In this document: one piece after another, positions 1 to 55,830 of the stretch
Layout of the letters: each line of letters opens with the position of its first letter
Position numbering within the stretch: position 1 is the first letter of the stretch
Source: a virus
Taxonomy: Duplodnaviria; Caudoviricetes
Virus record (IMG/VR): IMGVR_UViG_3300020438_000050
Location: 1-55,830 of that record
Length of the DNA stretch: 55,830 nucleotides
Strand: one strand, 5' to 3'
Translations under genes and position numbers: made by a program
Notes under the pieces: model-generated
The model's input: the letters and a program-made list of their open reading frames with translations, nothing else
What the model was told of the DNA's origin: nothing
Database searches by the model: none

Positions 1-1048
1 CTTTTGCATTGCCTGCTTTTTTCATTGCTTCAATGCCTTTGCTTGCTTCGTCAACCAATTCTTCTGGCCCTAGTTCTACAGCCTTTGTTCCTTCTTTTAC
101 TAAGTTGTAAATGTACGGAAAGATATCTTGCAATTCTTCGTTAAACTGTCTAATAGTAAGTTCGTCGATCCAATTTTCAGCAACGTCATTTGGTACATCT
201 TCTAATACTGGAGTTTCAAATGCTTCAAATGTTTGCTTATAATAACCTGGCTTTTGTAATGACTCTATTGTTTTTTTAACTGTAGAAATGCGCTCTTTTA
301 CAATATCTAAATATCCTGATAAACTTTCTGCCATTACAGCTGAACGACCCATATAGTTTTTAAACTTACGCAGTTTTGCCATCTCTTCTGATAAACCTAC
401 AATATGTTTGCCAAAGTCATCATATGTGTTTCCACCTTCAGCAACGTGTCTTGCCATTGCTCTAGCACCACTTAGGTGTTTAAATGGATAACGGAATCTT
501 TCTCCGTCTGGTGATTCAATATAAATCTTACCAATATTTCTTGTACGTCCAATTGTACTTTCTTGATCAACACTTTCTGTGTGTTTAATCATTATACGTG
601 CTTCGCCTACATTTTGATAACTAATGCGGCTAGTTCCATAGAGTTTTGTTTCGTTCATTTTACCGTCCCCAGTACGATTTTTTGCTAAAAAATTATAATC
701 TTTTTTTGTTAAATTTGATTTGTTAATATCTCTTACACTAAAGTCTAACATTCTTTTTTTACTAAAAATTCTTAATTCTTTGAGAAAATTAAACCAATTC
801 TTTTTAGTAATATCATCTTGATATTCAACTATGTCATTTGAATAAAGCACAACTAAACCTTCGTTTTCGTCTATGCTTACACTTACTTTTCCAATAGGTG
901 TTCCGTCATTTGTATACGCAAAATCAAAAAATCTTGCTTCTCCAGGATTATTAGTTACTGTCCCTGCTTGATCTCCTATAGTCATATTAGGAAATCTGCT
1001 TCTCAGTTTCTTAAACAAATCTTGGCTTATGTTATCTAGTTTCTGCAT
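1..1048 (-). CDS. Hypothetical, probably virion protein; partial (runs off the left edge)
   Basis: Not in the ORF track. Minus frame starts MQKLDNISQDLFKKLRSRFPNMTIGD at 1048; internal segments read as protein (e.g. ERFRYPFKHLSGARAMARHV). GATAAATA lies 4 nt upstream of ATG. Confidence 0.75.
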   Translation of the reverse strand, partial: MQKLDNISQDLFKKLRSRFPNMTIGDQAGTVTNNPGEARFFDFAYTNDGTPIGKVSVSIDENEGLVVLYSNDIVEYQDDITKKNWFNFLKELRIFSKKRMLDFSVRDINKSNLTKKDYNFLAKNRTGDGKMNETKLYGTSRISYQNVGEARIMIKHTESVDQESTIGRTRNIGKIYIESPDGERFRYPFKHLSGARAMARHVAEGGNTYDDFGKHIVGLSEEMAKLRKFKNYMGRSAVMAESLSGYLDIVKERISTVKKTIESLQKPGYYKQTFEAFETPVLEDVPNDVAENWIDELTIRQFNEELQDIFPYIYNLVKEGTKAVELGPEELVDEASKGIEAMKKAGNAK

Positions 1049-1052
1049 ATTG

Positions 1053-1060
1053 TATTTATC
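1053..1060 (-). promoter_or_regulatory. T4-late-like promoter GATAAATA, leaderless spacing
   Basis: Minus strand GATAAATA-caat-ATG; the motif recurs before many structural genes. Confidence 0.65.
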
Positions 1061-2640
1061 TAATAGTTGGTACTTATAAAGATTGGCATAGGTGCTTCAT
1101 AGTCTTCTAAATCTTCGGCTTGTGTGAATGTACTATACACTCTCGGATCCCAATCTTTTAATACAGTCATCATCCTCAATGATAATAATGTAGCACTAAC
1201 AAGATCGTCAGTCATTCCGCTCTTTGCTTGATAGCTCGAACCAGTTGCAACAAATCCTTTAAGTTCAGATATTAAAGGTTTACTACGTATAATCATTTTA
1301 TCATTTTCTACCATTGTTTTTAATCTACTACATGCTGTAACTTTTGTACTATGTGTAGTATTAAAGCCTTTTCTAAACTTACGTACATGTCCTTTACGTA
1401 TTGGCTCGCTTACAAATAATCCTGGTATATTCTCTTCACCAAAGTCATTTATGACAATTAGTGCAGCTTCGCCTAAACCGTTATTCTCTACACTCCAATA
1501 TATACCTTGTGGATTTTTTGTTTGGTCGTCAATATATTTACATATGTCTGCAAGCACACGTATTTGTCCTGGTATAGCAGTTTGATTATGCTGCCATTCT
1601 GCTACTTGTTCATATGTTGGTAATTCAAAGACTTGTATAGCTGCATAGTCACCTCCGGTACCCATCGATGGATCAAGTGCAATGCAATAAGTGTATTGAC
1701 TTGTAGGCTTTTTATACCAACGTGTTTGCCCCATGTTTAGTATGGGAGAAGTGCCTTCCATTGCACTAAGTTTTATACTATTAACAAGCGTTTCGTCAAA
1801 TACTAGGAATTCACATCCGTATTCGCGTCTAAATTTCTCTTCACCAATACGACCAATTTCAGCTTCTTTCCACGCTTCGTCTCTGTCCGGGTGTTCTTGC
1901 CATTCTGCTACAAAACTATGAAATCCATTTGTGCCAAGTTCTTGCTCATTACCATGTGCATCAAACTTTTGCTCTGCTTGTTTCCATATAGTAGCAAATG
2001 TATCTTCGTCTGAATTAGGTGTACTAGTAATAATAGCACGACCACCTGTTGCTAGTGTAGGAGATATTGAAGTCCAAAATTCTTCTGCGATGTTAGGCTG
2101 CACAAATGCAAACTCGTCACAGTATAGTAATGAAATACTCATACCACGTCCAGTATTTCCAGTAGTTGTTTGTGATACAATCCTACTACCATTTTCAAAC
2201 TCTATACTACCTTTGTTGTAACTTGTAACGCCTGCCCTAATATGATCTTCACACGTTTCATAAACATAGCGTATGCGGGCCATAATCTCTTGCGCCCCTG
2301 TATACTTGTGTGCGGCAATAAGAATAGTTTGATCTGGATTAAACATAGCATACCATGCTAGATATATTGCAGCACAAGTTGTCTTGCCCGTTTGCCTAGG
2401 CATCATGTTTATGTTAAAACGATAGCTGTGATAACTGTGCATCAAACGTAATTGATACTCATAGGGGTCAAACAACAACTTACCTTGTACAGGATGCTGT
2501 ATAAAAGCAAACTTCTTAGCAAAGTATAAGTATCCTTCATCAGGATCTGTACATGCTAGTAAGTCAGCAATTTGTTCTTCTGTAAATGTTTCTTTGGTAT
2601 TAGCTTTTTTAGTTAATACGCCATCTAAACTCTTTGACAT
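1060..2640 (-). CDS. terL: Terminase large subunit (T4 gp17-like)
   Basis: Walker A-like MPRQTGKTT, Walker B LLYCDEFAF, coupling motif ITSTPN, FRREYGCEF, RNase H-type nuclease ALDPSMG...DY and DDLVSA. Confidence 0.95.
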   Translation of the reverse strand: MSKSLDGVLTKKANTKETFTEEQIADLLACTDPDEGYLYFAKKFAFIQHPVQGKLLFDPYEYQLRLMHSYHSYRFNINMMPRQTGKTTCAAIYLAWYAMFNPDQTILIAAHKYTGAQEIMARIRYVYETCEDHIRAGVTSYNKGSIEFENGSRIVSQTTTGNTGRGMSISLLYCDEFAFVQPNIAEEFWTSISPTLATGGRAIITSTPNSDEDTFATIWKQAEQKFDAHGNEQELGTNGFHSFVAEWQEHPDRDEAWKEAEIGRIGEEKFRREYGCEFLVFDETLVNSIKLSAMEGTSPILNMGQTRWYKKPTSQYTYCIALDPSMGTGGDYAAIQVFELPTYEQVAEWQHNQTAIPGQIRVLADICKYIDDQTKNPQGIYWSVENNGLGEAALIVINDFGEENIPGLFVSEPIRKGHVRKFRKGFNTTHSTKVTACSRLKTMVENDKMIIRSKPLISELKGFVATGSSYQAKSGMTDDLVSATLLSLRMMTVLKDWDPRVYSTFTQAEDLEDYEAPMPIFISTNY

Positions 2641-2645
2641 AAAAC

Positions 2646-2653
2646 TATTTATA
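2646..2653 (-). promoter_or_regulatory. T4 late promoter consensus TATAAATA, 5 nt before terL ATG
   Basis: Exact T4 gp55-type -10 sequence on the minus strand: TATAAATA-gtttt-ATG. Confidence 0.75.
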
Positions 2654-2654
2654 G

Positions 2655-2681
2655 AAAAAAATAGGCTCCGAAGAGCCTATT
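2655..2681 (-). terminator. Rho-independent terminator with UUCG tetraloop
   Basis: Minus strand ATAGGCTC-TTCG-GAGCCTAT followed by a T run. Confidence 0.85.
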
Positions 2682-2700
2682 GATTTATTTGGGGGATACT

Positions 2701-3615
2701 TTAGCTACAACCGCAGCTTGAACACGCCATTAATTTCTTTTTACCTGGTGCACCGCATTTTGGACAATCTTTTACTTGACCGCTTTCATCTGTACCTTTT
2801 TTAGATTTTTTATCAGCAATAGCTTTTTTCATTGGTTCTTTTTTATCGCCGTCGCCATCTAAGTCTGGAAAGTCTGGCTTTGCTTTCTTTTCACTAAGTG
2901 CTGCCATAAGTCTTTGTTTTACAGTTTCAACAGCCATTGGATTGTCACCTAGTTGTGTAGCAGCATATGCTTTCTTTTTTCGGTTTAAGTCGTTGCCATC
3001 TGGAATAGCATCGCTCATGTCACCGTATTGTGCATCAGGTTCGTTATCGTAACCTTCTTTTTCAGCACAGTCGCACGGATCATTATCGCAATTGCAATCA
3101 CTAACTTCTTCACCGGTAAGTTTATCACCTAGTTTAGCACCAATTGCACTAGGTGCTGCTTTGCCAATAGCACTGCCAATCTTAGAACCTAATGCTGCGC
3201 CACCCGGGCCACCTATTGCGCCACCAAGTGCTCCGCCGCCTAGCCCGCCAATGCCGCCGAGTGCAGCGCTTGCGCCCGGAACTGCTGCTCCAAGTGCTCC
3301 GCCTGCTAATGCTCCCATTAAGCCAGCTTTTAAATCTTCATCGCCTTCTACGTCATCTTTACCTGGAATATCCGGGTCGTCTCCCATTGCTGTGCGAAAC
3401 TTTTCCATGTCTCCACGCATTCCTAAACTTGGTGCCGGAGCAGCTGGTTTGTCTTGCATGCCTGCATTTCCTTGCATTGCTGCAATCATATCACTAATTT
3501 CGGCGCCTGTTTCTGCACTAATAGAAATTGTAGCGGCTTCGTTTAATTCAGTTCTTTTAGATGTTTCAGATGTTTCTATATCTGTCATCTGTTTTATAAG
3601 TTTTTTCATATCCAT
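2701..3615 (-). CDS. Low-complexity putative head/internal protein with glycine zipper, DxDxDG loop and C-terminal Cys4 motif
   Basis: GALAGGALG...GGALGGAIGG repeats, DLDGDGD, CPKC...CSSCGC; SD GGAGG upstream; located between the terminase genes. Confidence 0.6.
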   Translation of the reverse strand: MDMKKLIKQMTDIETSETSKRTELNEAATISISAETGAEISDMIAAMQGNAGMQDKPAAPAPSLGMRGDMEKFRTAMGDDPDIPGKDDVEGDEDLKAGLMGALAGGALGAAVPGASAALGGIGGLGGGALGGAIGGPGGAALGSKIGSAIGKAAPSAIGAKLGDKLTGEEVSDCNCDNDPCDCAEKEGYDNEPDAQYGDMSDAIPDGNDLNRKKKAYAATQLGDNPMAVETVKQRLMAALSEKKAKPDFPDLDGDGDKKEPMKKAIADKKSKKGTDESGQVKDCPKCGAPGKKKLMACSSCGCS

Positions 3616-3619
3616 GTTG

Positions 3620-4177
3620 TTAGCCTCCTACAACTGCTTTAGTATTTTCTTCCATCTCAATATCCGTTGATTCGCCTTTTGGGGCGCCTGCAGATGGTTC
3701 ATGATCTCTTTCTTTACGTGCTGTTTCTAATTCTTTAAGCAAGCTCATTACACGCTCACCGGCAACATCAGCTTGTGCGCTTTCACCGCCCATGTCTTCG
3801 GTATTTAATACTGATTCGTAAGGTGTATCGTCTTTTGTTTCCTGATATTCTTCTCTAGGATCATTTGTATTTCTAACAATTATATAACTTTGGTCAACAC
3901 CGCAACATCTACCTAAATATTCTTGTAACACTTGGCTTGTAGTTGGATATTCTACTTCAGCTTCAAAATACGTAACTTCCATATTTTGTAATTGAGGGAA
4001 ATCTAATGGACGTTCCTGGATTGGAGTTTTTTTGCCTGCTGTCATATTAACTACACTAAATTTCTTTAGAGCTGTTTCTAATTTATCTACACAGTCGTCT
4101 GGACAATCTCCAGCAACTCCTATTTTAAATTCATAAGTCTTTTTTGACTCTGTAAGTATTTCTTTAAATGATCTCAT
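3620..4177 (-). CDS. Hypothetical head-associated protein
   Basis: 185-aa ORF with GATAAATA (4204-4211) and AGGA upstream. N-terminus MRSFKEILTE resembles T4 internal-protein capsid-targeting leaders. Confidence 0.6.
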   Translation of the reverse strand: MRSFKEILTESKKTYEFKIGVAGDCPDDCVDKLETALKKFSVVNMTAGKKTPIQERPLDFPQLQNMEVTYFEAEVEYPTTSQVLQEYLGRCCGVDQSYIIVRNTNDPREEYQETKDDTPYESVLNTEDMGGESAQADVAGERVMSLLKELETARKERDHEPSAGAPKGESTDIEMEENTKAVVGG

Positions 4178-4202
4178 TGCGCACTGATCCTATTGTTATA
4201 TA

Positions 4203-4706
4203 TTATTTATCTTTATCCAAGCCTTTTAATCTTTCTAATAGGCTATTCCTATCAGTGACTACATAGCCTTCCCCGTTAACTATGTCGCTGTCACCGGTAC
4301 CTGAATCTTTATCCTGCTTTTCTTTTTTTAATTGTAGCTCAATCATTTTTAATTTTTTATCAAGCTTTGCTGTTTTTGCATCTAGTGTTGTTTTAAGCAT
4401 ACCGCCAGCTACTTCAAATACTCTACCACTATATCGACTTTCTACATTCATTCCTAGATCCATTAGATCTTCATACGCTTGCATAGCTTTGTCAGCAATA
4501 TCGTTAAGCTCTTTATCTGCCATTTCACCTAAGCCTTTAACAGCAGGTAATGCAGAACTAATTTTGTCAAATTCAGCAATGTCACGCATAGTTTTATTCT
4601 TTTCTTCTATTTCGTGCATTCTTTGATCTGCTTCTTGTTCTTCCGCTTGTTCTATTATTTCTTTAGAATCAGGCAAATTTAATAAATCTTCTAATTTTTT
4701 AGTCAT
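4203..4706 (-). CDS. Probable terminase small subunit (gp16-like)
   Basis: 167-aa helical protein with a central RVFEVAGGMLK segment like gp16-family helices; near terL; late motif at 4733-4740. Confidence 0.5.
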   Translation of the reverse strand: MTKKLEDLLNLPDSKEIIEQAEEQEADQRMHEIEEKNKTMRDIAEFDKISSALPAVKGLGEMADKELNDIADKAMQAYEDLMDLGMNVESRYSGRVFEVAGGMLKTTLDAKTAKLDKKLKMIELQLKKEKQDKDSGTGDSDIVNGEGYVVTDRNSLLERLKGLDKDK

Positions 4707-4735
4707 GGTTCCAATCCATTATATACTACTATTAT

Positions 4736-5173
4736 TTATCGTCTGCGACCATTATGAAATATATCTTCTTCGGTAACGATTCTAAATAATATTCGTTTTT
4801 GTTTACACCATGCTCTTGCTGCTTCCCACTTTGCTTGATTTACTACATAATGAGCTTGATTATGTTTGCTGTTTCCTAATTTATCTCGTCTTGCTTGACT
4901 TAACGGTTTAACTTCTATAAGTTCTACTCGCTGTTTCCCTCCTTTATCATTATATGCAATAAAAAAGTCAGGTACATATATGGTTTGTTTACCCGTTAAT
5001 GGATTTCTATAAGGAATACGTATTGCTTCACTTGCCCATTGACTTACACTTGGGTGCTCATCGCAAAATTTCATAAATGTAAATTCCCATCCTGATCTAT
5101 ATGTTGGTGATTTAGTACCTACATATTTGTCCGGGTTTTTAAGATTGTACTTTCCTTGGGCAAATCTTGACAT
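4736..5173 (-). CDS. gp4: Head completion nuclease (T4 gp4-like, TnsA-type PD-(D/E)XK)
   Basis: GKYNLKNPDKYVG, YRSGWE, YVPDF...LIEVKP, NQAKWEAARAWC, FRIVTE. Confidence 0.88.
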   Translation of the reverse strand: MSRFAQGKYNLKNPDKYVGTKSPTYRSGWEFTFMKFCDEHPSVSQWASEAIRIPYRNPLTGKQTIYVPDFFIAYNDKGGKQRVELIEVKPLSQARRDKLGNSKHNQAHYVVNQAKWEAARAWCKQKRILFRIVTEEDIFHNGRRR

Positions 5174-5535
5174 TAGTAAACAACATTTCTCTCATCAAAA
5201 AGTGAAGTTTCTGCAGAAGTTTTATAACCTAATGTAGATGTTTTCTTCCTATACAAGTTTAATATTTGAGATACAACATCAGTAAGTTCAATTTCTTTTA
5301 AGCCCTTTAATGTATCTAACAAGACGTATACAGGAACTTGATCTATTTGTGCTTGCTGTAAAAATATTGCTGCTGTGTTGATTGCTGATACTTTGTCAAA
5401 ACCTCTTTTTAGAAAATATCCTACTACTGCACTTACATCACTTGCATTATAAGAAATTGGGTCTTTAAAATAATTATTAAAAATAACTTGAGTTTCTTCT
5501 TGTGTAGGCTGTTGGGGATTACTACTTAATGCCAT
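5173..5535 (-). CDS. Hypothetical protein in the morphogenesis operon
   Basis: 120-aa ORF with 1-nt overlap/gap to its neighbours; SD AGGAG upstream. Confidence 0.7.
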   Translation of the reverse strand: MALSSNPQQPTQEETQVIFNNYFKDPISYNASDVSAVVGYFLKRGFDKVSAINTAAIFLQQAQIDQVPVYVLLDTLKGLKEIELTDVVSQILNLYRKKTSTLGYKTSAETSLFDERNVVY

Positions 5536-5536
5536 A

Positions 5537-6772
5537 TTATTCTCCTAAGGCGCTTTTCATAAAATTAAATAATTTAAAGTCGCCGGCAAATATTGCTGAT
5601 TGTATGTCAGATAATATAATATTTTTTTGGTCTGGTGATAATTGATTGTATCCTTGAAAGTCTAGGTCTTCAACAAATCCTGTGTTAAGTACTTTAGCAA
5701 GAAAGCTATTAAATGCTTCAGGGTTGTTACTTAATCTATTCCATGTTGATTCAGGATCTCCTGTTCTTCTACTTGCAGGTAGTCTAACATCCGGAACAAA
5801 GTTATTTTGTTGATCCCTAACAGGAGTAAAATATCCGGGAATAGTGCTTGAAGATCTAGGTCTAGTTGCTGTATTTTTGAAAATTGTACTTGTTAAAAAA
5901 TCACTAGCAACGCCTGCTACAACTGATTTTACAAGGGGACTTTTAAAAGGTAATATATCAGTTATTTTCTGTAAAACAGGAGTAAGAATAAGATCAGCTA
6001 TATTAGCAGTGCCTTGACTAGTTGTTAAAGGACTAAATGTATTGTCGTACAGTGTTTCGGGATCAGCAAAGTTTGTAGGTTCACTATTTTCTCCTATTAT
6101 TCCGTTATCATACATAACAGACTCGTAAGCAATAGAAATTGAGTTTTCATTAAAACTACTACCGTCTGAGCTATCAACTCCTCCATGGTTCCACGAACTA
6201 AGTAAAGGATTAACAAGAGTATAACTGAACCAATTTTGTAAACTCAGTTGATATATTTTTATTGTTGAAAAGAATGGTTTATCGTAAAAGTTATTTAATC
6301 CATAATTTGGTGTACGTGGCGAATACTTGTCTCTTGGTGCAAAACTTCCATCAGTAGTAGATGTAGACGAACTTAATGAATGATTTCCGTCTTGGAAATA
6401 AAATCTATAGTACTCTTCTAACATTGCTCTAGTTGCGCCTAAATTATCATCGTGTAATACAAGATTAACATCTTGATAATCTAGTCTAGTCTGCATATTC
6501 TTCTTGCGATTGTACTGTTGTTTATTTTGTATATCTGCTCTAAAACCAGGCAAATCTGCGGACTTTACTAATACACCGATTTGTTTTTGAAATTGTTTCA
6601 TATTTGAACCAATACTTACATCATCGGTAACTTCAAAAACAACATGATAAAGAAACTTTGTTTTAGGTGCAAATATATGCCCATACTCATTAAAAAGATT
6701 ATGTGCATGTTGTGCGTCACGCAAGTGAGTGTTTAACGCTTGATTATCTAAATAGTTGTTGAAAAAGCTCAT
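5537..6772 (-). CDS. Tail-tube-fold baseplate/tube initiator protein (gp48/gp54-like)
   Basis: Tube-like motifs VKSADLPG, QYNRK, DVNLVLHDD, ISIAYE; adjacent to the tube gene. Start revised to ATG 6772, 5 nt after GATAAATA (6778-6785). Confidence 0.6.
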   Translation of the reverse strand: MSFFNNYLDNQALNTHLRDAQHAHNLFNEYGHIFAPKTKFLYHVVFEVTDDVSIGSNMKQFQKQIGVLVKSADLPGFRADIQNKQQYNRKKNMQTRLDYQDVNLVLHDDNLGATRAMLEEYYRFYFQDGNHSLSSSTSTTDGSFAPRDKYSPRTPNYGLNNFYDKPFFSTIKIYQLSLQNWFSYTLVNPLLSSWNHGGVDSSDGSSFNENSISIAYESVMYDNGIIGENSEPTNFADPETLYDNTFSPLTTSQGTANIADLILTPVLQKITDILPFKSPLVKSVVAGVASDFLTSTIFKNTATRPRSSSTIPGYFTPVRDQQNNFVPDVRLPASRRTGDPESTWNRLSNNPEAFNSFLAKVLNTGFVEDLDFQGYNQLSPDQKNIILSDIQSAIFAGDFKLFNFMKSALGE

Positions 6773-6810
6773 ACTAATATTTATCCTCACTTATTAGGTG
6801 CGTATATAAT

Positions 6811-6841
6811 AAAAAAGCAGGAATCATTTGACCCCTGCTTC
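6811..6841 (-). terminator. Probable terminator after the tail tube gene
   Basis: AAGCAGG...CCTGCTT stem followed by a T run on the minus strand. Confidence 0.6.
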
Positions 6842-6872
6842 TTAAATTACAAGATACCCAATTACTAAGCTA

Positions 6873-7520
6873 TTAGCCAGTTACTTGAGTACCGCCTACG
6901 CCGTCTGCTGCAATTCTGCTTACTACTTCACCAACTCCAGTAAACTGCTCGTCTGCGCCATACTGGATAGCGTTGTCATAACGAATAGAAAGTGTTGTAG
7001 TTACTGCATCACTTGTAGCATATGCTAGTGTATTATAATTTGCTGATTCTAGATAACAACCTACTAGTTGGAATCTATCAATTACGTTTGAACCGTTGGC
7101 GCCGTTGCCGCCGTCTAAGATTTCAATTTTTGTAATAAACTTATATGTACCGCCTGATACAGCACTTGATTGTTCAAAGAAGTCAAACTGTCTTTGAAGC
7201 TGCTGACCAATGATTTTCTGTACATTGTTATTTGCATCTTCACGTAAAGTGATTGTAATTGGATCCCATGTGTGTTTACCAGCAAGATAGCTTCTTGAAT
7301 TATAAGCATCGATAGTCATTTGTTCAAACGTTAAGTTTGGACGAGTTACATCAACTACCTGTCTTGTAATTTCACGGATGCCGTCAGCACCACCTGTTGT
7401 ACCAAAATTTTCAAACAATACTCTAAAACGGTATTGTAATTTAGGCATGAGTAGTGAACTATTGCTTCCGCCACCATCTTCTGTTGGAATCGAAATATTT
7501 GTTAATGTTGTAATTGGCAT
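6873..7520 (-). CDS. gp19: Tail tube protein (gp19-like)
   Basis: PKLQYRFRV, LAGKHTWDPITITLRED, LSIRYDNA; directly after the sheath gene. Start revised to ATG 7520 with SD AGGAG and CATAAATA (7543-7550). Confidence 0.85.
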   Translation of the reverse strand: MPITTLTNISIPTEDGGGSNSSLLMPKLQYRFRVLFENFGTTGGADGIREITRQVVDVTRPNLTFEQMTIDAYNSRSYLAGKHTWDPITITLREDANNNVQKIIGQQLQRQFDFFEQSSAVSGGTYKFITKIEILDGGNGANGSNVIDRFQLVGCYLESANYNTLAYATSDAVTTTLSIRYDNAIQYGADEQFTGVGEVVSRIAADGVGGTQVTG

Positions 7521-7557
7521 TCTTGTTCTCCTGTTACAGTTGTATTTATGCAATTTA

Positions 7558-7579
7558 AGAGTGGGATTTCTCCCACTCT
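7558..7579 (-). terminator. GAAA-loop hairpin between sheath and tube genes (terminator or stabiliser)
   Basis: AGAGTGGGA-GAAA-TCCCACTCT perfect 9-bp stem; weak U tract. Confidence 0.55.
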
Positions 7580-7593
7580 ATAAAGTACGCATA

Positions 7594-10500
7594 TTATCCC
7601 AGAGCTGCAATTTCTCCTGTATTCTTAAGTCTTAATGGAATGTAAATGAATTCAATTGCTTTTACTGGTTCAATTGCAATATCCAAATACAGCTCGTTTC
7701 TATCTACTCTCGCAGGAGTATTGTTTGATTCGTCACACACAACTAAGAAGTCATATAATGCTCTTAGTCCAACCAATTCAATTAACAACTGATCAGCTGC
7801 AGATTTAATTTGGTCACGTGTAATTTTATCATTTGGTTCAAACAAATAAGGTCTTGCAAGTAGTTCCAATTGTCCACGTAAGTAAACAACCAAACGTGCT
7901 ACATTGACCCTATCTAGTGCAGAAGCATTTCTTGCTCTAGTTTTCTGACCAAATACAACTAACCCTGCTCCGCTAATAAACGTAATTGGGTTAATTTGTG
8001 CTGAGTACAACGTGTCACGCTGTCCTGTGTTAAGAGCAACACCTACAAATTCTCCTTCAGCATTAATAAAACCTGAACTTGAAGCATTTGTTACGCCGCC
8101 GCGTCTTGTACCTGCTGGAGCAAACCAGGGGAATGCTACTTGGTCATTAAGTACAAGTGTGCGTAGTGCCATATGTGATGCTGGAACTACAACATTGTTT
8201 CCAAAGTTATCACTTGAAAAGCCTGCTGGATAGTACATACCTAAATATTCGTCTTTAGATACACCACCTAAATCATTATCTTCTAGTGCGCCTCTTACGT
8301 TATTAGCCCACTCATTTAATGATGTAGCATCTGGTGTTAAGCGTAATGGTGTATCACCTACAACAAAAGCAGTTAAGCGTCTGTCATAATTAAGTGTAAC
8401 CATTTCACCAATCAATTCAGGATATCCTGGCGTAGCAACTAAGTTAAACTGGCGACTTTCTTCGTCACGTATATCTTGATTGCTGTTAACCATAGCCTGT
8501 AGTGCTTGTACGACACTCTTGCGCTGTGCATGACGTCCAAATGTGCCTGAGCCATCTGCATTGTTTCCTGAGTCAGTTACCCATCTATGTGGATAGTAAC
8601 TACCCATAGGTTGATCAATAACGTCTGCTGGATCTGAACTTTGTGGATCATCTACTTCAAAACGTTGATTTGAACCTGCAACATCAATTGAATTTAATAC
8701 AAATTTCTTAACATTAAATCCGCTTCTGCGTGTGTTCCATAGCAACATTCCTTTTGGATATAGTGCAGGATCTGGAGCATCTGGATCTAAGTAATCGTTA
8801 TCAAGTAAATCAACAATTGCTGCTGCTGCATATGGGCCTGCTGCGCTTCCGCCGCTTGTAGACCAACGTGCGTCTGCAAATAGCATACCTGCTTCAGTAG
8901 TTTGGTCTGACTTATCTACTAATACCCAGTCAGTTGATGTGCCATTATAACGATACACTAGCGGATAGTTTTCTAAGTCAGCTGTGCTAACCCATATGTC
9001 TCCATCTACTAACGGTGTTGTATCTGACTGTTTTGTTGGCTTAGATGCACTTACAATTGGACCACTTGGGTCTGTGTCTGCATAGTCTGCATTGTAGTTT
9101 TGATAACCTACCCATGTAGTACCATTGTGAATCATAATATCAACATCGTCAACTGTTGAGCTATACCAACGCTGTCCATCTGATGTAAGTGCTAATGGCT
9201 CTGCTGGTGATGCAGTGTATGTTAATGGCTTCCAGTTAGAAGCAACTAAACTATGCGTAGCATCGCCTGTTGGTGCAACATATAAGTTTGCTGTAGCAAG
9301 ATCTCTATTGCTTTCGTTAGCAGTCAGACCAGCAAATCCCATTTCATTTAAAAGACCATCTGTATCTATAATACGGAAATCTCCGCCTAACTTGTGCTCA
9401 ATAACAACTCTGTTTTGTGCGTTTACATACGATACAACGTTTGTAAAGTTAGCAGCGTTAATAGCGCCTGCGATAGTATCTGCATCTGCTGTTGTGCCGT
9501 TAATAACTACGTTAGTTACAGCTTTACTTGCAAGTGTCGCAGAATTTTTTACTGTTTCAGCAATTGTAAATGCTTTTGTGCCAGCTGTTAATTGTGAAAC
9601 AATTTTGTCAGATACAATTGAAGTAGCGCCTACTGCGGCTCTATAATGAATTTTATAGTTTGCTACAGTTGGTGTTTCCTCATCAATATTTACTCTTATG
9701 TATAAATCGTCTGCAAGTAAATTTTCGCCGCCACCTGTTTTATCTAATGCCATTAGCGCAGATTGGTTGCTCGTATATAACGGAGCATTAACATTATTCC
9801 AAAGTTGTGTATCTGTGCTATATTGCTTGACTCTCCAGTTAGCGCCACCGTTTGGTACTGTAGTTTTAATCCATAAGCTACCGGTTGGTGCTGGTGTTGT
9901 GTCGCCAGTTTTATAAGTAGGTACACTTGTATGCGGAGCAATAGTTAATCTTGGTACACTATACGTACCGTTTTCAATTCCTAAGCCGCCAGCTGCTGAG
10001 TCAGCAAGTCCTGTAAGTGAACCTTGTCCGCCACCAACTACAATCTTTCCGTCTGCATCGCTACCGTTTGAAGTTGCAGTCGAATCACCGTAAATTTCTA
10101 ATACGCCGTCTACTGCCGCTGCACTTACACCTGTAATGCCTGCACCATTGATATCGCTTGCTAAATTAGCAATTGTAGTTCCAGCTAGTGTCACTGTCAC
10201 TGTGTTAATTACAATTTCGTCACCGTTTACAAGTGTTGGATTACGTGAAGTACCTTTGACTGTTGCATGGCTTGCCATCCATTTATTACTACCAACTGTC
10301 ACCCATTCGCCTGCAGTAACACCTGTTGCGTTACCTGATGCTTTATAATATAGTTTGTTAGAATCAGCTGCAGCGTTAAGAGCAAAGTCTCCAATTGCGC
10401 CTACTGATCCTTTTGGAATACCTGTTGCAACATTTCCAACTAAGTCAGTAGTTTCAGTAATTACTTTTGTTGTAACTGCTGTAAATGATTGGCCGCCGCT

Positions 10501-10968
10501 AGTTGTAATAGCTTCACCATTCCATTCTAAAATACCCAACTTTGTGTTTAGTGTATCAAACCACCAAGCACCGTCTGCTGGTTCGCCGCCTGGTGCAGTT
10601 GCACTTGCAGCAAGTTCTGATAAATCTAAGTCTGCTCTTACAACATATGCTCTGTTAGATACGCCAAGTAATGAGTATGCAGTATTAAGTCCATATTCAT
10701 TTAGCTCTCCTCCATGAACCATGTTGCCGTTTGCATCCGATTCAAATAATGCATCTCCAAACAAGTCGCCTAATTCTCTTTGACTTGTTACGAGATATGG
10801 TTTGCCAGCATTTGCTGCCAATGTTCCTTGTGCAATGCCGCTGCCAGATGCCTTTGTTTTATTTGTCGCTGTTGTGACAAATACCATTGGAACTGTAGCT
10901 GCTGCCCCTGGTGTGTAGAAGCTCTCGTCAATTACATTGACTTCTACTCCTGGTGATACTAGTGCCAT
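7594..10968 (-). CDS. gp18: Contractile tail sheath protein (gp18-like) with large insertions
   Basis: N-terminal LVSPGVEVNVIDES; C-terminal PWFAPAGTRRG, INPI, FGQKT, DRVNVARL, LFEPND, CDESNNTP, IEPVKAIEFIYI. Start revised to ATG 10968 with SD AGGAG. Confidence 0.93.
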   Translation of the reverse strand: MALVSPGVEVNVIDESFYTPGAAATVPMVFVTTATNKTKASGSGIAQGTLAANAGKPYLVTSQRELGDLFGDALFESDANGNMVHGGELNEYGLNTAYSLLGVSNRAYVVRADLDLSELAASATAPGGEPADGAWWFDTLNTKLGILEWNGEAITTSGGQSFTAVTTKVITETTDLVGNVATGIPKGSVGAIGDFALNAAADSNKLYYKASGNATGVTAGEWVTVGSNKWMASHATVKGTSRNPTLVNGDEIVINTVTVTLAGTTIANLASDINGAGITGVSAAAVDGVLEIYGDSTATSNGSDADGKIVVGGGQGSLTGLADSAAGGLGIENGTYSVPRLTIAPHTSVPTYKTGDTTPAPTGSLWIKTTVPNGGANWRVKQYSTDTQLWNNVNAPLYTSNQSALMALDKTGGGENLLADDLYIRVNIDEETPTVANYKIHYRAAVGATSIVSDKIVSQLTAGTKAFTIAETVKNSATLASKAVTNVVINGTTADADTIAGAINAANFTNVVSYVNAQNRVVIEHKLGGDFRIIDTDGLLNEMGFAGLTANESNRDLATANLYVAPTGDATHSLVASNWKPLTYTASPAEPLALTSDGQRWYSSTVDDVDIMIHNGTTWVGYQNYNADYADTDPSGPIVSASKPTKQSDTTPLVDGDIWVSTADLENYPLVYRYNGTSTDWVLVDKSDQTTEAGMLFADARWSTSGGSAAGPYAAAAIVDLLDNDYLDPDAPDPALYPKGMLLWNTRRSGFNVKKFVLNSIDVAGSNQRFEVDDPQSSDPADVIDQPMGSYYPHRWVTDSGNNADGSGTFGRHAQRKSVVQALQAMVNSNQDIRDEESRQFNLVATPGYPELIGEMVTLNYDRRLTAFVVGDTPLRLTPDATSLNEWANNVRGALEDNDLGGVSKDEYLGMYYPAGFSSDNFGNNVVVPASHMALRTLVLNDQVAFPWFAPAGTRRGGVTNASSSGFINAEGEFVGVALNTGQRDTLYSAQINPITFISGAGLVVFGQKTRARNASALDRVNVARLVVYLRGQLELLARPYLFEPNDKITRDQIKSAADQLLIELVGLRALYDFLVVCDESNNTPARVDRNELYLDIAIEPVKAIEFIYIPLRLKNTGEIAALG

Positions 10969-11080
10969 GTTTTGTTCTCCTGTTGGAATTATGTTTCGCT
11001 GTATGTATTTAGCTATCCAGAACAAAATCATAGCTATAATTAGCTAAAAAAAGGGATAAAAAAGGTGAGGTAAATACAAT

Positions 11081-11416
11081 ATGAGACCTTTATGCCAATG
11101 CGGTGAAAGACCGGCCGCTATAAATTATAAAAAGAATAACAGAACTTACTATAGAAAGCTATGTGAGATTTGTTTGAAGCACGGTTTAGGGCACGGTATT
11201 CCAAAATGGAAACAACGTGGTTATGAAAAGAAAACTGAATGTGAAAAGTGCGGGTTCAAATCAAAACACGAAGAACAATTTAATGTATTTCATATTGACG
11301 GTGATTTAAATAACTGTCGACCTAATAATCTAAAAACTATTTGTGCTAACTGTCAGCGCATTATGCAAAAAGACGGCGTTCATTGGAAGCAGGGAGACTT
11401 ACGTCCTGATTTTTAA
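11081..11416 (+). CDS. HNH-like zinc-finger protein
   Basis: Four CxxC-type pairs; VFHIDGDLNNCRPNNLKTICANC HNH-like signature; GGTAAATA 4 nt upstream. Confidence 0.75.
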   Translation: MRPLCQCGERPAAINYKKNNRTYYRKLCEICLKHGLGHGIPKWKQRGYEKKTECEKCGFKSKHEEQFNVFHIDGDLNNCRPNNLKTICANCQRIMQKDGVHWKQGDLRPDF

Positions 11417-11906
11417 AAATAGTCTTAATTAAAATATCTACGTTTTGCTCTAGTCTTTTTAAGTCTCCGTTATTATCAATAGTGTAGTCACACATCCACT
11501 GTTCAATACTCATTGAACTAGAATCTTCAGAGGGCAAATGATCTGTCCTATCAACCCAAATTGCATAGTCGAATAGTTCTTCATTTTGCATAGCAAAGAA
11601 TTCACGCTTGTTACGCAGGCCGCAGTATATATCGTGTTTAGCAAATAAGTTACGCCCTAATTTAGCTAAATCATCTTTGCAATAGTTATGAATCATATTA
11701 TACCATTCTGTTCGATGATTATGCCTGTCAGCATAACATGCTTCTTCATCTTTATAATTGTATTGATCTTTAAGATCATTAAAGATAAAAAGTTCAGAAC
11801 AGAACTTACTACTAGATTGAAAAGAATAATTGTAATTTTCAAGTAATTCGCAAACAGTGTCTTTACCGTGTCTGCCGTGTCCTACAATTAATAGTTTGGG
11901 TAGCAA
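11361..11906 (-). CDS. Deoxynucleoside monophosphate kinase (T4 gp1-like)
   Basis: N-terminal P-loop GHGRHGKDT, GLRNKRE, DYTIDNNGDL; TTG start with SD AAGGAG. Confidence 0.75.
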   Translation of the reverse strand: MLPKLLIVGHGRHGKDTVCELLENYNYSFQSSSKFCSELFIFNDLKDQYNYKDEEACYADRHNHRTEWYNMIHNYCKDDLAKLGRNLFAKHDIYCGLRNKREFFAMQNEELFDYAIWVDRTDHLPSEDSSSMSIEQWMCDYTIDNNGDLKRLEQNVDILIKTIFKNQDVSLPASNERRLFA

Positions 11907-11932
11907 AGGATTCTCCTTAAAGTATACTGTGT

Positions 11933-11961
11933 AGTATAGCTTAGTTTTAAGAAGTTGTCAA
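11933..11961 (-). promoter_or_regulatory. Sigma70-type early promoter for the dNMP kinase
   Basis: TTGACA-17 nt-TATACT on the minus strand. Confidence 0.8.
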
Positions 11962-11968
11962 GTGTTTT

Positions 11969-12727
11969 TTAACCAATTACAAAACTATAGCCAACGCCGC
12001 CTGGTACAGCTAGTGATACTTCTTGTTCTAACTTGTCCATTTCTTGTTGCGCTTCTGCTTTTAATGTATCGCCATTAAGAGTTGATCCACCTTGTGGGCC
12101 TGCAATAGTTGCAAACTTTGAACGTGCTTCCCCTAACATATATTTGCAAGCTGCTAGTGTATAGTCTTTAATCCATTGTGATGCTAAGTAGTCGTTTAAT
12201 AGCTCGTTATCGGGACGATAATTGTATGCATACAATAATATTTCCTCTTCAGCTCTTGGACGTTGTAATAATGTTAATTTTTTGCTCGTTGGGTTCCATT
12301 TAAATTCAATAAAACTGCCGAACATTCTGCCAACAAGTTCTTGATGCTGTGAAAACATATCGTAAGTTGCTAGGCCGCCCATTTTAGAACCAGATAACAA
12401 ATAAGTGTTTGTATATGCTAAATTAAACGGTTCAAATAAACTGCCACCATCTCCACCGCCTGATCTAGAACCTATACTTCTACGGAATAACTTACGAATT
12501 TCCATAACTTCGTTAGGTAATATATATTCGTTTTGGTCTACTACCGTTGTTAAAAACATATACGATTCTTCAACACTGTTATCACTACGTTGTCTAAACC
12601 TAGAAAGTGCCTTATCTAATGCAGTTTTATAATGTATTGGATCAAGTTCAACATCAATCATTCCTCCGCCAAGGAATGTGTTTACATAATCATATACTTC
12701 TTGTTTTTGTGTTGCTAGTTCTGCCAT
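11969..12727 (-). CDS. gp13: Neck protein (gp13-like head-tail adaptor)
   Basis: LGGGMIDVELD, WIKDYTLA, RSKFATIAGPQGGSTLNG, terminal FVIG. Confidence 0.85.
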   Translation of the reverse strand: MAELATQKQEVYDYVNTFLGGGMIDVELDPIHYKTALDKALSRFRQRSDNSVEESYMFLTTVVDQNEYILPNEVMEIRKLFRRSIGSRSGGGDGGSLFEPFNLAYTNTYLLSGSKMGGLATYDMFSQHQELVGRMFGSFIEFKWNPTSKKLTLLQRPRAEEEILLYAYNYRPDNELLNDYLASQWIKDYTLAACKYMLGEARSKFATIAGPQGGSTLNGDTLKAEAQQEMDKLEQEVSLAVPGGVGYSFVIG

Positions 12728-12744
12728 ACAAGTTCTCCGTATAG

Positions 12745-12760
12745 TATTTATCGATAAATA
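12745..12760. promoter_or_regulatory. Palindromic back-to-back late promoters TATTTATCGATAAATA
   Basis: Perfect 16-bp palindrome made of two outward-facing GATAAATA boxes, between divergent genes. Confidence 0.8.
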
Positions 12761-12765
12761 TATAT

Positions 12766-13935
12766 ATGCCGAGAATATCTTTATATAAACCAGAACGCGG
12801 AAACGATTACAACTTCTTAGATAAACAAATCCAAGAGATGTTTACTGTTGGCGGAACTGATATTAACATACACAAATACTTAGGTACTGAAGTGCCGTCA
12901 GATGACGACAGAAGTGCTACACAGCCAGAATATGATGCTGTTGCAGAAACTAATATTCAAGATTTATTGTTCTTAGAAAATCGTGACAGGAAATATGATC
13001 CTGACATTTATACAATGCGAGCAATATATAATGTACAAGATATAGATTTTGATTTAAGCCAGTTTGGTATGTTTCTTAGCAATGACACATTGTTTATGAC
13101 CATACATATTAACAGTAGTGTAAAAACACTTGGCAGAAAAATTATGAGCGGTGATGTAATTGAATTACCGCATTTAAAAGATGAATACGCTCTTAATGAT
13201 GCTGCTTTTGCATTGAAAAGATTTTATGTGGTAGACGATGTTAATCGTGCAGCAGAAGGATTTTCACAAACTTGGTATCCACATTTATATAGACTGAAAT
13301 TAAAGCAAATAGTAGACTCGCAAGAATTTGCAGAAATATTAGATTTACCTGCAGAAGAAGGTAGTGATAATACATTACGCGATTTATTATCAACATACGA
13401 AAAAGAAATGCAAATTTCAAATGCAGTAGTTGCACAAGCAGAAGCTGATGCTCCTAAAAGCGGCTTTGATATTAGTCATTATTATTCTTTAGCAACAAAC
13501 GAGGACGGAAGTGTTGCATTGCGTACTGCTGACCAAGGCGATATCGATGCATCAAATGTTAATACAAATGCAGACGAAGTTACTGATAGACCTGATAGAT
13601 CCGGGTATACAGGATATCTAGTAGGTCAAGGAGACAATGCGCCAAACGGAGCACCTTTTGGTTTTGGTATTAAGTTTCCTGTAGATCATCAAGAAGGTGA
13701 TTATTTTTTACGTACAGATTTCCTACCAAATAGAATGTTTAAATATGACGGTATAAGATGGGTTAAAGTAGAAGATGATATTAGAATGACTCTAAGTAAT
13801 ACACTACAACGTCAAACGTATAAAACAGAATTTATTAATAATACTAATACAAATAACATAGACGGTGAAGTTGTAGAAGAAAGACAAAGCTTATCTAAAG
13901 CATTGCGCCCACGTACACCAGAGGCAGATAACTAA
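12766..13935 (+). CDS. gp14: Neck/head-closure protein (gp14-like) with C-terminal extension
   Basis: QDLLFLENRDRKY, LSQFGMFL, GDVIELPHL; located between gp13-like and gp15-like genes. Confidence 0.65.
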   Translation: MPRISLYKPERGNDYNFLDKQIQEMFTVGGTDINIHKYLGTEVPSDDDRSATQPEYDAVAETNIQDLLFLENRDRKYDPDIYTMRAIYNVQDIDFDLSQFGMFLSNDTLFMTIHINSSVKTLGRKIMSGDVIELPHLKDEYALNDAAFALKRFYVVDDVNRAAEGFSQTWYPHLYRLKLKQIVDSQEFAEILDLPAEEGSDNTLRDLLSTYEKEMQISNAVVAQAEADAPKSGFDISHYYSLATNEDGSVALRTADQGDIDASNVNTNADEVTDRPDRSGYTGYLVGQGDNAPNGAPFGFGIKFPVDHQEGDYFLRTDFLPNRMFKYDGIRWVKVEDDIRMTLSNTLQRQTYKTEFINNTNTNNIDGEVVEERQSLSKALRPRTPEADN

Positions 13936-15344
13936 TGTTACATTTTTATGACGGACAAATAAGAAGATACACAACACAAATGATGCGTATTTTAAGCAAC
14001 TTTCCAGTTAAGGATGGTAAAGGTAAAACTAAAGAAGTGCCTGTAACATACGGCGATTTATCAAGACAAGTTGCAAATATTATTAGAGAAAATTCAGAAA
14101 ACAAAATTCCTAGTGCGCCGCGTATCGCAGTGTATCTTACTGGGCTGGAATTAGATAGAGATAGATTAACTGATGCAACATATACTAGATCAGTAAACAT
14201 ACGTGAACGAGCATATGACGAAACGACTGACGAATATTTAAACTATCAAGGAAAGAATTATACGGTAGAACGATTAATACCAACTCCGTATATGATGAGA
14301 GTAAATGCTGATATATGGGCTACAAATACTGATCAAAAATTACAACTACTTGAACAAATACTTGTGTTGTTTAATCCAAGTTTAGAAATGCAAACTACAG
14401 ATAATTTTATTGACTGGACAAGTATTACTGTTGTAAATTTAGAAAACGTACAATGGTCAAATAGAAGTGTACCTGTAGGAGTTGATAGTGAAATTGATAT
14501 TGCTACACTTACTTTTAGTATCCCAATATACATTAGTCCTCCGACTAAAGTTAAGAAAATGGGGGTTATTACCAATATTATAACAAGCATGTTTGACGAA
14601 ACTAGAGGTACTATCGAAGATGGTGTAAGTGGGCCTATTACAAATGCAGGCACTGACTTCTTATCAGGACTCACAGGAGGCGATAAAAATCGTAAAGCAC
14701 AAACTGCTGTAGCAAAGGAACTAGCAAACGTAAACTATAAACAATACGGTTTATACCTAGAAACATCGTGTGCGCAATTAATTAATAACGGTGTTGTTGG
14801 AATGAAGAGTTGGAATGAAATATTTGAAGCACTTCCAGGAACATATATGGCAGACGTTAGTAGAATATATGTAAACAATAATGAAAATAGTAATACAATT
14901 ACAGGCACGTTTGTACATAATCCGTTTGACGAAGGTAAACTAGAAATAAATTGGGACATGGATAGTTTTCCAAGTGACACTATTATAGATGGTAGAACTA
15001 CCATAGATTACATTATAAATCCAACTAACTTTAATCCGTCTTCGATAAAATCTTCAGGTTTAAGGTTATTACTATTAGAAAGTATTGGTGATCAAACTAC
15101 TGGATCAGGAGCATCGGCTTGGAAAAATGCTGATAATACTAACTTAGTTGCAAGCGCAAATGATATAATTGAGTGGGATGGAAACAAATGGAATATTGTG
15201 TTTGATTCTAGCACTGCTACATCTACAACTTACACAACTAATTTAAACACAAGCGTTCAATACAGATTTAGAGATAACGAATGGCTACTTAGTATAGATG
15301 GCGAGTATCCAATTGGTACATGGAGAATATCACTAACGGGCTAA
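13935..15344 (+). CDS. gp15: Tail sheath stabiliser/terminator (gp15-like) with C-terminal extension
   Basis: HFYDGQIRRY, VPVTYG, PTPY, QLLEQILVLFNP, LTFSIPIYISPP. Confidence 0.8.
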   Translation: MLHFYDGQIRRYTTQMMRILSNFPVKDGKGKTKEVPVTYGDLSRQVANIIRENSENKIPSAPRIAVYLTGLELDRDRLTDATYTRSVNIRERAYDETTDEYLNYQGKNYTVERLIPTPYMMRVNADIWATNTDQKLQLLEQILVLFNPSLEMQTTDNFIDWTSITVVNLENVQWSNRSVPVGVDSEIDIATLTFSIPIYISPPTKVKKMGVITNIITSMFDETRGTIEDGVSGPITNAGTDFLSGLTGGDKNRKAQTAVAKELANVNYKQYGLYLETSCAQLINNGVVGMKSWNEIFEALPGTYMADVSRIYVNNNENSNTITGTFVHNPFDEGKLEINWDMDSFPSDTIIDGRTTIDYIINPTNFNPSSIKSSGLRLLLLESIGDQTTGSGASAWKNADNTNLVASANDIIEWDGNKWNIVFDSSTATSTTYTTNLNTSVQYRFRDNEWLLSIDGEYPIGTWRISLTG

Positions 15345-15352
15345 TTATATGT

Positions 15353-15805
15353 ATGACAGATATGATTACATGTAGTGGAGCACTATTCTATACTTTAGAT
15401 ACAAATAGATTTCTTTTTTTACATAGAGCAAACGGCAAACGTAATAACATGTGGGGGCTAGTTGGCGGCACAAATGAAGGATTAGAAACACCATTCGAAG
15501 GTTTAACAAGAGAGATAGAAGAAGAAATTGGCTTTTTGCCAGACATTAAAAAAACTTTGCCTTTAGAAAGTTTTATAAGTGCAGATAGTAAATTTTATTT
15601 CCACACATATCTTTGCGTTGTCCAATCTGAATTTATACCTACCCTTAATAACGAACATGACGGTTATGCATGGAGTGCATTTACCAAATGGCCAAAACCA
15701 TTACATTTTGGTTTACGCAATACATTACAAAGTAAAGTAAATTTAAATAAATTAGAAACTGTATTCCAAACCATAAATTTACTTGACATATCGCATCAAA
15801 CGTAG
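15353..15805 (+). CDS. Nudix hydrolase
   Basis: Nudix box GGTNEGLETPFEGLTREIEEEIG and LNNEHDGYAW. Start revised to ATG 15353, 5 nt after GCTAATTA. Confidence 0.88.
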   Translation: MTDMITCSGALFYTLDTNRFLFLHRANGKRNNMWGLVGGTNEGLETPFEGLTREIEEEIGFLPDIKKTLPLESFISADSKFYFHTYLCVVQSEFIPTLNNEHDGYAWSAFTKWPKPLHFGLRNTLQSKVNLNKLETVFQTINLLDISHQT

Positions 15806-15811
15806 TATAAT
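15783..15811 (+). promoter_or_regulatory. Consensus sigma70 promoter for the heptose operon
   Basis: TTGACA(15783-15788)-17 nt-TATAAT(15806-15811); ATG follows after 6 nt with no SD. Confidence 0.85.
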
Positions 15812-15817
15812 ATAAAG

Positions 15818-16957
15818 ATGAAAGTATTAGTTCTTGGTGACATAATCATCGACAAGTATATCTACGGTACTAGTTCACGCATTAGTCCCGAAGCCCCCGT
15901 TCCTGTAATTACATACAAGAGCGAAGTTGAAACACTTGGAGGGGCAGGACTTGTATATGAGAATCTTAAAAGTTTAGGAGTTGATGTTACATTATTTAAA
16001 ACAAATCAACCACGTAGTATTAAGACACGTATAATATGTGACGGTCATTACATAACCCGTATAGACAACGATAAACATGCAAATTCAAACGTAGTTTTAG
16101 ATGAAGTATTATGTAGTGATTTTTCTAAGTATGATTATGTAGTACTAAGTGATTATAACAAAGGTGTTCTAGATGAATCTTTAAAAATTATAGAACATAT
16201 TAATAAATTTGGTTGTAAAATTATTGTAGACCCTAAAGAACATGCAACTCAGTACAAAAACGCATGGTTAGTAAAACCTAATAATAGTGAATTTACTAAG
16301 TTTGGATTTAGTGATTGGAATGGCAATATCATTACTACTAATGCCAGTGATAATGTAGTTGCTTGTATAGACGATGTTGATTATAATCTTCCTGTTGCAC
16401 AAGTAGAAGTATCAGATGTTACAGGAGCAGGCGATTGTTTCTTAGCAGCATTTGTATATGGCTTAACTAAAAGTTATGATTATATGAAATGTTTAGAGAT
16501 TGCTATAAAAGGTTCTAGATGTGCAGTACAGCACGTAGGCACATATACACTAGCGCACAATGATATTGAAGAGCGTGTAATTTTTACAAATGGTGTGTTT
16601 GATATTATGCACACAGGACATTTTAATTTACTAAAAGAAGCACGTAGTTTAGGCGATAGACTTGTTGTGGGTATAAACTCAGATGCAAGTGTAAAACGTC
16701 TAAAGGGCAATAATCGCCCAGTAAACAACATAAAAAAACGTGTTGAACAAATATCTATATTACCATGGGTAGACGAAGTTCACGTTTTTGAACAAGATAC
16801 TCCTTATGAGTTAATTAAACATATAGCACCTAACTTAATTGTAAAAGGTGGTGACTATACTGTTGAAACCGTAGTAGGACATAATTTAGCTGATGTACAT
16901 ATTATACCTACAGTGGATGGATATTCAACAACACAGATTATAGAGAACAGCAAATGA
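15818..16957 (+). CDS. hldE: Bifunctional heptose-7-phosphate kinase / heptose-1-phosphate nucleotidyltransferase
   Basis: RISPEAPVPV, LSDYNKG, DVTGAGD (PfkB kinase); TNGVFDIMHTGH, GINSDASVKRLKG, KGGDY, STTQII (nucleotidyltransferase). Confidence 0.93.
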   Translation: MKVLVLGDIIIDKYIYGTSSRISPEAPVPVITYKSEVETLGGAGLVYENLKSLGVDVTLFKTNQPRSIKTRIICDGHYITRIDNDKHANSNVVLDEVLCSDFSKYDYVVLSDYNKGVLDESLKIIEHINKFGCKIIVDPKEHATQYKNAWLVKPNNSEFTKFGFSDWNGNIITTNASDNVVACIDDVDYNLPVAQVEVSDVTGAGDCFLAAFVYGLTKSYDYMKCLEIAIKGSRCAVQHVGTYTLAHNDIEERVIFTNGVFDIMHTGHFNLLKEARSLGDRLVVGINSDASVKRLKGNNRPVNNIKKRVEQISILPWVDEVHVFEQDTPYELIKHIAPNLIVKGGDYTVETVVGHNLADVHIIPTVDGYSTTQIIENSK

Positions 16958-17772
16958 AAATATTAGTTACAGGACACAAAGGATTTATTGGATCAAACGT
17001 TGCAAAATATCTGCAACGCAAAGGCCATGATGTAGAAGGTTGGGATTATATTCCTGGTACAATACCTGATCCGAGTGGATACGATTGGGTTATACATCTA
17101 GGTGCAATTACTTCTACAACGTTTACAAACGTAGAAGAAATTATGGAAACAAATTTTGAATTTAGCGTTAGGCTTGCACAAACTTGTGATATGATGGGTG
17201 TTAATATGCAATATGCTTCTAGCGCAAGTGTGTATGGACCCACTACGCATTTTATTGAGCATGGTCCATTACAACCTCAATCACCTTATGCATGGACAAA
17301 GTACCTATTTGATAGATTTGTAATGCAACTTAAGGATGAATTTCAAATAAACATACAAGGTTTTAGATATTTTAATGTATACGGAGAAGGTGAAGAACAC
17401 AAAGGCGATCAAGCAAGTCCTTATACTAAATTTGCATATCAAGCCAAAGACAATGGTGTAATTAAATTATTTGAAGATAGTAATAACTATCGTAGAGATT
17501 TTATATGTGTTGATGATGTGTGTAAAGTACACGAAGCAATGTTAGATATTAATAGTTCTGACATATACAATGTAGGTACAGGACGTTCTGTGAGCTTTGA
17601 ATCTGTAGCACAGGCTATTGTTAACAAGCATGGCGGCAATATAGAATATGTGCCGATGCCAGAAAACATAAAATCACAGTATCAAGAATTTACATGTGCA
17701 AAAATGGATAAACTAAATTCAGTATTGGACATAGATTGGATTAACATAGAGGATTATATACATGGCAAGTAG
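16954..17772 (+). CDS. hldD: ADP-L-glycero-D-manno-heptose 6-epimerase (extended SDR)
   Basis: TGHKGFIGS, HLGAITSTT, YASSASVYG, YAWTK, RYFNVYGEGEEHKG, YQEFTCA; operon context. Confidence 0.85.
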   Translation: MKILVTGHKGFIGSNVAKYLQRKGHDVEGWDYIPGTIPDPSGYDWVIHLGAITSTTFTNVEEIMETNFEFSVRLAQTCDMMGVNMQYASSASVYGPTTHFIEHGPLQPQSPYAWTKYLFDRFVMQLKDEFQINIQGFRYFNVYGEGEEHKGDQASPYTKFAYQAKDNGVIKLFEDSNNYRRDFICVDDVCKVHEAMLDINSSDIYNVGTGRSVSFESVAQAIVNKHGGNIEYVPMPENIKSQYQEFTCAKMDKLNSVLDIDWINIEDYIHGK

Positions 17773-18154
17773 ACTTTCAGGAACAGTAGAAAAAGGTTGG
17801 GGCATAGAATTAATTTGGGCTACTAATGATTTATACTGTGGTAAGCTTATGGTATTTAATAAGCCCGGTGCTAAATTTTCAATGCATTTTCATAAAGAAA
17901 AAGATGAAACATGGTTTGTTAATGAAGGCAGATTTATGGTAAGATGGATAGATACTAAAACAGCAGAGTTGTTCTCACAAGAACTAAAGCCGGGGGATAC
18001 ATGGCATAATCCTCCATTACAACCTCATCAGCTGACAGCTATTACAGCAGGAACTATTACTGAGGTTAGTACTGCTGATTCAGTTGAAGATAATTATAGA
18101 GTCTTTCCAGGTGATAGCCAGAAGGTAGAAAATGAGCCGATACAACCATCTTAA
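17762..18154 (+). CDS. Cupin-fold sugar isomerase-like protein
   Basis: KGWGIE, SMHFHKEKDETW, PLQPHQL, EVST...DNYRV cupin metal motifs. Confidence 0.75.
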   Translation: MASRLSGTVEKGWGIELIWATNDLYCGKLMVFNKPGAKFSMHFHKEKDETWFVNEGRFMVRWIDTKTAELFSQELKPGDTWHNPPLQPHQLTAITAGTITEVSTADSVEDNYRVFPGDSQKVENEPIQPS

Positions 18155-18737
18155 AAATTCTCAACACACTATAGATAATTTTAAAAAAAGCGTTGTAGGA
18201 TTAGATAGAGACGGCGTTATAAATTTAGATCGTGGTACATATACTTGGAAAAAAGAAGACTTTGAGCCTATACCAAAATCTATAGAAGCTGTGTCTTTGA
18301 TTCGACAAAAGGGTCACAAAGTTGTAATAATTACAAATCAAGCCGGCATACACAAAGGACTATATACAGAGGATGATGTAAACACTTTACATCATTACAT
18401 GCTTGACTTATTTGGTCAAGCAGGATGTCCTAGTATAGACGGAATATATTTTAGTGCATCTAATGTAAAACAAGATCCGTTTGCAAAACCTAACGTAGGT
18501 ATGTTTAAAAAAGCAGCCACGGATATTAAAAATTTAAATTGGTCTACAGGATATTATGTAGGTGATAAAATTACTGATTTAAAAGCTGCATTCAAGGTAA
18601 AAGCAACACCTATACTTGTGCGCACAGGTCACGGTGTTGAAACTGAAGAACTATTAAGTAGTAGACATTCTTACAGACCTATTAAAAAACAAACACAAGT
18701 TTATAATAACTTGTGGGATTTTGCACAGGCTCTTTAG
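18132..18737 (+). CDS. gmhB: D,D-heptose 1,7-bisphosphate phosphatase (HAD)
   Basis: LDRDGVIN, ITNQAGI, KPNVGM, VGDKITD, LVRTGHG; lacks the zinc-binding Cys motif of E. coli GmhB. Confidence 0.85.
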   Translation: MSRYNHLKNSQHTIDNFKKSVVGLDRDGVINLDRGTYTWKKEDFEPIPKSIEAVSLIRQKGHKVVIITNQAGIHKGLYTEDDVNTLHHYMLDLFGQAGCPSIDGIYFSASNVKQDPFAKPNVGMFKKAATDIKNLNWSTGYYVGDKITDLKAAFKVKATPILVRTGHGVETEELLSSRHSYRPIKKQTQVYNNLWDFAQAL

Positions 18738-21700
18738 GCCTGTGCTTCACCCCATCTTAGAATAAGGTTTGCATTTGCATCCGCACCCGAAACCTTATAC
18801 ACGTTAATTGCAAGAACATCTGGACCATTTGGGAAGGTTCCTCTGCCACCTAGTGTGGTATTTGTAAGTTCTTTCAATTCACTAAAGTCCACAGTTGATC
18901 TTTCTCCTGGGTTAGCAATAAACGAAAATACTGTTTCGCCCGGCTGTGCAAACGGAGGTTGACTAAATGCAAATTGTATTGTTCCTGTGCCTGCAGCTAG
19001 TGTTCCTGTAAATGCGTTGTTAAACTGTACTTCGTAATATGTTACACTACCAAATATTTTTTGGGATATTGCAGATACACTTGTGTTTGCAGGGAATACT
19101 ACACTTCCGCCGGATTCGGTTACTGGTGTTCCTAGCGTAATACCCGAAGCAGCATAACTAGTTGAGTCTATGTATGCATAGTTCCTGTTTACAAGCGTAG
19201 CATTTCGAGTAATGTCAAATCTATTTGATTGATTTCCATTAATGTTGCCTGATATACGATTTGAAAGTCGAAGATAGCCATAGTCGCCGCTACCGTTTAT
19301 CTGTCCGCCAGTAATAGTTGTGTTAGCTGGAATTCGACCTTGAACGTTATCTACAATAGATGCTCCAAGGACTGCATTAATATCGGTTCCGAATGTATTT
19401 CTAAAGTCTGTTGCGTTAACATAAACTACACTATTTCTTCGATAACTGGTATATATACCACTGTCTAATGTGCCAGTTGTATTAGATATTTGAGTACCTG
19501 TGGTGTTTGTAACAGTGTTATCAGTTGTCCAGTTCACACTACCACCTGATGCAACTTGTGCAAAGCTAGGTTGTCCACCTTGTGCAACGCTTGACAGTCC
19601 TGTCCAACCAACATCTGCTGGATTAATTGGATAGTTTTGTGGATTCAACACACCTTCAATAACAATGCCGCCTTGAATAGGAGTGCCGTCGCTTTCAAAA
19701 CCATCTGATGTAATTTCTAGTCCTTGCAACAACAACTGTGCTCTGTTAAGCAATTCTCTTTCACCTAGGTCGCCAATAATAGCATTAGAAACACTAGGTG
19801 CTAGTCTTAACATAAACGCTGTTTGTTTAATTGTATTTGCATTAAGACCTGTTTCAGCGTATGAGAAAATGTATCCTCTATCTTCGTCAAATCCGCCATC
19901 TGTTAAAAATGCTGAACCCCAGTGTGATATCAACGGAGTAATTGTATTACTAATTAATACTACTCCAGTTTTATCTACGTGTGCGTCCGCTGCGCCTGCG
20001 CTATACGTTCTTTCTGCTCCTGATTGGAAGTTAGTTAGTGCAGTGCCTCTTGTACATCCAGTAAGTGTATTTGTTGTTTTGTCATTAGCAGTAAAACTAA
20101 TAATTTCATTATCGATGTACACAGTTCCAAACTCTGGGAAGAAACTACTATCTAATAACGGAATCGTAGTTTGTGTATTATCTAGTGCTGCTGCAAGTTT
20201 TGCTGGATAGCCTTCGTTAGTAACTTCGTAACGCACAGGCAAGTTACCTGAACGCATAAACGCTTCTGTGTTTACGTTTGAGTTACGCATTCTATGTGCA
20301 AATACAAAGTTACCATCTGAGCCACGTAGCATAAAGTCGATAAAACCAGCACCATACCAACTGTATTGAATACCGATCATTTGCATCTTAGCAATGTCAA
20401 TATCGTAACCACTTGGTCCAGCACCGTCAAGTGTATCTAAGTTAAAGTCTTGCTGTTTCACTTTTTTGTCAACTACTAAATTAGCTTTTGCACCAGTAAT
20501 ATCAGTAACACCTCTAAAATCTGGTGTTACATTGATTTCTGTTTGGCTAACAACGTGTGATACAACATGTGTCATACCTCTAATAATAATTCTATCGCCA
20601 GCCTTTGTTTGGTCTCTAAATCTTGTTGCTGTACCAGTAACAGTATTGCTGTCAACTTCAATAGCACATGTTCCTGCTAATTGTTGTGTACCTGTACGTT
20701 GATTTACACTAACGTTTTGTCCATCAAATTCCCAAAAAATACCATTTTGATCATCAAAAATACCAGAACGTACAGTTGCGCCGTGCCATGCAACAACACT
20801 CATTTGGGAGCCAAAACCAAGTACAGCTTCTTGTTTCATTACCGGAACAGTATCTTCTACTGTGCCTACATTTCTTCTTGATTTTAATTCAGCTAGCGCA
20901 ATTTTCACTCGGTTATCTATAGTTGCAGTTTGACTAATACCTTGCAAATGATTTGTAAGTGCAGTTTTGTCATCTACTGTTATAGAATCGCTTTCGTTAA
21001 AATCGCCCCACTTACGACCGTCATATGCTGTTTCATTAAGGAAAAAGTCGTGTACATCGCTTGTGTTAGTATCAAGTAATACTTCGTCAAATACTTGTAC
21101 TAACGGCCAATCAGCAATTGCTGTTGCTTCTAAAAATTCAGTGTCATCAGCAAGACGTCTGAGTGCCCTCACTTTGAAAGTTCTTTCATTTATAACTTCT
21201 TGTACAGTATAATCAAACTCGGGGGGTACTACTGTTTCTGTACCACTGTTGTAGCCGCTACTTTCTACAGCTAATAATCTAATTATACCGCCTACTTGAA
21301 CTCCGTGATCGTTATCGTCTGTCGTAATAGTAATTAAAGAATTAACTTCTGTGCCATCGGCAGTTACACTTGCTAAATCATAGCTTGGTGCAAATAGAGC
21401 ACCAGTTGTGTACATAATACCTTTACCTGATTGGTAACGAATATATTTTTTACTTTGACGTATTGCTTGCGCTCCGTGCTGCGGGCCGCCAGTTCCTAAC
21501 TGAACGCCGCCGTCAAATGGCCTATGAATAAAGAAACTATCTGGCCTAGTATAGAATGTTCCTGAAATAACATCTGAAGCACTAGTTGAGATTGATCCTG
21601 CAGCTCTTGCTACAAATCTTAATTGATTAGTTGAAGGTATATTAGTTGCAAGGAAAGCACCCGATGCAAGTAAATGGTTGTTTGATCCATCATCTGAACC

Positions 21701-24700
21701 AATAACTGTTATGAAACTGTTGCCAGGAACAATACCATGTGGAGTATCAAATGTTGCTTCAATTGTTGCTAACTCGCTGAAGCTAATAGATGTAGTTTGT
21801 GGCACAGGTTCTGTTGTTACTTCACTCATTGTAAATGTACAAATTAATGCTACACTATCACCCGGATTAGCACCTGTAAAGTTTGGAGTATACGATGTTA
21901 CTGCACCCGCGTTTACACCGGTTACAAAAAACGTTAAATCGTGTGTACCATCACCGTCTAATTGTGATCCAGGTACAAACAAAGTATTACCAATTTCATA
22001 GTTTGTGCCGCCTTGAGTAATTAATATATTATCATATATGCCGTTTATTCTTCTAATAGTAAACTCGGCGCCTGATCCTGCCGGTACATCAGCTTGTGGT
22101 GCTACATTAGTATATGCTAATGTGCCGTTATTACCACTGCCTGTTGAGTTGAATGTTAACACAGCACCTGTGGCGTCCACTGTTAGCACTGTGATTATAA
22201 TATCGTTAGTTGGTGTTGCACCGCCAACTAAGTTACCTAATATTTTTAATTCTTGGTTCGGCGCATAATTGGTGCCGCCCGTAGCAAGTGTTATCGTATA
22301 TACTGTTGCATTTAAGTCAACATCAAATGTTGCTCCAGTTGGGTTAATAATTTCGATAATACCTGTTGTAAATGATTCATTATTTACAGATACACCAGCT
22401 GCGCTTGATGCTGTAATAGATCCACTACCGTCTACGTTATCAATTGTTACAGTACAATCGTTAGTTGTTGATGCGCCTCCTAGGTCTGCACCATCAACTG
22501 TAAATTGATCTCCAATACTATATCCTGCGCCGCCGTTTAGTAAAGGAATAATTGCTTGGTACACAGTGCCTACACGTCTTATATCTACAGTTGCGCTTGT
22601 GCCCCCTGCGGCTGAAGTTGTATAAGGTACATCTGAATAAACAACATCAGCATCTGCGCCTGTGCCAGAAATACTTATTCCTGTAATTGCACCGGTTCTT
22701 CCGCCCACAGTACCTACACTAGTAACTGTACATATCGCATCATTAGTTGAATCAATGCCTCCAAGGTTTGAACCTAATATTCTAAATGTATCATTTGCTA
22801 TAAAGTCATCAGATACATCACCTGCATTTAGTGCTATTGAATATACATTATTGTTAACTGTAACGTCTACTAATACGTCTCGACCTTGGCCGCCTTCGTA
22901 TATTGCGCCGGAACCGTTAAATGATGCTGTTCCGCCAACGGCTGTACCTGACAAAGTAACAGTTGTTATTGCTCCTAACGGACTTGTAGCAACACTGTCA
23001 ACATAAATTAAACAGTCATTTGTAGGAGTTGTTCCGCCTAGAATCGTACCTAATACTTTTAGTCTATCCCCAGCTTTATAATCAACACCGGCTGTAGCAA
23101 TTGCATCTAAAGAATAAGATCCACCAGATCTAGTAATGTCAAATGTTGCACCTAGACCATCTACTGGTTCGGTGCTAGGTAATACTCCGGTATATGTTTT
23201 AGTATTAGAAGCTAAGTTTGATGTTAATCCGCCACTCAGTGTAAGTGTATTACCTACAATATTATTAACAAATATAGCTTGTCCGTCGCCGCGATCTAAT
23301 GCAAGGTTTGCAAGTATACCTGTAGAATCTACTACTTCAATATCAGTATCTCCAATTACTGCATTTTCTGCAATTTCTAATGTACTAAATTCGCCGCCGC
23401 CAGATGAGTTATCAACAAAGTTTGTAACCTGTGCGCCTAGTGGTATTCCGGTGCCAGTTAACGGTGAGCCAACTTCTGGACTATTACCGTCATATGGCAG
23501 TGTGTTAGAACCTGTCGGAACAGACAATTCAGTTATCATTGTTCCTGCACTACCATTACTTACAACTTGGAAATTTGCATTAGTAATGCCAGCGCCTGTA
23601 TAAAATCCAGCTTCTCTTAACTGCGTGTATCCCGTAGAAAGTACATCACCATTATTAGTGCCAACTTTTGACTTTGCATAATATGTAAAAGTATTGTCAG
23701 TTGGTGTTTCGACTATAACAAAACTACCTTCTCCTCTAGCTGCTCCCGAAACTGCATTTTCTAAAGCTTTAATTGTTATAGGAGTTCCTGAATCAAAACC
23801 ATGTGGTGCAACTGTTGTTACTGTAATTAATGATGCACCTACGCCACTTGTTCCTGCACTTGCATCAGTTACAACTGATAATACTTCGGAACTAGTTCCA
23901 GGTATTTCGTATACACTAGGATACCCTCTCATCATAGCAATTGCAGACCATTTAGTAGGCTGAAGCCCGTACTCAAAGTCAGCATCGAGCATACTTAGTG
24001 GCGGTGCAATACGCATACGCTCAATAGCATCTGTACCAAAATCGTATGGTCTTACTGTTTGAACACTTTTGCCGTTTTCTATTTTTTCTACAAAAATTTG
24101 TATATCATCAGTTTCTGATTGATCTTCAGTGTTGATATTAAGCCATAACATAGTGACTGCGTCAGTTGTTTGTAAATAAGACTTAAAGTTTTCGTTAGTA
24201 CCTTTTGTTTGTAATTCAACCTTTGCGCCTGCATTAACATCAGCAAAGTTATAAATGATATTGTTTGTAGTTGTATTTGAAGCAATTAAAATTTCATCTT
24301 GATCGTATCTACCTTGGAAAGATAGTTTACCAATTGTATTTTCTTCATATGTTGGCAAGCTTGATACACCGTTGTGTATTACGTTTATAACAACATTACT
24401 TAACGTATCTATACGAGTGCTTGCAACCGCTTCTCCGTTGGTTGAATTTGTAGTTTGTGTAACTTCACTATTCAACACTTGCGGATATGTAGTATTTTGG
24501 AATATATAATCTGTAAGTAAGCGTTGAATAAGTGCATGGGATGCTAATTCTGCACCTCTATCGCCGTCAACTTGAGCAACTCCGTTGTCCCAATAGTAAT
24601 TTACATACTTGTATGTTTTTTCGTTGCCGCCATATCGTAAGTCATTCTTATATGCATCTAATATTAGTCCAACATCTCGTTCGCACTTATCTGCACTTGT

Positions 24701-25483
24701 ATTAACATAGTTAAAAAATACATCACTAACACCATCTGTAACTGCACTTTCAAATGTGTGTACAGAAGTATCAGAAGATATGCCTACATTTACTGAAACT
24801 GTTGTATCGCCTATATCTGTAATAATAATAGGTTTGTTATAGTACGGATCATGACCTGTTGCGTTTGGCACGCCAACAGGTCTTGGATATGGGTGTAATG
24901 TAGCATTACCATCTAATGCGCATCTAAAAGTAATTCCGTGTGTAGCTATATTAATTGCGTCTCCAACATTAAAGTTGTGACTTAGTACTACAGAATTTGT
25001 TAATGAACTAACAAAAGTATGCACAGAAACATCATCTGTTCTTACTCCAAGATCAACTGTGATTGTAGTTGCACTTACAGCATTAATTCTTATTGCGTAT
25101 GTTGGATATGTAGGCTGAGTATTACTTGTATTTGACCAAGTTATTCCGTTAGCAGAAACTTTTATATATTGGCCAACGGTTAAAGTATGAGTTCCTATTG
25201 TAAGTACAGCATCGCCCGAACTAGGGTTATAAGTACCTGTAGTTGGAGTAAACATTGTATTAGGAATAATAGTAAGTTCCATAACTCCAGTTGCAGGTAA
25301 GTAAGTTGCAGTTTGGGGTGTATATTGCCTTGCGTCCAATACTTTTTGTGTTATATATGCATTAACTTCCTTTTGTAAAAAGGATTTATTGCTTGTAAGT
25401 AATGAATATGCATTAGGATAAAGATTTTCTAATCCACCCATTCCTGGTTTAAATACGTAATTTTTTATTTGTGTTTTTGCCAT
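18734..25483 (-). CDS. Giant virion structural protein (baseplate/fibre) with internal repeats
   Basis: 2249 aa, Gly/Thr/Ser-rich beta repeats, a KCERDVG helical module shared with 34888-40596, RQSKKYIRYQSGKG and YSWYGAG segments. Confidence 0.75.
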   Translation of the reverse strand: MAKTQIKNYVFKPGMGGLENLYPNAYSLLTSNKSFLQKEVNAYITQKVLDARQYTPQTATYLPATGVMELTIIPNTMFTPTTGTYNPSSGDAVLTIGTHTLTVGQYIKVSANGITWSNTSNTQPTYPTYAIRINAVSATTITVDLGVRTDDVSVHTFVSSLTNSVVLSHNFNVGDAINIATHGITFRCALDGNATLHPYPRPVGVPNATGHDPYYNKPIIITDIGDTTVSVNVGISSDTSVHTFESAVTDGVSDVFFNYVNTSADKCERDVGLILDAYKNDLRYGGNEKTYKYVNYYWDNGVAQVDGDRGAELASHALIQRLLTDYIFQNTTYPQVLNSEVTQTTNSTNGEAVASTRIDTLSNVVINVIHNGVSSLPTYEENTIGKLSFQGRYDQDEILIASNTTTNNIIYNFADVNAGAKVELQTKGTNENFKSYLQTTDAVTMLWLNINTEDQSETDDIQIFVEKIENGKSVQTVRPYDFGTDAIERMRIAPPLSMLDADFEYGLQPTKWSAIAMMRGYPSVYEIPGTSSEVLSVVTDASAGTSGVGASLITVTTVAPHGFDSGTPITIKALENAVSGAARGEGSFVIVETPTDNTFTYYAKSKVGTNNGDVLSTGYTQLREAGFYTGAGITNANFQVVSNGSAGTMITELSVPTGSNTLPYDGNSPEVGSPLTGTGIPLGAQVTNFVDNSSGGGEFSTLEIAENAVIGDTDIEVVDSTGILANLALDRGDGQAIFVNNIVGNTLTLSGGLTSNLASNTKTYTGVLPSTEPVDGLGATFDITRSGGSYSLDAIATAGVDYKAGDRLKVLGTILGGTTPTNDCLIYVDSVATSPLGAITTVTLSGTAVGGTASFNGSGAIYEGGQGRDVLVDVTVNNNVYSIALNAGDVSDDFIANDTFRILGSNLGGIDSTNDAICTVTSVGTVGGRTGAITGISISGTGADADVVYSDVPYTTSAAGGTSATVDIRRVGTVYQAIIPLLNGGAGYSIGDQFTVDGADLGGASTTNDCTVTIDNVDGSGSITASSAAGVSVNNESFTTGIIEIINPTGATFDVDLNATVYTITLATGGTNYAPNQELKILGNLVGGATPTNDIIITVLTVDATGAVLTFNSTGSGNNGTLAYTNVAPQADVPAGSGAEFTIRRINGIYDNILITQGGTNYEIGNTLFVPGSQLDGDGTHDLTFFVTGVNAGAVTSYTPNFTGANPGDSVALICTFTMSEVTTEPVPQTTSISFSELATIEATFDTPHGIVPGNSFITVIGSDDGSNNHLLASGAFLATNIPSTNQLRFVARAAGSISTSASDVISGTFYTRPDSFFIHRPFDGGVQLGTGGPQHGAQAIRQSKKYIRYQSGKGIMYTTGALFAPSYDLASVTADGTEVNSLITITTDDNDHGVQVGGIIRLLAVESSGYNSGTETVVPPEFDYTVQEVINERTFKVRALRRLADDTEFLEATAIADWPLVQVFDEVLLDTNTSDVHDFFLNETAYDGRKWGDFNESDSITVDDKTALTNHLQGISQTATIDNRVKIALAELKSRRNVGTVEDTVPVMKQEAVLGFGSQMSVVAWHGATVRSGIFDDQNGIFWEFDGQNVSVNQRTGTQQLAGTCAIEVDSNTVTGTATRFRDQTKAGDRIIIRGMTHVVSHVVSQTEINVTPDFRGVTDITGAKANLVVDKKVKQQDFNLDTLDGAGPSGYDIDIAKMQMIGIQYSWYGAGFIDFMLRGSDGNFVFAHRMRNSNVNTEAFMRSGNLPVRYEVTNEGYPAKLAAALDNTQTTIPLLDSSFFPEFGTVYIDNEIISFTANDKTTNTLTGCTRGTALTNFQSGAERTYSAGAADAHVDKTGVVLISNTITPLISHWGSAFLTDGGFDEDRGYIFSYAETGLNANTIKQTAFMLRLAPSVSNAIIGDLGERELLNRAQLLLQGLEITSDGFESDGTPIQGGIVIEGVLNPQNYPINPADVGWTGLSSVAQGGQPSFAQVASGGSVNWTTDNTVTNTTGTQISNTTGTLDSGIYTSYRRNSVVYVNATDFRNTFGTDINAVLGASIVDNVQGRIPANTTITGGQINGSGDYGYLRLSNRISGNINGNQSNRFDITRNATLVNRNYAYIDSTSYAASGITLGTPVTESGGSVVFPANTSVSAISQKIFGSVTYYEVQFNNAFTGTLAAGTGTIQFAFSQPPFAQPGETVFSFIANPGERSTVDFSELKELTNTTLGGRGTFPNGPDVLAINVYKVSGADANANLILRWGEAQA
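21870..23180 (-). repeat. Five degenerate ~80-aa protein repeats
   Basis: Recurring GATFD...G.DY..GD....G..LGG..PTND....V..V...GAIT units; boundaries approximate. Confidence 0.7.
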
Positions 25484-25486
25484 TTT

Positions 25487-26395
25487 TTATGATCCAAGTG
25501 CAATTGCGTAGACTATTGATGTTACATCTACGTATGTTTTATTTGTCATGCTAGTATTTATAGTCGGAGCGTTTGCCACCGTACCACTGGTGAATGCAGC
25601 AGTAGAAGGCGTAGTTGCTCCTATTGGTGATGCATCTATTGTACTAGATGTAATAGCACTACTTACAATAGGTATGCTTAACCCATTGTCTGTAATTCTA
25701 CCTTTTAGTTCGTTGTTTATTTGAAAAACTACTTTATTAGTAGCATTTATTTCTAGGTTAGTTGTACTATCTAGTTTAGAAATCCCTAAACCGTCAATAT
25801 CTAATCCGCTTGTAGTAGTTGATCCGCCTACATGTAGATTCTTTGCTACTCCCATTCCACCGGACACTTGCAGTGCCCCTGAAGTAGTGCTTGTGCTTTG
25901 TGTTACACTAGTAACTTCTAGTGTACCAAACACACCTGATTGATCTTGTATGTTTATTGTGCCAACTATTGTTCCGTCAACGTTTCCATAGTACAACGTA
26001 TTAGGTGCGTCTAATGCAACAGACAATTGTAACTGTCCATCTACTTTACCTTGAGCAAATTGTTCTACTGTTCCATCTGAATGTACTAATCCAGTATTAT
26101 ATAATGTAGTGCCTGCACTATCAGAATATATTTTCATAACCAAATCATCTAGATCTAAGTTGAATGTATATCTTGCATTCCTATAAATTGTTATAGGTGG
26201 ATTTTCTCCAGCTTCGCCTGTAAAAATAAAACCGGTAGCTGTATCGGAAAGAGTCCAGTCACTTACTCCGCCGCCGCCGCCTCCGGCACCCGCTGCTTGA
26301 ATGGAAGTTGCAACTATGTTACCATTTGCATCTACAGAAAATCCCGGGCTCGCAAAACCAAAATCTGATTCAAATGGATTATTTGTTATAGGCAT
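25487..26395 (-). CDS. Tail fibre-like structural protein
   Basis: TSGALQVSGGMGVAKNLHVGG fibre repeat, NKTYVD motif, C-terminal YAIALGS; late motif at 26417-26424. Confidence 0.7.
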   Translation of the reverse strand: MPITNNPFESDFGFASPGFSVDANGNIVATSIQAAGAGGGGGGVSDWTLSDTATGFIFTGEAGENPPITIYRNARYTFNLDLDDLVMKIYSDSAGTTLYNTGLVHSDGTVEQFAQGKVDGQLQLSVALDAPNTLYYGNVDGTIVGTINIQDQSGVFGTLEVTSVTQSTSTTSGALQVSGGMGVAKNLHVGGSTTTSGLDIDGLGISKLDSTTNLEINATNKVVFQINNELKGRITDNGLSIPIVSSAITSSTIDASPIGATTPSTAAFTSGTVANAPTINTSMTNKTYVDVTSIVYAIALGS

Positions 26396-26419
26396 TTACT
26401 TCTTACTCCGTTAATGTAT

Positions 26420-26821
26420 TTATTTGTCTGACAGCGTATGGTAATAATTTGCACTGTATATAATTCTAGCTCCTGCTAATTCTTCTCTAGTAGGTCCTAC
26501 AATTAATTTAAAAACTGAAAGATCTACATTACCAGTTACAGTAATAAGTTTTTCTTCAATATTTGCCCTACCGTAAATTGTTACTGCTGCATCCTCAGGT
26601 CCTGCAACAACTAAAACTTTTACAACCTCTTTACTATCCCTACCGTTGTCTACAACTAATGTATATTCAGCGGACATAATTTCGCCAACATGCCACGAGT
26701 CTATTACTGTGTTATTATAGACTTGTTTTTCTAGTCCTTTGTGTGATAGTTGAGTATTGTTTCTAAGCTTTAATGAGCCTTTAGCCCCTCTATCAAAGTA
26801 GTCTGTAAAATCCATTATCAT
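26420..26821 (-). CDS. Small structural protein
   Basis: Beta-rich 133 aa; GATAAATA at 26842-26849. Confidence 0.6.
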   Translation of the reverse strand: MIMDFTDYFDRGAKGSLKLRNNTQLSHKGLEKQVYNNTVIDSWHVGEIMSAEYTLVVDNGRDSKEVVKVLVVAGPEDAAVTIYGRANIEEKLITVTGNVDLSVFKLIVGPTREELAGARIIYSANYYHTLSDK

Positions 26822-26885
26822 CTCGCTCTCAGTATTAGTTATATTTATCTAAAATGATCATAAGTACAACACACAGGAGTTATTG

Positions 26886-27614
26886 ATGTTTAGAAAAAAA
26901 CCAATTATATTAGATTGCTATACTAGCAACAAATCGTATTTTATAAATGCAAAACCTACATTTGGGACAGAACGGCCTAAGCCTACTTGGTTAGAAGAAT
27001 TAAAAACAACCGTAACTTTATGGATTGAGCAAATAGGCATGCACAATAAAATGAGTACTGTAGGTATATGTCCCGGTATTAGAGACTTTATGTCTAAAGC
27101 TATACATTTTCCTATGTGGGCAGATCTTGATATACGTATGAATCCGGACGCAACTTGGTCAACTACAATTGAAATGCGGCCGTTTGATTTAAATGTTAGC
27201 GAGCATCCTCCAGAGCAATGGAAAGGAGTATATAAGGGTCAGCGTGTGGCACTAAAGTTAGAAAATCCTTGGAAGCTTAGATGTTCAGAACCTGTTGATT
27301 TTTTAATGATGGATTCACATTATAGTTCCTCTTATTTAAAAGACAAGGGTATATATCAGTCACCTGGTCTTACAAATTTTAAATATCAAGTTAGCACTAA
27401 TGTACACCTTAATTGCCCAGTAAAGCCAGAACCATATATTGTAACACTAAAATTTGGACATCCTCTAATGTCTATGTTTCCAATGACAGAACGTCCAGTT
27501 GAACTAAGATATCATCAAATATCAGTTGAGGAATGGGCGCAGATGGGAAATCATATGCCTGCAACAATGGTAGGAAGATATTATAGACAACAAGGAGTAA
27601 AGCCAGTTAAATGA
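26886..27614 (+). CDS. Hypothetical beta-fold protein (DUF6065-like)
   Basis: CPGIRDF...PMWADL...KLENPW...PG...GHPLMSMFP pattern; SD AGGAG and CATAAGTA upstream; appears paralogous to the next gene. Confidence 0.5.
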   Translation: MFRKKPIILDCYTSNKSYFINAKPTFGTERPKPTWLEELKTTVTLWIEQIGMHNKMSTVGICPGIRDFMSKAIHFPMWADLDIRMNPDATWSTTIEMRPFDLNVSEHPPEQWKGVYKGQRVALKLENPWKLRCSEPVDFLMMDSHYSSSYLKDKGIYQSPGLTNFKYQVSTNVHLNCPVKPEPYIVTLKFGHPLMSMFPMTERPVELRYHQISVEEWAQMGNHMPATMVGRYYRQQGVKPVK

Positions 27615-28324
27615 CAAAAATTGTCTATTGGGCGCCTTGGGGGCCTGTCGATCAAGTTGCTGAACAGTTTTTATCATATTCAGATCCTGTAAATGTTTTA
27701 CAGGATCTACAGTCTAACATAAACAAAGAAAATAAGCAAGATAATTTTTTAAATTGTCCAGCGTTTACAAATCAATATAAAAATACTTGGTTACTGAATA
27801 GTCCTACGTTTGCAGATATAGAAATTACTTCTAACGGAGTAATTGGAAATAATGATACTACTGACAAACATTTAATAATTAAACAACCCAGCCTACTTAA
27901 TTCACATACAATAAAAGTTTCAGCAAACTGGATCTTTTTCTGTGAAGAAAGTTTACATTTAGAATCAATGCATCCGTTTATGCACAAAACATCAGCGTCT
28001 GATTATGGATACTATGTACCAGGTGGATTTGATATAAATCAATGGTTTAGGCCATTAGAATATGCATATCAAATGTATCCTAATGAAACTAAATTTAAAA
28101 TACTTCAGGGCGAGCCAATGATGTATGTAAGGGCAAATACAACAGATCGAGTTATATTTAAGAAATTTAGAATGACAGAGGAACTGTTTAATCATTCGTT
28201 AAGTTGTGTAAGATTAAAAACTTTTTGGAAACAAAGAAGTTTAGCAAAATTATATTCTATGTTTAATGAGTCAAAAATTAAAAAAAATATAATACAAGAG
28301 ATAAAAAAGAATGTAATGGAGTAA
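27611..28324 (+). CDS. Hypothetical beta-fold protein (DUF6065-like)
   Basis: CPAF...PGGFDINQWFRP...GEPMMY pattern; ATGA overlap with the upstream gene. Confidence 0.5.
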   Translation: MTKIVYWAPWGPVDQVAEQFLSYSDPVNVLQDLQSNINKENKQDNFLNCPAFTNQYKNTWLLNSPTFADIEITSNGVIGNNDTTDKHLIIKQPSLLNSHTIKVSANWIFFCEESLHLESMHPFMHKTSASDYGYYVPGGFDINQWFRPLEYAYQMYPNETKFKILQGEPMMYVRANTTDRVIFKKFRMTEELFNHSLSCVRLKTFWKQRSLAKLYSMFNESKIKKNIIQEIKKNVME

Positions 28325-28327
28325 CTT

Positions 28328-28897
28328 ATGGAGATTGTTAACTTTTTCCCCACGCAAATTTTTAAAGATATTGTAAATGAAAATATGAAAAACGATCTTT
28401 TAAAATTATGCAATGATTACACATCTAAGACTCAAACAAATTTACTACATATAGATAATTTTCCTAGTACACTTGCAAATACTGAATTATCTTATCCTGT
28501 AAATACAGACCCTACAGTAAAAATGGTATTCGAGTATCTGTATGAAATTGCAAATAATTTTGCGAGTCAGCGACAGCAATTTGTTGATAAAGATTCTTTT
28601 CGACCTTACGGCTTTTTTAGTAATATGAAAAAAGGTGCTCATTTGAGAAAACACACTCATAAAGATTGTAGATTTAGTGGAATTATATATTTAGAAGTAG
28701 GTGACGATGTTCCGCAATTACTATTTCATGACCCTAGACCACACGTACAATTTGAACCTAGTGATTATGGTGGTAAGTATATTGAATCAATTAAACCAGA
28801 AAATGGGATGATACTAATGTGGGATAGCTGGTTAACACACGAATTAATGTATAAAGAAAACGATCAACCGAGAAAAGTTTTCTCATTTAATCTATAG
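28328..28897 (+). CDS. 2OG-Fe(II) oxygenase (TIGR02466-like)
   Basis: HTH...SGIIYL...FHDPRP...WLTHE...RKVFSFN. Confidence 0.8.
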   Translation: MEIVNFFPTQIFKDIVNENMKNDLLKLCNDYTSKTQTNLLHIDNFPSTLANTELSYPVNTDPTVKMVFEYLYEIANNFASQRQQFVDKDSFRPYGFFSNMKKGAHLRKHTHKDCRFSGIIYLEVGDDVPQLLFHDPRPHVQFEPSDYGGKYIESIKPENGMILMWDSWLTHELMYKENDQPRKVFSFNL

Positions 28898-28905
28898 GAT
28901 GTAAA

Positions 28906-29505
28906 ATGGATAGCGACTTTAAACAACATATTATGTATATGGAAATACCGATACACTTTTGGGAATTTTCTATGTCTGACACTGAAGAATATACATTAGA
29001 AGAACTGCACAACAATATCGAAAATATTATTAGAAATGGTGGTGATGTGCGTAAACGAGAAACTAATGTAAAAGCTCATATGACTAAGTGGAATATGTTA
29101 GAACATAAAGAATTTGCAGCTATATCAAACAAAGCAACAAAAACTGTAGAAGATTGGCATAGTGAGTACACAGATTTACAACTTAAAACCTTCCAAACAA
29201 CATGCTGGGGTTCTATATATAATAAAGGTGACTATAGTGAAAGACATGCACATGTTCCTGCATTATATAGTTGGGTTTATTATGCAAAAGTAGATGACAA
29301 CTCAGCCCCAATATACTTTCATAACAAACCAGGTATGTATTATAAACCTACTAGCGGTACTGGAATTATTTTTCCAGGATGGTTAGAACACGAAGTACAA
29401 TCTCATGAAGGTGATAATGATAGAGTTATTGTTGTAGGAAACATTGAGGGTACTGGTAGTGTTACATACCCTCAGCGTGAATTTCTTAATGTTAAGGATT
29501 TTTAA
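28906..29505 (+). CDS. 2OG-Fe(II) oxygenase (TIGR02466-like)
   Basis: HAH...SWVYY...FPGWLEHEV...RVIVVGN. Confidence 0.8.
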   Translation: MDSDFKQHIMYMEIPIHFWEFSMSDTEEYTLEELHNNIENIIRNGGDVRKRETNVKAHMTKWNMLEHKEFAAISNKATKTVEDWHSEYTDLQLKTFQTTCWGSIYNKGDYSERHAHVPALYSWVYYAKVDDNSAPIYFHNKPGMYYKPTSGTGIIFPGWLEHEVQSHEGDNDRVIVVGNIEGTGSVTYPQREFLNVKDF

Positions 29506-31312
29506 TCTTAACTAATTTTTGTACTTCTGGCAAATACAAATATTCAATCTTACTCGCAAACAATGTCCTACACGCATCATCTAATGTTTCTACTAAGGGT
29601 TCTCCTCCTAAGTTAAAACTTGTATTAAATATAATAGGACATCCTGTTCTAGATTTAAATTCATTAATTAGATCGTAGTAATGTTCATTTTCCTGTCTGT
29701 TAACAGTTTGTATGCGACATGTTCCGTCCACGTGTATAATAGCAGGAATTTTATCCTCTACACCAGGTTTACAATTTACTGCATACATCATATGAGGGCT
29801 TGATTTCATTCCACGTAAATCAAACCAGTCATGTGCATCTTCTTCAAGTATTGTGCCAGCAAACGGTCTAAAATATTCTCGATTTTTAATACCATTAACA
29901 TGATCCTTGCCATCTGGATCTGTAGGATCATAAAGTATACTACGATTGCCTAACGCTCGAGGTCCTGCTTCAGAACGACCTTGGAAAATACTCACAATAT
30001 TTCTATCAGTAATTAAATCAACAACATCATTATTTGTTGCATCGATTACTTCTGCGCCATATTTTTCTGCTACATCTTCTAAGTCTTTATAGTTATATTC
30101 AAACCCGGTGTACATTCTATCTTGTGTATAGTCAATTGTTTTCCATTCGCCTTCGTTAAATTGCGCTTGGAAGTCATGCCATACTAGTAGAGCTGCACCT
30201 ATGCTTGTTCCTGCATCGCTGCTTATAGGTTCAACATATAAATTAATATCGTGCTTCTTTAATTCTTCTAAGTAGAAATAATTTGCAACGCAATTTAATG
30301 CATAACCCCCACTTAGTACAACATTTTTATTTCCGGTAAGTTCAACTGCTTTAAGTATTAGGTCTAATGCTTTTTGCTGTGTGACTTTTTGTACTGCATA
30401 TGCTACATCTCTTCTATTCTGTAGCGTTGTAACATCTTCTGCACTGTCATCACCTAAAAATTCATTATATCCTTTGTTAATATAGGCTCCGTTTGGATAA
30501 GTTGCTTGTATTAAATTTCTATTAGATAAGTTGCATCCTTCGTCCCATATAGGCGGCACATCCGGATTATCTTTTCCGTAAGGAGCAAGACCCATTGTTT
30601 TACCTGCCTCAATAAAGTGCCAACCACAGTAGTATGTTGCAGCTTCATATGATTTTACAATTCCAGCATGTGTACTTAATACTACTTCTGCATCGCCATC
30701 TTCTTCAAACCATAGTTCAGTACTTACGTTATCTGATCTATAAATAGAATTTTGATAATAATCGTTAAAATTCCCTCCAGCATTTTTATAAAGTGTTTTA
30801 ACATTATTTGGATAGCTCATATCAAATACAGTTTCTGTTTCCCATACCCTATACTTGTTATTAACAGCCGCAACTTCAAAACCCGAGCCAGCGCCGTCAA
30901 TTACTACTGCTGTTGCACTATCAAATCCACTGCGATAAAATGCACATGCGGCATGTAATTTATGATGTATATTTCCTAGATCAATACATTGAGGATGCTT
31001 ATTTTGTTCATGTGGAATATTTGCAATTAAACCTAATTTTCTAGCGAGTGAATAATAAATGTCTTCTCCTGTATAATCTACTGTTGGGCAAAATTGTGCT
31101 CTAGTAGCTGTATGGGCATATACAAGATAATCTAGATGATCAGTAAACTCAAGTATTTTGGTCATTCCTGCAAAAGGTGTTGCATCATACTTTAACCTAG
31201 TTAATCTTTCTTCTTCTATAATAAAAACAATCTCGCCGTTTTTAAGTAGACACAAAGAGCCGTTATGTCCTCGTGTTATTCCAGCAATCCAAACATCTTT
31301 ATTTTTTTCCAT
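29492..31312 (-). CDS. O-carbamoyltransferase (CmcH/NodU/TobZ family)
   Basis: EEERLTRLK, HHKLHA, GKTMGLAPYG, SGGYALNCVAN, DAGTSIGAA, GPRALGNRSIL, KNREYFRPFA, HVDGTCRIQTV, NTSFNLGGEPLV. Confidence 0.93.
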   Translation of the reverse strand: MEKNKDVWIAGITRGHNGSLCLLKNGEIVFIIEEERLTRLKYDATPFAGMTKILEFTDHLDYLVYAHTATRAQFCPTVDYTGEDIYYSLARKLGLIANIPHEQNKHPQCIDLGNIHHKLHAACAFYRSGFDSATAVVIDGAGSGFEVAAVNNKYRVWETETVFDMSYPNNVKTLYKNAGGNFNDYYQNSIYRSDNVSTELWFEEDGDAEVVLSTHAGIVKSYEAATYYCGWHFIEAGKTMGLAPYGKDNPDVPPIWDEGCNLSNRNLIQATYPNGAYINKGYNEFLGDDSAEDVTTLQNRRDVAYAVQKVTQQKALDLILKAVELTGNKNVVLSGGYALNCVANYFYLEELKKHDINLYVEPISSDAGTSIGAALLVWHDFQAQFNEGEWKTIDYTQDRMYTGFEYNYKDLEDVAEKYGAEVIDATNNDVVDLITDRNIVSIFQGRSEAGPRALGNRSILYDPTDPDGKDHVNGIKNREYFRPFAGTILEEDAHDWFDLRGMKSSPHMMYAVNCKPGVEDKIPAIIHVDGTCRIQTVNRQENEHYYDLINEFKSRTGCPIIFNTSFNLGGEPLVETLDDACRTLFASKIEYLYLPEVQKLVKIKNP

Positions 31313-32235
31313 TATCTTACTTTTTCCTCTATATCATTCATAATTTTTTTGATAAAGTCCTTTTCTTGTTCAGGTGTAAAATCCATACAAGTATCATTAT
31401 AACGGTTTGCAATATCACCATCGATACCTTGCTCTAATAATCTTATCGGAAAGTACCTAATATCTACGGGTGTTTTTTGTAATATTTGAAAATGATCAGG
31501 ATATGTAATATTTTCAGCAAATGTACTTCCTAAGATTACAGTAGCAGGCTTATCAAATGCTCTAGCCATATGCTGTCCAACACTGTCACACCCTATAAAA
31601 TAATCTGCAGCTTCAATAATTCCAGCCCATTGTCTTAATTGGGTTTGTATTTTAAAAGTTTTATCTTCAACTTCCATAAATTCTCCCATGTATATTACAT
31701 TATATTTTTTTTGAAGAGCATCTACTATGTTAATATAAGTACGTAAACTTAAAGATCTACTCATGTCGTCAACTATTTCATTTTGTTTAGGTTGGGCACT
31801 TCTTCCAAATGGTTGAATAACAATTGTCTTATCTTTGCCTTGTTGTTTTTTTGCATTATTCATTGCATCAACAGCATTTATTTCTTCGGCTTTATTTAAG
31901 ATTATTTTAATTTTTTCTAAATCAGAATGGTCGTCAGTTTGATTTATTTCAGCATCAAATGCCTCAATTAGATTTTTTTCTTGATTATAGTAGCCTCTAT
32001 TACGATAAGGCTCAGGAGTAATTAAAATATTTGGTTTGATAATATTTTCAAACACACCCTTTGTATCTGGTGTGTATGCAATATCTTGTAACTCTTTTAT
32101 TCCTACAAAAAATTCTAAACCTGATTCTGCAAAAATGTAAAAGTTATTGCCTTCTCTTTTGTAATATTTAAGTAGTGCAGGAATGCTACAAAGAACGCGG
32201 CCTGCTCCGCCTGTGATAGAAAATACTTTTTTCAT
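31312..32235 (-). CDS. GT-B glycosyltransferase, GT9 (ADP-heptose transferase)-like
   Basis: N-terminal GGAGRVLCSIP, IVIQPFG, and IEAADYFIGCDSVGQHMARAFDKPATVILG matching the GT9 D-S/T-G-x-x-H donor-binding motif. Confidence 0.7.
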   Translation of the reverse strand: MKKVFSITGGAGRVLCSIPALLKYYKREGNNFYIFAESGLEFFVGIKELQDIAYTPDTKGVFENIIKPNILITPEPYRNRGYYNQEKNLIEAFDAEINQTDDHSDLEKIKIILNKAEEINAVDAMNNAKKQQGKDKTIVIQPFGRSAQPKQNEIVDDMSRSLSLRTYINIVDALQKKYNVIYMGEFMEVEDKTFKIQTQLRQWAGIIEAADYFIGCDSVGQHMARAFDKPATVILGSTFAENITYPDHFQILQKTPVDIRYFPIRLLEQGIDGDIANRYNDTCMDFTPEQEKDFIKKIMNDIEEKVR

Positions 32236-32294
32236 GAAAACACCTAGTTTGTTTATACACTATTAATTATGTGTACAACAATACTAGGTGTTTC
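32236..32294 (-). promoter_or_regulatory. Long hairpin covering the RBS, with late-like CATAATTA at the loop
   Basis: AAACACCTAGT/ACTAGGTGTTT 11-bp perfect stem plus about 11 further bp; the 3' arm carries AGGTG just before ATG 32235. Confidence 0.65.
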
Positions 32295-32307
32295 TTTTAT
32301 GGCTTTT

Positions 32308-33012
32308 TTAACCTGCTAGTCTAGCTGTTAAGAACTCAACAAATGCTTGTTGATCTGCTTCAACTTTCCCCCAATGCACTAGATAATCGTCTTTGTCTTC
32401 ATCTGCTAATACAATGTACTCTAAAGTATGTTCTTCTGGAGTGCCATCTAAGAATGTAATAGGTTCAGGAAAACGTACAACATCCGGGTCGGGGTCAGTA
32501 TCTGCCTTAATACCAGCAATCATTCTTTTTGTATCTGCTAACATTTCTGTATACAAATCAAGTGTTGCTTGGGTATAAGGAGGAATCTCGTCCTGTTCTC
32601 TAATTGGAATATAGATTGGCTTTTTTGCCTGCTTTGCAATAATTTTTTGCTCTGCTAAGTCTAAAACTGCTGGGTCAGCGTCTGGAGCAACATAATCGCC
32701 AGCGCCTTCTTCGTGTTCGGCTAATAGTCTAGCTTTCTCTGCTTCAAGTTCATCATGTTTAGCTTGAATAGCTACGTTTTCTACGTCTCTTGCATCCTTT
32801 AAAATAGGAGCAATAACAGTGTCATACTTATCAGAGTCAAGCTTAATAAGTTCCTCATTATGCCAATAATCACCTGTTGCTGGCATAGTAATTTCTTCGT
32901 CTACTTCTACCCATGCTAGTCCTGAAGATGCAACAAAGTCTGCTTGACCATCTCCAGCGACATGTTCCACGACTTTTAAACCGTATTTGTTAGTTATTGT
33001 TGTAAAATACAT
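32308..33012 (-). CDS. Acidic hypothetical protein, possible fibre assembly chaperone
   Basis: Directly downstream of the Gly/Cys-rich fibre gene; SD AAGGAG. Confidence 0.5.
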   Translation of the reverse strand: MYFTTITNKYGLKVVEHVAGDGQADFVASSGLAWVEVDEEITMPATGDYWHNEELIKLDSDKYDTVIAPILKDARDVENVAIQAKHDELEAEKARLLAEHEEGAGDYVAPDADPAVLDLAEQKIIAKQAKKPIYIPIREQDEIPPYTQATLDLYTEMLADTKRMIAGIKADTDPDPDVVRFPEPITFLDGTPEEHTLEYIVLADEDKDDYLVHWGKVEADQQAFVEFLTARLAG

Positions 33013-33022
33013 TCATGTCTCC

Positions 33023-34540
33023 TTAATATACTATGACCACTGATCCAGAACCACCATTCGGATATAGTCTATTACCGCCTCCGCCTGCGCCTGAGGCTTC
33101 TTTACTGTTTGCTCCGTATCCAAACTTATAGTCACCCATATTAGATCCATCTGCAGCTGCTAGTGTTGATAATGGAATAACACTAGTATTTGAAGTTCTC
33201 ATAGAGTCAACATCTTTTGAATATCCTAAGGATACGCCTGAAGCTCCGCTGGAACTAGAACCAACTAAGTTTGACCAAGTTGAACAAGGCCAATTTGATT
33301 GGTTTGATCCAAAGTAGAATGTCCAGTGATCTTGTCCAAAGCCTGTGTAACAAACATAATTTGAGCCAACATCAACACTGCCGCCTCCGCCACCTGATGC
33401 TGCGCCGCCTAAATTCATTACTTGTACATCACTTACACCGTCAAATCCATCTGCACTCGACGATCCTGATTCAGCACCAATACCTACTGGGCATGCATTT
33501 ACATTAAAGTCGTCGTCATTGTATGGAAAAGAAGGTCCTGAAGCTGTACTTGCTAAAATATTAGTTCCTTCTGCGCTGCTGCCGCCGCCTCCGCCGCCGC
33601 CTTCTGCGCATAGATACACACTGCTACACATACGTTTACATGTACAGCACTGCCAATTTAGTCTGTCGTAGAATGTTTGTCCAAATACATAATGATAACC
33701 AACATAACATAGACACTGATAATCACTGTCGCCGCCCCAATAGAAACAACATCCACAATTTCCGCCGTTTAACGACTGTGCAGAACTTAGATACGCAACT
33801 GTACAAACGCAACTTCTACGTGTGCCGCCGAAGCTATAGTCGTATCCGTTCCAATAGTTATTATTACAAGTACATCCTGTTGGGCCAGCTCCGCCGCCTC
33901 CGCCGCCTGCGCCTTCTTGAATGCATAATGTTCCGTCGATATTTCCATCTTCTCTAAAGAATGGTATAAACACACCATCGCCGCCAGTTCTATTAATGTC
34001 GCCGCCTGTTGCTGTGCCGCCTGTGTTAAAATAACCGTTGATACAGTTTACGTAGCCGCATACTGGTAAATCAAAACCTAAACTTACTTTGTTGTCATTG
34101 GAGTTATCTCTTGTTGTTGAATTTGAAGTACAATTCCAAGATATTGATTGCTCAGTTGCATTATTAGCAGTAACAGTAGTAGCACCCATTACAACACTAC
34201 TTGCTGTAAGTCCTCCTACTGAACCTACATTGACTGTCATAGTCGCGCCTGGTGCTAACCCTTCCATTGTCTTCTCTGCATAGCCTCCGCCGGCGCCAGT
34301 TAAGTGACCTACAAAGTTCATGCAATAATCTGTTCCTGGCATTTGCACACCTGAACAACAAGATGCTGATACAAAACAAAAGTCAGTTGTTCTATAACAA
34401 CTACCTGCTCCAATTACGAATATTTTGGCTTTGCTAACACCAGCTGGGACAGTCCAACTGGTCGTTCCTGGAGAGGAATAAACCTCTGCCTTTGTATAAC
34501 CAAAATCTGTTACACTTCCGCCTGATATAAATCTACCCAT
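33023..34540 (-). CDS. Gly/Cys-rich distal tail fibre or adhesin protein
   Basis: SPGTTSWTVPAGVSKAKIFVIGAG N-motif and GGSGSVVIVY C-motif of phage glycine-rich domains; poly-Gly runs; about 26 Cys. Confidence 0.7.
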   Translation of the reverse strand: MGRFISGGSVTDFGYTKAEVYSSPGTTSWTVPAGVSKAKIFVIGAGSCYRTTDFCFVSASCCSGVQMPGTDYCMNFVGHLTGAGGGYAEKTMEGLAPGATMTVNVGSVGGLTASSVVMGATTVTANNATEQSISWNCTSNSTTRDNSNDNKVSLGFDLPVCGYVNCINGYFNTGGTATGGDINRTGGDGVFIPFFREDGNIDGTLCIQEGAGGGGGGAGPTGCTCNNNYWNGYDYSFGGTRRSCVCTVAYLSSAQSLNGGNCGCCFYWGGDSDYQCLCYVGYHYVFGQTFYDRLNWQCCTCKRMCSSVYLCAEGGGGGGGSSAEGTNILASTASGPSFPYNDDDFNVNACPVGIGAESGSSSADGFDGVSDVQVMNLGGAASGGGGGSVDVGSNYVCYTGFGQDHWTFYFGSNQSNWPCSTWSNLVGSSSSGASGVSLGYSKDVDSMRTSNTSVIPLSTLAAADGSNMGDYKFGYGANSKEASGAGGGGNRLYPNGGSGSVVIVY

Positions 34541-34551
34541 TATATTCTTCC

Positions 34552-34872
34552 TTACGCTGTACTAGTTTCGATTCCATAAACAACAGCATTAACATCTGTT
34601 GCGCTGGATCTAACTACTATTCTTTGGTTTTGTCCTATAACAATACCAGTTCTTTCTAAAACACCAGATGGGCTAATGCCTACTTCGTATTCTATATATT
34701 CTGCTGTTGTGGGTGAGTCTGCATCCGCAAGTGCTATTCTAGCAGTTACAGTTGCTCCACTTCTATTAACAATATTAACAGTTGCAACAGCAAATGTATT
34801 TGCACCGCATGTATAAACTACAGTATCGGTTGCTGCTGATAAATTGTTTGCTCCTAGTTTTCCTGACGCCAT
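34552..34872 (-). CDS. Small fibre-adaptor-like protein (paralogue 1)
   Basis: 106-aa beta protein sharing a pattern with 45418-45747 and 52288-52653. Confidence 0.6.
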   Translation of the reverse strand: MASGKLGANNLSAATDTVVYTCGANTFAVATVNIVNRSGATVTARIALADADSPTTAEYIEYEVGISPSGVLERTGIVIGQNQRIVVRSSATDVNAVVYGIETSTA

Positions 34873-34887
34873 TTTATTTTTTCTCCA

Positions 34888-37800
34888 TTATCTTTGTAAG
34901 AAGTAATTTAAAGCCAATGCAGCTCCGTCAATACTTCCTGTAAACTTTACTGGGCTAGTTATATTTATAACATTACCCTCGGTGTTTGAAATTGTATTCA
35001 GTGTTAAATTAACTTCACCAGCAGTTATGCTATTTACATTCAATGTAGCTCCGCCACCGCCTATCTGGCTTTGGATATACGTTCTAATAGCTTTTTGTGT
35101 TGGTACAATGTTGTCTGAATTAGCTGCAAACGTTCCGTCTGTACTAAATTCGTTAACAGCAGTGTTAGAACTACCAAGTGTTACTGAACCAAGTTGTAGT
35201 TCTTGTAGTCCTGCTAAGTTAAATGCATCAGCATTCAAACTTGACTTACCAGTAGACTGTTCAACACTAAACAATTCGCCAACCTTAAAGTTACCATCTT
35301 GGTCTGTGCTTGTATAGAACACTCTACCTCCGCCTCCTTCGACAGTTTCTTTTGCCGCTGAAGGTGTAATTGCAGGATCTCCTGGATAGTTTGTGTTAGC
35401 AAAGTTACCTGTACCTATGTCTAAGAAATCGTGACCTGTTAATCGTACTTGCGAGTATCTTAGTCTAGATTCAAGAGCATCATTGTGCTCTGGCGCAAGT
35501 GCAATAGTAACAGCTGGAGATAATTGTAATTCAGCTGTATATGGACCGGATCCTAATAGTCCTAGAACGTTTACAAGTTTGTATACTGTACTGTTACCTG
35601 CAAATGTAATATTAGACCCTTCAATTGGAACATCTGTTAATCCGTCAACTTTTACATAGCCGCCGTTTTGATAAATGTCTCCAAAGCCGTCGCCTGTAAC
35701 AGTTGCAGTTGCTGATTCCCAATCAGTACCTCTTTCCCTAAATGTAGGTTGTCCTAATGCTCCGTCACCTACTCTTACAGTAAATGTTGCTGCTGCTGTG
35801 TCATTAGGATCAGTAATAGTTACAGTCGGTGCGCTGTCATATCCACTACCAGGCTCTAATATTTTAAATGCACTGATTTGTCCGCTTTCAACAATACATC
35901 TTGCAAAGGCTTCTCTAACATTTTTCTGATATTGAATAACATGGTTGGTTCCATTACCGCCCACTGTAACCCATGTTGGTATCCCACTTGGATTACCAAA
36001 CGCTGCAGCTTTGTGATTGTTAGCAAAAGTAATTGTACTTGCTACCCAGTTCAATCCATCTTTAGATGTATTTGCTTTCTGTCCTGTTGTTTCATCAACA
36101 GCATAAAATACTCCTTGTCCGTATTCTATAGTTGTCCAATCACCGCTTGCTGTAAGTGTTGTTGCATACCAAGTAATACCATCTAAGCTGTAGTTTGCAG
36201 TATCGGTACCAGTAGCAGTAGCTACCCATTTACTATTACCAAATGCAATTGATTTAAATGTAAGTGCAGAGTTTGCAGAGCCAGCTGTCCAGCCTGCGCC
36301 ATCATTGTCTGAATACGCTGTATCTTGTCCTTCGGACATTACAACCCATCTGCCGTGATTACCAAATGCTACTGCGCTATAGTTATTACCTATAGTAGGT
36401 AGTGTAGTGCCAGCTGTCCATGTTTGGCCATCTGTTGAAACTGCTACTTCTCCACTTGCTGCAATTGCCATAAACTTGCCTTCGCCAAATGCAATATCTA
36501 CCCATGTAGCTGTTGCTGATAAAGTTGAAAGAGTCCACGTTGCTCCGTTATCATTTGTATAAGCACCTTGTGTACCTGAAGCTACTGGAGTTGACATAAA
36601 GTAATGACTTGCGCCAATTTTACCATATGCTATATTGTTTTGTGCGGCAGGTGTTGCACCGCCCGCTGTAAATATATCTCCTCCTGGTGTCCACGATCCT
36701 CTTACAGTAGAAACCATTGAATCTGTATTTGTACTACTTAGTGCTACATATACATCATTACCGTATGCTATAGCATCATAAACGTTAGTTGTTCTATATG
36801 TGCCACTATTAGGAGCTGCGCCACCGTTATAAGACGGTGTTGACGGTGCAGCAACTGATATTCTTGGCTCAATAATATATGTAGACGTTTGATCTAGAGT
36901 AGTCTCAATTACTGTGCCAGGAATAATATGTTCCCAACCTGCTTGATCATCTGTTTCTCTATAAATTGTAGCAACTTTTGTGCCTGCATTATATGATTGA
37001 ATATATCCGTATTGTCCAGATCCTTTACCTGCTATAATCATTAACCTCATACCAGTGTAAGCAACTGAAGGAGCAGTATCTTGACCAGCAAGTGTAATAC
37101 TTGTTGTATTACCAGTTTGCGGGCTGTTAGATGCTGATCTATAGTCTTCACCTGATGTTAACATTCGTATTTCAAATACTGCATTGTCTCGTGTTTCTTC
37201 TAAAACAAAGTCTTGCCCATATCCAATACCAGAAAAAGTTATAGCATTGTTCTCCGAAGTATAACTTGAACCTGCATTTGAATATTCAAGTGCAAAAATC
37301 TTATCATTGTCTGTATAAACATTTGACACTTGTGCTTCAAAGCCTCTGTTGTTCACAGTTGCAGTGATAGGCGATTCAGTATCGTCAACACCTTCAGCTA
37401 CTGATCCAAATGCTCCATATGAGTTGTTTCCGTTAGTAGCACGAATCTTGCCGCCATTTTCTGACAAATAACCAATATGGTTATAATATGTAAACACTGA
37501 TACAAGTTCTGATCTTCCTAAGTTTGTAACCCAGTATCCAATACCATCACTTAGTACTTGAGTAAAGTCGTTAGCAACCATTGAATCGTAGCCGCCATCA
37601 TGTAATGCTCCGTCAACTTTCATACCTACGCATGCTGTACCAAATGTTGATACATTTTGTACGTAAGGTGATTTATTAGCAATCCATACATCTTGGTCTT
37701 GTGTTCCCCAACCTGGATCGAGCGATACATATGCTCCTGCGCTCGGTCTCTTAGTTCCGTAAGCATTATCGCTGCCTAGTGTTCCTGTAAGGCCGGATAG

Positions 37801-40596
37801 TGTCATATTTCTTAAACCTGTACCGTTTCTCATATGGAACATATTTTCAGCTTCAGAACCTGTTACCGAGTTTACATAAAGTTCTGCTGCAATAAATGAC
37901 TTATAGTTACCAGTGTAAATCAAATCATATTGTATTGCATCAATATATCTACTTACATCTCTTTCGCACTTTGCACTATCATAATATAAATCTACTGTAG
38001 CAGTACCTGTTGCTGTAGTAAGCGCAACTGCTGCGCCGCCTCTTGTAAGAGATACTGTAAATGTTGTTCCACTATCAACAGTTTTTACATAATAGGTTGT
38101 TCCTGTGCTAATGCCGCCAAACGTTGTACCTGTAAATCTAATTGCTGTTCCAACATTCATCCAAGATGTGTCTGTAATTGTAAGTACATTAGTAGTTACA
38201 GTTGTATTTGTCACTGTGTCAGTATACGTATCTTGTACATATGCTGTTGTTTCTGCAATAATAAATGCTCTATTTTCTTCTAATGCTTCAATAGCATAAG
38301 TGTAATCTGTAGTAGTATTAGGTGTATTACTTCCTGCATAAATCGGTGCTACAGAGTCTCCTGAAGCTCCAGTAATTTGATAGTCAATATAATCATACAT
38401 TTGTCTAGCAAGATTGGCCGCAGCTTCGCCTGCTGCTGTTGCGCCTGCAGGAGTAGTTGTAACTTGTGTTTCACTATTTCCTGTGGTTTTTGTATACGCA
38501 GTATTAGTTGCAATATCGTCTAAGAATGTTTCCATGTGTGCAAGCACACCTAAACTATAGTCAACTTCTGATGTGTGTACATAAGAACCAGCTGGCGTAA
38601 TCCTTGTTGAGCGAAGTTCGTCGCCTACAACTGCTGTTCTTTTGGGAACAATCATTGGCGATACTTCTGTAAACTCTCCAGTTTTTACAAAGAGTGTATG
38701 TGTTGGTTCTAGTAGTGCAGGTACACCAGTATCTGTTTGTGCATCAATAGCAGTAATTAAAATATCTAATAAATTTTCTGCAAGTGTTTGTGAACCAGGC
38801 TCTTCAATTTTTGTAGCATCAATAACTTGATTAAAGGAACTATACACAGTTCCTGGTGCTACGTTTGACATAACAGCATCAATTACTACTTTCATTTGAC
38901 TAACTGTTGCCGATAATTGCTCATCTTCGTCATCAATAGATGCAATTAACGACCCGCCTGAGAAGTACGTAAGTGTTGCTTCTCTTATTCTTTCGTTTCC
39001 GCCGTGACTCATATCCCAAATTAATGCATCAAGGATTTGACCCATATCTCTACGACACGATGCAACATTGTCATTTACAAATCCTGCCCAAATACCTGAG
39101 CCGCCTGCAACTTGTGTGTTTACCCATTCTACTAATTCTTCTTGAATAAAGCTTCTATTTCTTCTTAACAATGTAGTTGATTGTACACGTAAATGTCCAA
39201 TTTCAATTCTTTCAAGTCCATAGCGTACAGTTTTAAACGGTTTATCTAACGTATAACCATAATCAGTAGCGTCTGAGCCTGACGGTGCTACATAAAAAAC
39301 ATTATTAATAATGCCGTAGTCTGACCAAACAAGATCCTCTCCAGATACTTTAAGCACTTGGCCATCTTGTCCTATTGGTAGTCTTGTTGCGCCGCCACCT
39401 GAGTAGTAAACAATATCACCGCTTGTTGTTAGTACGCTTGTTTCTGAGCCGCCTACTAATTGATTCCATTCACTACCATCTAAATCTTGATCTGGTCTAT
39501 TTTGTAGTGTTGTTTCGTCTGACGTATGTGTTGCTACTGCAATATAACTAGAGTTATTATGTCTGACCATATCACCTAGATCGTATACTGTTGCGTCTGA
39601 CCAGTTGCCTTTCCATTTAGCACCTGCATTAAGTCTTGACCAATAATTTACATTAGGTGGTTTCTGTGCGCCACTTTCATGCTCTTCAATACATAGATAA
39701 GTATAACCGCCTACTGTAACTACGTCACCTACACGGTAATCTTGGTTAGTTGAATCTTCGCCCCATTCGCCTACAAAATTAAATCCTGTAGAAAACACAT
39801 CCCAATCTGTTAAACTTGTTGTTGGTTTTGCATCTAGGTTATTTGTTTTAGCAGCATATTGATATCCGCCAAATGTTACTATATCGCCAGGTTGATATCT
39901 AGTTTGTTGGTCCCAGCTATCTTCAAACTCCAGTCCTTCAATAAACTGAGCCCACTTAGCTTCGTCTGTTGTGAATAATATGCCGCTAGTATGAAACTGT
40001 GTACAAATCCAAAGTCCGCCACCGTATTTTACAATGTCATTAACTTTATATCTTACTTCTGCAGACCAATTAGTTTTATATTCAAAACCGTTATTTACAA
40101 CATCCCACTTTAGACTGTCGTTCTCAAGTCCTAGTGTATCTGTAGCTGCAGCTGTATGGGCTTCACTACATCTGTAAATCAAGCCTCCGTATTTTACTGC
40201 GTCACCGACTTTGTATACGGTACCTGCTACCCAAATACTTTTCCACTCTAATCCAGTAGTAGAAAATACGTCCCATTTTGCTTGGTCTAATTCAAGCGTA
40301 CCTTGTGACATATGTCCGTCAATACAAATATATACAGTGGATCCGTATTTAACTAAATCGTTTAATTGATATTGTACTGAGCTTGACCAGTCTCCTAACC
40401 AACCTAGACCATCTGAAAACAGTTCCCACTTTGCAGAATCTAAATCTAAATTAAAGTCTGACTTTGCTGTGTGTCCTGTTACACAAATGTAGGTTTTTCC
40501 GTTGACTTTTACTACGTCATCTACATAATATACAGTAGAAGCATTCCAGTCGTTTTTGTATACGAATCTGATTCTACCTAATTTAAATTCTGCCAT
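34888..40596 (-). CDS. Large tail fibre/spike: 7 CBM5/12-like repeats, beta-helix-like region, BNR-like propeller
   Basis: W....Y...D.V.YGG..Y.C...H repeats; SxDGxxW Asp-box-like repeats; C-terminal domain shared with 40627-45021. Confidence 0.8.
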   Translation of the reverse strand: MAEFKLGRIRFVYKNDWNASTVYYVDDVVKVNGKTYICVTGHTAKSDFNLDLDSAKWELFSDGLGWLGDWSSSVQYQLNDLVKYGSTVYICIDGHMSQGTLELDQAKWDVFSTTGLEWKSIWVAGTVYKVGDAVKYGGLIYRCSEAHTAAATDTLGLENDSLKWDVVNNGFEYKTNWSAEVRYKVNDIVKYGGGLWICTQFHTSGILFTTDEAKWAQFIEGLEFEDSWDQQTRYQPGDIVTFGGYQYAAKTNNLDAKPTTSLTDWDVFSTGFNFVGEWGEDSTNQDYRVGDVVTVGGYTYLCIEEHESGAQKPPNVNYWSRLNAGAKWKGNWSDATVYDLGDMVRHNNSSYIAVATHTSDETTLQNRPDQDLDGSEWNQLVGGSETSVLTTSGDIVYYSGGGATRLPIGQDGQVLKVSGEDLVWSDYGIINNVFYVAPSGSDATDYGYTLDKPFKTVRYGLERIEIGHLRVQSTTLLRRNRSFIQEELVEWVNTQVAGGSGIWAGFVNDNVASCRRDMGQILDALIWDMSHGGNERIREATLTYFSGGSLIASIDDEDEQLSATVSQMKVVIDAVMSNVAPGTVYSSFNQVIDATKIEEPGSQTLAENLLDILITAIDAQTDTGVPALLEPTHTLFVKTGEFTEVSPMIVPKRTAVVGDELRSTRITPAGSYVHTSEVDYSLGVLAHMETFLDDIATNTAYTKTTGNSETQVTTTPAGATAAGEAAANLARQMYDYIDYQITGASGDSVAPIYAGSNTPNTTTDYTYAIEALEENRAFIIAETTAYVQDTYTDTVTNTTVTTNVLTITDTSWMNVGTAIRFTGTTFGGISTGTTYYVKTVDSGTTFTVSLTRGGAAVALTTATGTATVDLYYDSAKCERDVSRYIDAIQYDLIYTGNYKSFIAAELYVNSVTGSEAENMFHMRNGTGLRNMTLSGLTGTLGSDNAYGTKRPSAGAYVSLDPGWGTQDQDVWIANKSPYVQNVSTFGTACVGMKVDGALHDGGYDSMVANDFTQVLSDGIGYWVTNLGRSELVSVFTYYNHIGYLSENGGKIRATNGNNSYGAFGSVAEGVDDTESPITATVNNRGFEAQVSNVYTDNDKIFALEYSNAGSSYTSENNAITFSGIGYGQDFVLEETRDNAVFEIRMLTSGEDYRSASNSPQTGNTTSITLAGQDTAPSVAYTGMRLMIIAGKGSGQYGYIQSYNAGTKVATIYRETDDQAGWEHIIPGTVIETTLDQTSTYIIEPRISVAAPSTPSYNGGAAPNSGTYRTTNVYDAIAYGNDVYVALSSTNTDSMVSTVRGSWTPGGDIFTAGGATPAAQNNIAYGKIGASHYFMSTPVASGTQGAYTNDNGATWTLSTLSATATWVDIAFGEGKFMAIAASGEVAVSTDGQTWTAGTTLPTIGNNYSAVAFGNHGRWVVMSEGQDTAYSDNDGAGWTAGSANSALTFKSIAFGNSKWVATATGTDTANYSLDGITWYATTLTASGDWTTIEYGQGVFYAVDETTGQKANTSKDGLNWVASTITFANNHKAAAFGNPSGIPTWVTVGGNGTNHVIQYQKNVREAFARCIVESGQISAFKILEPGSGYDSAPTVTITDPNDTAAATFTVRVGDGALGQPTFRERGTDWESATATVTGDGFGDIYQNGGYVKVDGLTDVPIEGSNITFAGNSTVYKLVNVLGLLGSGPYTAELQLSPAVTIALAPEHNDALESRLRYSQVRLTGHDFLDIGTGNFANTNYPGDPAITPSAAKETVEGGGGRVFYTSTDQDGNFKVGELFSVEQSTGKSSLNADAFNLAGLQELQLGSVTLGSSNTAVNEFSTDGTFAANSDNIVPTQKAIRTYIQSQIGGGGATLNVNSITAGEVNLTLNTISNTEGNVINITSPVKFTGSIDGAALALNYFLQR

Positions 40597-40626
40597 GTGT
40601 TACTCCAACAAGTTTATTATACATAT

Positions 40627-43600
40627 TTATCCGTTCCCTAAAAACAACGCCTGCTGTAAATAAGTTCCGTCGATGCCATTTTTAAAATATAAATCAGCGT
40701 CGATATTAATTCTATTTGTTTCAGTTGAGATATTGTTGTTTAGTATTTGTATTTGACCAGCAACTAATCCGTTAACTGTAAGATTGGCTGAACCGCCGCC
40801 AATTCTTGATTCAATAAATGCCTTTACTGCCTTTTGTGTAGGCACTACTTCGTCACTGTTAGCACTCATTGTTGCATCAGTACTAAATTCACGTACTGTT
40901 GCACTTGTGCCACCTAAGCGTACTCCGCCTAATCTTAGTTCATCTAGACCTTGTAATTCAAATGCGTCCGCATTCAAAGTAATAATACCAGTCGCCTGCT
41001 CTACTTCAAATAACTCGCCCACTCTAAAGTTACCATCTTGGTCTGTACTTGTGTAGAACACTCGTCCGCCGCCACTATCCACTGCCTCGTAAGATTGTGT
41101 AGGTTCGTTAGTAGATGTATATCCTTCTAAGTATCTAGTAGGATAATCAGAGTCTACAAAGTTTCCTGAACCAATGTCAAGAAAGTCATGTCCTGTTAAT
41201 CGTACTTGACTATAACTTTCTCTAATAGTTACCGAATCTGTATGTTCGGGAGATTCTATTGCTGAAATTAATGGACTTACAGTTAGCGTTGCTGCTTGAT
41301 TGCCTAAACTTCCAGTAACATTATCAATGTCAACAAGTCTATAAATTGTATCATTTCCAGTAAACTGAACGTTTGCTCCAGGTCCTGGTAGATTATCCAT
41401 GTTAGTTACATGTATAAATTTACCAATTTGATATTCGTCTGCATACCCGTCGCCGGACACTGTTGCAAGAGCAGTTACATAACCTGCACCTCTGTTAGAC
41501 CATGTAGGTTGTGTAAGTACACCGTTGCCTACTCGCACTGTCCACGAACCGTTTGCAGTTTTATTTGGATCTGTTATTGTAATTACAGGAGGTACACCTA
41601 CAGTATAGCCGCTTCCTGGATTAACAATTTTAAACTCTCCTAGCCCGCCGCCTGATATATCTAGTCTAATTAAAGCTTGTGTTCCTGAGGCCGGTGCCGG
41701 AACAATTACTCTAGGTTCAATTTGGTATCTAGAAGTACTATCTGGTATTTGTAATGCAGTTCCTGGTGCCATATGATCCCAACCGTATACGCCGTCGGAC
41801 TCTTTAGCAATTACACAATCTTTTGTTGCAATGTCATAAGCTGTAATATATCCATACTGTCCTGCGCCTGCCCCACTAATAATAACAATACGCATTCCTG
41901 CATAATTATCATATGTGTTTGAATCAGCTGCTGATATTTTTATATTACCTAATACATCAACAGGACCGTCTTGTGCATTACCTTGCAATTGCACATATCC
42001 TGCTCCTAAAGGACTTTCGCCTACACCGGTTAATCTTACTTGGAATATGCCTCCGTTGACTACATTTGCACTTGTAATAGATGCTCCTGTTCCGGTACCT
42101 GTTACTCCATAAGTAGCTGCTGTATATGCTTCACCTGCATTTGAATATTCAAATGCAAGAATGTTTTCACCATCTGTAATTACATTAGCTATTTGTGCTT
42201 CTGTTGATCTGTTGTTTACTTGCGCCGAAATAGCTGTTTCAGTGTTGTCTACGCCTTCTGCTACAGACCCATATTTGCCATAAGAGTTATTACCATTTGT
42301 TCCTCTTATTTTGCCTCCGTCCTCTGCAAGATAACCAATATGATTATAATATGTGAATACACTTACAAGTTCTGATCTAGCTAGATTAGTTACCCAAACT
42401 CCGATACCGTCACTTAGTACTTGTGTAAAGTCATTTGCTACAACCGAGTCATATCCTCCATTATGTAAGTCGCCGTCAATTTTAAGACCTGTACATGCTG
42501 TTCCAAACGTTGATACATTTTGTACATATGGCGATTTATAAATCCATTTTGTTGAATCTGCTGGGCCTGTGCCAGGGTCTAATGAAACATAACACGAGTC
42601 ATTAACAGGACGTCTTGTTAGATATGCATTATCAGCACCCAATACATCTGATAACCCTTGTAATGTCATATTTCTAATTCCGCAAGCACTATTTACATAG
42701 AACATTTTTGACTGTTCATATCCTGCTGCAGGTTGAACGATAGTGCTTCTAAGCTCGTCGCCTACTAATGCACAATTTCTTGGTAAACTAATAGGAAGTA
42801 TTTCTGAATATATGCCAGTCTTAACAAATATAGTTGTATTTGGATATGTAGAATAAGTTACATAAAAATTTATACTATTATCTACTACGTATTCGCCAGT
42901 ATATAATTCTAAGTTTGATTCAATAGCATCTATAATATCTTTCACAGCATCGTTTTGTGCTTTTGTATTACCTGTAGATTGACTTTCGTAACGGTATGCT
43001 ACACTGGTATCGCCTGCTTCAACTGAAGTCGATGCATTAACATCTGCATATACAAGTCCTGTGCTAGGATTTATAGAATTAAGCAATGCAGATAAATTAG
43101 GAGCTGTAGATGTAATATCTACACTTGATGCAATTTTTGATATTGCTGTTTGTAGCACATATTGATCTATAGATCCTGTAATATCGTAAGGTACAGTGTT
43201 AAATTTTGTAGTTGCATCATTGGCTGTTATAAAGTCAGCTGCATATTTTATTGTTGCAAATGGAGCAGATAAACTTGTTCCGTTAGCGGCTCCGTCAACG
43301 CCGTCTGCTGAAACATAATAAACTTTTGCAACATAATCAGCAGCAGTCCACTCTAATTCTGTTCCTGTGCTTGATAATATTGTTCCTTCACCGCCCTTGC
43401 CAAATCTTTGTTTGTTAAGCTTTCCTGGATTATTATCATATGTGATTAAGTCGCCTCGAGTAGTTAGCACGTTTGTACTAAATCCTTCAGCAAACAGTTC
43501 CCAATTATAGCCAGCGCCAGCATAATCTGTATCAGGACGCTTATCTGTAGATCCTAAATGCGGAACTTTTGCTTTGTAAGTATTGCTACCGTATGTTGCA

Positions 43601-45021
43601 AGGTCTCCTTGTTTATATTCTATATCAGCATACCACTGACCTGTCCAGTATGTACCAGGAATAACCATCTTCCAATGCGGTTCGCTAGGCGGTTCTATGC
43701 TTGTGTTATCTAAAATTGCTGTATATAAATTACCATTATGTCTTACAGTATCGCCTACAAAATATTCTAAAGCACTATCATATCCGTAATCTTCTCTAAA
43801 CTTATAGGCTTCTGTTACCTGTTGCCATGTAGCAGTATCTGACGGTTGTGGTTTTACATTAGTGCTATTAGCTTTTGCTCTATAATTATAACCGCCATAG
43901 CTAACTACATCACCTATTTGATAGTAACTAGTATCACTCCATTGGTTGTCAAATTCTAATCCATCAAGGAATAATGACCAATATCCGGAAGTATGATCTG
44001 CTGCAAACGTAGTTGCTGTATGATGTGTTGTACAAATCCACAAGCTTCCGCCTTCTTTTACAATATCATTTACTCTATATGTAGTGTCGGCCCATGATTG
44101 TAAATAAGATATAGAATCATAAAATACTGACCATTTTGCTATGTCTAGATTTAATCCTAATTCTTGATTATCAGCACTTGTATGTCCTTCAGTACAACGA
44201 TATAATCTACCTCCGTATCTGACAACGTCATTTACTCTATATCTTGTGCTAGTTAACCAGTTATTTCTATAATCAATTGCCTTCGCTAAAGCTGTCCAAT
44301 TATGTTGGTCAACTTCTAATCCATTAGTATCAGTACCAGAACTATTATGCGGATACAAACATACATAAACTATTCCATTATAGTTTACTACGTCTCCAAA
44401 TTCGTAGTAAATACCTGTTGCCCAGTCGCCGCTCCATGTTGTTCCCGGAACTTGGAGTTCCCATTTAGCGTCTGTAGAAAGATCGATTGAATTACCCATT
44501 CCTGTATGTGCATTACAATAGTAAAATAAATTAATATTGTCGTCTGCAACTGTAATTCTTATTTCTCTATAAGTTGCACTTGTAAACTGAGAAATATATG
44601 TTGACTTTGTAACTTGAACTTTATTAATGTAATATTCAACATCATCGTCATAGCTAAAGCCGCCATTTACATGTGTGCCGTCTTCTAAAGGACTGAATAA
44701 AAGCGGATGTGTATCGTTTGTGGCGTCATCTAAATTAAAGACATATGTCAATCCTCTTTTTAATACAAGTGCAGGGTTTTCTTGTCCGTTAACATAAAAT
44801 ACATTTGCAGTATCAAGAGTATTTCTACCTACAGTAGTAGTAAGGTCTTGTACATATGTTCCGTAATCATCATAAAACGAAGTTGCACTCGAAGTGTGTC
44901 CTACAAGAGCAACATATGTACTGCCTTCGTAGTGTACAATGTCATCTTTGGTATATGCAGTTGCTATTGCCCAACTGTTTTTCCAATTAAATCTTATTCT
45001 GTCTAATTTAAAATCTGCCAT
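40627..45021 (-). CDS. Large tail fibre/spike, paralogue of 34888-40596, with cupredoxin-like insert
   Basis: MADFKLDRIRF vs MAEFKLGRIRF; 7 CBM-like repeats; HPL...YYCNAHTGMG; shared VRLTGHDFLDIG, GGGRVFYTSTDQDGNF, VPTQKA. Confidence 0.8.
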   Translation of the reverse strand: MADFKLDRIRFNWKNSWAIATAYTKDDIVHYEGSTYVALVGHTSSATSFYDDYGTYVQDLTTTVGRNTLDTANVFYVNGQENPALVLKRGLTYVFNLDDATNDTHPLLFSPLEDGTHVNGGFSYDDDVEYYINKVQVTKSTYISQFTSATYREIRITVADDNINLFYYCNAHTGMGNSIDLSTDAKWELQVPGTTWSGDWATGIYYEFGDVVNYNGIVYVCLYPHNSSGTDTNGLEVDQHNWTALAKAIDYRNNWLTSTRYRVNDVVRYGGRLYRCTEGHTSADNQELGLNLDIAKWSVFYDSISYLQSWADTTYRVNDIVKEGGSLWICTTHHTATTFAADHTSGYWSLFLDGLEFDNQWSDTSYYQIGDVVSYGGYNYRAKANSTNVKPQPSDTATWQQVTEAYKFREDYGYDSALEYFVGDTVRHNGNLYTAILDNTSIEPPSEPHWKMVIPGTYWTGQWYADIEYKQGDLATYGSNTYKAKVPHLGSTDKRPDTDYAGAGYNWELFAEGFSTNVLTTRGDLITYDNNPGKLNKQRFGKGGEGTILSSTGTELEWTAADYVAKVYYVSADGVDGAANGTSLSAPFATIKYAADFITANDATTKFNTVPYDITGSIDQYVLQTAISKIASSVDITSTAPNLSALLNSINPSTGLVYADVNASTSVEAGDTSVAYRYESQSTGNTKAQNDAVKDIIDAIESNLELYTGEYVVDNSINFYVTYSTYPNTTIFVKTGIYSEILPISLPRNCALVGDELRSTIVQPAAGYEQSKMFYVNSACGIRNMTLQGLSDVLGADNAYLTRRPVNDSCYVSLDPGTGPADSTKWIYKSPYVQNVSTFGTACTGLKIDGDLHNGGYDSVVANDFTQVLSDGIGVWVTNLARSELVSVFTYYNHIGYLAEDGGKIRGTNGNNSYGKYGSVAEGVDNTETAISAQVNNRSTEAQIANVITDGENILAFEYSNAGEAYTAATYGVTGTGTGASITSANVVNGGIFQVRLTGVGESPLGAGYVQLQGNAQDGPVDVLGNIKISAADSNTYDNYAGMRIVIISGAGAGQYGYITAYDIATKDCVIAKESDGVYGWDHMAPGTALQIPDSTSRYQIEPRVIVPAPASGTQALIRLDISGGGLGEFKIVNPGSGYTVGVPPVITITDPNKTANGSWTVRVGNGVLTQPTWSNRGAGYVTALATVSGDGYADEYQIGKFIHVTNMDNLPGPGANVQFTGNDTIYRLVDIDNVTGSLGNQAATLTVSPLISAIESPEHTDSVTIRESYSQVRLTGHDFLDIGSGNFVDSDYPTRYLEGYTSTNEPTQSYEAVDSGGGRVFYTSTDQDGNFRVGELFEVEQATGIITLNADAFELQGLDELRLGGVRLGGTSATVREFSTDATMSANSDEVVPTQKAVKAFIESRIGGGSANLTVNGLVAGQIQILNNNISTETNRINIDADLYFKNGIDGTYLQQALFLGNG

Positions 45022-45035
45022 TTTTTATTTTCCAA

Positions 45036-45407
45036 TTATGTTCCACTTGTTGACGAATTATCATCGTAAGTGTGTGATCTATTAATGCTTGCTACTAGCT
45101 CACCTTCTGAATCTATATAATACCAAATATTTGTTTCGTCCCATTTGTATTGTTCGTAGTTTAAATTACTGTAAACTGGTTCGTGAGCAACGTTTCGGCC
45201 TTCGTAAAAATCTGCGCCTCTTTCAAAATTATCATAGTCACTTGTATTTACTCCAGGCTTATTAATTTGGATACTATCACTATGATTCATTTGGTCAAGT
45301 TTTCCTAAGAAAAGTTCGCCCTTGTCTGTTCTACGCAAACCGTAAAAATATCTATTTTTTACTTGCTTTTGTACCTCTTCTGGCGATTGTCCTAAATATG
45401 ATGTCAT
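45036..45407 (-). CDS. Small hypothetical structural/connector protein
   Basis: 123-aa ORF tightly packed in the fibre operon; SD-like AAGGGG. Confidence 0.6.
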   Translation of the reverse strand: MTSYLGQSPEEVQKQVKNRYFYGLRRTDKGELFLGKLDQMNHSDSIQINKPGVNTSDYDNFERGADFYEGRNVAHEPVYSNLNYEQYKWDETNIWYYIDSEGELVASINRSHTYDDNSSTSGT

Positions 45408-45417
45408 TACTTTCCCC

Positions 45418-45747
45418 TTATACTATGTCTACGTAACTAATTACTGCGTCTAAAGAATCATCTTGATCAGCTTGCACAAGCAAAGTATTAGACGGTGCAA
45501 GAATTAATTTTTCTCCTGCACTTAACGCCCTCAAACTAGAATTAGCAGGAACCATTACATCTTTCATAAAATGTCCTTGCACACTTGTATCGTCATTAAT
45601 TAAAATATTAGCATAAATTACATTTTCAGTTAAGTTTGCTAAATTAAAACCAATAATAGTTGATCGTGTAGCTGAATCTGTTTCTATTGCTACAATTGGC
45701 AGTACACCAATGTCTTTAATTACTTTATTTTTAAATATTGTTGCCAT
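45418..45747 (-). CDS. Small fibre-adaptor-like protein (paralogue 2)
   Basis: STIIGFNLAN...VPANSSL...EKLILAPSNTL...VISYVDI. Confidence 0.6.
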   Translation of the reverse strand: MATIFKNKVIKDIGVLPIVAIETDSATRSTIIGFNLANLTENVIYANILINDDTSVQGHFMKDVMVPANSSLRALSAGEKLILAPSNTLLVQADQDDSLDAVISYVDIV

Positions 45748-45751
45748 TTTT

Positions 45752-48700
45752 TTATCCTAATAATATTACATATTCAATTGCTAATTCTTCTGCTGCAGAA
45801 TAACTAATCGATCCAGAAGTACCTGCTACAGAAACCCAAGTAGTACCATCATATATTTCTAAGTACGCTTGCTGGGTATTGAAACGAACCATACCTGTTT
45901 CTCTATAAGCTGCGGCAGGTCTTTCTGTGTTTGATCCCACAGGTACAACAAATCCATTTGTACCTTCAATTTTAAAATATCCGCTTCCTGTTTGTTGAAA
46001 CAATAACGGACTGTCTGCAAGTGTGTTAGTAATAGTGCTGTCTTTAAATGAAACATTATCAAACGCAACTGCTCCTGTACCATTTGCAGATAATGTTAAA
46101 TTAGTGTCAGCTGTAGTTATACCAACTACATTGCCGTCAATGTATATATCATCTACATCAATTCTAGGTGTTTCTAATGTTGTTGCATTTATACTTAATC
46201 TTTCTGCGCCTGAAACATACATTCTAATAGTATCATCATTTGCTCCTGGTGTAAGCTCTGGAGTAATATATGTATCTTGATCTAAATCATATACACCGTT
46301 TAATGCTGTCCAATTTCCGTTATAGCCTTCAAATAAATTTGTGTCTGTATTATAACGAATCATACCGTTTGCAGGCGTAGGACGACTAGCTGTATTTCCT
46401 GTTGGCAGCTGTAAGCTACCTGTAGATGTTACTTTGATATTGCCGCTAGCACTATTTAAATTAATATCTCCTGATAAACTACTAAGTGTATTTCCACTTA
46501 ATCTTAGATTACCTGTATCTATTTCTGTCCCTGTAAGCGTTGTTGTACTAGATCCAGTAGTGATAGTTAAACCACTAGTTGTGTCAATATTAAATTCGCT
46601 GCTGGTGAAGTCTACTGTTCCGTCTTCTTGATTGACATGGAATAAATCACCTACTCTAAAGTCACCTTTATGATCAACTGAGCTATATCTAATTTTAGCA
46701 TTGTTTAATTCAGTAACTTCTTGGCTTTGCACAACTGCTGTTGTATCATTTGTAACTTCTTTTCCTGTACCAATGTATGCAAAATTCTGTGATATCAAGT
46801 ACATTAATATACCACTACCGTCGCCATATGCTCCGTAATTGCCGTAAACATTAGCACTTGCTATTGATCTTACTTCGCCGCCAAAATCAGTTTTATCTGC
46901 TAGTGTAACAAAATTAGCTGTTGCTCCGCCGCTAAACCTAAGGTCTTGAGATTGTGTTGCGTCATCAGTAATTGTTTCTGAACTATCATCTGCATTATTA
47001 AAATGTAATAGTAATACTGTATTTGTATCGCTAACAAATGCAGAACTTACTGCTCCAAAACTAGATGTATATCTTCCTAAGCCTTTTGTTATACGAACTT
47101 CGTCTATGTTGCCATCTAAAAATTCTGCTGAAGCATTCCATTTAGTTCCTATTAAGAATGGTTTAGCCGTTGCTAAGTCTGTTGATACAGTTCCTGTTGC
47201 TTCTTCAGTACCATTAACAAATATTTTCATTGTTGTGCCGGTACGTGATACAGCAACATGATACCATGTACTTGTAGTGAGTGTTGTTGATCCAGTAAGC
47301 ACAGTTGCTCCGTTAATATAAACTTTAGGAACACCTGCATCTACATTTAAATATAATCCAACATCGGTGTCTGCACCAGAACGGAAATCAAATAAACTTC
47401 GCACTCCTGTAACTGTATCAAAGTAGAAAAATCCTTCTACTGTAAAGTCACCTGTTCCAAACCCAAAATCATTATTAGATGCAACACCTACGTAATCTTC
47501 AGTACCATCTAATATTAAACTACTTGTACCAAACTTTTTAATTGCTGTGTCTGTTACAGGATTTTGATACCTAGTAACAGTTTTTCCACTTCTTTCTGTA
47601 GCTACTTGTAACGCTGACAAATTGCCGTTTACATAAAATTTATTATCTGCATCAACTGAATCTACAGTTCCGCTTGCTAGCAAAGTAGTGCCGTCAGTAT
47701 CATAATAAGAAAAAGTTTGACTCGGAGCTATAGTTCCAACTAAGCCGTCTACTCTAACAGCAGTTTTACCAGTACCTTTAAGTCCTGTGGCGCCGTCTAC
47801 TGCATACAATCCTTTGTTTGCAAAGTAAGTAAAACAGTTTAACCATTCTACTCTAACACCGTTTGTAATAGTCAGAGCATCTACTCCTGGCGTAATAAAA
47901 GTTACACTATGAAATAAACAGCCAGCTTCTCTTGACCCAGATGTTGCTACAGCACCATCAAGATATGCACCCTTGCCTGCATCACCAGAATCAAATCCTC
48001 TAGGATCACTGCCTGTTGTTGTGGAGCCTGCTGTAATTACTGAAACATTTCTTACATAAGGTGATCTTGAAGTAACTGTAAACCCAGTAGCAAATTTAAA
48101 TGCGTAACCTGTAAAGAAGTCTTTTATTGTTAAATCTTCTACGGTGCTTTCGCCATTAAGATAAAATGCATCGTTATTTTGTGTAATTGCAGTAGGTGTA
48201 ATGTTTACACCTCGCATAGAATGACCTTTGACTGTAACTCCTGCAGGAATTGTCATTGGAAATACTTCTTGATATGTCCCGGGATATATATGTACTGTGT
48301 CGCCGTCTGTAGCTTGCGTTAACGCTTGTGATATACTAGCATACGGGTCATTTGGATGTGTTCCTGTGTTTACATCGTTTCCGTTCTCAGCAACATAAAA
48401 TATATTACCTTGTCTTAGATTTAAATCTATTCCGTCAATTGCAATTTCGTCAGCTTGGACAGTACCAGCATATACTGTGCTACTATACACTTCATTCCAT
48501 TGTTTACCTGCTGTGTCTGGGTTTGATCCAAGAGCATATGTGTCTGTAATATCTGGTATAATATCTGATGCAATTTCTGCGTTGAATGTTACATTGTCAG
48601 TATCTGCATCACCTATAGTAATATTACCATCTGCTGTAATGCTACCAGTTGCATTAATATCGCCGTATACATTTGTATTAGCATAAACTTCTACAGTACC

Positions 48701-49087
48701 TGTGCCATTAGGTCTTAACTCTAACGGTGAGTTAGACACTGTAGTTTTAATCTGATTGTTTATTAACTCTAAGTCATCTACGTGTAATTTATTTTGATAT
48801 ACAACACTGTTAGTTGCTGATGTTCCAAGTGTTAATATATCTTGTGTAGTAGATATTCCTGCATCGGAAATAGTAATATCTCCTAGTGTTGCAGAATTTG
48901 TAACGTTGAGTGTGGGTGTTCTGGTTGTGCCAGTAACATCTAAATCATATTGAGGCGCTGCATTGTTAATACCAATACGGCTGTTATTAACATCTAGATA
49001 TAATAAGTCGTTCTCAAATGCAAGATTTACTCCTTCACGAAGTAAGTTTGCCTTTAAGAGCGGTCCACTAATTCGACCAATAGCCAT
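45752..49087 (-). CDS. Tail fibre/baseplate protein with LamG (concanavalin-like) domain
   Basis: GTGDFTVEGFFY...WYHVAVSR...IFVNG...GNIDEVRITKG; LPTGNTASRP...GMIRYNT...FEGY repeats; paralogue of 49246-51705. Confidence 0.78.
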   Translation of the reverse strand: MAIGRISGPLLKANLLREGVNLAFENDLLYLDVNNSRIGINNAAPQYDLDVTGTTRTPTLNVTNSATLGDITISDAGISTTQDILTLGTSATNSVVYQNKLHVDDLELINNQIKTTVSNSPLELRPNGTGTVEVYANTNVYGDINATGSITADGNITIGDADTDNVTFNAEIASDIIPDITDTYALGSNPDTAGKQWNEVYSSTVYAGTVQADEIAIDGIDLNLRQGNIFYVAENGNDVNTGTHPNDPYASISQALTQATDGDTVHIYPGTYQEVFPMTIPAGVTVKGHSMRGVNITPTAITQNNDAFYLNGESTVEDLTIKDFFTGYAFKFATGFTVTSRSPYVRNVSVITAGSTTTGSDPRGFDSGDAGKGAYLDGAVATSGSREAGCLFHSVTFITPGVDALTITNGVRVEWLNCFTYFANKGLYAVDGATGLKGTGKTAVRVDGLVGTIAPSQTFSYYDTDGTTLLASGTVDSVDADNKFYVNGNLSALQVATERSGKTVTRYQNPVTDTAIKKFGTSSLILDGTEDYVGVASNNDFGFGTGDFTVEGFFYFDTVTGVRSLFDFRSGADTDVGLYLNVDAGVPKVYINGATVLTGSTTLTTSTWYHVAVSRTGTTMKIFVNGTEEATGTVSTDLATAKPFLIGTKWNASAEFLDGNIDEVRITKGLGRYTSSFGAVSSAFVSDTNTVLLLHFNNADDSSETITDDATQSQDLRFSGGATANFVTLADKTDFGGEVRSIASANVYGNYGAYGDGSGILMYLISQNFAYIGTGKEVTNDTTAVVQSQEVTELNNAKIRYSSVDHKGDFRVGDLFHVNQEDGTVDFTSSEFNIDTTSGLTITTGSSTTTLTGTEIDTGNLRLSGNTLSSLSGDINLNSASGNIKVTSTGSLQLPTGNTASRPTPANGMIRYNTDTNLFEGYNGNWTALNGVYDLDQDTYITPELTPGANDDTIRMYVSGAERLSINATTLETPRIDVDDIYIDGNVVGITTADTNLTLSANGTGAVAFDNVSFKDSTITNTLADSPLLFQQTGSGYFKIEGTNGFVVPVGSNTERPAAAYRETGMVRFNTQQAYLEIYDGTTWVSVAGTSGSISYSAAEELAIEYVILLG

Positions 49088-49197
49088 CTCTTCTCCTCAA
49101 TACGGGGATCCTGTCCCTCTAGCCGAATTCTCACCCTTACGGTTCTTTGCTGGCTAACCACAGTCTGACCCTGCAACGGTTGGTCGACTATTGCATT
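49088..49197 (-). ncRNA. Candidate structured (pseudoknotted) 5' leader
   Basis: GC-enriched 110 nt between GATAAATA (49203-49210) and ATG 49087, with several hand-found helices. Confidence 0.5.
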
Positions 49198-49245
49198 AAT
49201 AATATTTATCAAAAATTAAGTATTATGGGGTGTTAGGTTATAATT

Positions 49246-51705
49246 TTAGCCCAAAACCATTATGTAAAGATCTACTAAATCTCTAATAGTTTGGTCGTTG
49301 ACTGTGCCATCTTCACCAGCAGATCTTTGCCAATCTTCACCGTTGTATGTTTCAAGATAAGCTTCATCTGTATTCCAGCGGGTTTCACCTAAAGTAGGAG
49401 TTGGAGTTTGTGATGCAGTATTGCCAAAAGGAACAACTAGTCCAGTAGTACTGTCAAATTTTACATATCCTAATCCTGTGCTTTCGACTATTACATTATT
49501 ATTAGAAGTATTTTCTATAGTTGCATTTTTAATAGTTAAATCATCTAAAACTAATTTGCCTGTTCCGTTTGAGCGTAAGTCTAAATCACTATTGCTATCA
49601 GTTGTTGTAATTAGATTATTACTAAACATAATATCACCACTAGATAAGCTATTTAAAGATAATGTTGTGCTATCTAATGTAGCTTGCAATACATTATTAG
49701 ATCTAAACAAAATAGAATTATTAGTAGGATGTGCATCAACACTAGTTTGTCTGTCGTCGCTGTAAATGCCACCGAAGCTTATATTTCCAGTTGCAGCATA
49801 TCCTTCAAATAATGAGGAATCGGTATTATACCTTACTGATCCTGTTACATCTGTTCTATCAATATCTGGACCGTTACTAAGAACTAAACCAGGATTAGTA
49901 CTTAAATTTAAAATACCTGTAGTAGGTTTTATTTCTAATTCGCTATCAGTAGTTGTTACAGTATTTCCTGTTAATCTAATACTGCCTGTGTCTATACGTA
50001 ATCCATCTAGGTATGTTACATCAAAATTATCTCTAATTTGTATTTGGCTAAGTCCAGAAAAGTTTGCACTATCAATTGCTAAACTTGTAGAGCCAGTATC
50101 ATAATCTGCAAAAAATGAATCGCCTACTTTAAATTTTCCTGTAGCATCAGTACTTACATTATATATTTTTCCTAAATTTAATTCAGTAATTTCATTTGCT
50201 TCAACAGTTAATGTTTTATCATTAGTTACATCTTTGCCTGTGCCAATATACGCAAAGTTATGACCAATAAGATACATAAGAGTATCAGTACCGTTTGCCT
50301 CTGCTCCTTTGTTACCGTATACACTTGCTGAACCAATTGATCTTATTTCTGCTCCAAACGTTGTACCATCATTTGCTTTGCCTAGTGTTCCTTGTAGTGC
50401 ATGTAATCCGATATTAGCAAAATAAGTAAACGAATTTAACCATTCTACTCTAACACCATTTGTCATTGTTATAGCGTCTACGCCCGGAGTAATAAATGTT
50501 GCAGCATGAAATAGCATACTAGGATTTGTTGTTGCAGCGTTTACTACTGAGCCGTCTATTAATGCTCCTTTGCCTGCATCGCCTTGCGCAAATCCCCTTG
50601 GGTCACTTGCACTTGTCACACTTCCTTTTGTAATAACTGTAATGTTTTGTATGTAAGGTGATCTATCTGTAATAATTGCATCAGCTGCAAAAGTAAATGC
50701 ATAGCCTGGGCTATAAAAATCTTTGATCGTAACATCAGTTACCATACAATTTTGATTCAACTCAAATGCGTTGTTTGTATTAGTTGCAGCTGTTGGTTTA
50801 ATTATTACATTTCTTAAATCATGTCCTCTAATTGTTACTCTTTCTGGTACAACTAACGGAAATATTTCTTCATACTCACCTGGATAAATGTGTATTGTTA
50901 CAGGGCCTCCGGAACTTGCATCAACTTGTGACAATGCATGTGCCAAAGTTCTAAAAGCTCCGTGCTGATGATCACCTACGTTTGTATTATTGCCTAGCGT
51001 ACTTACATAGAATATGTTTCCGGATCGTGCTTGTAAATCTCCACCGCTTGTCATTACAATTCTGTCAGAATAAATTATATCACTGTACAAACTTTTAGTA
51101 TACGTTTCTAACCATTTTTTAGTACTACTACCTAATTTGCTAGTATTTCCTACATCAGGAATTAAATCACTATTTAGATCGGCTTCAAAAGTAACATCAT
51201 CCTCGTCGCTGTCGCCTAATGTTAGGTTACCTCCAAAAACAATATTTCCTGTAGAGTGTAGAGCGCCGGTTATATCCCAATCAGAATATATATCAACAGT
51301 TCCTGCTCCAGCAGGGCGTAATTCTATATTTGTATTTGTTGTCCTAGTGCTTATTGTATTATAATCTAGAAGTAAATTATCAGTTGCTATAGATGTTGCT
51401 TCTATTGTTTGTCCTGCTGTTAAAGACATGTTTGAACCGGTAAAATAGTTTATAGCACTATTTGCAATATCAAATGTATCTATACTTGTTGTTGTTGAAA
51501 TTAAATCTGTAGATTGAAGATCTGTTGGTAATTCTAAATCAAAATCAGGCGCATCATTATTTACGCCAATGCGCATATTGTTTACATCTAAGTGCAAGAT
51601 AGGGACATCTGACACTTGATTTTTAAAGTTTAAGTCGTGTCCGTTGCGTAATAAGTTATCTTTAAGTACGCCGCCACCTATACGGCCTGTTTGTGGTTCT
51701 GGCAT
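49246..51705 (-). CDS. Tail fibre/baseplate protein, paralogue of 45752-49087 without LamG
   Basis: GRIGGGVLKDNLLR vs GRISGPLLKANLLR; shared SPY, DPRGF..GDAGKGA, NGVRVEWLN.FTYFAN, RSI.SA.VYGN. Confidence 0.78.
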   Translation of the reverse strand: MPEPQTGRIGGGVLKDNLLRNGHDLNFKNQVSDVPILHLDVNNMRIGVNNDAPDFDLELPTDLQSTDLISTTTSIDTFDIANSAINYFTGSNMSLTAGQTIEATSIATDNLLLDYNTISTRTTNTNIELRPAGAGTVDIYSDWDITGALHSTGNIVFGGNLTLGDSDEDDVTFEADLNSDLIPDVGNTSKLGSSTKKWLETYTKSLYSDIIYSDRIVMTSGGDLQARSGNIFYVSTLGNNTNVGDHQHGAFRTLAHALSQVDASSGGPVTIHIYPGEYEEIFPLVVPERVTIRGHDLRNVIIKPTAATNTNNAFELNQNCMVTDVTIKDFYSPGYAFTFAADAIITDRSPYIQNITVITKGSVTSASDPRGFAQGDAGKGALIDGSVVNAATTNPSMLFHAATFITPGVDAITMTNGVRVEWLNSFTYFANIGLHALQGTLGKANDGTTFGAEIRSIGSASVYGNKGAEANGTDTLMYLIGHNFAYIGTGKDVTNDKTLTVEANEITELNLGKIYNVSTDATGKFKVGDSFFADYDTGSTSLAIDSANFSGLSQIQIRDNFDVTYLDGLRIDTGSIRLTGNTVTTTDSELEIKPTTGILNLSTNPGLVLSNGPDIDRTDVTGSVRYNTDSSLFEGYAATGNISFGGIYSDDRQTSVDAHPTNNSILFRSNNVLQATLDSTTLSLNSLSSGDIMFSNNLITTTDSNSDLDLRSNGTGKLVLDDLTIKNATIENTSNNNVIVESTGLGYVKFDSTTGLVVPFGNTASQTPTPTLGETRWNTDEAYLETYNGEDWQRSAGEDGTVNDQTIRDLVDLYIMVLG

Positions 51706-51727
51706 CTAGTATCTCCTGATACTGTAT

Positions 51728-52288
51728 TTATTTGTCTAGGTTGTGAATTACAGTTACAGGTTTACTAAAAGGTACTGGACTTGTAAATTCAATCCACCAA
51801 CCGGTGTCAACTTCCGTATATGGATTATTTGGCCCTGTTGCATTTACTTGTGTAGTTTGCTTTAAAGTATAGTTAGTTGTAGGAATTTGTATAACATTTT
51901 CTACTAAAACTAAAATATGTTCTGCAGCGTGGGGCGGAGCAAAATCTGTGTCGCCGCTATTTACTTCTCCAAATACAGTTTCAGTGCCGTCTCCAGTTCC
52001 TAAATTTTGCCAAATTATACCAGGATCTTGGTTAGGTTCTTTGAATCTTATTTCTCTCCATGCGCCATTTTGATATACTTCTAATTGATTATCGCTTGTA
52101 TTATATCTTACTTGTCCGTTTGCAGAAGCAGTAATAATTCCAGCTTGTCCTGGACGCTGTGCTAACGTACCTGATGGTACTTTCATCGCACGTTGACTAT
52201 CCACAATAACTTGATCATCAATATCGTATTTTACGCCTTTACCAGCAATACTTCTCAAATTAGTTGTTTGTGCTTTTATTAATCGCAT
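51728..52288 (-). CDS. Structural protein (fibre/baseplate module)
   Basis: VPSGTLAQRP...GQVRYNT...LEVY motif, GDGTETVF, LVLVENVIQIP. Confidence 0.65.
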   Translation of the reverse strand: MRLIKAQTTNLRSIAGKGVKYDIDDQVIVDSQRAMKVPSGTLAQRPGQAGIITASANGQVRYNTSDNQLEVYQNGAWREIRFKEPNQDPGIIWQNLGTGDGTETVFGEVNSGDTDFAPPHAAEHILVLVENVIQIPTTNYTLKQTTQVNATGPNNPYTEVDTGWWIEFTSPVPFSKPVTVIHNLDK

Positions 52289-52653
52289 TATACTTCCATA
52301 TAGCTCACTGTTGCAGCTAAGTTAGTGTCACCGCCCCCTGCATCAGGAGTTGATGTAAATGATATTTTATCGCCTTGTTCTAATATAATTCTTTCACTAT
52401 CAAAAGTAAATGTTTCCATTGCAGGCAATGTTAAATCTTTTATTACTATTGTTTTTTGTATATCAAGTGGATCACCTGATGGAATTAAATGCATCGAAAA
52501 CGTTGCATCATCAGTTGCATGACTATTGCAAACTAAAATATTGGTAATTGCGTATGTTTTTCCAGTTGGTACTGCTCCTACAGGAGTTCCTGTTCCATCT
52601 GGATCAAGTATATCTACTGGAGTTGTTTTTAATCTTGCATTTACTATTGCCAT
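52288..52653 (-). CDS. Small fibre-adaptor-like protein (paralogue 3)
   Basis: YAITNILVCN...LPAMETF...ERIILEQGDKI...TVSYMEV. Confidence 0.6.
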   Translation of the reverse strand: MAIVNARLKTTPVDILDPDGTGTPVGAVPTGKTYAITNILVCNSHATDDATFSMHLIPSGDPLDIQKTIVIKDLTLPAMETFTFDSERIILEQGDKISFTSTPDAGGGDTNLAATVSYMEV

Positions 52654-52662
52654 TTTATATCC

Positions 52663-53622
52663 TTAAAATAACATTCCAAAAAGGAGTGCTCTATTTTTAC
52701 TTACTAATTCATCTCTAGTTTGATTTTCATTTACGAAATACAATCCAGATTTTCCTGTATATTCATCTCCAACATATAATCTAAGCCCGTCAGTTGGTAC
52801 ACTAGGTGTATATCCTCCAGCCTTTTTATTAATAGACAAAACGTCATCAATTCTTACAGACCCGTCACCCCATGCTTTAAGTGTTAAATCATCGTCGCCC
52901 GTTGACATAGTTTCAATAACTGTGTCTGTAATTCTTACTTTATCAAATTCCCAACCGTCTGCAAATACCTGTGCAACAATTACATCATCAATTCTAAATG
53001 TTATCTGACTGTCTGCACCAGAAGTTTCAAAGTCGCTTACTACTACGCCTGACGGTGTAAGGACACCATCACCGATTTGAGGAAGTAATACAGTTGCAAA
53101 TGCAGTAGTAATTGCATCGTCTACGTATTTCTTGTTTGGCATATGATTAGGACTTGTAACTCTGTTTTCATATTGCGATGAGGTTCCTACAGTTACTACA
53201 CCGGAATTTGAATTAATAAGTGTAAGATTTGTTCCGCTTGAATTAATATGATTTGTTGCTATACCTACAAAGTCCCCACCGTCGTGTCTTGCTCTCCATA
53301 AACCTCTTCCATTTACTGGGTCAGTTGTATCGTCATGATATGCCCAATATACGTCATTTCCGCTAGATCCGTCTGAAATTGTTCTATCAATTTGTATACC
53401 AGCAGAGTTAAGAGTAACACTACCTGAAGTTTCACCTGCATTTAAAACTAAAATATTGTCATTAATAGTTGATATTGTAGATTCTATTGTTGTAGTTGTA
53501 CCAAGTACTTTTAAGTTACCAGAAACTTGTACTAACCCTGTTGACCCTGGGTCCAAAGTAATTTGTCCCGGTGATCCAGTTTTAATAGTGTAATTTCCGT
53601 CAGTTTTTACATACTTGGCCAT
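52663..53622 (-). CDS. Tail fibre-like structural protein
   Basis: VSGNLKVLGTTTTIEST...DNILVLN...AGIQIDR fibre motif, NKKYVD, hydrophobic C-terminus ALLFGMLF. Confidence 0.7.
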   Translation of the reverse strand: MAKYVKTDGNYTIKTGSPGQITLDPGSTGLVQVSGNLKVLGTTTTIESTISTINDNILVLNAGETSGSVTLNSAGIQIDRTISDGSSGNDVYWAYHDDTTDPVNGRGLWRARHDGGDFVGIATNHINSSGTNLTLINSNSGVVTVGTSSQYENRVTSPNHMPNKKYVDDAITTAFATVLLPQIGDGVLTPSGVVVSDFETSGADSQITFRIDDVIVAQVFADGWEFDKVRITDTVIETMSTGDDDLTLKAWGDGSVRIDDVLSINKKAGGYTPSVPTDGLRLYVGDEYTGKSGLYFVNENQTRDELVSKNRALLFGMLF

Positions 53623-53640
53623 TATTAATCCTTAATAAAT

Positions 53641-53663
53641 TATGGGGAGAACAAACTCCCCAT
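53641..53663 (-). terminator. Hairpin after 53674-54135 (terminator or stabiliser)
   Basis: TATGGGGAG / CTCCCCATA 9-bp inverted repeat. Confidence 0.6.
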
Positions 53664-53673
53664 AACTATATGC

Positions 53674-54135
53674 TTATGCGTCTTCTGTGAAGTCTGTATC
53701 GTCTGCACCGACTAATGTGTTGTCGTCGCCTGCTTCTTCAACTTGTGCTGCGCCATCTGCTGTAGATGTACTAAAGTTCCATGCTACACTTTTTCCGTCA
53801 AATGCGTTTGCACCTGTTCCACTTGGAGCAGATAAAGTTGCTTTACGTCCAGCAATTTTACTTACTGTGTATGTTTCACCGTCATCCATTTTGAATGCAA
53901 TAGCCATTTCACCTTCTGCTAGTGCTGCTGGCAATTTGCCAGTTGTTAGCGTACAAGTAAATAATCCAGCTGTGCCAATTTCTTCACATACGAATCTTTT
54001 TGATCCTTTTTGCTTTACAATATAACCTTCTTTGACTGCTGTGCCGTTGTGAAAGTTTACTTTAATTTCGTTGCCGCCGGCTGTAGGTCCTACGCCTGCT
54101 TTTCCGAATAATCTTTTGTTTAGTGGTCTTCCCAT
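53674..54135 (-). CDS. Hypothetical, probably abundant virion protein
   Basis: 153 aa, SD AGGAG, own late promoter (54230-54237) and 3' hairpin. Confidence 0.65.
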   Translation of the reverse strand: MGRPLNKRLFGKAGVGPTAGGNEIKVNFHNGTAVKEGYIVKQKGSKRFVCEEIGTAGLFTCTLTTGKLPAALAEGEMAIAFKMDDGETYTVSKIAGRKATLSAPSGTGANAFDGKSVAWNFSTSTADGAAQVEEAGDDNTLVGADDTDFTEDA

Positions 54136-54149
54136 TTTGTTTCTCCTAT

Positions 54150-54225
54150 TTTAGAAGTCCGATGCACGTTCTAGGTGCTACGCTGTGGTGCAGCATAAGT
54201 CCGCCTTGCGGCACACTATCTGACA
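54150..54225 (-). ncRNA. Candidate four-way-junction plus pseudoknot 5' leader
   Basis: Four contiguous helices found by hand, one with a GCAA tetraloop; loop TAGAA is complementary to the downstream TTCTA. Confidence 0.55.
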
Positions 54226-54243
54226 ATAGTATTTATCACAAAC

Positions 54244-54277
54244 AAAAAAAGCCCGACACAATTAAGTATCGAGCTTT
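54244..54277 (-). terminator. Rho-independent terminator
   Basis: Minus strand AAAGCTCGA...TCGGGCTTT running into a T7 tract. Confidence 0.7.
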
Positions 54278-54490
54278 TAATAATAATGTGATAGGTTGGA
54301 ATTTGAGAATACCAACAACCTCCTAGTAGCTCTCGCCATATTCGGAGGAGCCTAGCATCGGATAGTTACTTCCAAAAACATATCTTTGTATCTCTACACT
54401 CATATGTTGCCACTACAGCTACTAGCCAAGTTGTGTCACTACGCAACACCGTTCCTTGCACTATCTAACTTAGGCCGTCGCCTAACTTAT
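54250..54490 (-). ncRNA. Candidate stand-alone structured RNA (~240 nt)
   Basis: Region without a long ORF, bounded by a sigma70-like promoter and a terminator, containing many helices. Confidence 0.55.
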
Positions 54491-54496
54491 GTATTA

Positions 54497-54524
54497 ACTA
54501 TAACATCATTACAAACAATGTCAA
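54497..54524 (-). promoter_or_regulatory. Sigma70-like promoter
   Basis: TTGACA-16 nt-TATAGT with TGn extended -10; the -35 box overlaps the upstream TGA stop. Confidence 0.65.
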
Positions 54525-55234
54525 CCACTTTTTTTACTTTTTAATCCTTTTTTCCAACCGTTAGTAATAGATTGTGGAAATATTTTTATAGGATGTTGTC
54601 TATCATCTGCATTAATATCGTCTGACTTAGAAAATTTAGACGTTGATATTCTTTCTAAGCACACCGCTTGGGGAGGTTCGCAAACATAAAGCGGAAGTGC
54701 AGTCGGAACCATCATCATTAAATATTGATCTAACCCTTTCTCTATTCCAGTACGTAATGTATCATTCCATAACCACTCAGCAGATTGAGGAGTAATTGCA
54801 TAAGCATGACATCCAATAGATCTTTTTATACGCACAAGATCACTTGCCGGTGCTGGCGGATTGTAGTCTTCTATATTTTTTACACGATGACCAAATGTAA
54901 CCACTGACATATTAGGAATATGTATATCTTTTACATTACCTTTGACAATAGCATCGTGTTCTAGTATAATGCAGGGTTTGCCAATTTCAATAATACGTTT
55001 CCAACACTTAATATGAGATGCATGAGCACAGCAATTTCCCATCCTATTCACATATGTCTTTTGTTTTTTTGCTCCTACTGCCTTAAAAGCTTCTCTAGGT
55101 TGTAAAAATTCTATAGCTTCCATATATTCATATTCAAGGTTTTGATCATCACAAGACCTTGCACACATATCTGCATACTCGACGGATATAGGAACCTGTA
55201 GCCTACGTATAATAATAGCTCTATCTATTTTCAT
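54521..55234 (-). CDS. Glycosyltransferase family 25-like
   Basis: CAHASHIKCWKRII...IILEHDA...GCHAYAITPQSA...LDQYL. Confidence 0.75.
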   Translation of the reverse strand: MKIDRAIIIRRLQVPISVEYADMCARSCDDQNLEYEYMEAIEFLQPREAFKAVGAKKQKTYVNRMGNCCAHASHIKCWKRIIEIGKPCIILEHDAIVKGNVKDIHIPNMSVVTFGHRVKNIEDYNPPAPASDLVRIKRSIGCHAYAITPQSAEWLWNDTLRTGIEKGLDQYLMMMVPTALPLYVCEPPQAVCLERISTSKFSKSDDINADDRQHPIKIFPQSITNGWKKGLKSKKSG

Positions 55235-55245
55235 TACGAAAATAT

Positions 55246-55737
55246 TTAGTTATTAGTTAAAGGATTATCTAGTGCCTCTTGTATTTGATCTCCAAGTTTC
55301 TTCTCTAACTTTTGCATTGCAGCATCAATACGATCCTCAGTTTCTCGCATCCTATCTCTAGTATCTTTCTCTGATTCTCTGCTTACAATTTCAACTTCAC
55401 GTAATGTATCGTCTATAGAATCTTGCGTTGTTTTAACAATTTTCTCAACTCTATCAACTTGTGTTTCGATACCTTGAATATCTCTTTTTAGATCAAGTTT
55501 TATTGTGCGTGTATTATCTACAGCATTTACAACTTGTTCTTCCATAACACTAATGCGCTCGTTGATACCGCTTAGGTCTGGAGCAACATACTCTGATATT
55601 TGCTCCTTCATATTACGGTAGTCGTTATAAAATTCAAATGCTCCCCATGCTACTCCACCTAGTGTACTAAGTGCAGTTATTACAGCAAACATTTTGCCCC
55701 CGGTGAACTTAACTCCACCTACTTCTACTTCAGCCAT
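55246..55737 (-). CDS. Membrane-anchored coiled-coil protein
   Basis: Hydrophobic MFAVITALSTLGGVAWGAF followed by a long heptad-rich region. Confidence 0.65.
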   Translation of the reverse strand: MAEVEVGGVKFTGGKMFAVITALSTLGGVAWGAFEFYNDYRNMKEQISEYVAPDLSGINERISVMEEQVVNAVDNTRTIKLDLKRDIQGIETQVDRVEKIVKTTQDSIDDTLREVEIVSRESEKDTRDRMRETEDRIDAAMQKLEKKLGDQIQEALDNPLTNN

Positions 55738-55830
55738 TTACTTCTCCCCATACTGCTGACGTACCATAGCGCGATGTTTTACATCGCTGGCACCATTAAA
55801 AAATCTTTGATTTGGATTATCATAGTTTTG
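55738..55830 (-). CDS. 3' end of a hypothetical protein (partial)
   Basis: Minus frame reads QNYDNPNQRFFNGASDVKHRAMVRQQYGEK-stop, abutting the next ATG. Confidence 0.55.
   Translation of the reverse strand, partial: QNYDNPNQRFFNGASDVKHRAMVRQQYGEK

Follow-up and report, generated by a model that had tools for sequence, protein, structure and literature searches.

Heptose-donor genes and a GT9-like/carbamoyltransferase gene pair in the tail-fibre region of a marine jumbo myovirus: a putative sugar-decoration pathway

Why does a virus carry genes for a nucleotide-activated heptose among those of its tail fibres, and onto what would the sugar be placed? This question is raised by a 55,830-nt stretch of viral DNA (IMG/VR record IMGVR_UViG_3300020438_000050; hereafter the window), which is part of the genome of a marine jumbo myovirus of the T4 superfamily. 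The terminase it encodes shares 53% identity with that of the Pseudomonas jumbo phage PA5oct, and the best terminase matches are non-cyanophage. An earlier note, made from the sequence alone, had proposed that the phage makes its own heptose donor early and builds a carbamoylated heptose glycan on virion fibres. All elements named in it were recovered where it had placed them (Pfam, NCBIfam, PHROGs and fold comparison). These are, with their neighbours:

15783..15811, + strand: sigma-70-type promoter, perfect TTGACA-17-TATAAT (motif match)
15818..16957, + strand: hldE, fused heptose-7-P kinase and heptose-1-P adenylyltransferase, 379 aa (Pfam, NCBIfam)
16954..17772, + strand: hldD-like SDR, best match ADP-glyceromanno-heptose 6-epimerase (TIGR02197, Pfam Epimerase)
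17762..18154, + strand: cupin, metal-type (Cupin_2, E 3.3e-8)
18132..18737, + strand: gmhB, heptose 1,7-bisphosphate 7-phosphatase, HAD-IIIA (NF006506)
18734..25483, - strand: 2249-aa virion structural protein (phrog_5838, E 7.6e-236)
26883..28324, + strand: two genes, 243 and 237 aa, DUF6065-like by language-model features only
28328..28897 and 28906..29505, + strand: two tandem 2OG-Fe(II) oxygenases, 2OG-FeII_Oxy_5/TIGR02466 type (Pfam, NCBIfam, PHROGs)
29492..31312, - strand: TobZ/NodU/CmcH-type O-carbamoyltransferase, 606 aa (Carbam_trans_C, Carbam_trans_N)
31312..32235, - strand: GT9-fold glycosyltransferase-like protein, 307 aa, virus-restricted clade (fold, weak PF01075)
32308..34872, - strand: three fibre-associated genes directly upstream of the GT9-like gene (Pfam, PHROGs, composition)
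34888..51705, - strand: giant tail-fibre/baseplate-wedge-like genes, 1902, 1464, 1111 and 819 aa (Pfam, PHROGs)
54521..55234, - strand: GT25-like protein, partial domain (PF01755, E 2e-8, 34.8 bits vs 24)

The heptose-donor operon

For each of the four adjacent genes of the operon, the best NCBIfam match is the corresponding ADP-heptose enzyme. HldE matches Pfam PfkB (E 5.6e-18) and CTP_transf_like (E 4.1e-19), as well as NCBIfam HldE NF008454 (E 1.2e-82, 278 bits, below the cut-off of 521 bits), and this compact protein belongs to an abundant family of 378-381 aa found in marine metagenomes, where the contigs bearing it reach 345,575 bp. HldD matches TIGR02197 (E 2.9e-70, 237 bits, just under the cut-off of 274.6) and Pfam Epimerase (E 7.2e-39), and GmhB matches NF006506 (E 3.9e-39, 134 bits, below the cut-off of 178). 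These profile matches bear out the presence of a phage-encoded nucleotide-heptose pathway; since all four enzymes fall under the curated equivalog cut-offs, the sugar could be a related one. The isomerase GmhA was not found in the window and is carried by no phage in this analysis; phage proteins annotated as "phosphoheptose isomerase" were rejected as GmhA, being HAD phosphatases. The cupin, in which H42, H44, E49 and H89 are invariant, adjoins HldD in all 24 loci possessing both, and is a candidate for the missing sedoheptulose-7-P isomerase or else for a nucleotide-heptose tailoring partner.

The position at which the earlier note had begun the locus, 15783, is the -35 box of the promoter. 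Perfect TTGACA-17-TATAAT sites occur twice in the window (0.08 expected; two sites in 0 of 100 shuffles), and the -35 and -10 boxes of the hldE promoter are identical in two relatives, with a different spacer. Because the promoter ends 6 nt before the hldE ATG, the mRNA would be leaderless or nearly so. As regards the claimed early synthesis of the donor, the pathway genes and the conserved promoter stand, and early timing would be compatible with a sigma-70-type promoter of this kind.

The GT9-like/carbamoyltransferase pair and its neighbours

By sequence, the GT9-like protein matches PF01075 weakly (E 0.0036, 17.1 bits vs a threshold of 22). Its AF2 model (pLDDT 88.3) gives Z scores of 17.7-21.8 to GT9 structures (Veillonella GT9 structure 21.8, TibC 19.7, WaaF 19.6 and WaaC 18.3) and of at most 12.3 to other GT-B proteins; a plant NDH subunit with the GT9 fold, which we take to be non-enzymatic, matches the model as well as WaaC does (Z 17.7-18.3). 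The fold ties TibC (protein acceptor) with WaaF and WaaC (LPS acceptors), so the type of acceptor is not separated by it. The donor-site motif D217-S-x-G-Q-H222 is kept and aligns, as D-S/T-G-x-x-H, with WaaC and WaaF. At position 13, all 34 aligned proteins and all 81 locus ORFs have Arg. According to a review, Asp13 is reported in all heptosyltransferases and its replacement (D13A) causes a 4688-fold loss of activity (PMC5713226); TibC D110A is inactive (PMC4358343). Given Arg13, the protein may use another mechanism or be no transferase at all, while the invariant donor-site motif and many invariant N-domain residues suggest that the active site is under selection.

The N-domain has a median net charge of -3 (range -7 to 0; 34 sequences), compared with +8, +5 and +8 in WaaC, WaaF and WaaU of E. 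coli, and its mean majority fraction is 0.755 vs 0.706 for the C-domain. In HepI, acceptor binding is ascribed to positive N-domain residues in the same review (PMC5713226); the acidic domain found here would point to an acceptor unlike lipid A-Kdo. At least 586 relatives were found in viral contigs and just 8 in cellular genomes (one genome for each of the 185,579 species searched), all 8 on MAG contigs of 6.5-20 kb from mixed phyla with the phage cassette aboard.

The carbamoyltransferase matches Carbam_trans_C (E 1.1e-59), Carbam_trans_N (E 7.5e-23), a solved carbamoyltransferase (E 3.7e-52) and TobZ (E 2e-37). Residues H16, H116, H117, H120 and D139, presumably metal ligands, are invariant in 26 sequences, and with the TobZ-type matches they suggest an active enzyme. 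Its start codon overlaps the stop codon of the GT9-like gene (TAATG), which upholds the translational coupling that had been noticed earlier. In 74 of 80 viral loci the next gene after the GT9-like gene, on the same strand, is that of the carbamoyltransferase (in 71 of them at a distance of -50 to +100 nt), and all 23 records of cyanophage or marine origin in the phage collection show this order. The two genes form a fixed module, which was found almost exclusively on viral DNA. Departures from it are a complete 372-kb relative, in which the GT9-like gene occurs without the carbamoyltransferase and the rfaE adenylyltransferase, and S-CAM8, whose carbamoyltransferase lies among fibre genes with four 2OG oxygenases, the GT9-like gene and nearby heptose genes being absent. 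A sulfotransferase gene comes after the carbamoyltransferase gene in 17 related loci, 11 of which also have APS kinase; two of the 17 carry cupin/HldD/kinase-type heptose genes as well, and the rest are without heptose genes.

In 54 of 81 loci, representing many lineages and several gene orders, a heptose gene is found no more than 10 kb from the pair; for a gmhB homologue, measured from the GT9-like gene, the figure is 44 of 80. Of the 23 pair-bearing cyanophage and marine records, 22 contain HldE (the other is a 4-kb fragment), and all four closest relatives of the window have the fused hldE. Heptose genes also occur without the pair (in S-T4, off the fibres, beside several glycosyltransferases and a predicted membrane protein), and in Vibrio and Aeromonas phages the GT9-like homologue is present and hldE absent. 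The pair, in turn, is found in some loci devoid of heptose genes. The two modules are therefore linked but separable. A shared hypervariable island can yield co-occurrence without common function.

Fibre and baseplate genes are interspersed among the enzyme genes (PHROGs), and the 2249-aa structural gene separates the heptose operon from the pair. The trio upstream of the GT9-like gene encodes an acidic 234-aa protein, a 505-aa protein rich in Gly and Cys (26 Cys, weakly matching Gly_rich_2) and a tail-fibre-like protein of 106 aa, whose homologues in the marine records of the phage collection are in viruses carrying the GT9-like gene in 18 of 18 cases. The giant proteins carry CBM5/12, LamG and beta-helix domains and are candidate acceptors. 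The description of the fibre genes as Ser/Thr-rich is moderately true (Ser+Thr 17.6-21.4% in five large fibre/structural proteins vs 8-15% in the enzymes). Directly upstream of the GT9-like gene, 17 loci have a tail-fibre assembly chaperone (Phage_tail_APC); in SBP1, an N4-like phage of Vibrio, the GT9-like homologue is flanked by a tail-fibre gene on one side and a tail gene on the other. The 243- and 237-aa genes sit between the carbamoyltransferase gene and hldE in four relatives.

Two further components are at most putative members of the system. The 2OG oxygenase cluster is near the pair in just 18 of 81 loci, and oxygenases of this type are common in cyanophages generally. The GT25-like protein, matched by PF01755 over residues 24-104 of 237 only, has no homologue in 80 related loci, and a tblastn search of the phage collection gave no match to it.

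Comparison with known systems

The closest known counterpart is the "LPS gene" cassette of T4-like cyanophages (P-SSM2 genes 307-314, S-SSM7 120-133, S-CAM1, S-CAM3 and Sf-FS3). It comprises the same families, i.e. a GT9-like protein ("hypothetical", T4-GC 302), Nol-like carbamoyltransferase, heptose kinase and nucleotidyltransferase, together with a cupin ("cysteine dioxygenase"), nucleotide-sugar epimerase and 2OG oxygenases, and lies in the same place of the tail-fibre/neck region, between tail-fibre genes and gp13-15, which the module occupies in four cyanophage genera. Identities to the window are 40-43% (glycosyltransferase) and 47-60% (carbamoyltransferase). The window, however, belongs to another lineage by its terminase; its hldE is fused, kinase then transferase (split and in reverse order in cyanophages), gmhB stands in for the small HAD phosphatase of EcbF type, some 10.7 kb separate the donor operon from the pair, which is on the opposite strand, and the glycosyltransferase is without the C-terminal tail, rich in Pro, Gln and Lys, that the cyanophage proteins have.

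With WaaC/WaaF and WapO (7-O-carbamoyl-heptose of the Pseudomonas core) the window shares the GT-B/GT9 fold, the ADP-heptose-site motif, the ADP-L,D-heptose pathway (HldE, GmhB, HldD) and a NodU-family carbamoyltransferase beside heptosyltransferases (PMC8005017). Its glycosyltransferase differs from WaaC/WaaF in Arg for Asp13, an acidic rather than basic N-domain, a virus-restricted clade and a subthreshold Pfam GT9 score, and other LPS-core genes are absent from the window. TibC/AAH, which O-heptosylate Ser on adhesins, offer a precedent: the enzyme depends on ADP-heptose to glycosylate a beta-rich surface adhesin, and the two genes are neighbours (PMC4358343). TibC is the top Foldseek match of the GT9-like protein (E 3.3e-8), aligned over TibC residues 97-392 only; the equivalent of D110 is Arg, and the four-Cys iron finger is not conserved (C283 invariant, C16 nearly so).

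Nod-factor enzymes (NodU/NolO carbamoylation, NodH sulfation, NodPQ) unite the same decorating chemistries beside a glycosyltransferase, with PAPS for NodH supplied by NodPQ; their acceptor and biological context are unrelated to the phage module, and the match of the carbamoyltransferase to NodU (E 1.1e-41, 143 bits) is far below the equivalog cut-off of 1000. Mycobacteriophages glycosylate their virions with their own glycosyltransferases, and in collagen-type modification hydroxylation precedes glycosylation. The concept of own structural proteins modified by structural-module enzymes is common to mycobacteriophages and the window, as are 2OG oxygenases beside glycosyltransferases to collagen-type modification and the window; the mycobacteriophage glycosyltransferase families, sugars and hosts differ. 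To our knowledge, no such virion glycosylation is established for marine myoviruses.

The acceptor and alternative explanations

We favour, with a probability of roughly 0.45, a three-unit pathway yielding a phage tail fibre or adhesin decorated with carbamoyl-heptose. The three units would form one sugar-decoration pathway at the distal end of the tail-fibre (host-recognition) cluster. The hldE-hldD-cupin-gmhB operon, from its own conserved promoter, would provide ADP-activated glycero-manno-heptose in the infected cell, so that the host would not be needed for the donor. The GT9-fold enzyme, if catalytically competent despite Arg13, would move the heptose to an acceptor other than anionic lipid A-Kdo, and the translationally coupled carbamoyltransferase would then use carbamoyl phosphate and ATP to O-carbamoylate the product. 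The likeliest acceptor would be one of the phage's tail-fibre or adhesin proteins, whose genes are immediately upstream; we give a virion fibre a little under even odds. Of the earlier claim of carbamoyl-heptose on fibres, the pathway and its linkage to the pair hold, and the fibre as acceptor is favoured by gene context, namely the chaperone upstream (17 loci) and the tail-gene position in Vibrio, and by the acidic N-domain.

The pathway might instead act on the infected host, adding carbamoyl-heptose to a glycolipid or polysaccharide of its surface (LPS core, O-chain or other envelope glycan), blocking superinfection or sparing progeny from loss on infected cells and debris; the module would then stay beside the fibre genes because the specificity of receptor binding has to be passed on together with the masking of the receptor. 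We consider this possible, though rather unlikely. It is the published reading of the "LPS gene clusters" in P-SSM2, S-SSM7 and S-SM2 (PMC3037559), and another source proposes that glycosyltransferases of the pelagimyophage/cyanomyophage "host recognition cluster" modify the host O-chain (PMC7029224). Pseudomonas inner-core HepII is O-carbamoylated, with the putative carbamoyltransferase WapO in the heptosyltransferase cluster (PMC8005017). The early-type promoter of the donor operon would suit a change of the cell surface, and the arrangement in S-T4 also speaks for it. However, a host-derived LPS enzyme should have cellular relatives, and the GT9-like clade is almost only on viral DNA; its acidic acceptor domain is well conserved across phages of cyanobacteria, Vibrio, Aeromonas and unassigned hosts, whose LPS cores differ; the gene is within the late tail operon of the Vibrio N4-like phage; and no flippase, ligase or membrane protein was seen beside the pair in the window (Pfam and PHROGs).

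It is improbable, in our estimate, that the GT9-like protein is no heptosyltransferase at all and serves as a nucleotide-sugar-binding scaffold or fibre-maturation factor, or transfers to an anionic nucleophile (phosphate, carboxylate or thiolate) by non-GT9 chemistry, the carbamoyltransferase acting on another hydroxyl, e.g. one made by the neighbouring 2OG oxygenases. Invariant Arg13, the score of the plant NDH subunit, the gene content of S-CAM8 and the sulfotransferase/APS kinase loci would all fit such a role, whereas the invariance of the donor motif and of many N-domain residues, and the repeated recruitment of heptose-supply genes beside the pair in different gene orders, argue against it. 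Hypermodification of DNA, with heptose and/or carbamoyl groups on modified phage bases, is very unlikely. T4 glucosylates 5hmC by a GT-B enzyme, which counts in its favour. So does a phage NodU/TobZ-type carbamoyltransferase subfamily that makes 5-carbamoyloxymethylcytosine; in the study concerned, however, the neighbours of the DNA-acting clade are thymidylate-synthase-like and deaminase genes, and those of carbamoyltransferases on unmodified contigs are glycosyltransferases (PMC8670742). Pfam gave no thymidylate-synthase-like or deaminase match in the 44 ORFs of the window that were scanned, and the pair lies within the structural module in every context examined.

The cassette as such is already known, as "LPS genes" of unexplained role in the cyanophages listed above. 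Added here are the absence of GmhA from all phages analysed, the annotated isomerase being a phosphatase; the invariant Arg in place of the catalytic Asp13, with an acidic acceptor domain; the replacement of heptose genes by sulfotransferase and APS kinase in some relatives; the tail-fibre assembly chaperone often directly upstream of the GT9-like gene; and the fixed, almost exclusively viral pairing of that gene with a carbamoyltransferase.

Phage lineage and the heptose donor operon

The enzymes that the earlier note had named from the sequence, i.e. those of a heptose operon, a GT9-like transferase with its carbamoyltransferase, 2OG oxygenases and a GT25-like protein, were all found to be real in profile searches, and the best reading of the cassette enzymes is a single pathway for the synthesis and transfer of a carbamoylated heptose. 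The relevant features of the window are:

7594-11031 (-): tail sheath protein, 1145 aa, sheath C-terminal domain match in the last ~100 residues only
15818-16957 (+): hldE
16954-17772 (+): hldD
17762-18154 (+): cupin gene
18132-18737 (+): gmhB
28328-29505 (+): 2OG oxygenase genes
29492-31312 (-): carbamoyltransferase gene, 606 aa
31312-32235 (-): GT9-like gene, 307 aa
54521-55234 (-): GT25-like gene

The window, a whole IMG/VR record of 55,830 bp, has an estimated completeness of 17%, from which we infer a full phage genome of ~330 kb. Among the products of the window are a large terminase of the T4 type, the tail-sheath stabiliser gp15, and fibre and baseplate proteins of giant size; the fibres, described previously as Ser/Thr-rich, are moderately so (Ser+Thr 17.6-21.4%). 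The terminase is nearest (53% identity) to those of PA5oct, a Pseudomonas jumbo phage, and of phages related to it, and then to those of Sinorhizobium, Agrobacterium and Vibrio jumbo phages, and cyanophages are not among the best matches. Megablast comparison of the enzyme region with phages gave no match. Near-identical DNA (at least 91% of sampled words) was present in 15 marine/seawater DNA runs (11 studies, 2014-2025), 3 of which may be the source of the window record. Since annotations of the cassette already exist, the window represents a new lineage with a system that is known but has yet to be characterised.

The tail sheath protein is far above the usual length. The packaging/sheath module also contains a gene for a TnsA-like endonuclease (4736-5173 (-), E 1.2e-22) and a small ORF (11081-11416 (+)) with a weak HNH_3 match (E 8e-4, under the Pfam cut-off), and both are likely homing or mobile endonucleases.

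The four genes of the donor operon (hldE-hldD-cupin-gmhB) overlap or abut, and the best NCBIfam match of HldE, HldD and GmhB is in each case the matching ADP-heptose enzyme. HldE contains both the kinase and the adenylyltransferase domain and has HldE models as its top matches, at scores below the equivalog cut-offs (278 vs 521, 174 vs 345 and 158.1 vs 181.5 bits); GmhB (134 vs 178 bits) and HldD (237 vs 274.6 bits) also score slightly below theirs, yet these models remain the best matches. A perfect TTGACA-17-TATAAT promoter ends 6 nt ahead of the hldE ATG, and two such sites were observed in the window against 0.08 expected. In two relatives (HldE identity of 88% and 61%) the -35 and -10 boxes are identical, while the spacer and the short leader differ; this pattern is the footprint of a functional promoter upstream of hldE. 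In T4-like phages, promoters of the sigma-70 type mark the early genes. RNA-library contigs of three runs recorded as RNA, and of one guessed to be RNA, contain short stretches of the operon at 100% identity, and one of the contigs spans the hldE promoter; such contigs show neither transcription, starts nor strand, and may reflect DNA carry-over.

The neighbouring NUDIX gene (15320-15805) was ruled out as a member of the system, because it accompanies gp15 in 14-15 loci, whether heptose genes are present or absent. The second perfect promoter site (54942-54970 (+)) lies antisense within the GT25-like gene, with no ORF of at least 50 aa downstream on the same strand, and possibly gives rise to an antisense transcript.

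A SIS_2 search revealed no SIS-type GmhA in the window, and SIS_2/TIGR00441 likewise gave no match in any of five cyanophage genomes that are complete and carry heptose genes; among 14 control genomes, these searches were positive in 10-11. In P-SSM2, S-SSM7, Sf-FS3 and S-CAM1, which are without a GmhB of the window type, the proteins annotated as "phosphoheptose isomerase" match the HAD "capsule biosynthesis phosphatase" model TIGR01689 (4/4, E 1e-8 to 8.5e-6), and none of the four matches an isomerase model at E 1 or better. The annotation in these four cyanophages is thus probably wrong, and the HAD match makes the "isomerase" the counterpart of the window GmhB.

Genes annotated as "phosphoheptose isomerase" in four cyanophage loci (P-SSM2, S-SSM7, Sf-FS3 and S-CAM1)
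L002:16903-17247: TIGR01689 match
L005:21459-21794: TIGR01689 match
L001:16651-16977: TIGR01689 match
L006:14762-15085: TIGR01689 match

The one conserved extra gene of the donor pathway is that of the cupin, which adjoins HldD in all 24 loci having both and carries a full metal-cupin motif (H42, H44, E49 and H89 invariant). Its sequence weakly matches WbuC cupins (E 0.0014) and the PMI domain of GMP-PMI (E 0.036). A fold search with its model (pLDDT 88.7) returned quercetinase, oxalate decarboxylase, D-lyxose isomerase, CapF, KdgF and phosphomannose isomerase (E 1e-7 to 2e-6); the model resembles many metal cupins, including D-lyxose/mannose isomerases, phosphomannose isomerase and the CapF cupin domain. 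This mixed set of predicted-fold matches is compatible with an isomerase or a tailoring enzyme alike, and we give about equal weight to a PMI-like replacement of GmhA and to an SDR and cupin acting as a nucleotide-heptose tailoring pair. CapF and RmlC/RmlD offer a likeness for the latter.

The GT9-like/carbamoyltransferase pair

The stop codon of the GT9-like gene and the start codon of the carbamoyltransferase gene overlap (TAATG). The carbamoyltransferase exceeds the cut-offs for both Carbam_trans_N (E 7.5e-23) and Carbam_trans_C (E 1.1e-59), matches 7xb6 (E 3.7e-52) and TobZ (E 2e-37), has invariant H16, H116, H117, H120 and D139, and shows the architecture of TobZ/NodU/CmcH enzymes, i.e. 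a Kae1-like N-domain and a YrdC-like C-domain. Prediction of a complex of the two proteins gave a score of 0.00, which is evidence neither way.

The GT9-like family comprises 2939 proteins at E 0.001 or better, and an IMG/VR scan (pattern and tblastn) yielded at least 586 relatives. In 74 of the 80 related viral loci kept, the carbamoyltransferase gene is next on the same strand, at a distance of -50 to +100 nt in 71 of them; in the remaining three the gap is ~230 nt and the GT is longer. Among the six loci without the second gene, one contig stops 2 nt past the GT gene, and five (L036, L078, L080, L081 and L083) have no carbamoyltransferase despite at least 6.5 kb of downstream sequence. Of the phage collection, 55 records (23 cyanophage/marine, 31 Vibrio and 1 Aeromonas) contain the GT9-like gene, and in the marine ones the carbamoyltransferase adjoins it in 23/23 and HldE is present in 22/23, the exception being a 4,094-bp fragment. 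A scan of prokaryotes (one genome per species, 185,579 species), which is based on two conserved peptides and thus detects no other clade, found 8 true relatives, all on 6.5-20 kb MAG contigs assigned to six unrelated phyla and each with the phage cassette. The contigs concerned (L088-L095) are binned with Verrucomicrobiales, Gammaproteobacteria, Methanobacteriota, Flavobacterium, Chitinophagales and Actinomycetota, and fibre genes lie alongside the cassette; they probably represent viral DNA mis-binned into MAGs.

At the sequence level, the similarity of the GT9-like protein to known enzymes is low: Pfam PF01075 matches residues 197-238 only (E 0.0036, 17.1 bits vs a cut-off of 22), TIGR02201 gives E 5e-6 (25.8 vs 170.2 bits), and hhalign of the family with single WaaC/WaaF sequences aligned the C-terminal motif alone (probability 3-10%). 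The family profile found only chance-level matches among PDB sequences (best E 0.12), so that a fold search was needed. With an AF2 model built from 34 homologues (pLDDT 88.3), Foldseek placed TibC, a Veillonella GT9, WaaC and WaaF on top (E 3e-8 to 1e-6), all of them GT9 enzymes. The VIA-align Z-scores were 21.8 (3tov), 19.7 (TibC), 19.6 (WaaF) and 18.3 (WaaC), with an rmsd of 3.2-3.8 over 252-275 residues; overall, GT9 structures and a plant NDH subunit scored 17.7-21.8 and other GT-B enzymes at most 12.3. The donor-site motif D217-S-x-G-Q-H222 (D217-S-V-G-Q-H222 in the window), invariant in the 34 sequences, aligns with the motif of the ADP-heptose site of WaaC/WaaF (D261-T-G-L-S-H in WaaC; in general D261-T-G-x-x-H). 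This motif and the co-occurrence with heptose genes suggest ADP-heptose as the donor.

The catalytic residue and the acceptor side are different. The N-terminus of the phage protein can be aligned with that of WaaC with no gap, and the two share G12, V14, L15, P19, A20 and L21, but the phage protein has Arg13 in place of the catalytic base Asp13 of WaaC (D110 in TibC). This arginine is present in 34/34 aligned proteins and in 81/81 ORFs (window and 80 viral loci), as well as in homologues from four cyanophage isolates, one Vibrio phage and one Aeromonas phage. According to a review (PMC5713226), D13 is present in all heptosyltransferases and D13A causes a 4688-fold loss of activity, and PMC4358343 reports that the equivalent change in TibC, D110A, inactivates the enzyme. 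An invariant S-R160-S may correspond to the Lys192-equivalent basic residue of WaaC/WaaF near the anomeric carbon, being placed there by sequence alignment in a gapped region. The net charge of the N-terminal acceptor domain has a median of -3 (range -7 to 0), compared with +8, +5 and +8 for E. coli WaaC, WaaF and WaaU; for HepI, the review ascribes binding of the anionic lipid A-Kdo acceptor to positively charged residues of the N-domain (PMC5713226). The protein thus combines a GT9 fold and donor site with Arg13 and an acidic acceptor surface, and the latter two speak against a classical LPS heptosyltransferase. It also differs from TibC/AAH in that the iron-finger Cys cluster is absent (only C283 is invariant and C16 nearly so) and in that the model aligns to TibC residues 97-392 only, the extra N-terminal/thumb elements of TibC being unmatched; the iron finger and extra elements of the BAHT family are those described in PMC4358343.

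Gene neighbourhoods in related viruses

The ORFs of all 81 loci (window and 80 relatives) were clustered without prior annotation. The commonest gene directly upstream of the GT encodes a Phage_tail_APC tail-fibre assembly chaperone (17 loci at -1, 22 loci overall), and the commonest ones after the carbamoyltransferase encode GmhB (+2 in 31 loci) or a sulfotransferase (+2 in 14, 17 loci overall). In P-SSM2, S-SSM7, S-CAM1 and Sf-FS3 the order is tail fibre, small and Gly-rich proteins, GT9-like, carbamoyltransferase, nucleotidyltransferase, kinase, small HAD, cupin, epimerase and gp13-15. The four closest relatives of the window share its gene order, with a fused hldE farther along the contig.

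One or two sulfotransferase genes follow the carbamoyltransferase in the 17 loci (e.g. L059:12625-13437 and L067:17203-18024), usually with no heptose genes nearby; cupin/HldD/kinase-type heptose genes are also present in 2/17. An APS kinase gene occurs in 11 loci, all 11 of which have a sulfotransferase. In these loci, the module beside the fibre genes seems to come in a sulfation version.

The earlier note had proposed co-occurrence of the heptose genes and the pair across relatives as a check. The linkage is strong, since a heptose-pathway gene lies in the fetched flanks of 54/81 loci (in at least 4 gene orders), but each module is also found alone. In Vibrio phage SBP1 (Schitoviridae), the homologue is shorter, retains Arg13 and is flanked by a tail-fibre gene and a tail gene, with no carbamoyltransferase near it and no hldE in the genome; Aeromonas phage HJ05 has no hldE, and a complete 372-kb relative with the GT has no adjoining carbamoyltransferase and no rfaE adenylyltransferase domain. 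S-CAM8 carries a lone carbamoyltransferase among fibre genes and four 2OG oxygenases. S-T4 (L100, positions 73105-84424) has kinase, nucleotidyltransferase, HAD, cupin and epimerase genes near hli genes, together with three GTs, a methyltransferase and a predicted membrane protein, and neither a GT9-like gene nor a carbamoyltransferase is annotated in this 17-kb stretch; it is a second kind of phage heptose cluster. The pair without heptose genes and heptose genes without the pair indicate that the modules are strongly linked but separable.

The membership of other genes is less clear. The GT25-like protein exceeds the PF01755 threshold (34.8 vs 24 bits), with a match limited to residues 24-104 of 237; however, its place in the proposed system is doubtful, as neither the 80 loci nor the phage collection yielded a relative. 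The 2OG oxygenases lie near the pair in 18/81 loci and recur within cyanophage cassettes, which makes a hydroxylation step before glycosylation/carbamoylation possible but unsupported; PMC3037559 records this oxygenase type in 14/16 cyanomyoviruses. The two genes at 26883-28324 (+), between the 2249-aa structural gene and the oxygenases, encode p243 and p237, which have no Pfam match even at E 5, no detectable similarity to each other (E 0.17) and a DUF6065-like character by language-model features only; DUF6065 had no mention in the literature searched. The small gene at 45036-45407 had no tblastn match in phages.

The second gene upstream of the GT9-like one (33023-34540 (-)) encodes a 505-aa protein of 18% Gly and 26 Cys that has several poly-Gly runs and weakly matches Gly_rich_2. 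S-SSM7 has shorter Gly_rich_2 paralogues at this place, and the window protein is a possible receptor-binding tip protein. Elsewhere, an Rfam freshwater-2 match (RF02980; 54133-54215 (-), 65 bits vs gathering 49.9) lies directly upstream of a 153-aa gene (53674-54135), at the end of a ~385-nt non-coding stretch that has a near-consensus TTGACA-17-TATAGT (-) at its start, up to ~54521. This stretch is possibly a long structured leader or a small RNA.

The acceptor and earlier descriptions of the cassette

The genes of the cassette have been known in cyanophage genomes since 2005 as "LPS genes". PMC3037559 reports "large lipopolysaccharide gene clusters" for the phages P-SSM2 and S-SSM7, lists the carbamoyltransferase as a sporadic gene, and notes that nucleotidyltransferase/kinase/cupin/epimerase clusters co-occur in three phages, leaving undecided whether they are functional or "stuffer DNA"; the virion proteomes in that paper are of S-SM1, S-PM2 and Syn9, and the cassette was not seen in those phages. 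Heptose genes are reported in another cyanophage as well (PMC7378029). We found no acceptor assigned to the cyanophage heptose/carbamoyltransferase genes in the literature within reach, which left out most subscription journals. What is new here is the fixed, virus-only GT9-like/carbamoyltransferase pair with its Arg-for-Asp active site and acidic acceptor domain, its chaperone/fibre neighbourhood in three phage groups, the sulfation flavour, the mis-annotated isomerase and the missing GmhA.

The virion fibre, proposed as the acceptor in the earlier note, is the favoured candidate at slightly less than even odds, as suggested by the gene context and the surface charge. Remodelling of the host envelope instead of decoration of the virion is a serious rival, albeit a less likely one: PMC7029224 locates glycosyltransferases and rfaE among the tail-fibre genes of pelagimyophages and cyanomyophages, in a "host recognition cluster", with modification of the host O-chain as the proposed role. 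With regard to DNA, PMC8670742 shows that 5hmC is modified by carbamoyltransferases of the same family but of another clade, and describes a glycosyltransferase flank for the non-DNA clade of MetaGPA. The window enzyme has such a GT flank and is set apart from the 5hmC clade by its gene neighbours, and no thymidylate-synthase-like or deaminase gene was present among the 44 window ORFs scanned.

The complete scheme built on the fibre as acceptor, to which we assign a probability of roughly one in four, is that a virus-only GT9 branch with the Asp-to-Arg change would place heptose in O-linkage on the phage's own tail-fibre/adhesin proteins. This heptose would then be carbamoylated or, in sister lineages, sulfated with phage-made PAPS, and its donor would be built by the phage via a GmhA-independent route in which the metal cupin would serve as the isomerase.

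If this scheme is true, abundant marine T4-like and jumbo phages would bear a chemically decorated "glycan code" on their host-recognition organelles. Should the target be the virion, protein O-heptosylation would extend beyond bacterial autotransporters, and these would be the first decorated tail fibres in ocean myoviruses, with a bearing on host range, adsorption and particle stability; should it be the host envelope, the cassette would be a widespread superinfection or receptor-masking device of the ocean. For either target, the Arg-for-Asp site, the GmhA-less pathway and the interchangeable carbamoyl/sulfate modules provide testable handles on an old annotation problem.

Follow-up and report, generated by a model that had tools for sequence, protein, structure and literature searches.

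The structured RNA that lies on the minus strand directly before a 153-aa gene in the window, by which we mean the whole 55,830-nt stretch of viral DNA analysed here, is a member of the known freshwater-2 family (Rfam RF02980), with nothing essential different in it. On balance we favour the reading that it forms the entire 5' UTR of a late mRNA in a T4-related phage, acting both as a stabilising and initiation leader and as a specific protein-recognition site. When the whole window was scanned with the covariance models of Rfam 15, RF02980 was the single gathering-level match, at 54133..54215 (-) with 65 bits and an E value of 1.1e-7 against a gathering score of 49.9 bits, and the alignment takes in all 84 model positions (1-84 of 84). 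The preliminary description could not match the element to a known riboswitch or ribozyme; because a described Rfam family does match, that novelty is removed, and the RNA itself, being already catalogued, is no discovery.

The RF02980 model consists of three consecutive hairpins followed by AGGAG, an A-rich spacer and AUG, and contains neither a closing helix P1 nor a pseudoknot. The window copy has the same three hairpins, the same conserved nucleotides (UUAUGC, GCGUA and UAGAAC in both the Rfam consensus and the window) and the same AGGAG-spacer-AUG arrangement at the 3' end. The letters given in the preliminary description are present on the minus strand as described, and the features to which we refer are as follows, all on the minus strand.

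54229..54237 (-): putative T4-type late-promoter box GATAAATAC, a conserved box at a fixed distance.
54218..54224 (-): GTCAGAT, the 5' arm of P1 and the inferred 5' end of the mRNA; the predicted fold pairs this arm with 54163..54157.
54198..54217 (-): P2 hairpin with a GCAA loop, the first hairpin of the RF02980 model; 8 positions, one of them G.G.
54179..54197 (-): P3 hairpin TATGCTG/CAGCGTA, the second hairpin of the RF02980 model.
54164..54178 (-): P4 hairpin with the conserved loop CTAGAAC, marked by covariation; UAGAAC is conserved in the Rfam consensus.
54157..54163 (-): ATCGGAC, the 3' arm of P1, forming 6 of 7 pairs with GTCAGAT and one A.G.
54152..54156 (-): TTCTA, the proposed pseudoknot partner, not conserved.
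54133..54147 (-): Shine-Dalgarno (SD) sequence AGGAG (54147..54143), A-rich spacer and ATG (54135), the end of the RF02980 model.
53674..54135 (-): the 153-aa gene of the MGRP[LIV] family, the ORF directly after the RNA.
53641..53664 (-): stable nine-pair GC-rich hairpin after the stop codon and before the 319-aa gene, seen in the sequence and by folding.

The freshwater-2 motif originates from the study of Weinberg et al. 2017 (PMC5737381), whose main text has 0 occurrences of 'freshwater', so that the description of the motif must be in its supplement. In the full-text literature, 'freshwater-2' returned unrelated environmental uses only. RF02980 is listed in Rfam as type Cis-reg, in agreement with the earlier placement of the element in the 5' UTR of the 153-aa gene, where it is cis-acting by position. 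The motif reportedly comes from aquatic metagenomes with no classified organism, possibly from phages, and precedes genes of unknown function; this setting (upstream of an unknown-function gene, in aquatic and possibly phage DNA) fits both the window and its homologues. What our analysis adds is context, namely a putative late promoter, a T4-related and probably jumbo phage, a gene family and a conserved operon, of which a prior mention in the original supplement is possible. An orphan Rfam motif would thereby gain a setting: in T4-related marine phages it would form the whole leader of a late transcript, and it is linked to a single, widespread protein family.

A search with a pattern for the conserved core yielded at least 120 further stretches carrying the RNA. 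Altogether, we counted 200 instances of the RNA across 201 loci, 118 of them distinct, and the window was aligned with 114 distinct leaders to give an alignment of 115 rows. Every row except the window was collected with, or matches, the strict core pattern, so the invariance of the core is partly by construction. The RF02980 consensus, which is independent of that pattern, has the same conserved nucleotides, and of 20 loci reached solely via the protein, 19 exceed the RF02980 cut-off and the remaining one scores 49.5.

The hairpins named P2, P3 and P4 in the preliminary description turned out to be the three hairpins of the RF02980 model, and the covariation check on the leaders of MGRP genes found support for all three in the 115 distinct sequences. 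In P4, all four pairs vary on both sides, 94% of the cells are paired, and 26 U.G pairs occur. In P3, 100% of the cells are paired; the pair between alignment columns 84 and 97 is UA in 77 sequences, GC in 30 and AU in 8, while the remaining P3 pairs are fixed by the core search pattern. P2 lies in a gappy region and differs in length between homologues, with 71% of its cells paired and its inner pairs covarying. For the structure as a whole, the covariation score was 0.192 versus 0.058 in shuffled alignments, with 0 of 500 shuffles reaching the observed value, and 80% of the cells were paired versus 27.6-45.1% when the partners were slid. An all-against-all scan of the alignment columns placed the strongest mutual-information pairs exclusively in P2-P4, those of P4 at the top, and gave no other clear Watson-Crick signal for tertiary pairs outside these hairpins. 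The 126-nt stretch in the window has a folding energy of -34.6 kcal/mol (z = -2.56), which 2 of 200 shuffled sequences matched. Since the invariant U.G of P3 and the U.G pairs of P4 would be A.C on the other strand, the RNA is the minus-strand transcript. We also considered a pairing between ACCCA in the P3 loop and AUGGG at the start region, and rejected it: the start region stays unchanged in sequences whose loop has no C (L150, L165, L176), and the two sites thus do not covary.

The closing helix P1, as proposed earlier, holds in the window, where the resulting four-way junction is thermodynamically plausible; its comparative support is modest, and the helix is not universal. When folding starts at the inferred +1 position, 91 of 114 leaders have their first three nucleotides paired. 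In the alignment, the outer pairs of P1 are nearly invariant (G-C in 80/96, U-A in 86/96, C-G in 84/96, A-U in 90/103 and U-A in 83/100 sequences), and because they almost never vary they neither support nor refute the pairing. The two middle positions are unpaired in 86/97 and 69/99 sequences. A GGAC-like 3' arm is present in 87 of the 115 leaders and absent from the other 28. A GAC in the P3 loop is found in 11 of these 28 arm-less leaders and in 2 of the 87 others (Fisher 1.7e-6, uncorrected for relatedness), and the 5' GUC may thus pair with a different partner in this class; 17 of the 28 have no obvious substitute partner. Across 60 distinct combinations of 5' end and linker, cognate P1 duplexes had a mean energy of -4.68 kcal/mol versus -4.33 +/- 0.16 kcal/mol for permuted ones, 25 of 2000 permutations being as low as the cognate set (again uncorrected for relatedness). 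Variants in which the mismatch is turned into a pair also occur, with GUCUAAU/GUUGGAC in L140, GUCC/GGAC in L145, and CAGAGCC/GGCUCUG, with seven pairs, in the class of L150. The existence of P1 is thus plausible, and the picture of a four-way junction may be right for most members. The motif should be experimentally testable, since it offers a defined 5' end, a candidate protein partner and natural variants with and without P1.

Downstream of the helices, the SD sequence lies 3-17 nt 3' of the last helix in the homologues and is predicted to be more than 50% unpaired in 91 of 114 of them. Unlike in most homologues, the SD of the window is predicted to be largely paired, with an unpaired probability of 0.29, and in the minimum-energy fold of the window CUUC pairs with the GGAG of the SD rather than with the P4 loop. 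A hairpin with an anti-SD segment (CUNCU) was considered as well and set aside, being predicted in the window alone and having no conserved signal in the covariation scan.

Upstream of the RNA, GATAAATA is a putative T4-type late-promoter box, as judged from its sequence and position. The box, in the form [ACGT][ACT]TAAATA[ACGT], is found in 114 of the 115 leaders, and GTC follows 4 nt 3' of it in 95 of these 114. The window has 17 NATAAATAN sites, 15 of which share the strand of nearly all the genes; most lie 6-28 nt upstream of an ORF start. By number alone, ATAAATAC does not exceed chance in the window (7 versus 6.43 expected), and it is therefore the placement of the boxes that is informative. 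PMC2984593 gives NATAAATA as the late promoter of T4-like cyanophages and TATAAATA as that of T4. The sites in the window fit what is expected of a late promoter, with a TATAAATA-like box at about -10, no -35 element, and recurrence before late genes. Additionally, T4 gp55, taken as the gene from the annotated T4 record, matches ORFs in three of five related large RNA-carrying contigs with 33-36% identity and E values of 4.5e-7 to 5.1e-6; these gp55-like ORFs sit in the three largest contigs, and none was found in the two smaller fragments, which are estimated to be 29-30% complete.

If the spacing of T4 applies, transcription would begin at the G of GUC, which lies 5 nt downstream of the 8-nt GATAAATA and 4 nt downstream of the 9-mer. 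Because the GATAAATA box stands at a fixed distance, the RNA would be the complete 5' UTR of a late mRNA, about 89 nt long, with the ATG 95 nt downstream of the last A of the box. Within the window, long leaders follow two boxes only, the freshwater-2 box and the box at 49210 (116 nt). The second long leader, 49088..49210 (-) before a 1111-aa gene, gave no gathering-level Rfam match, and its fold resembles that of shuffled sequences (z = -0.62). Most of the other boxes in the window have 18-28 nt to the start, SD included. Four boxes, at 1052..1060, 2645..2653 and 6777..6785 (-) and at 12753..12761 (+), have an ATG 5-6 nt downstream and would give leaderless or near-leaderless late mRNAs.

Contigs from marine RNA libraries cover the MGRP gene in three of four studies (X1, X3, X5), although such contigs show neither ends nor strand and DNA carry-over is possible; those of X3 and X5 also extend into the leader. 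The contigs of X1, X3 and X5 do not cover about 54208-54227, which proves nothing, these being contigs only.

The phage itself is an uncultured, T4-related marine myovirus. The window encodes a large terminase, a tail sheath, a tube and a sheath stabiliser, and its terminase is closest to those of jumbo myoviruses (Pseudomonas phage PA5oct, 53%; Sinorhizobium phage Phosso, 49%). As CheckV rates the 55.8-kb record 17% complete, the genome would be about 330 kb, and the phage is probably jumbo. Among 50,697 records of isolated phages, neither the leader by blastn nor the 153-aa protein by tblastn had a match. The RNA core had a single match among 185,579 bacterial and archaeal species genomes, in contig NZHE01000016.1 (L202) of a metagenome-assembled genome (MAG) labelled 'Rickettsiales bacterium MED657'. 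On this contig a gp23-like capsid gene, a prohead protease and a scaffold gene precede freshwater-2, the MGRP gene and a homologue of the 319-aa gene, with the MGRP gene one gene after the capsid gene. Given the capsid, protease and scaffold genes, L202 is phage DNA binned into the MAG, whose label is at most a weak lead to the host.

The ORF after the RNA begins with MGRP[LIV] in 116 of the 118 distinct instances, the other two being cut by contig ends. Gene order is conserved downstream: of 109 regions, 85 carry a homologue of the 319-aa gene on the strand of the RNA, 46 the 121-aa gene and 36 the 186-aa gene. Upstream, the genes vary, and the GT25-like gene of the window recurs in 1 of 117 regions. 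In the sequences at hand, the RNA always precedes one protein family, which heads a conserved block of structural genes. Profile searches of five contigs of 101-201 kb gave one or two copies of the RNA per large contig, and all six copies abut an MGRP gene. Three further MGRP paralogues, in G001, G003 and G005, sit a short way downstream of such a gene and lack an RNA copy; in L145 (348..1331), both tandem MGRP paralogues have a box and an RNA each. The window contains a single MGRP gene. After that gene comes the stable hairpin listed above; 3' tails that fold at -10 kcal/mol or below were found in 80 of 103 distinct homologues. The hairpin is a putative terminator at most, and suggests that the MGRP gene is often bracketed as its own unit too.

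The MGRP protein is widespread and nameless. Its relatives number 337 confirmed in IMG/VR contigs, of which 80 were fetched; a large protein collection has 1332 at E <= 0.001, and apart from one uninformative MGnify code these are named only 'hypothetical protein'. PHROGs has no family for the 153-aa protein, and no Pfam family passes, the MoaF N-terminal domain reaching 17.9 bits against a cut-off of 23.3. The AlphaFold (AF2) model, computed from 42 diverse homologues, is all-beta with small beta-barrels (pLDDT 85, pTM 0.80); its confidence is low at the C-terminus. At that C-terminus (53674..53730, -), one subfamily has an acidic tail with phenylalanine, such as DDTDFTEDA, and others end in LTAI or IDVI. 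Foldseek against the PDB returned no match at E <= 0.001. VIA-align gave Z scores of at most 4.6 to small Tudor/KOW/SH3-like barrels, a common arrangement, and these scores are below the level of relationship. Ten matches at E <= 0.001 were found in BFVD, none with a functional name (seven 'Uncharacterized protein' and three nameless), two of them from the jumbo Agrobacterium phage Atu_ph07. In the ESM Atlas the best scores were 0.88, and a 'head fibre' cluster reached 0.83, too low to count. The residues M1, G2, R3, P4, Q42 and K93 are invariant and K7 is nearly so. Since codons 2-4 vary synonymously (AGA/CGT/CGC, CCA/CCT/CCG), the MGRP N-terminus is evidently conserved as protein and not as RNA. 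From the late promoter and the position at the head of the structural block, we infer that the MGRP protein is a virion protein.

Taken in this setting, the mechanism that we favour would run as follows. A late mRNA initiated from GATAAATA would open the structural block, its first gene encoding the MGRP[LIV] beta-barrel protein. The first three nucleotides would pair with the downstream GAC to form P1, so that the 5' end would be buried in a compact four-helix fold, and AGGAG with the A-rich spacer would stay mostly single-stranded. Such a leader would shield an abundant late message from 5'-end-dependent decay and would support efficient initiation. A trans-acting protein that tunes translation would find its specific site in the invariant parts, namely the P3 stem, the UAGAAC loop and the ACUUAUGC junction. 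The hairpin in the 5' UTR of ompA is a 5'-terminal stabiliser structure of a bacterial mRNA. Like such stabilisers, freshwater-2 would place structure at most one or two nucleotides from the 5' end and leave the downstream ribosome-binding site free. In contrast, stabilisers of the ompA type need just a 5' stem. The loops and stems of freshwater-2 are invariant in sequence, which mere stabilisation would not require and which points to specific recognition. Because this invariance exceeds what stability needs, we suggest that the leader is recognised by a conserved trans-acting factor, which may be the gene's own product.

If it were the gene's own product, the leader would be an autogenous translational operator, an alternative that we regard as rather unlikely. 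Excess MGRP protein would then bind the leader and block ribosome entry beside P4 and P1, the candidate contact parts being the basic N-terminus GRPxNK[RK] and a conserved IxxQ[KR]Gxx[KR]F patch on the small beta-barrel. The leaders of T4 gp32 and of ribosomal proteins work in this manner, with the gene's own product blocking ribosome entry, and the targets in T4 gene 32, gene 43 and regA, together with ribosomal-protein leaders, are autogenous translational operators. Freshwater-2 resembles these in being a structured 5' leader that is tied to one gene and adjoins the SD; it differs in that it has no sequence or structural similarity to those operators and in that its gene appears to be late and structural, not one of replication. 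The strict tie of the RNA to a single gene family, even though the body of the protein has diverged to about 20-30% identity, speaks for such an operator, as do the RNA copies belonging to each tandem paralogue in L145, the invariant residues of the protein and an SD near enough to the last helix for steric occlusion. Barrels of the SH3/Tudor/KOW type are common in nucleic-acid binders, a weak point at the Z scores given above, and the fold matches fall below the level of relationship. The conserved N-terminus could equally well anchor a structural protein in the virion, the variable body of that protein being exposed, and in three of the five large contigs a second paralogue lies downstream with no RNA of its own. 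We therefore hold with little confidence that freshwater-2 and the MGRP N-terminus and beta-barrel constitute an unrecognised autoregulatory pair, with P1 being part of the operator. If this were true, the RNA-protein pair would set the dose of a protein of the virion surface or fibre module in widespread uncultured marine and freshwater T4-related (jumbo) phages.

We judge a riboswitch to be less probable still. In such a case the P1-P4 junction would bind a small molecule, and ligand-dependent stabilisation of P1 and P4 beside the SD would modulate how the late operon is translated. A riboswitch would suit the architecture seen here, a compact junction of several helices, about 75 nt long, whose junction and loop nucleotides are invariant, and relatives carry glutamine aptamers (RF01739) nearby, in 6 of 20 loci. 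Yet the downstream genes are structural, not metabolic or transport-related, and the gene context suggests no ligand. Moreover, there is no terminator between the RNA and the ATG, no conserved anti-SD platform is found, the SD is predicted to be open in 91 of 114 leaders, and P1, usually the switching helix, is missing from the 28 leaders that have no GGAC-like arm.

The preliminary description's exact model, a four-way junction locked before the SD by pairing of the P4-loop UAGAA with UUCUA, is highly improbable: the complementarity is present in the window and in the minority of homologues with a ATCGGACTTCTA-type linker, but of 115 linkers only 12 contain TTCTA and only 17 any 4-mer of GTTCTA, most sequences have TACTT or TACTA where the invariant P4 loop would need its partner, the short-linker class has no partner at all, two of the five pairs fail in 65/85 and 81/96 of the sequences with letters at these positions, and the columns have no covariation. 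As judged from the alignment, the pseudoknot is thus not a feature of the freshwater-2 family.

We also looked at the RNAs in the neighbourhood of the favoured late leader. A manA-like RNA (RF01745) lies at 54285..54485 (-), 70 nt upstream of freshwater-2, scoring 45 bits, below the cut-off of 55.2; in the relative L022, manA is above the cut-off with 61.1 bits. In the window this RNA is preceded by a sigma-70-like promoter, TTGACA-16-TATAGT with TG (54497..54524, -), and followed by a terminator-like 13-pair hairpin with a T-run (54247..54278, -), so that 54247..54524 (-) looks like a free-standing RNA gene, not a leader. RNA-library contigs cover 54228..54468 and 54283..54534, and those of X5 and X8 cover the manA-like region separately. 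According to two reports, manA RNA is a motif of marine T4-like phages (PMC2864571), and manA RNAs self-assemble into decamers and a 60-mer cage (2026 preprint, 10.64898/2026.07.01.735769). The manA RNA is thus like freshwater-2 in being a motif of marine T4-like phages, and unlike the freshwater-2 leader in forming a separate unit with its own promoter-like site and terminator-like hairpin.

The region upstream of freshwater-2 is a hotspot of RNA genes in related phages. The window has none of the RF01739 aptamers or tRNAs that occur there in relatives. The glutamine riboswitch aptamers lie upstream, at about 800-1000, in L005, L007, L010, L020, L022 and L050, and upstream tRNAs, at 1156-1381, number one in L008 and three in L020. 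On the protein-coding side, the structural region of the window holds sugar- or LPS-related auxiliary genes at 15818..16957 (+), 29492..31312 (-) and 54521..55234 (-), which are heptose kinase/adenylyltransferase-like, Nol-like carbamoyltransferase and family-25 glycosyltransferase-like genes.

Follow-up and report, generated by a model that had tools for sequence, protein, structure and literature searches.

A divergent manA-family RNA in a putative early transcription unit of an uncultured marine T4-like myovirus

The window, the whole stretch of 55,830 nucleotides analysed here, is an IMG/VR virus contig with a CheckV completeness of 17%. Its gene content, as assigned with Pfam and PHROGs, includes T4-like baseplate wedge, tail tube and terminase genes, and the source is an uncultured marine T4-like myovirus. 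The best match of the terminase (53% identity) is to Pseudomonas phage PA5oct-like jumbo phages, from which no host can be assigned. A blastn search with the 1.7-kb region and a tblastn search with the downstream 153-aa protein gave no match in a cultured-phage collection, so the lineage of the window has no isolate in that collection.

On the minus strand, a structured, non-coding region lies between a 237-aa ORF with a glycosyltransferase domain and a gene for a 153-aa conserved hypothetical protein (Table 1). The stop codon of the upstream ORF overlaps the -35 hexamer of a promoter that precedes the structured region. Among the neighbouring genes, Pfam and PHROGs together name only the glycosyltransferase family 25, baseplate wedge, terminase and tail tube products. 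Neither database gives a name to the 153-aa protein, and every name given to its 1330 relatives is ‘hypothetical’. ARAGORN finds no tRNA and no tmRNA in the whole window, in agreement with the first-pass annotation, which had recognised no hallmarks of either.

Table 1. Features of the locus and contigs assembled from RNA libraries, in window positions.
Feature	Positions	Strand	Remarks
Upstream 237-aa ORF	54521..55234	(-)	glycosyltransferase family 25 domain, PF01755, E 2e-8
Candidate RNA region	54240-54524	(-)	structured, non-coding
-35 hexamer TTGACA	54519..54524	(-)	sigma70-like, early-type
-10 hexamer TATAGT with upstream TG	54497..54502	(-)	16-nt spacer; promoter matches 11 of 12 positions
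manA-family RNA, divergent subtype	54285..54485	(-)	5' hairpin, closing helix and seven inner helices
5' hairpin TTAGGC GACG GCCTAA	54470..54485	(-)	helix 1; 4/6 pairs change on both sides
Closing-helix 5' strand GAUAG	54461..54465	(-)	partner CUAUC at 54294-54290, Rfam alignment
Loop L5 UAGU	54412..54415	(-)	candidate kissing-loop pairing with loop L7 ACUA at 54366-54363
Loop L8 GAGAG	54330..54334	(-)	second candidate kissing-loop pairing, with loop L9 UUCUC at 54309-54305
Intrinsic terminator	54240..54278	(-)	stem-loop 54278-54247; 13-pair stem, 6-nt loop, 7 T
Putative T4-type late-promoter box GATAAATA	54230..54237	(-)	between terminator and freshwater-2; would serve the 153-aa gene
freshwater-2 RNA (RF02980)	54133..54215	(-)	65 bits; gathering score 49.9
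153-aa conserved hypothetical protein	53674..54135	(-)	downstream, predicted late gene
Contig X1	54228-54468		241 nt; no differences
Contig X2	54292-54484		193 nt; no differences
Contig X4	54283-54468		
Contig X8	54294-54505		runs on into a relative's promoter spacer

An Rfam scan at E-value thresholds aligns the region with the manA family (RF01745) over model positions 1-192 of 192. The match scores 45.0 bits, with an E-value of 2e-10 for a 501-nt region and of 2.2e-8 for the whole window searched on both strands with all 4227 families. All helices of the model are placed in this alignment and four non-standard pairs are flagged. The score lies below the Rfam gathering score of 55.2 bits, and at gathering thresholds freshwater-2 is the sole Rfam match in the window. 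A related locus (L023) has manA in the same genomic slot at 61.1 bits, and an unannotated copy in the cultured Pelagibacter phage Mosig EXVC030M reaches 64 bits; both exceed the gathering score. Matches to VrrA, Qrr, Yfr10 and several leaders were rejected as chance, all of them lying on the terminator hairpin with 13-23 bits and E-values of at least 0.13.

Since the manA match is full-length and significant, this is not a new kind of RNA, and we class the candidate, on its sequence, as a divergent member of a known family. The first-pass annotation had suggested a new phage sRNA (a decoy, a protein sponge or a ribozyme), while noting that a match to a known family, with manA among those to be searched in Rfam, would speak against it. 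Such a match is what the search returned, albeit below the gathering score, and the suggestion of novelty is unsupported.

The window RNA shares with manA the order of its helices, namely a 5' hairpin, a closing helix and a three-hairpin subdomain with pairing between GUGGUG-type and UAACCA-type loops, as well as the habitat of the family in marine T4-like phages. It differs from the consensus in its core (GAUAGUGCAAGGAA in the window, GGGAGUGaCUGAAUAA in manA) and in one loop pair (UAGU/ACUA against UGGU/ACCA). In the available text of Weinberg et al. 2010 (PMC2864571), manA is described as certainly an RNA, as cis-regulatory and as probably a riboswitch; it is recorded from marine sequences, T4-like cyanophages and two gamma-proteobacteria, and its common location is a potential 5' UTR. 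The accessible part of the S-CREM1 paper (PMC9964418) names manA alongside the wcaG and abiF RNAs. A full-text literature search returned no report of a ligand or a transcript map for manA.

For comparison, 337 relatives of the 153-aa protein were located in viral contigs and 80 loci were kept. The candidate RNA is present at the same place in 22 of the 80 by blastn; Rfam scans covered 32 of the 80. A scan with a pattern of the conserved core, which is specific to the sublineage of the window, added at least 120 further stretches. Two chance matches in coding sequence were dropped, as were copies cut by contig ends or without the 3' motif (20 itemised). Once duplicates and truncated copies had been removed, 101 distinct full-length copies remained among the matches listed, of which 47 are window-like (subtype A) and 54 resemble the Rfam consensus more closely (subtype B). 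The subtype A sequences were aligned with MAFFT (alignment A1), a covariance model (R1) was built from A1, and 100 sequences were fitted to R1 (alignment A2). R1 gives one full-length match in each of the 100 sources, at 157-223 bits in subtype A and 54-81 bits in subtype B, and recovers the consensus-like subtype B full-length in all 54 loci with E-values below 2e-17. Against the Rfam manA model, all 13 window-like sequences tested (12 of them the blastn-positive loci) score 38-48 bits, so the Rfam threshold misses the subtype of the window.

The minimum free energy of the RNA is -79.9 kcal/mol (z = -3.94), and none of 200 dinucleotide shuffles folds as well. To follow the fold through the relatives, the Rfam consensus structure was mapped onto the window sequence and its pairs were counted in each alignment. 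In A1, pairing is kept in 91.2% of cells, and two-sided changes occur at 32 of 52 pairs (302 cells); slid controls, in which the 3' partner was moved by 1-3 columns, reach 30-43% pairing. In A2, which is fitted to the model and hence leans towards it, the paired share is 92.0%, with two-sided changes at 38 of 48 pairs (1055 cells), and the slid controls reach 38-47%; the sequences are related, and shuffle controls accordingly overstate significance. No variation is seen in the closing helix or in the AA/UU pairs, which are uninformative on covariation. Taken together, the counts strongly support a manA fold that compensatory changes maintain across about 100 distinct relatives among the matches listed.

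Several of the stems drawn in the first-pass annotation belong to this fold. The 5' hairpin TTAGGC/GCCTAA, the GTGTTGC/GTGACAC stem and the AACATAT/ATATGTT stem are all in the sequence and are manA helices, the last two with two-sided changes at 5 of 6 and 4 of 5 pairs in the 47 relatives. A GATAGT/ACTATC helix is likewise present, but it shows no two-sided change, and its sole varying column has 10 of 47 cells unpaired; the covariation of this column is with a hairpin loop, ACUA pairing with a UAGU loop. The GAUAG closing helix proper is invariant in all 47 subtype A sequences, so that the Rfam model is what supports it; across 100 sequences, 93.0% of its cells pair. The proposed 9-bp pairing between CTAGTAGCT (54425-54417) and AGCTACTAG (54331-54323) can be written at those positions, but only 58.5% and 72.8% of its cells pair, and the local hairpin CTAGGCTC/GAGCTACTAG said to compete with it is not conserved either (70.2%). 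The manA helices that compete for the bases of these pairings reach 92.2% and 87.6%, the former being the CUAGUA/UGCUAG helix that competes with the 9-bp pairing. Conservation is seen in two other loop-loop pairings, and not in the long-range pseudoknot that had been proposed.

Coding potential is confined to an ORF of 26 codons (54403-54323, minus strand), which begins with ATG and has no ribosome-binding site. That the region encodes a peptide of 26 residues finds some encouragement in the presence of this ORF and its ATG, but among 47 relatives only 12 keep the 26 codons, 13 stop after five and 10 have AAG at the start position. Substitutions follow base pairing and not codons. We regard the RNA as real and non-coding, as had been proposed, and a peptide as very improbable.

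The two conserved loop-loop pairings join L5 to L7 and L8 to L9, in a loop numbering obtained by counting helices from the 5' end. L5-L7 (UAGU/ACUA) is paired in 95.2% of cells, with AU replaced by GC in four sequences and by GU in five; it corresponds to the feature marked ‘pseudoknot?’ in a figure legend of the available text of PMC2864571. L8-L9 (GAGAG/UUCUC) is paired in 83.4%, and 4 of its 5 pairs change on both sides, with compensated examples such as AUGAU/AUCAU, AGGAU/AUCCU and CUGAU/AUCAG. Subtype B shows complementarity between L3 and L8 (ACCA/UGGU) instead. A loop permutation test on the 100 sequences gave small effects throughout: 4.70 against 4.35 for L8-L9 (0 of 300 permutations as high), 3.60 against 3.49 for L5-L7 (8 of 300) and 3.30 against 2.84 for L3-L8 (0 of 300). 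L5-L8 and L5-L9 also come out as ‘significant’ in this test, which relatedness inflates, and the column counts are therefore preferred. Covariation does not separate pairing within one molecule from pairing between molecules.

Other structured RNAs of phages and prophages, ROOL and GOLLD (500-800 nt), have been reported to form closed, RNA-only homo-oligomers, and to our knowledge neither has a known partner. The window RNA is, like them, a structured non-coding RNA of mobile elements, whereas it is only about 200 nt long and is unrelated to them in sequence and fold.

For manA itself, the available text of a 2026 preprint (10.64898/2026.07.01.735769) describes decamers, octamers and a 60-subunit icosahedral cage resolved by cryo-EM, all of these oligomers being built from pentamers and made in vitro at high RNA concentration and 10 mM Mg. 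In manA_A0F1, which forms the 60-mer, the pentamers are joined by intermolecular L5-L7' and L8-L9' kissing loops, while in manA_pho34_A767 they are joined by L6-P6', L5-L7' and L3-L8' (same text). By helix count, the two covarying loop pairs of the subtype found in the window match the L5-L7' and L8-L9' interfaces reported there for manA_A0F1, and the L3-L8 complementarity of subtype B is as reported for manA_pho34_A767. The same text still labels manA a putative cis-regulatory element. Unlike the oligomers of the preprint, the window RNA is known here as a sequence.

The region begins with the sigma70-like promoter that the first-pass annotation had assigned to it and closes with the terminator it had proposed. 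The 5' hairpin starts at 54485, about 12 nt past the -10 box, and the spacing puts the probable transcription start near 54490. In a survey of the 101 distinct copies with our own script, a promoter stands at a fixed distance in 100 of 101 among the matches listed, and 10 or more of 12 positions are matched in 95 of 101; given this fixed distance, the RNA would start 4-5 nt before its first hairpin. A terminator-like hairpin with a T-run follows in 63 of the 101 copies among the matches listed (37 of 47 in subtype A, 26 of 54 in subtype B). Of these terminators, 61 begin within 21 nt of the end of the RNA and two lie further downstream. They are unrelated in sequence to one another and unconserved. 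In the window, the terminator begins 7 nt past the Rfam match and is separated from the closing helix by an 11-nt spacer, with no overlap.

We looked for an antiterminator by comparing the 5' arms of the terminators with the final 90 nt of the RNA in 61 relatives, and complementarity was no higher than for shuffled arms (mean longest complementary run 5.69 against 5.86; 0 of 61 at p<=0.05). When the whole unit is folded at minimum free energy, 57 of 61 relatives show the terminator, and 50 of 61 show it together with a paired 3' strand of the closing helix. Because the arms have no excess complementarity and the terminator coexists with the manA fold, no expression platform is seen.

The remaining 38 of the 101 copies among the matches listed have no terminator, and there the RNA would be the 5' end of a longer early transcript. 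Most of them belong to subtype B; 11-12 nt further on comes TATAAATA, which we take to be the T4 late promoter consensus, and then a gene that presumably begins like that of the ssDNA-binding protein gp32. In Mosig, manA ends 24 nt before the start codon of a rubrerythrin gene, with an annotated ssDNA-binding protein gene next, and this copy is in a classical 5'-UTR position. With these 38 copies and the 5'-UTR-like copy of Mosig, the manA family is not always stand-alone. Its context appears to be constant in one respect, a place right at the 5' terminus of an early transcript, and what follows varies.

At the window locus, the 5'-UTR placement on which the ‘cis-regulatory’ label of manA is based is not found: because a terminator and a separate late promoter intervene before the next gene, this copy lies outside a simple 5' UTR. 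The box GATAAATA is read as a putative T4-type late promoter. Of 40 distinct relatives, 37 carry it at 95-112 nt ahead of the ATG that opens the 153-aa gene, and three have CTAAATA in its place. The heptamer ATAAATA is rarer than chance in the window (17 occurrences against 32.75 expected), and 14 of the 17 sit 5-116 nt upstream of co-oriented ORF starts; of the other three, two fall shortly after the start of ORFs whose predicted start codon is GTG or TTG, and the last is not close to any such ORF. Behind the box, the freshwater-2 RNA forms the 5' leader of the 153-aa gene, including its ribosome-binding site and ATG, and stands outside the manA unit. It is present in all 32 relatives' loci scanned, and a full-text literature search for freshwater-2 returned only unrelated papers.

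Late promoter, leader and 153-aa gene occur in many relatives without an RNA gene upstream. Among 43 distinct regions upstream of the 153-aa gene, 22 hold a manA-like RNA, two hold tRNAs and 19 neither. The two with tRNA genes in the slot of the RNA are L021 (Trp, Gln, Cys) and L009 (Gly), called with Rfam and in agreement with ARAGORN, and the tRNA-Gly of L009 has its own promoter and terminator. Like the tRNA genes and small stable RNAs of T4-like phages, the window RNA is small and structured and occupies the slot of its relatives' tRNAs; it differs from phage tRNA genes in having no tRNA or tmRNA fold, in being three times as long and in showing no indication of a role in translation.

Among sequencing runs listed as RNA, 11 hold part of the stretch. 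In all four marine metatranscriptome runs examined, from four studies, short contigs of 193-241 nt cover only 54228-54505, and neither flanking ORF is reached in any of the four. Such assembled contigs indicate that the sequence is present in RNA libraries, not where a transcript starts or ends, its strand or its level; DNA carry-over is possible, contig ends may mark where strains diverge, and uncovered stretches carry no weight. For X4, word depth is 54-120 over the RNA and 2-14 on the flanks, which may reflect many strains collapsing onto one contig and is therefore not taken as a sign of expression level.

We think it probable, at moderate confidence, that the window carries a divergent manA RNA as its own early unit, which would act in trans and, most likely, self-associate through two kissing-loop pairs. 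Early in infection, host RNA polymerase would transcribe a discrete RNA some 240-250 nt long, and the terminator would insulate the late structural gene from the manA unit; from a discrete early RNA and an insulating terminator, action in trans would follow, rather than a switch on the neighbouring gene. The claim of the first-pass annotation for a stand-alone early non-coding sRNA holds up in this respect, with the promoter in 100 of 101 copies, the terminator in 63 of 101 and no antiterminator, and fails in so far as a new phage sRNA was suggested. The alternative closest to the published label is a cis-acting riboswitch or attenuator, in which manA senses a metabolite and the terminator at 54278-54247 governs early read-through into the 153-aa gene and into the structural genes that follow. 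The order of promoter, structured RNA, terminator and gene is the usual riboswitch layout, the copies without a terminator (38 of 101 among the matches listed) stand ahead of a gene, and both Rfam and PMC2864571, in its available text, treat manA as a riboswitch candidate and a probable cis-regulatory element. Against this, the 11-nt spacer keeps terminator and closing helix apart, none of the 61 terminator arms has excess complementarity, both structures coexist in 50 of 61 folds, terminator sequences are unconserved, the 153-aa gene has its own late promoter and conserved leader, and 19 of 43 regions upstream of that gene have neither manA nor a tRNA. With a promoter at a fixed distance, a terminator behind, no antiterminator and a next gene with its own late promoter and leader, the reading as a stand-alone early gene is better supported at the window locus than a riboswitch, which we judge unlikely there.

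Two further accounts accept most of these observations. A monomeric RNA could act in trans without self-assembly, as a protein sponge or decoy or as an sRNA that pairs with mRNA, which is what the first-pass annotation had in mind; it shares the stand-alone transcription unit with the explanation we prefer, and invariant single-stranded stretches such as GUGCAAGGAA in this highly structured RNA could be protein-binding or tertiary sites. No partner is known, however, and this account, which we consider improbable, leaves to be explained the two covarying loop-loop pairings that the available text of the preprint presents as intermolecular contacts. The RNA might also be a 5'-terminal stability or processing module against 5'-end-dependent decay, with terminator-flanked copies as by-products of gene shuffling. 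Such a module would fit the sole invariant of the context, a sigma70-type start 4-5 nt ahead of the RNA (100 of 101 copies among the matches listed), and the variety downstream, be it a terminator, a late promoter with a gp32-like gene, or rubrerythrin. Yet about 200 nt, nine helices and conserved loop-loop pairings far exceed what 5' protection needs, and in 63 of 101 copies among the matches listed the unit ends at a terminator, so there is nothing to protect; we find this account quite implausible.

For the preferred reading, an early RNA acting in trans, the most likely mode of action, by analogy with the oligomers of the preprint and from the covariation of the loops, would be self-association: pairing of UAGU with ACUA and of GAGAG with UUCUC between molecules would yield pentamer-based closed oligomers, which could serve as a scaffold or a sequestering particle during infection. 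A bolder version, which we put forward tentatively and hold to be possible though doubtful, is that manA, in this widespread lineage of marine T4-like phages, is a dedicated early gene for a self-assembling RNA particle and not a riboswitch. Many copies of the ~240-nt RNA per cell would then assemble into pentamers and these into closed shells, possibly of the 60-mer cage type, and the shells would act in trans by enclosing or sequestering, for instance, a host factor.

For 16 years manA has been filed as a probable cis-regulatory element and an orphan riboswitch candidate, and the available text of the 2026 preprint, with its closed oligomers and 60-mer cage formed in vitro, is silent on manA expression. 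The present comparison supplies the genomic context of manA for one large sublineage. What was known is the family; what is new is a divergent subtype that the Rfam threshold overlooks as a whole and that appears, from its sequence context, to be set up as its own transcription unit. That context comprises a sigma70-type promoter right at the start of the RNA, a constitutive terminator in about three-fifths of the distinct copies among the matches listed, a slot that can be occupied by tRNAs in relatives, and a neighbouring gene with its own putative late promoter. The idea of a free, trans-acting, self-assembling RNA thereby becomes directly testable and, if the particle reading is true, manA would be the first case in a virus of an RNA cage whose gene, promoter and terminator are defined.

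The window carries 17 ATAAATA sites, where chance would give 32.75. The minus strand has 15 of them, and in the structural module 14 of the 17 precede the start of an ORF in the same orientation by 5–116 nt. These sites are likely to form a set of T4-type late promoters. Within the stretch ahead of the gene for a 153-aa protein, a freshwater-2 RNA was identified (see table), with a GATAAATA box about 15 nt before its start and a 3′ part that extends into the ATG of that gene. Freshwater-2 therefore appears to form the 5′ leader on a late mRNA in the phage lineage of the window. The RNA was found in all 32 relatives' loci scanned, and the 153-aa protein itself has 1330 relatives at ~80–90% identity, every given name being ‘hypothetical’.

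RNA features of the window and of related loci (locus coordinates follow the colon)
Feature	Position	Strand	Remarks
Freshwater-2 RNA with upstream box	54133-54237 (window)	-	RF02980, 65 bits
manA RNA, unannotated	L202:2501-2724 = MT647606.1 108161-108384	-	64 bits, above cut-off; Pelagibacter phage Mosig EXVC030M
tRNA genes Trp, Gln, Cys	L021:2156-2384		manA slot
tRNA gene Gly	L009:2290-2363		manA slot; own TTGACA/TATTAT promoter and terminator

In two relatives, tRNA genes occupy the slot that manA has in the window, bounded by the upstream gene on one side and by the 153-aa gene's late promoter on the other. In a third locus, L032, the ~170 nt leading up to the 153-aa gene show a coding gene abutting the final ~10 nt of manA RNA (AACCTATCAC), with the usual terminator 3′ of this end piece, which looks like what remained after the RNA gene was deleted or replaced. 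Many relatives (L008, L011, L021, L023, L049, L051, L062 and others) carry a glutamine riboswitch aptamer (RF01739; 42–51 bits against a gathering score of 35) that precedes the slot by a few hundred bases, at about 1800–2000 in the loci; none was found in the window. Separately, one contig of the metatranscriptome run X4 (285 nt, depth 105) joins window position 54320 to 54452, omitting 131 nt of manA RNA, and may represent a rearranged relative or an assembly artefact.

The manA RNA of the cultured phage Mosig has a TTGACA-17-TATATT promoter and is without a terminator. Its 3′ end is separated by 24 nt from the start codon of a putative rubrerythrin gene, which is followed by a gene for an ssDNA-binding protein.

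In subtype B, the sequences nearer the Rfam consensus, loops L3 and L8 read ACCA and UGGU in the model-fitted alignment A2. Their complementarity was 3.30 against 2.84 when permuted, and none of 300 permutations scored as high, a significance inflated by kinship among the sequences. Provided that our loop numbering corresponds to theirs, this agrees with the L3-L8′ interface described for the second of two manA RNA sets in a preprint (10.64898/2026.07.01.735769).

A subgroup of subtype B (L179, L180, L184, L185, L191, L195, L154 and others) carries TATAAATA 11–12 nt after the manA RNA, followed by an A/U-rich leader of ~80 nt and a gene starting MNTSIAALKRSKSNLD. The beginning of this gene is gp32-like. 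The operator of T4 gene 32 has structured and unstructured parts, and the layout of manA plus A/U-rich leader in this subgroup is reminiscent of that design.
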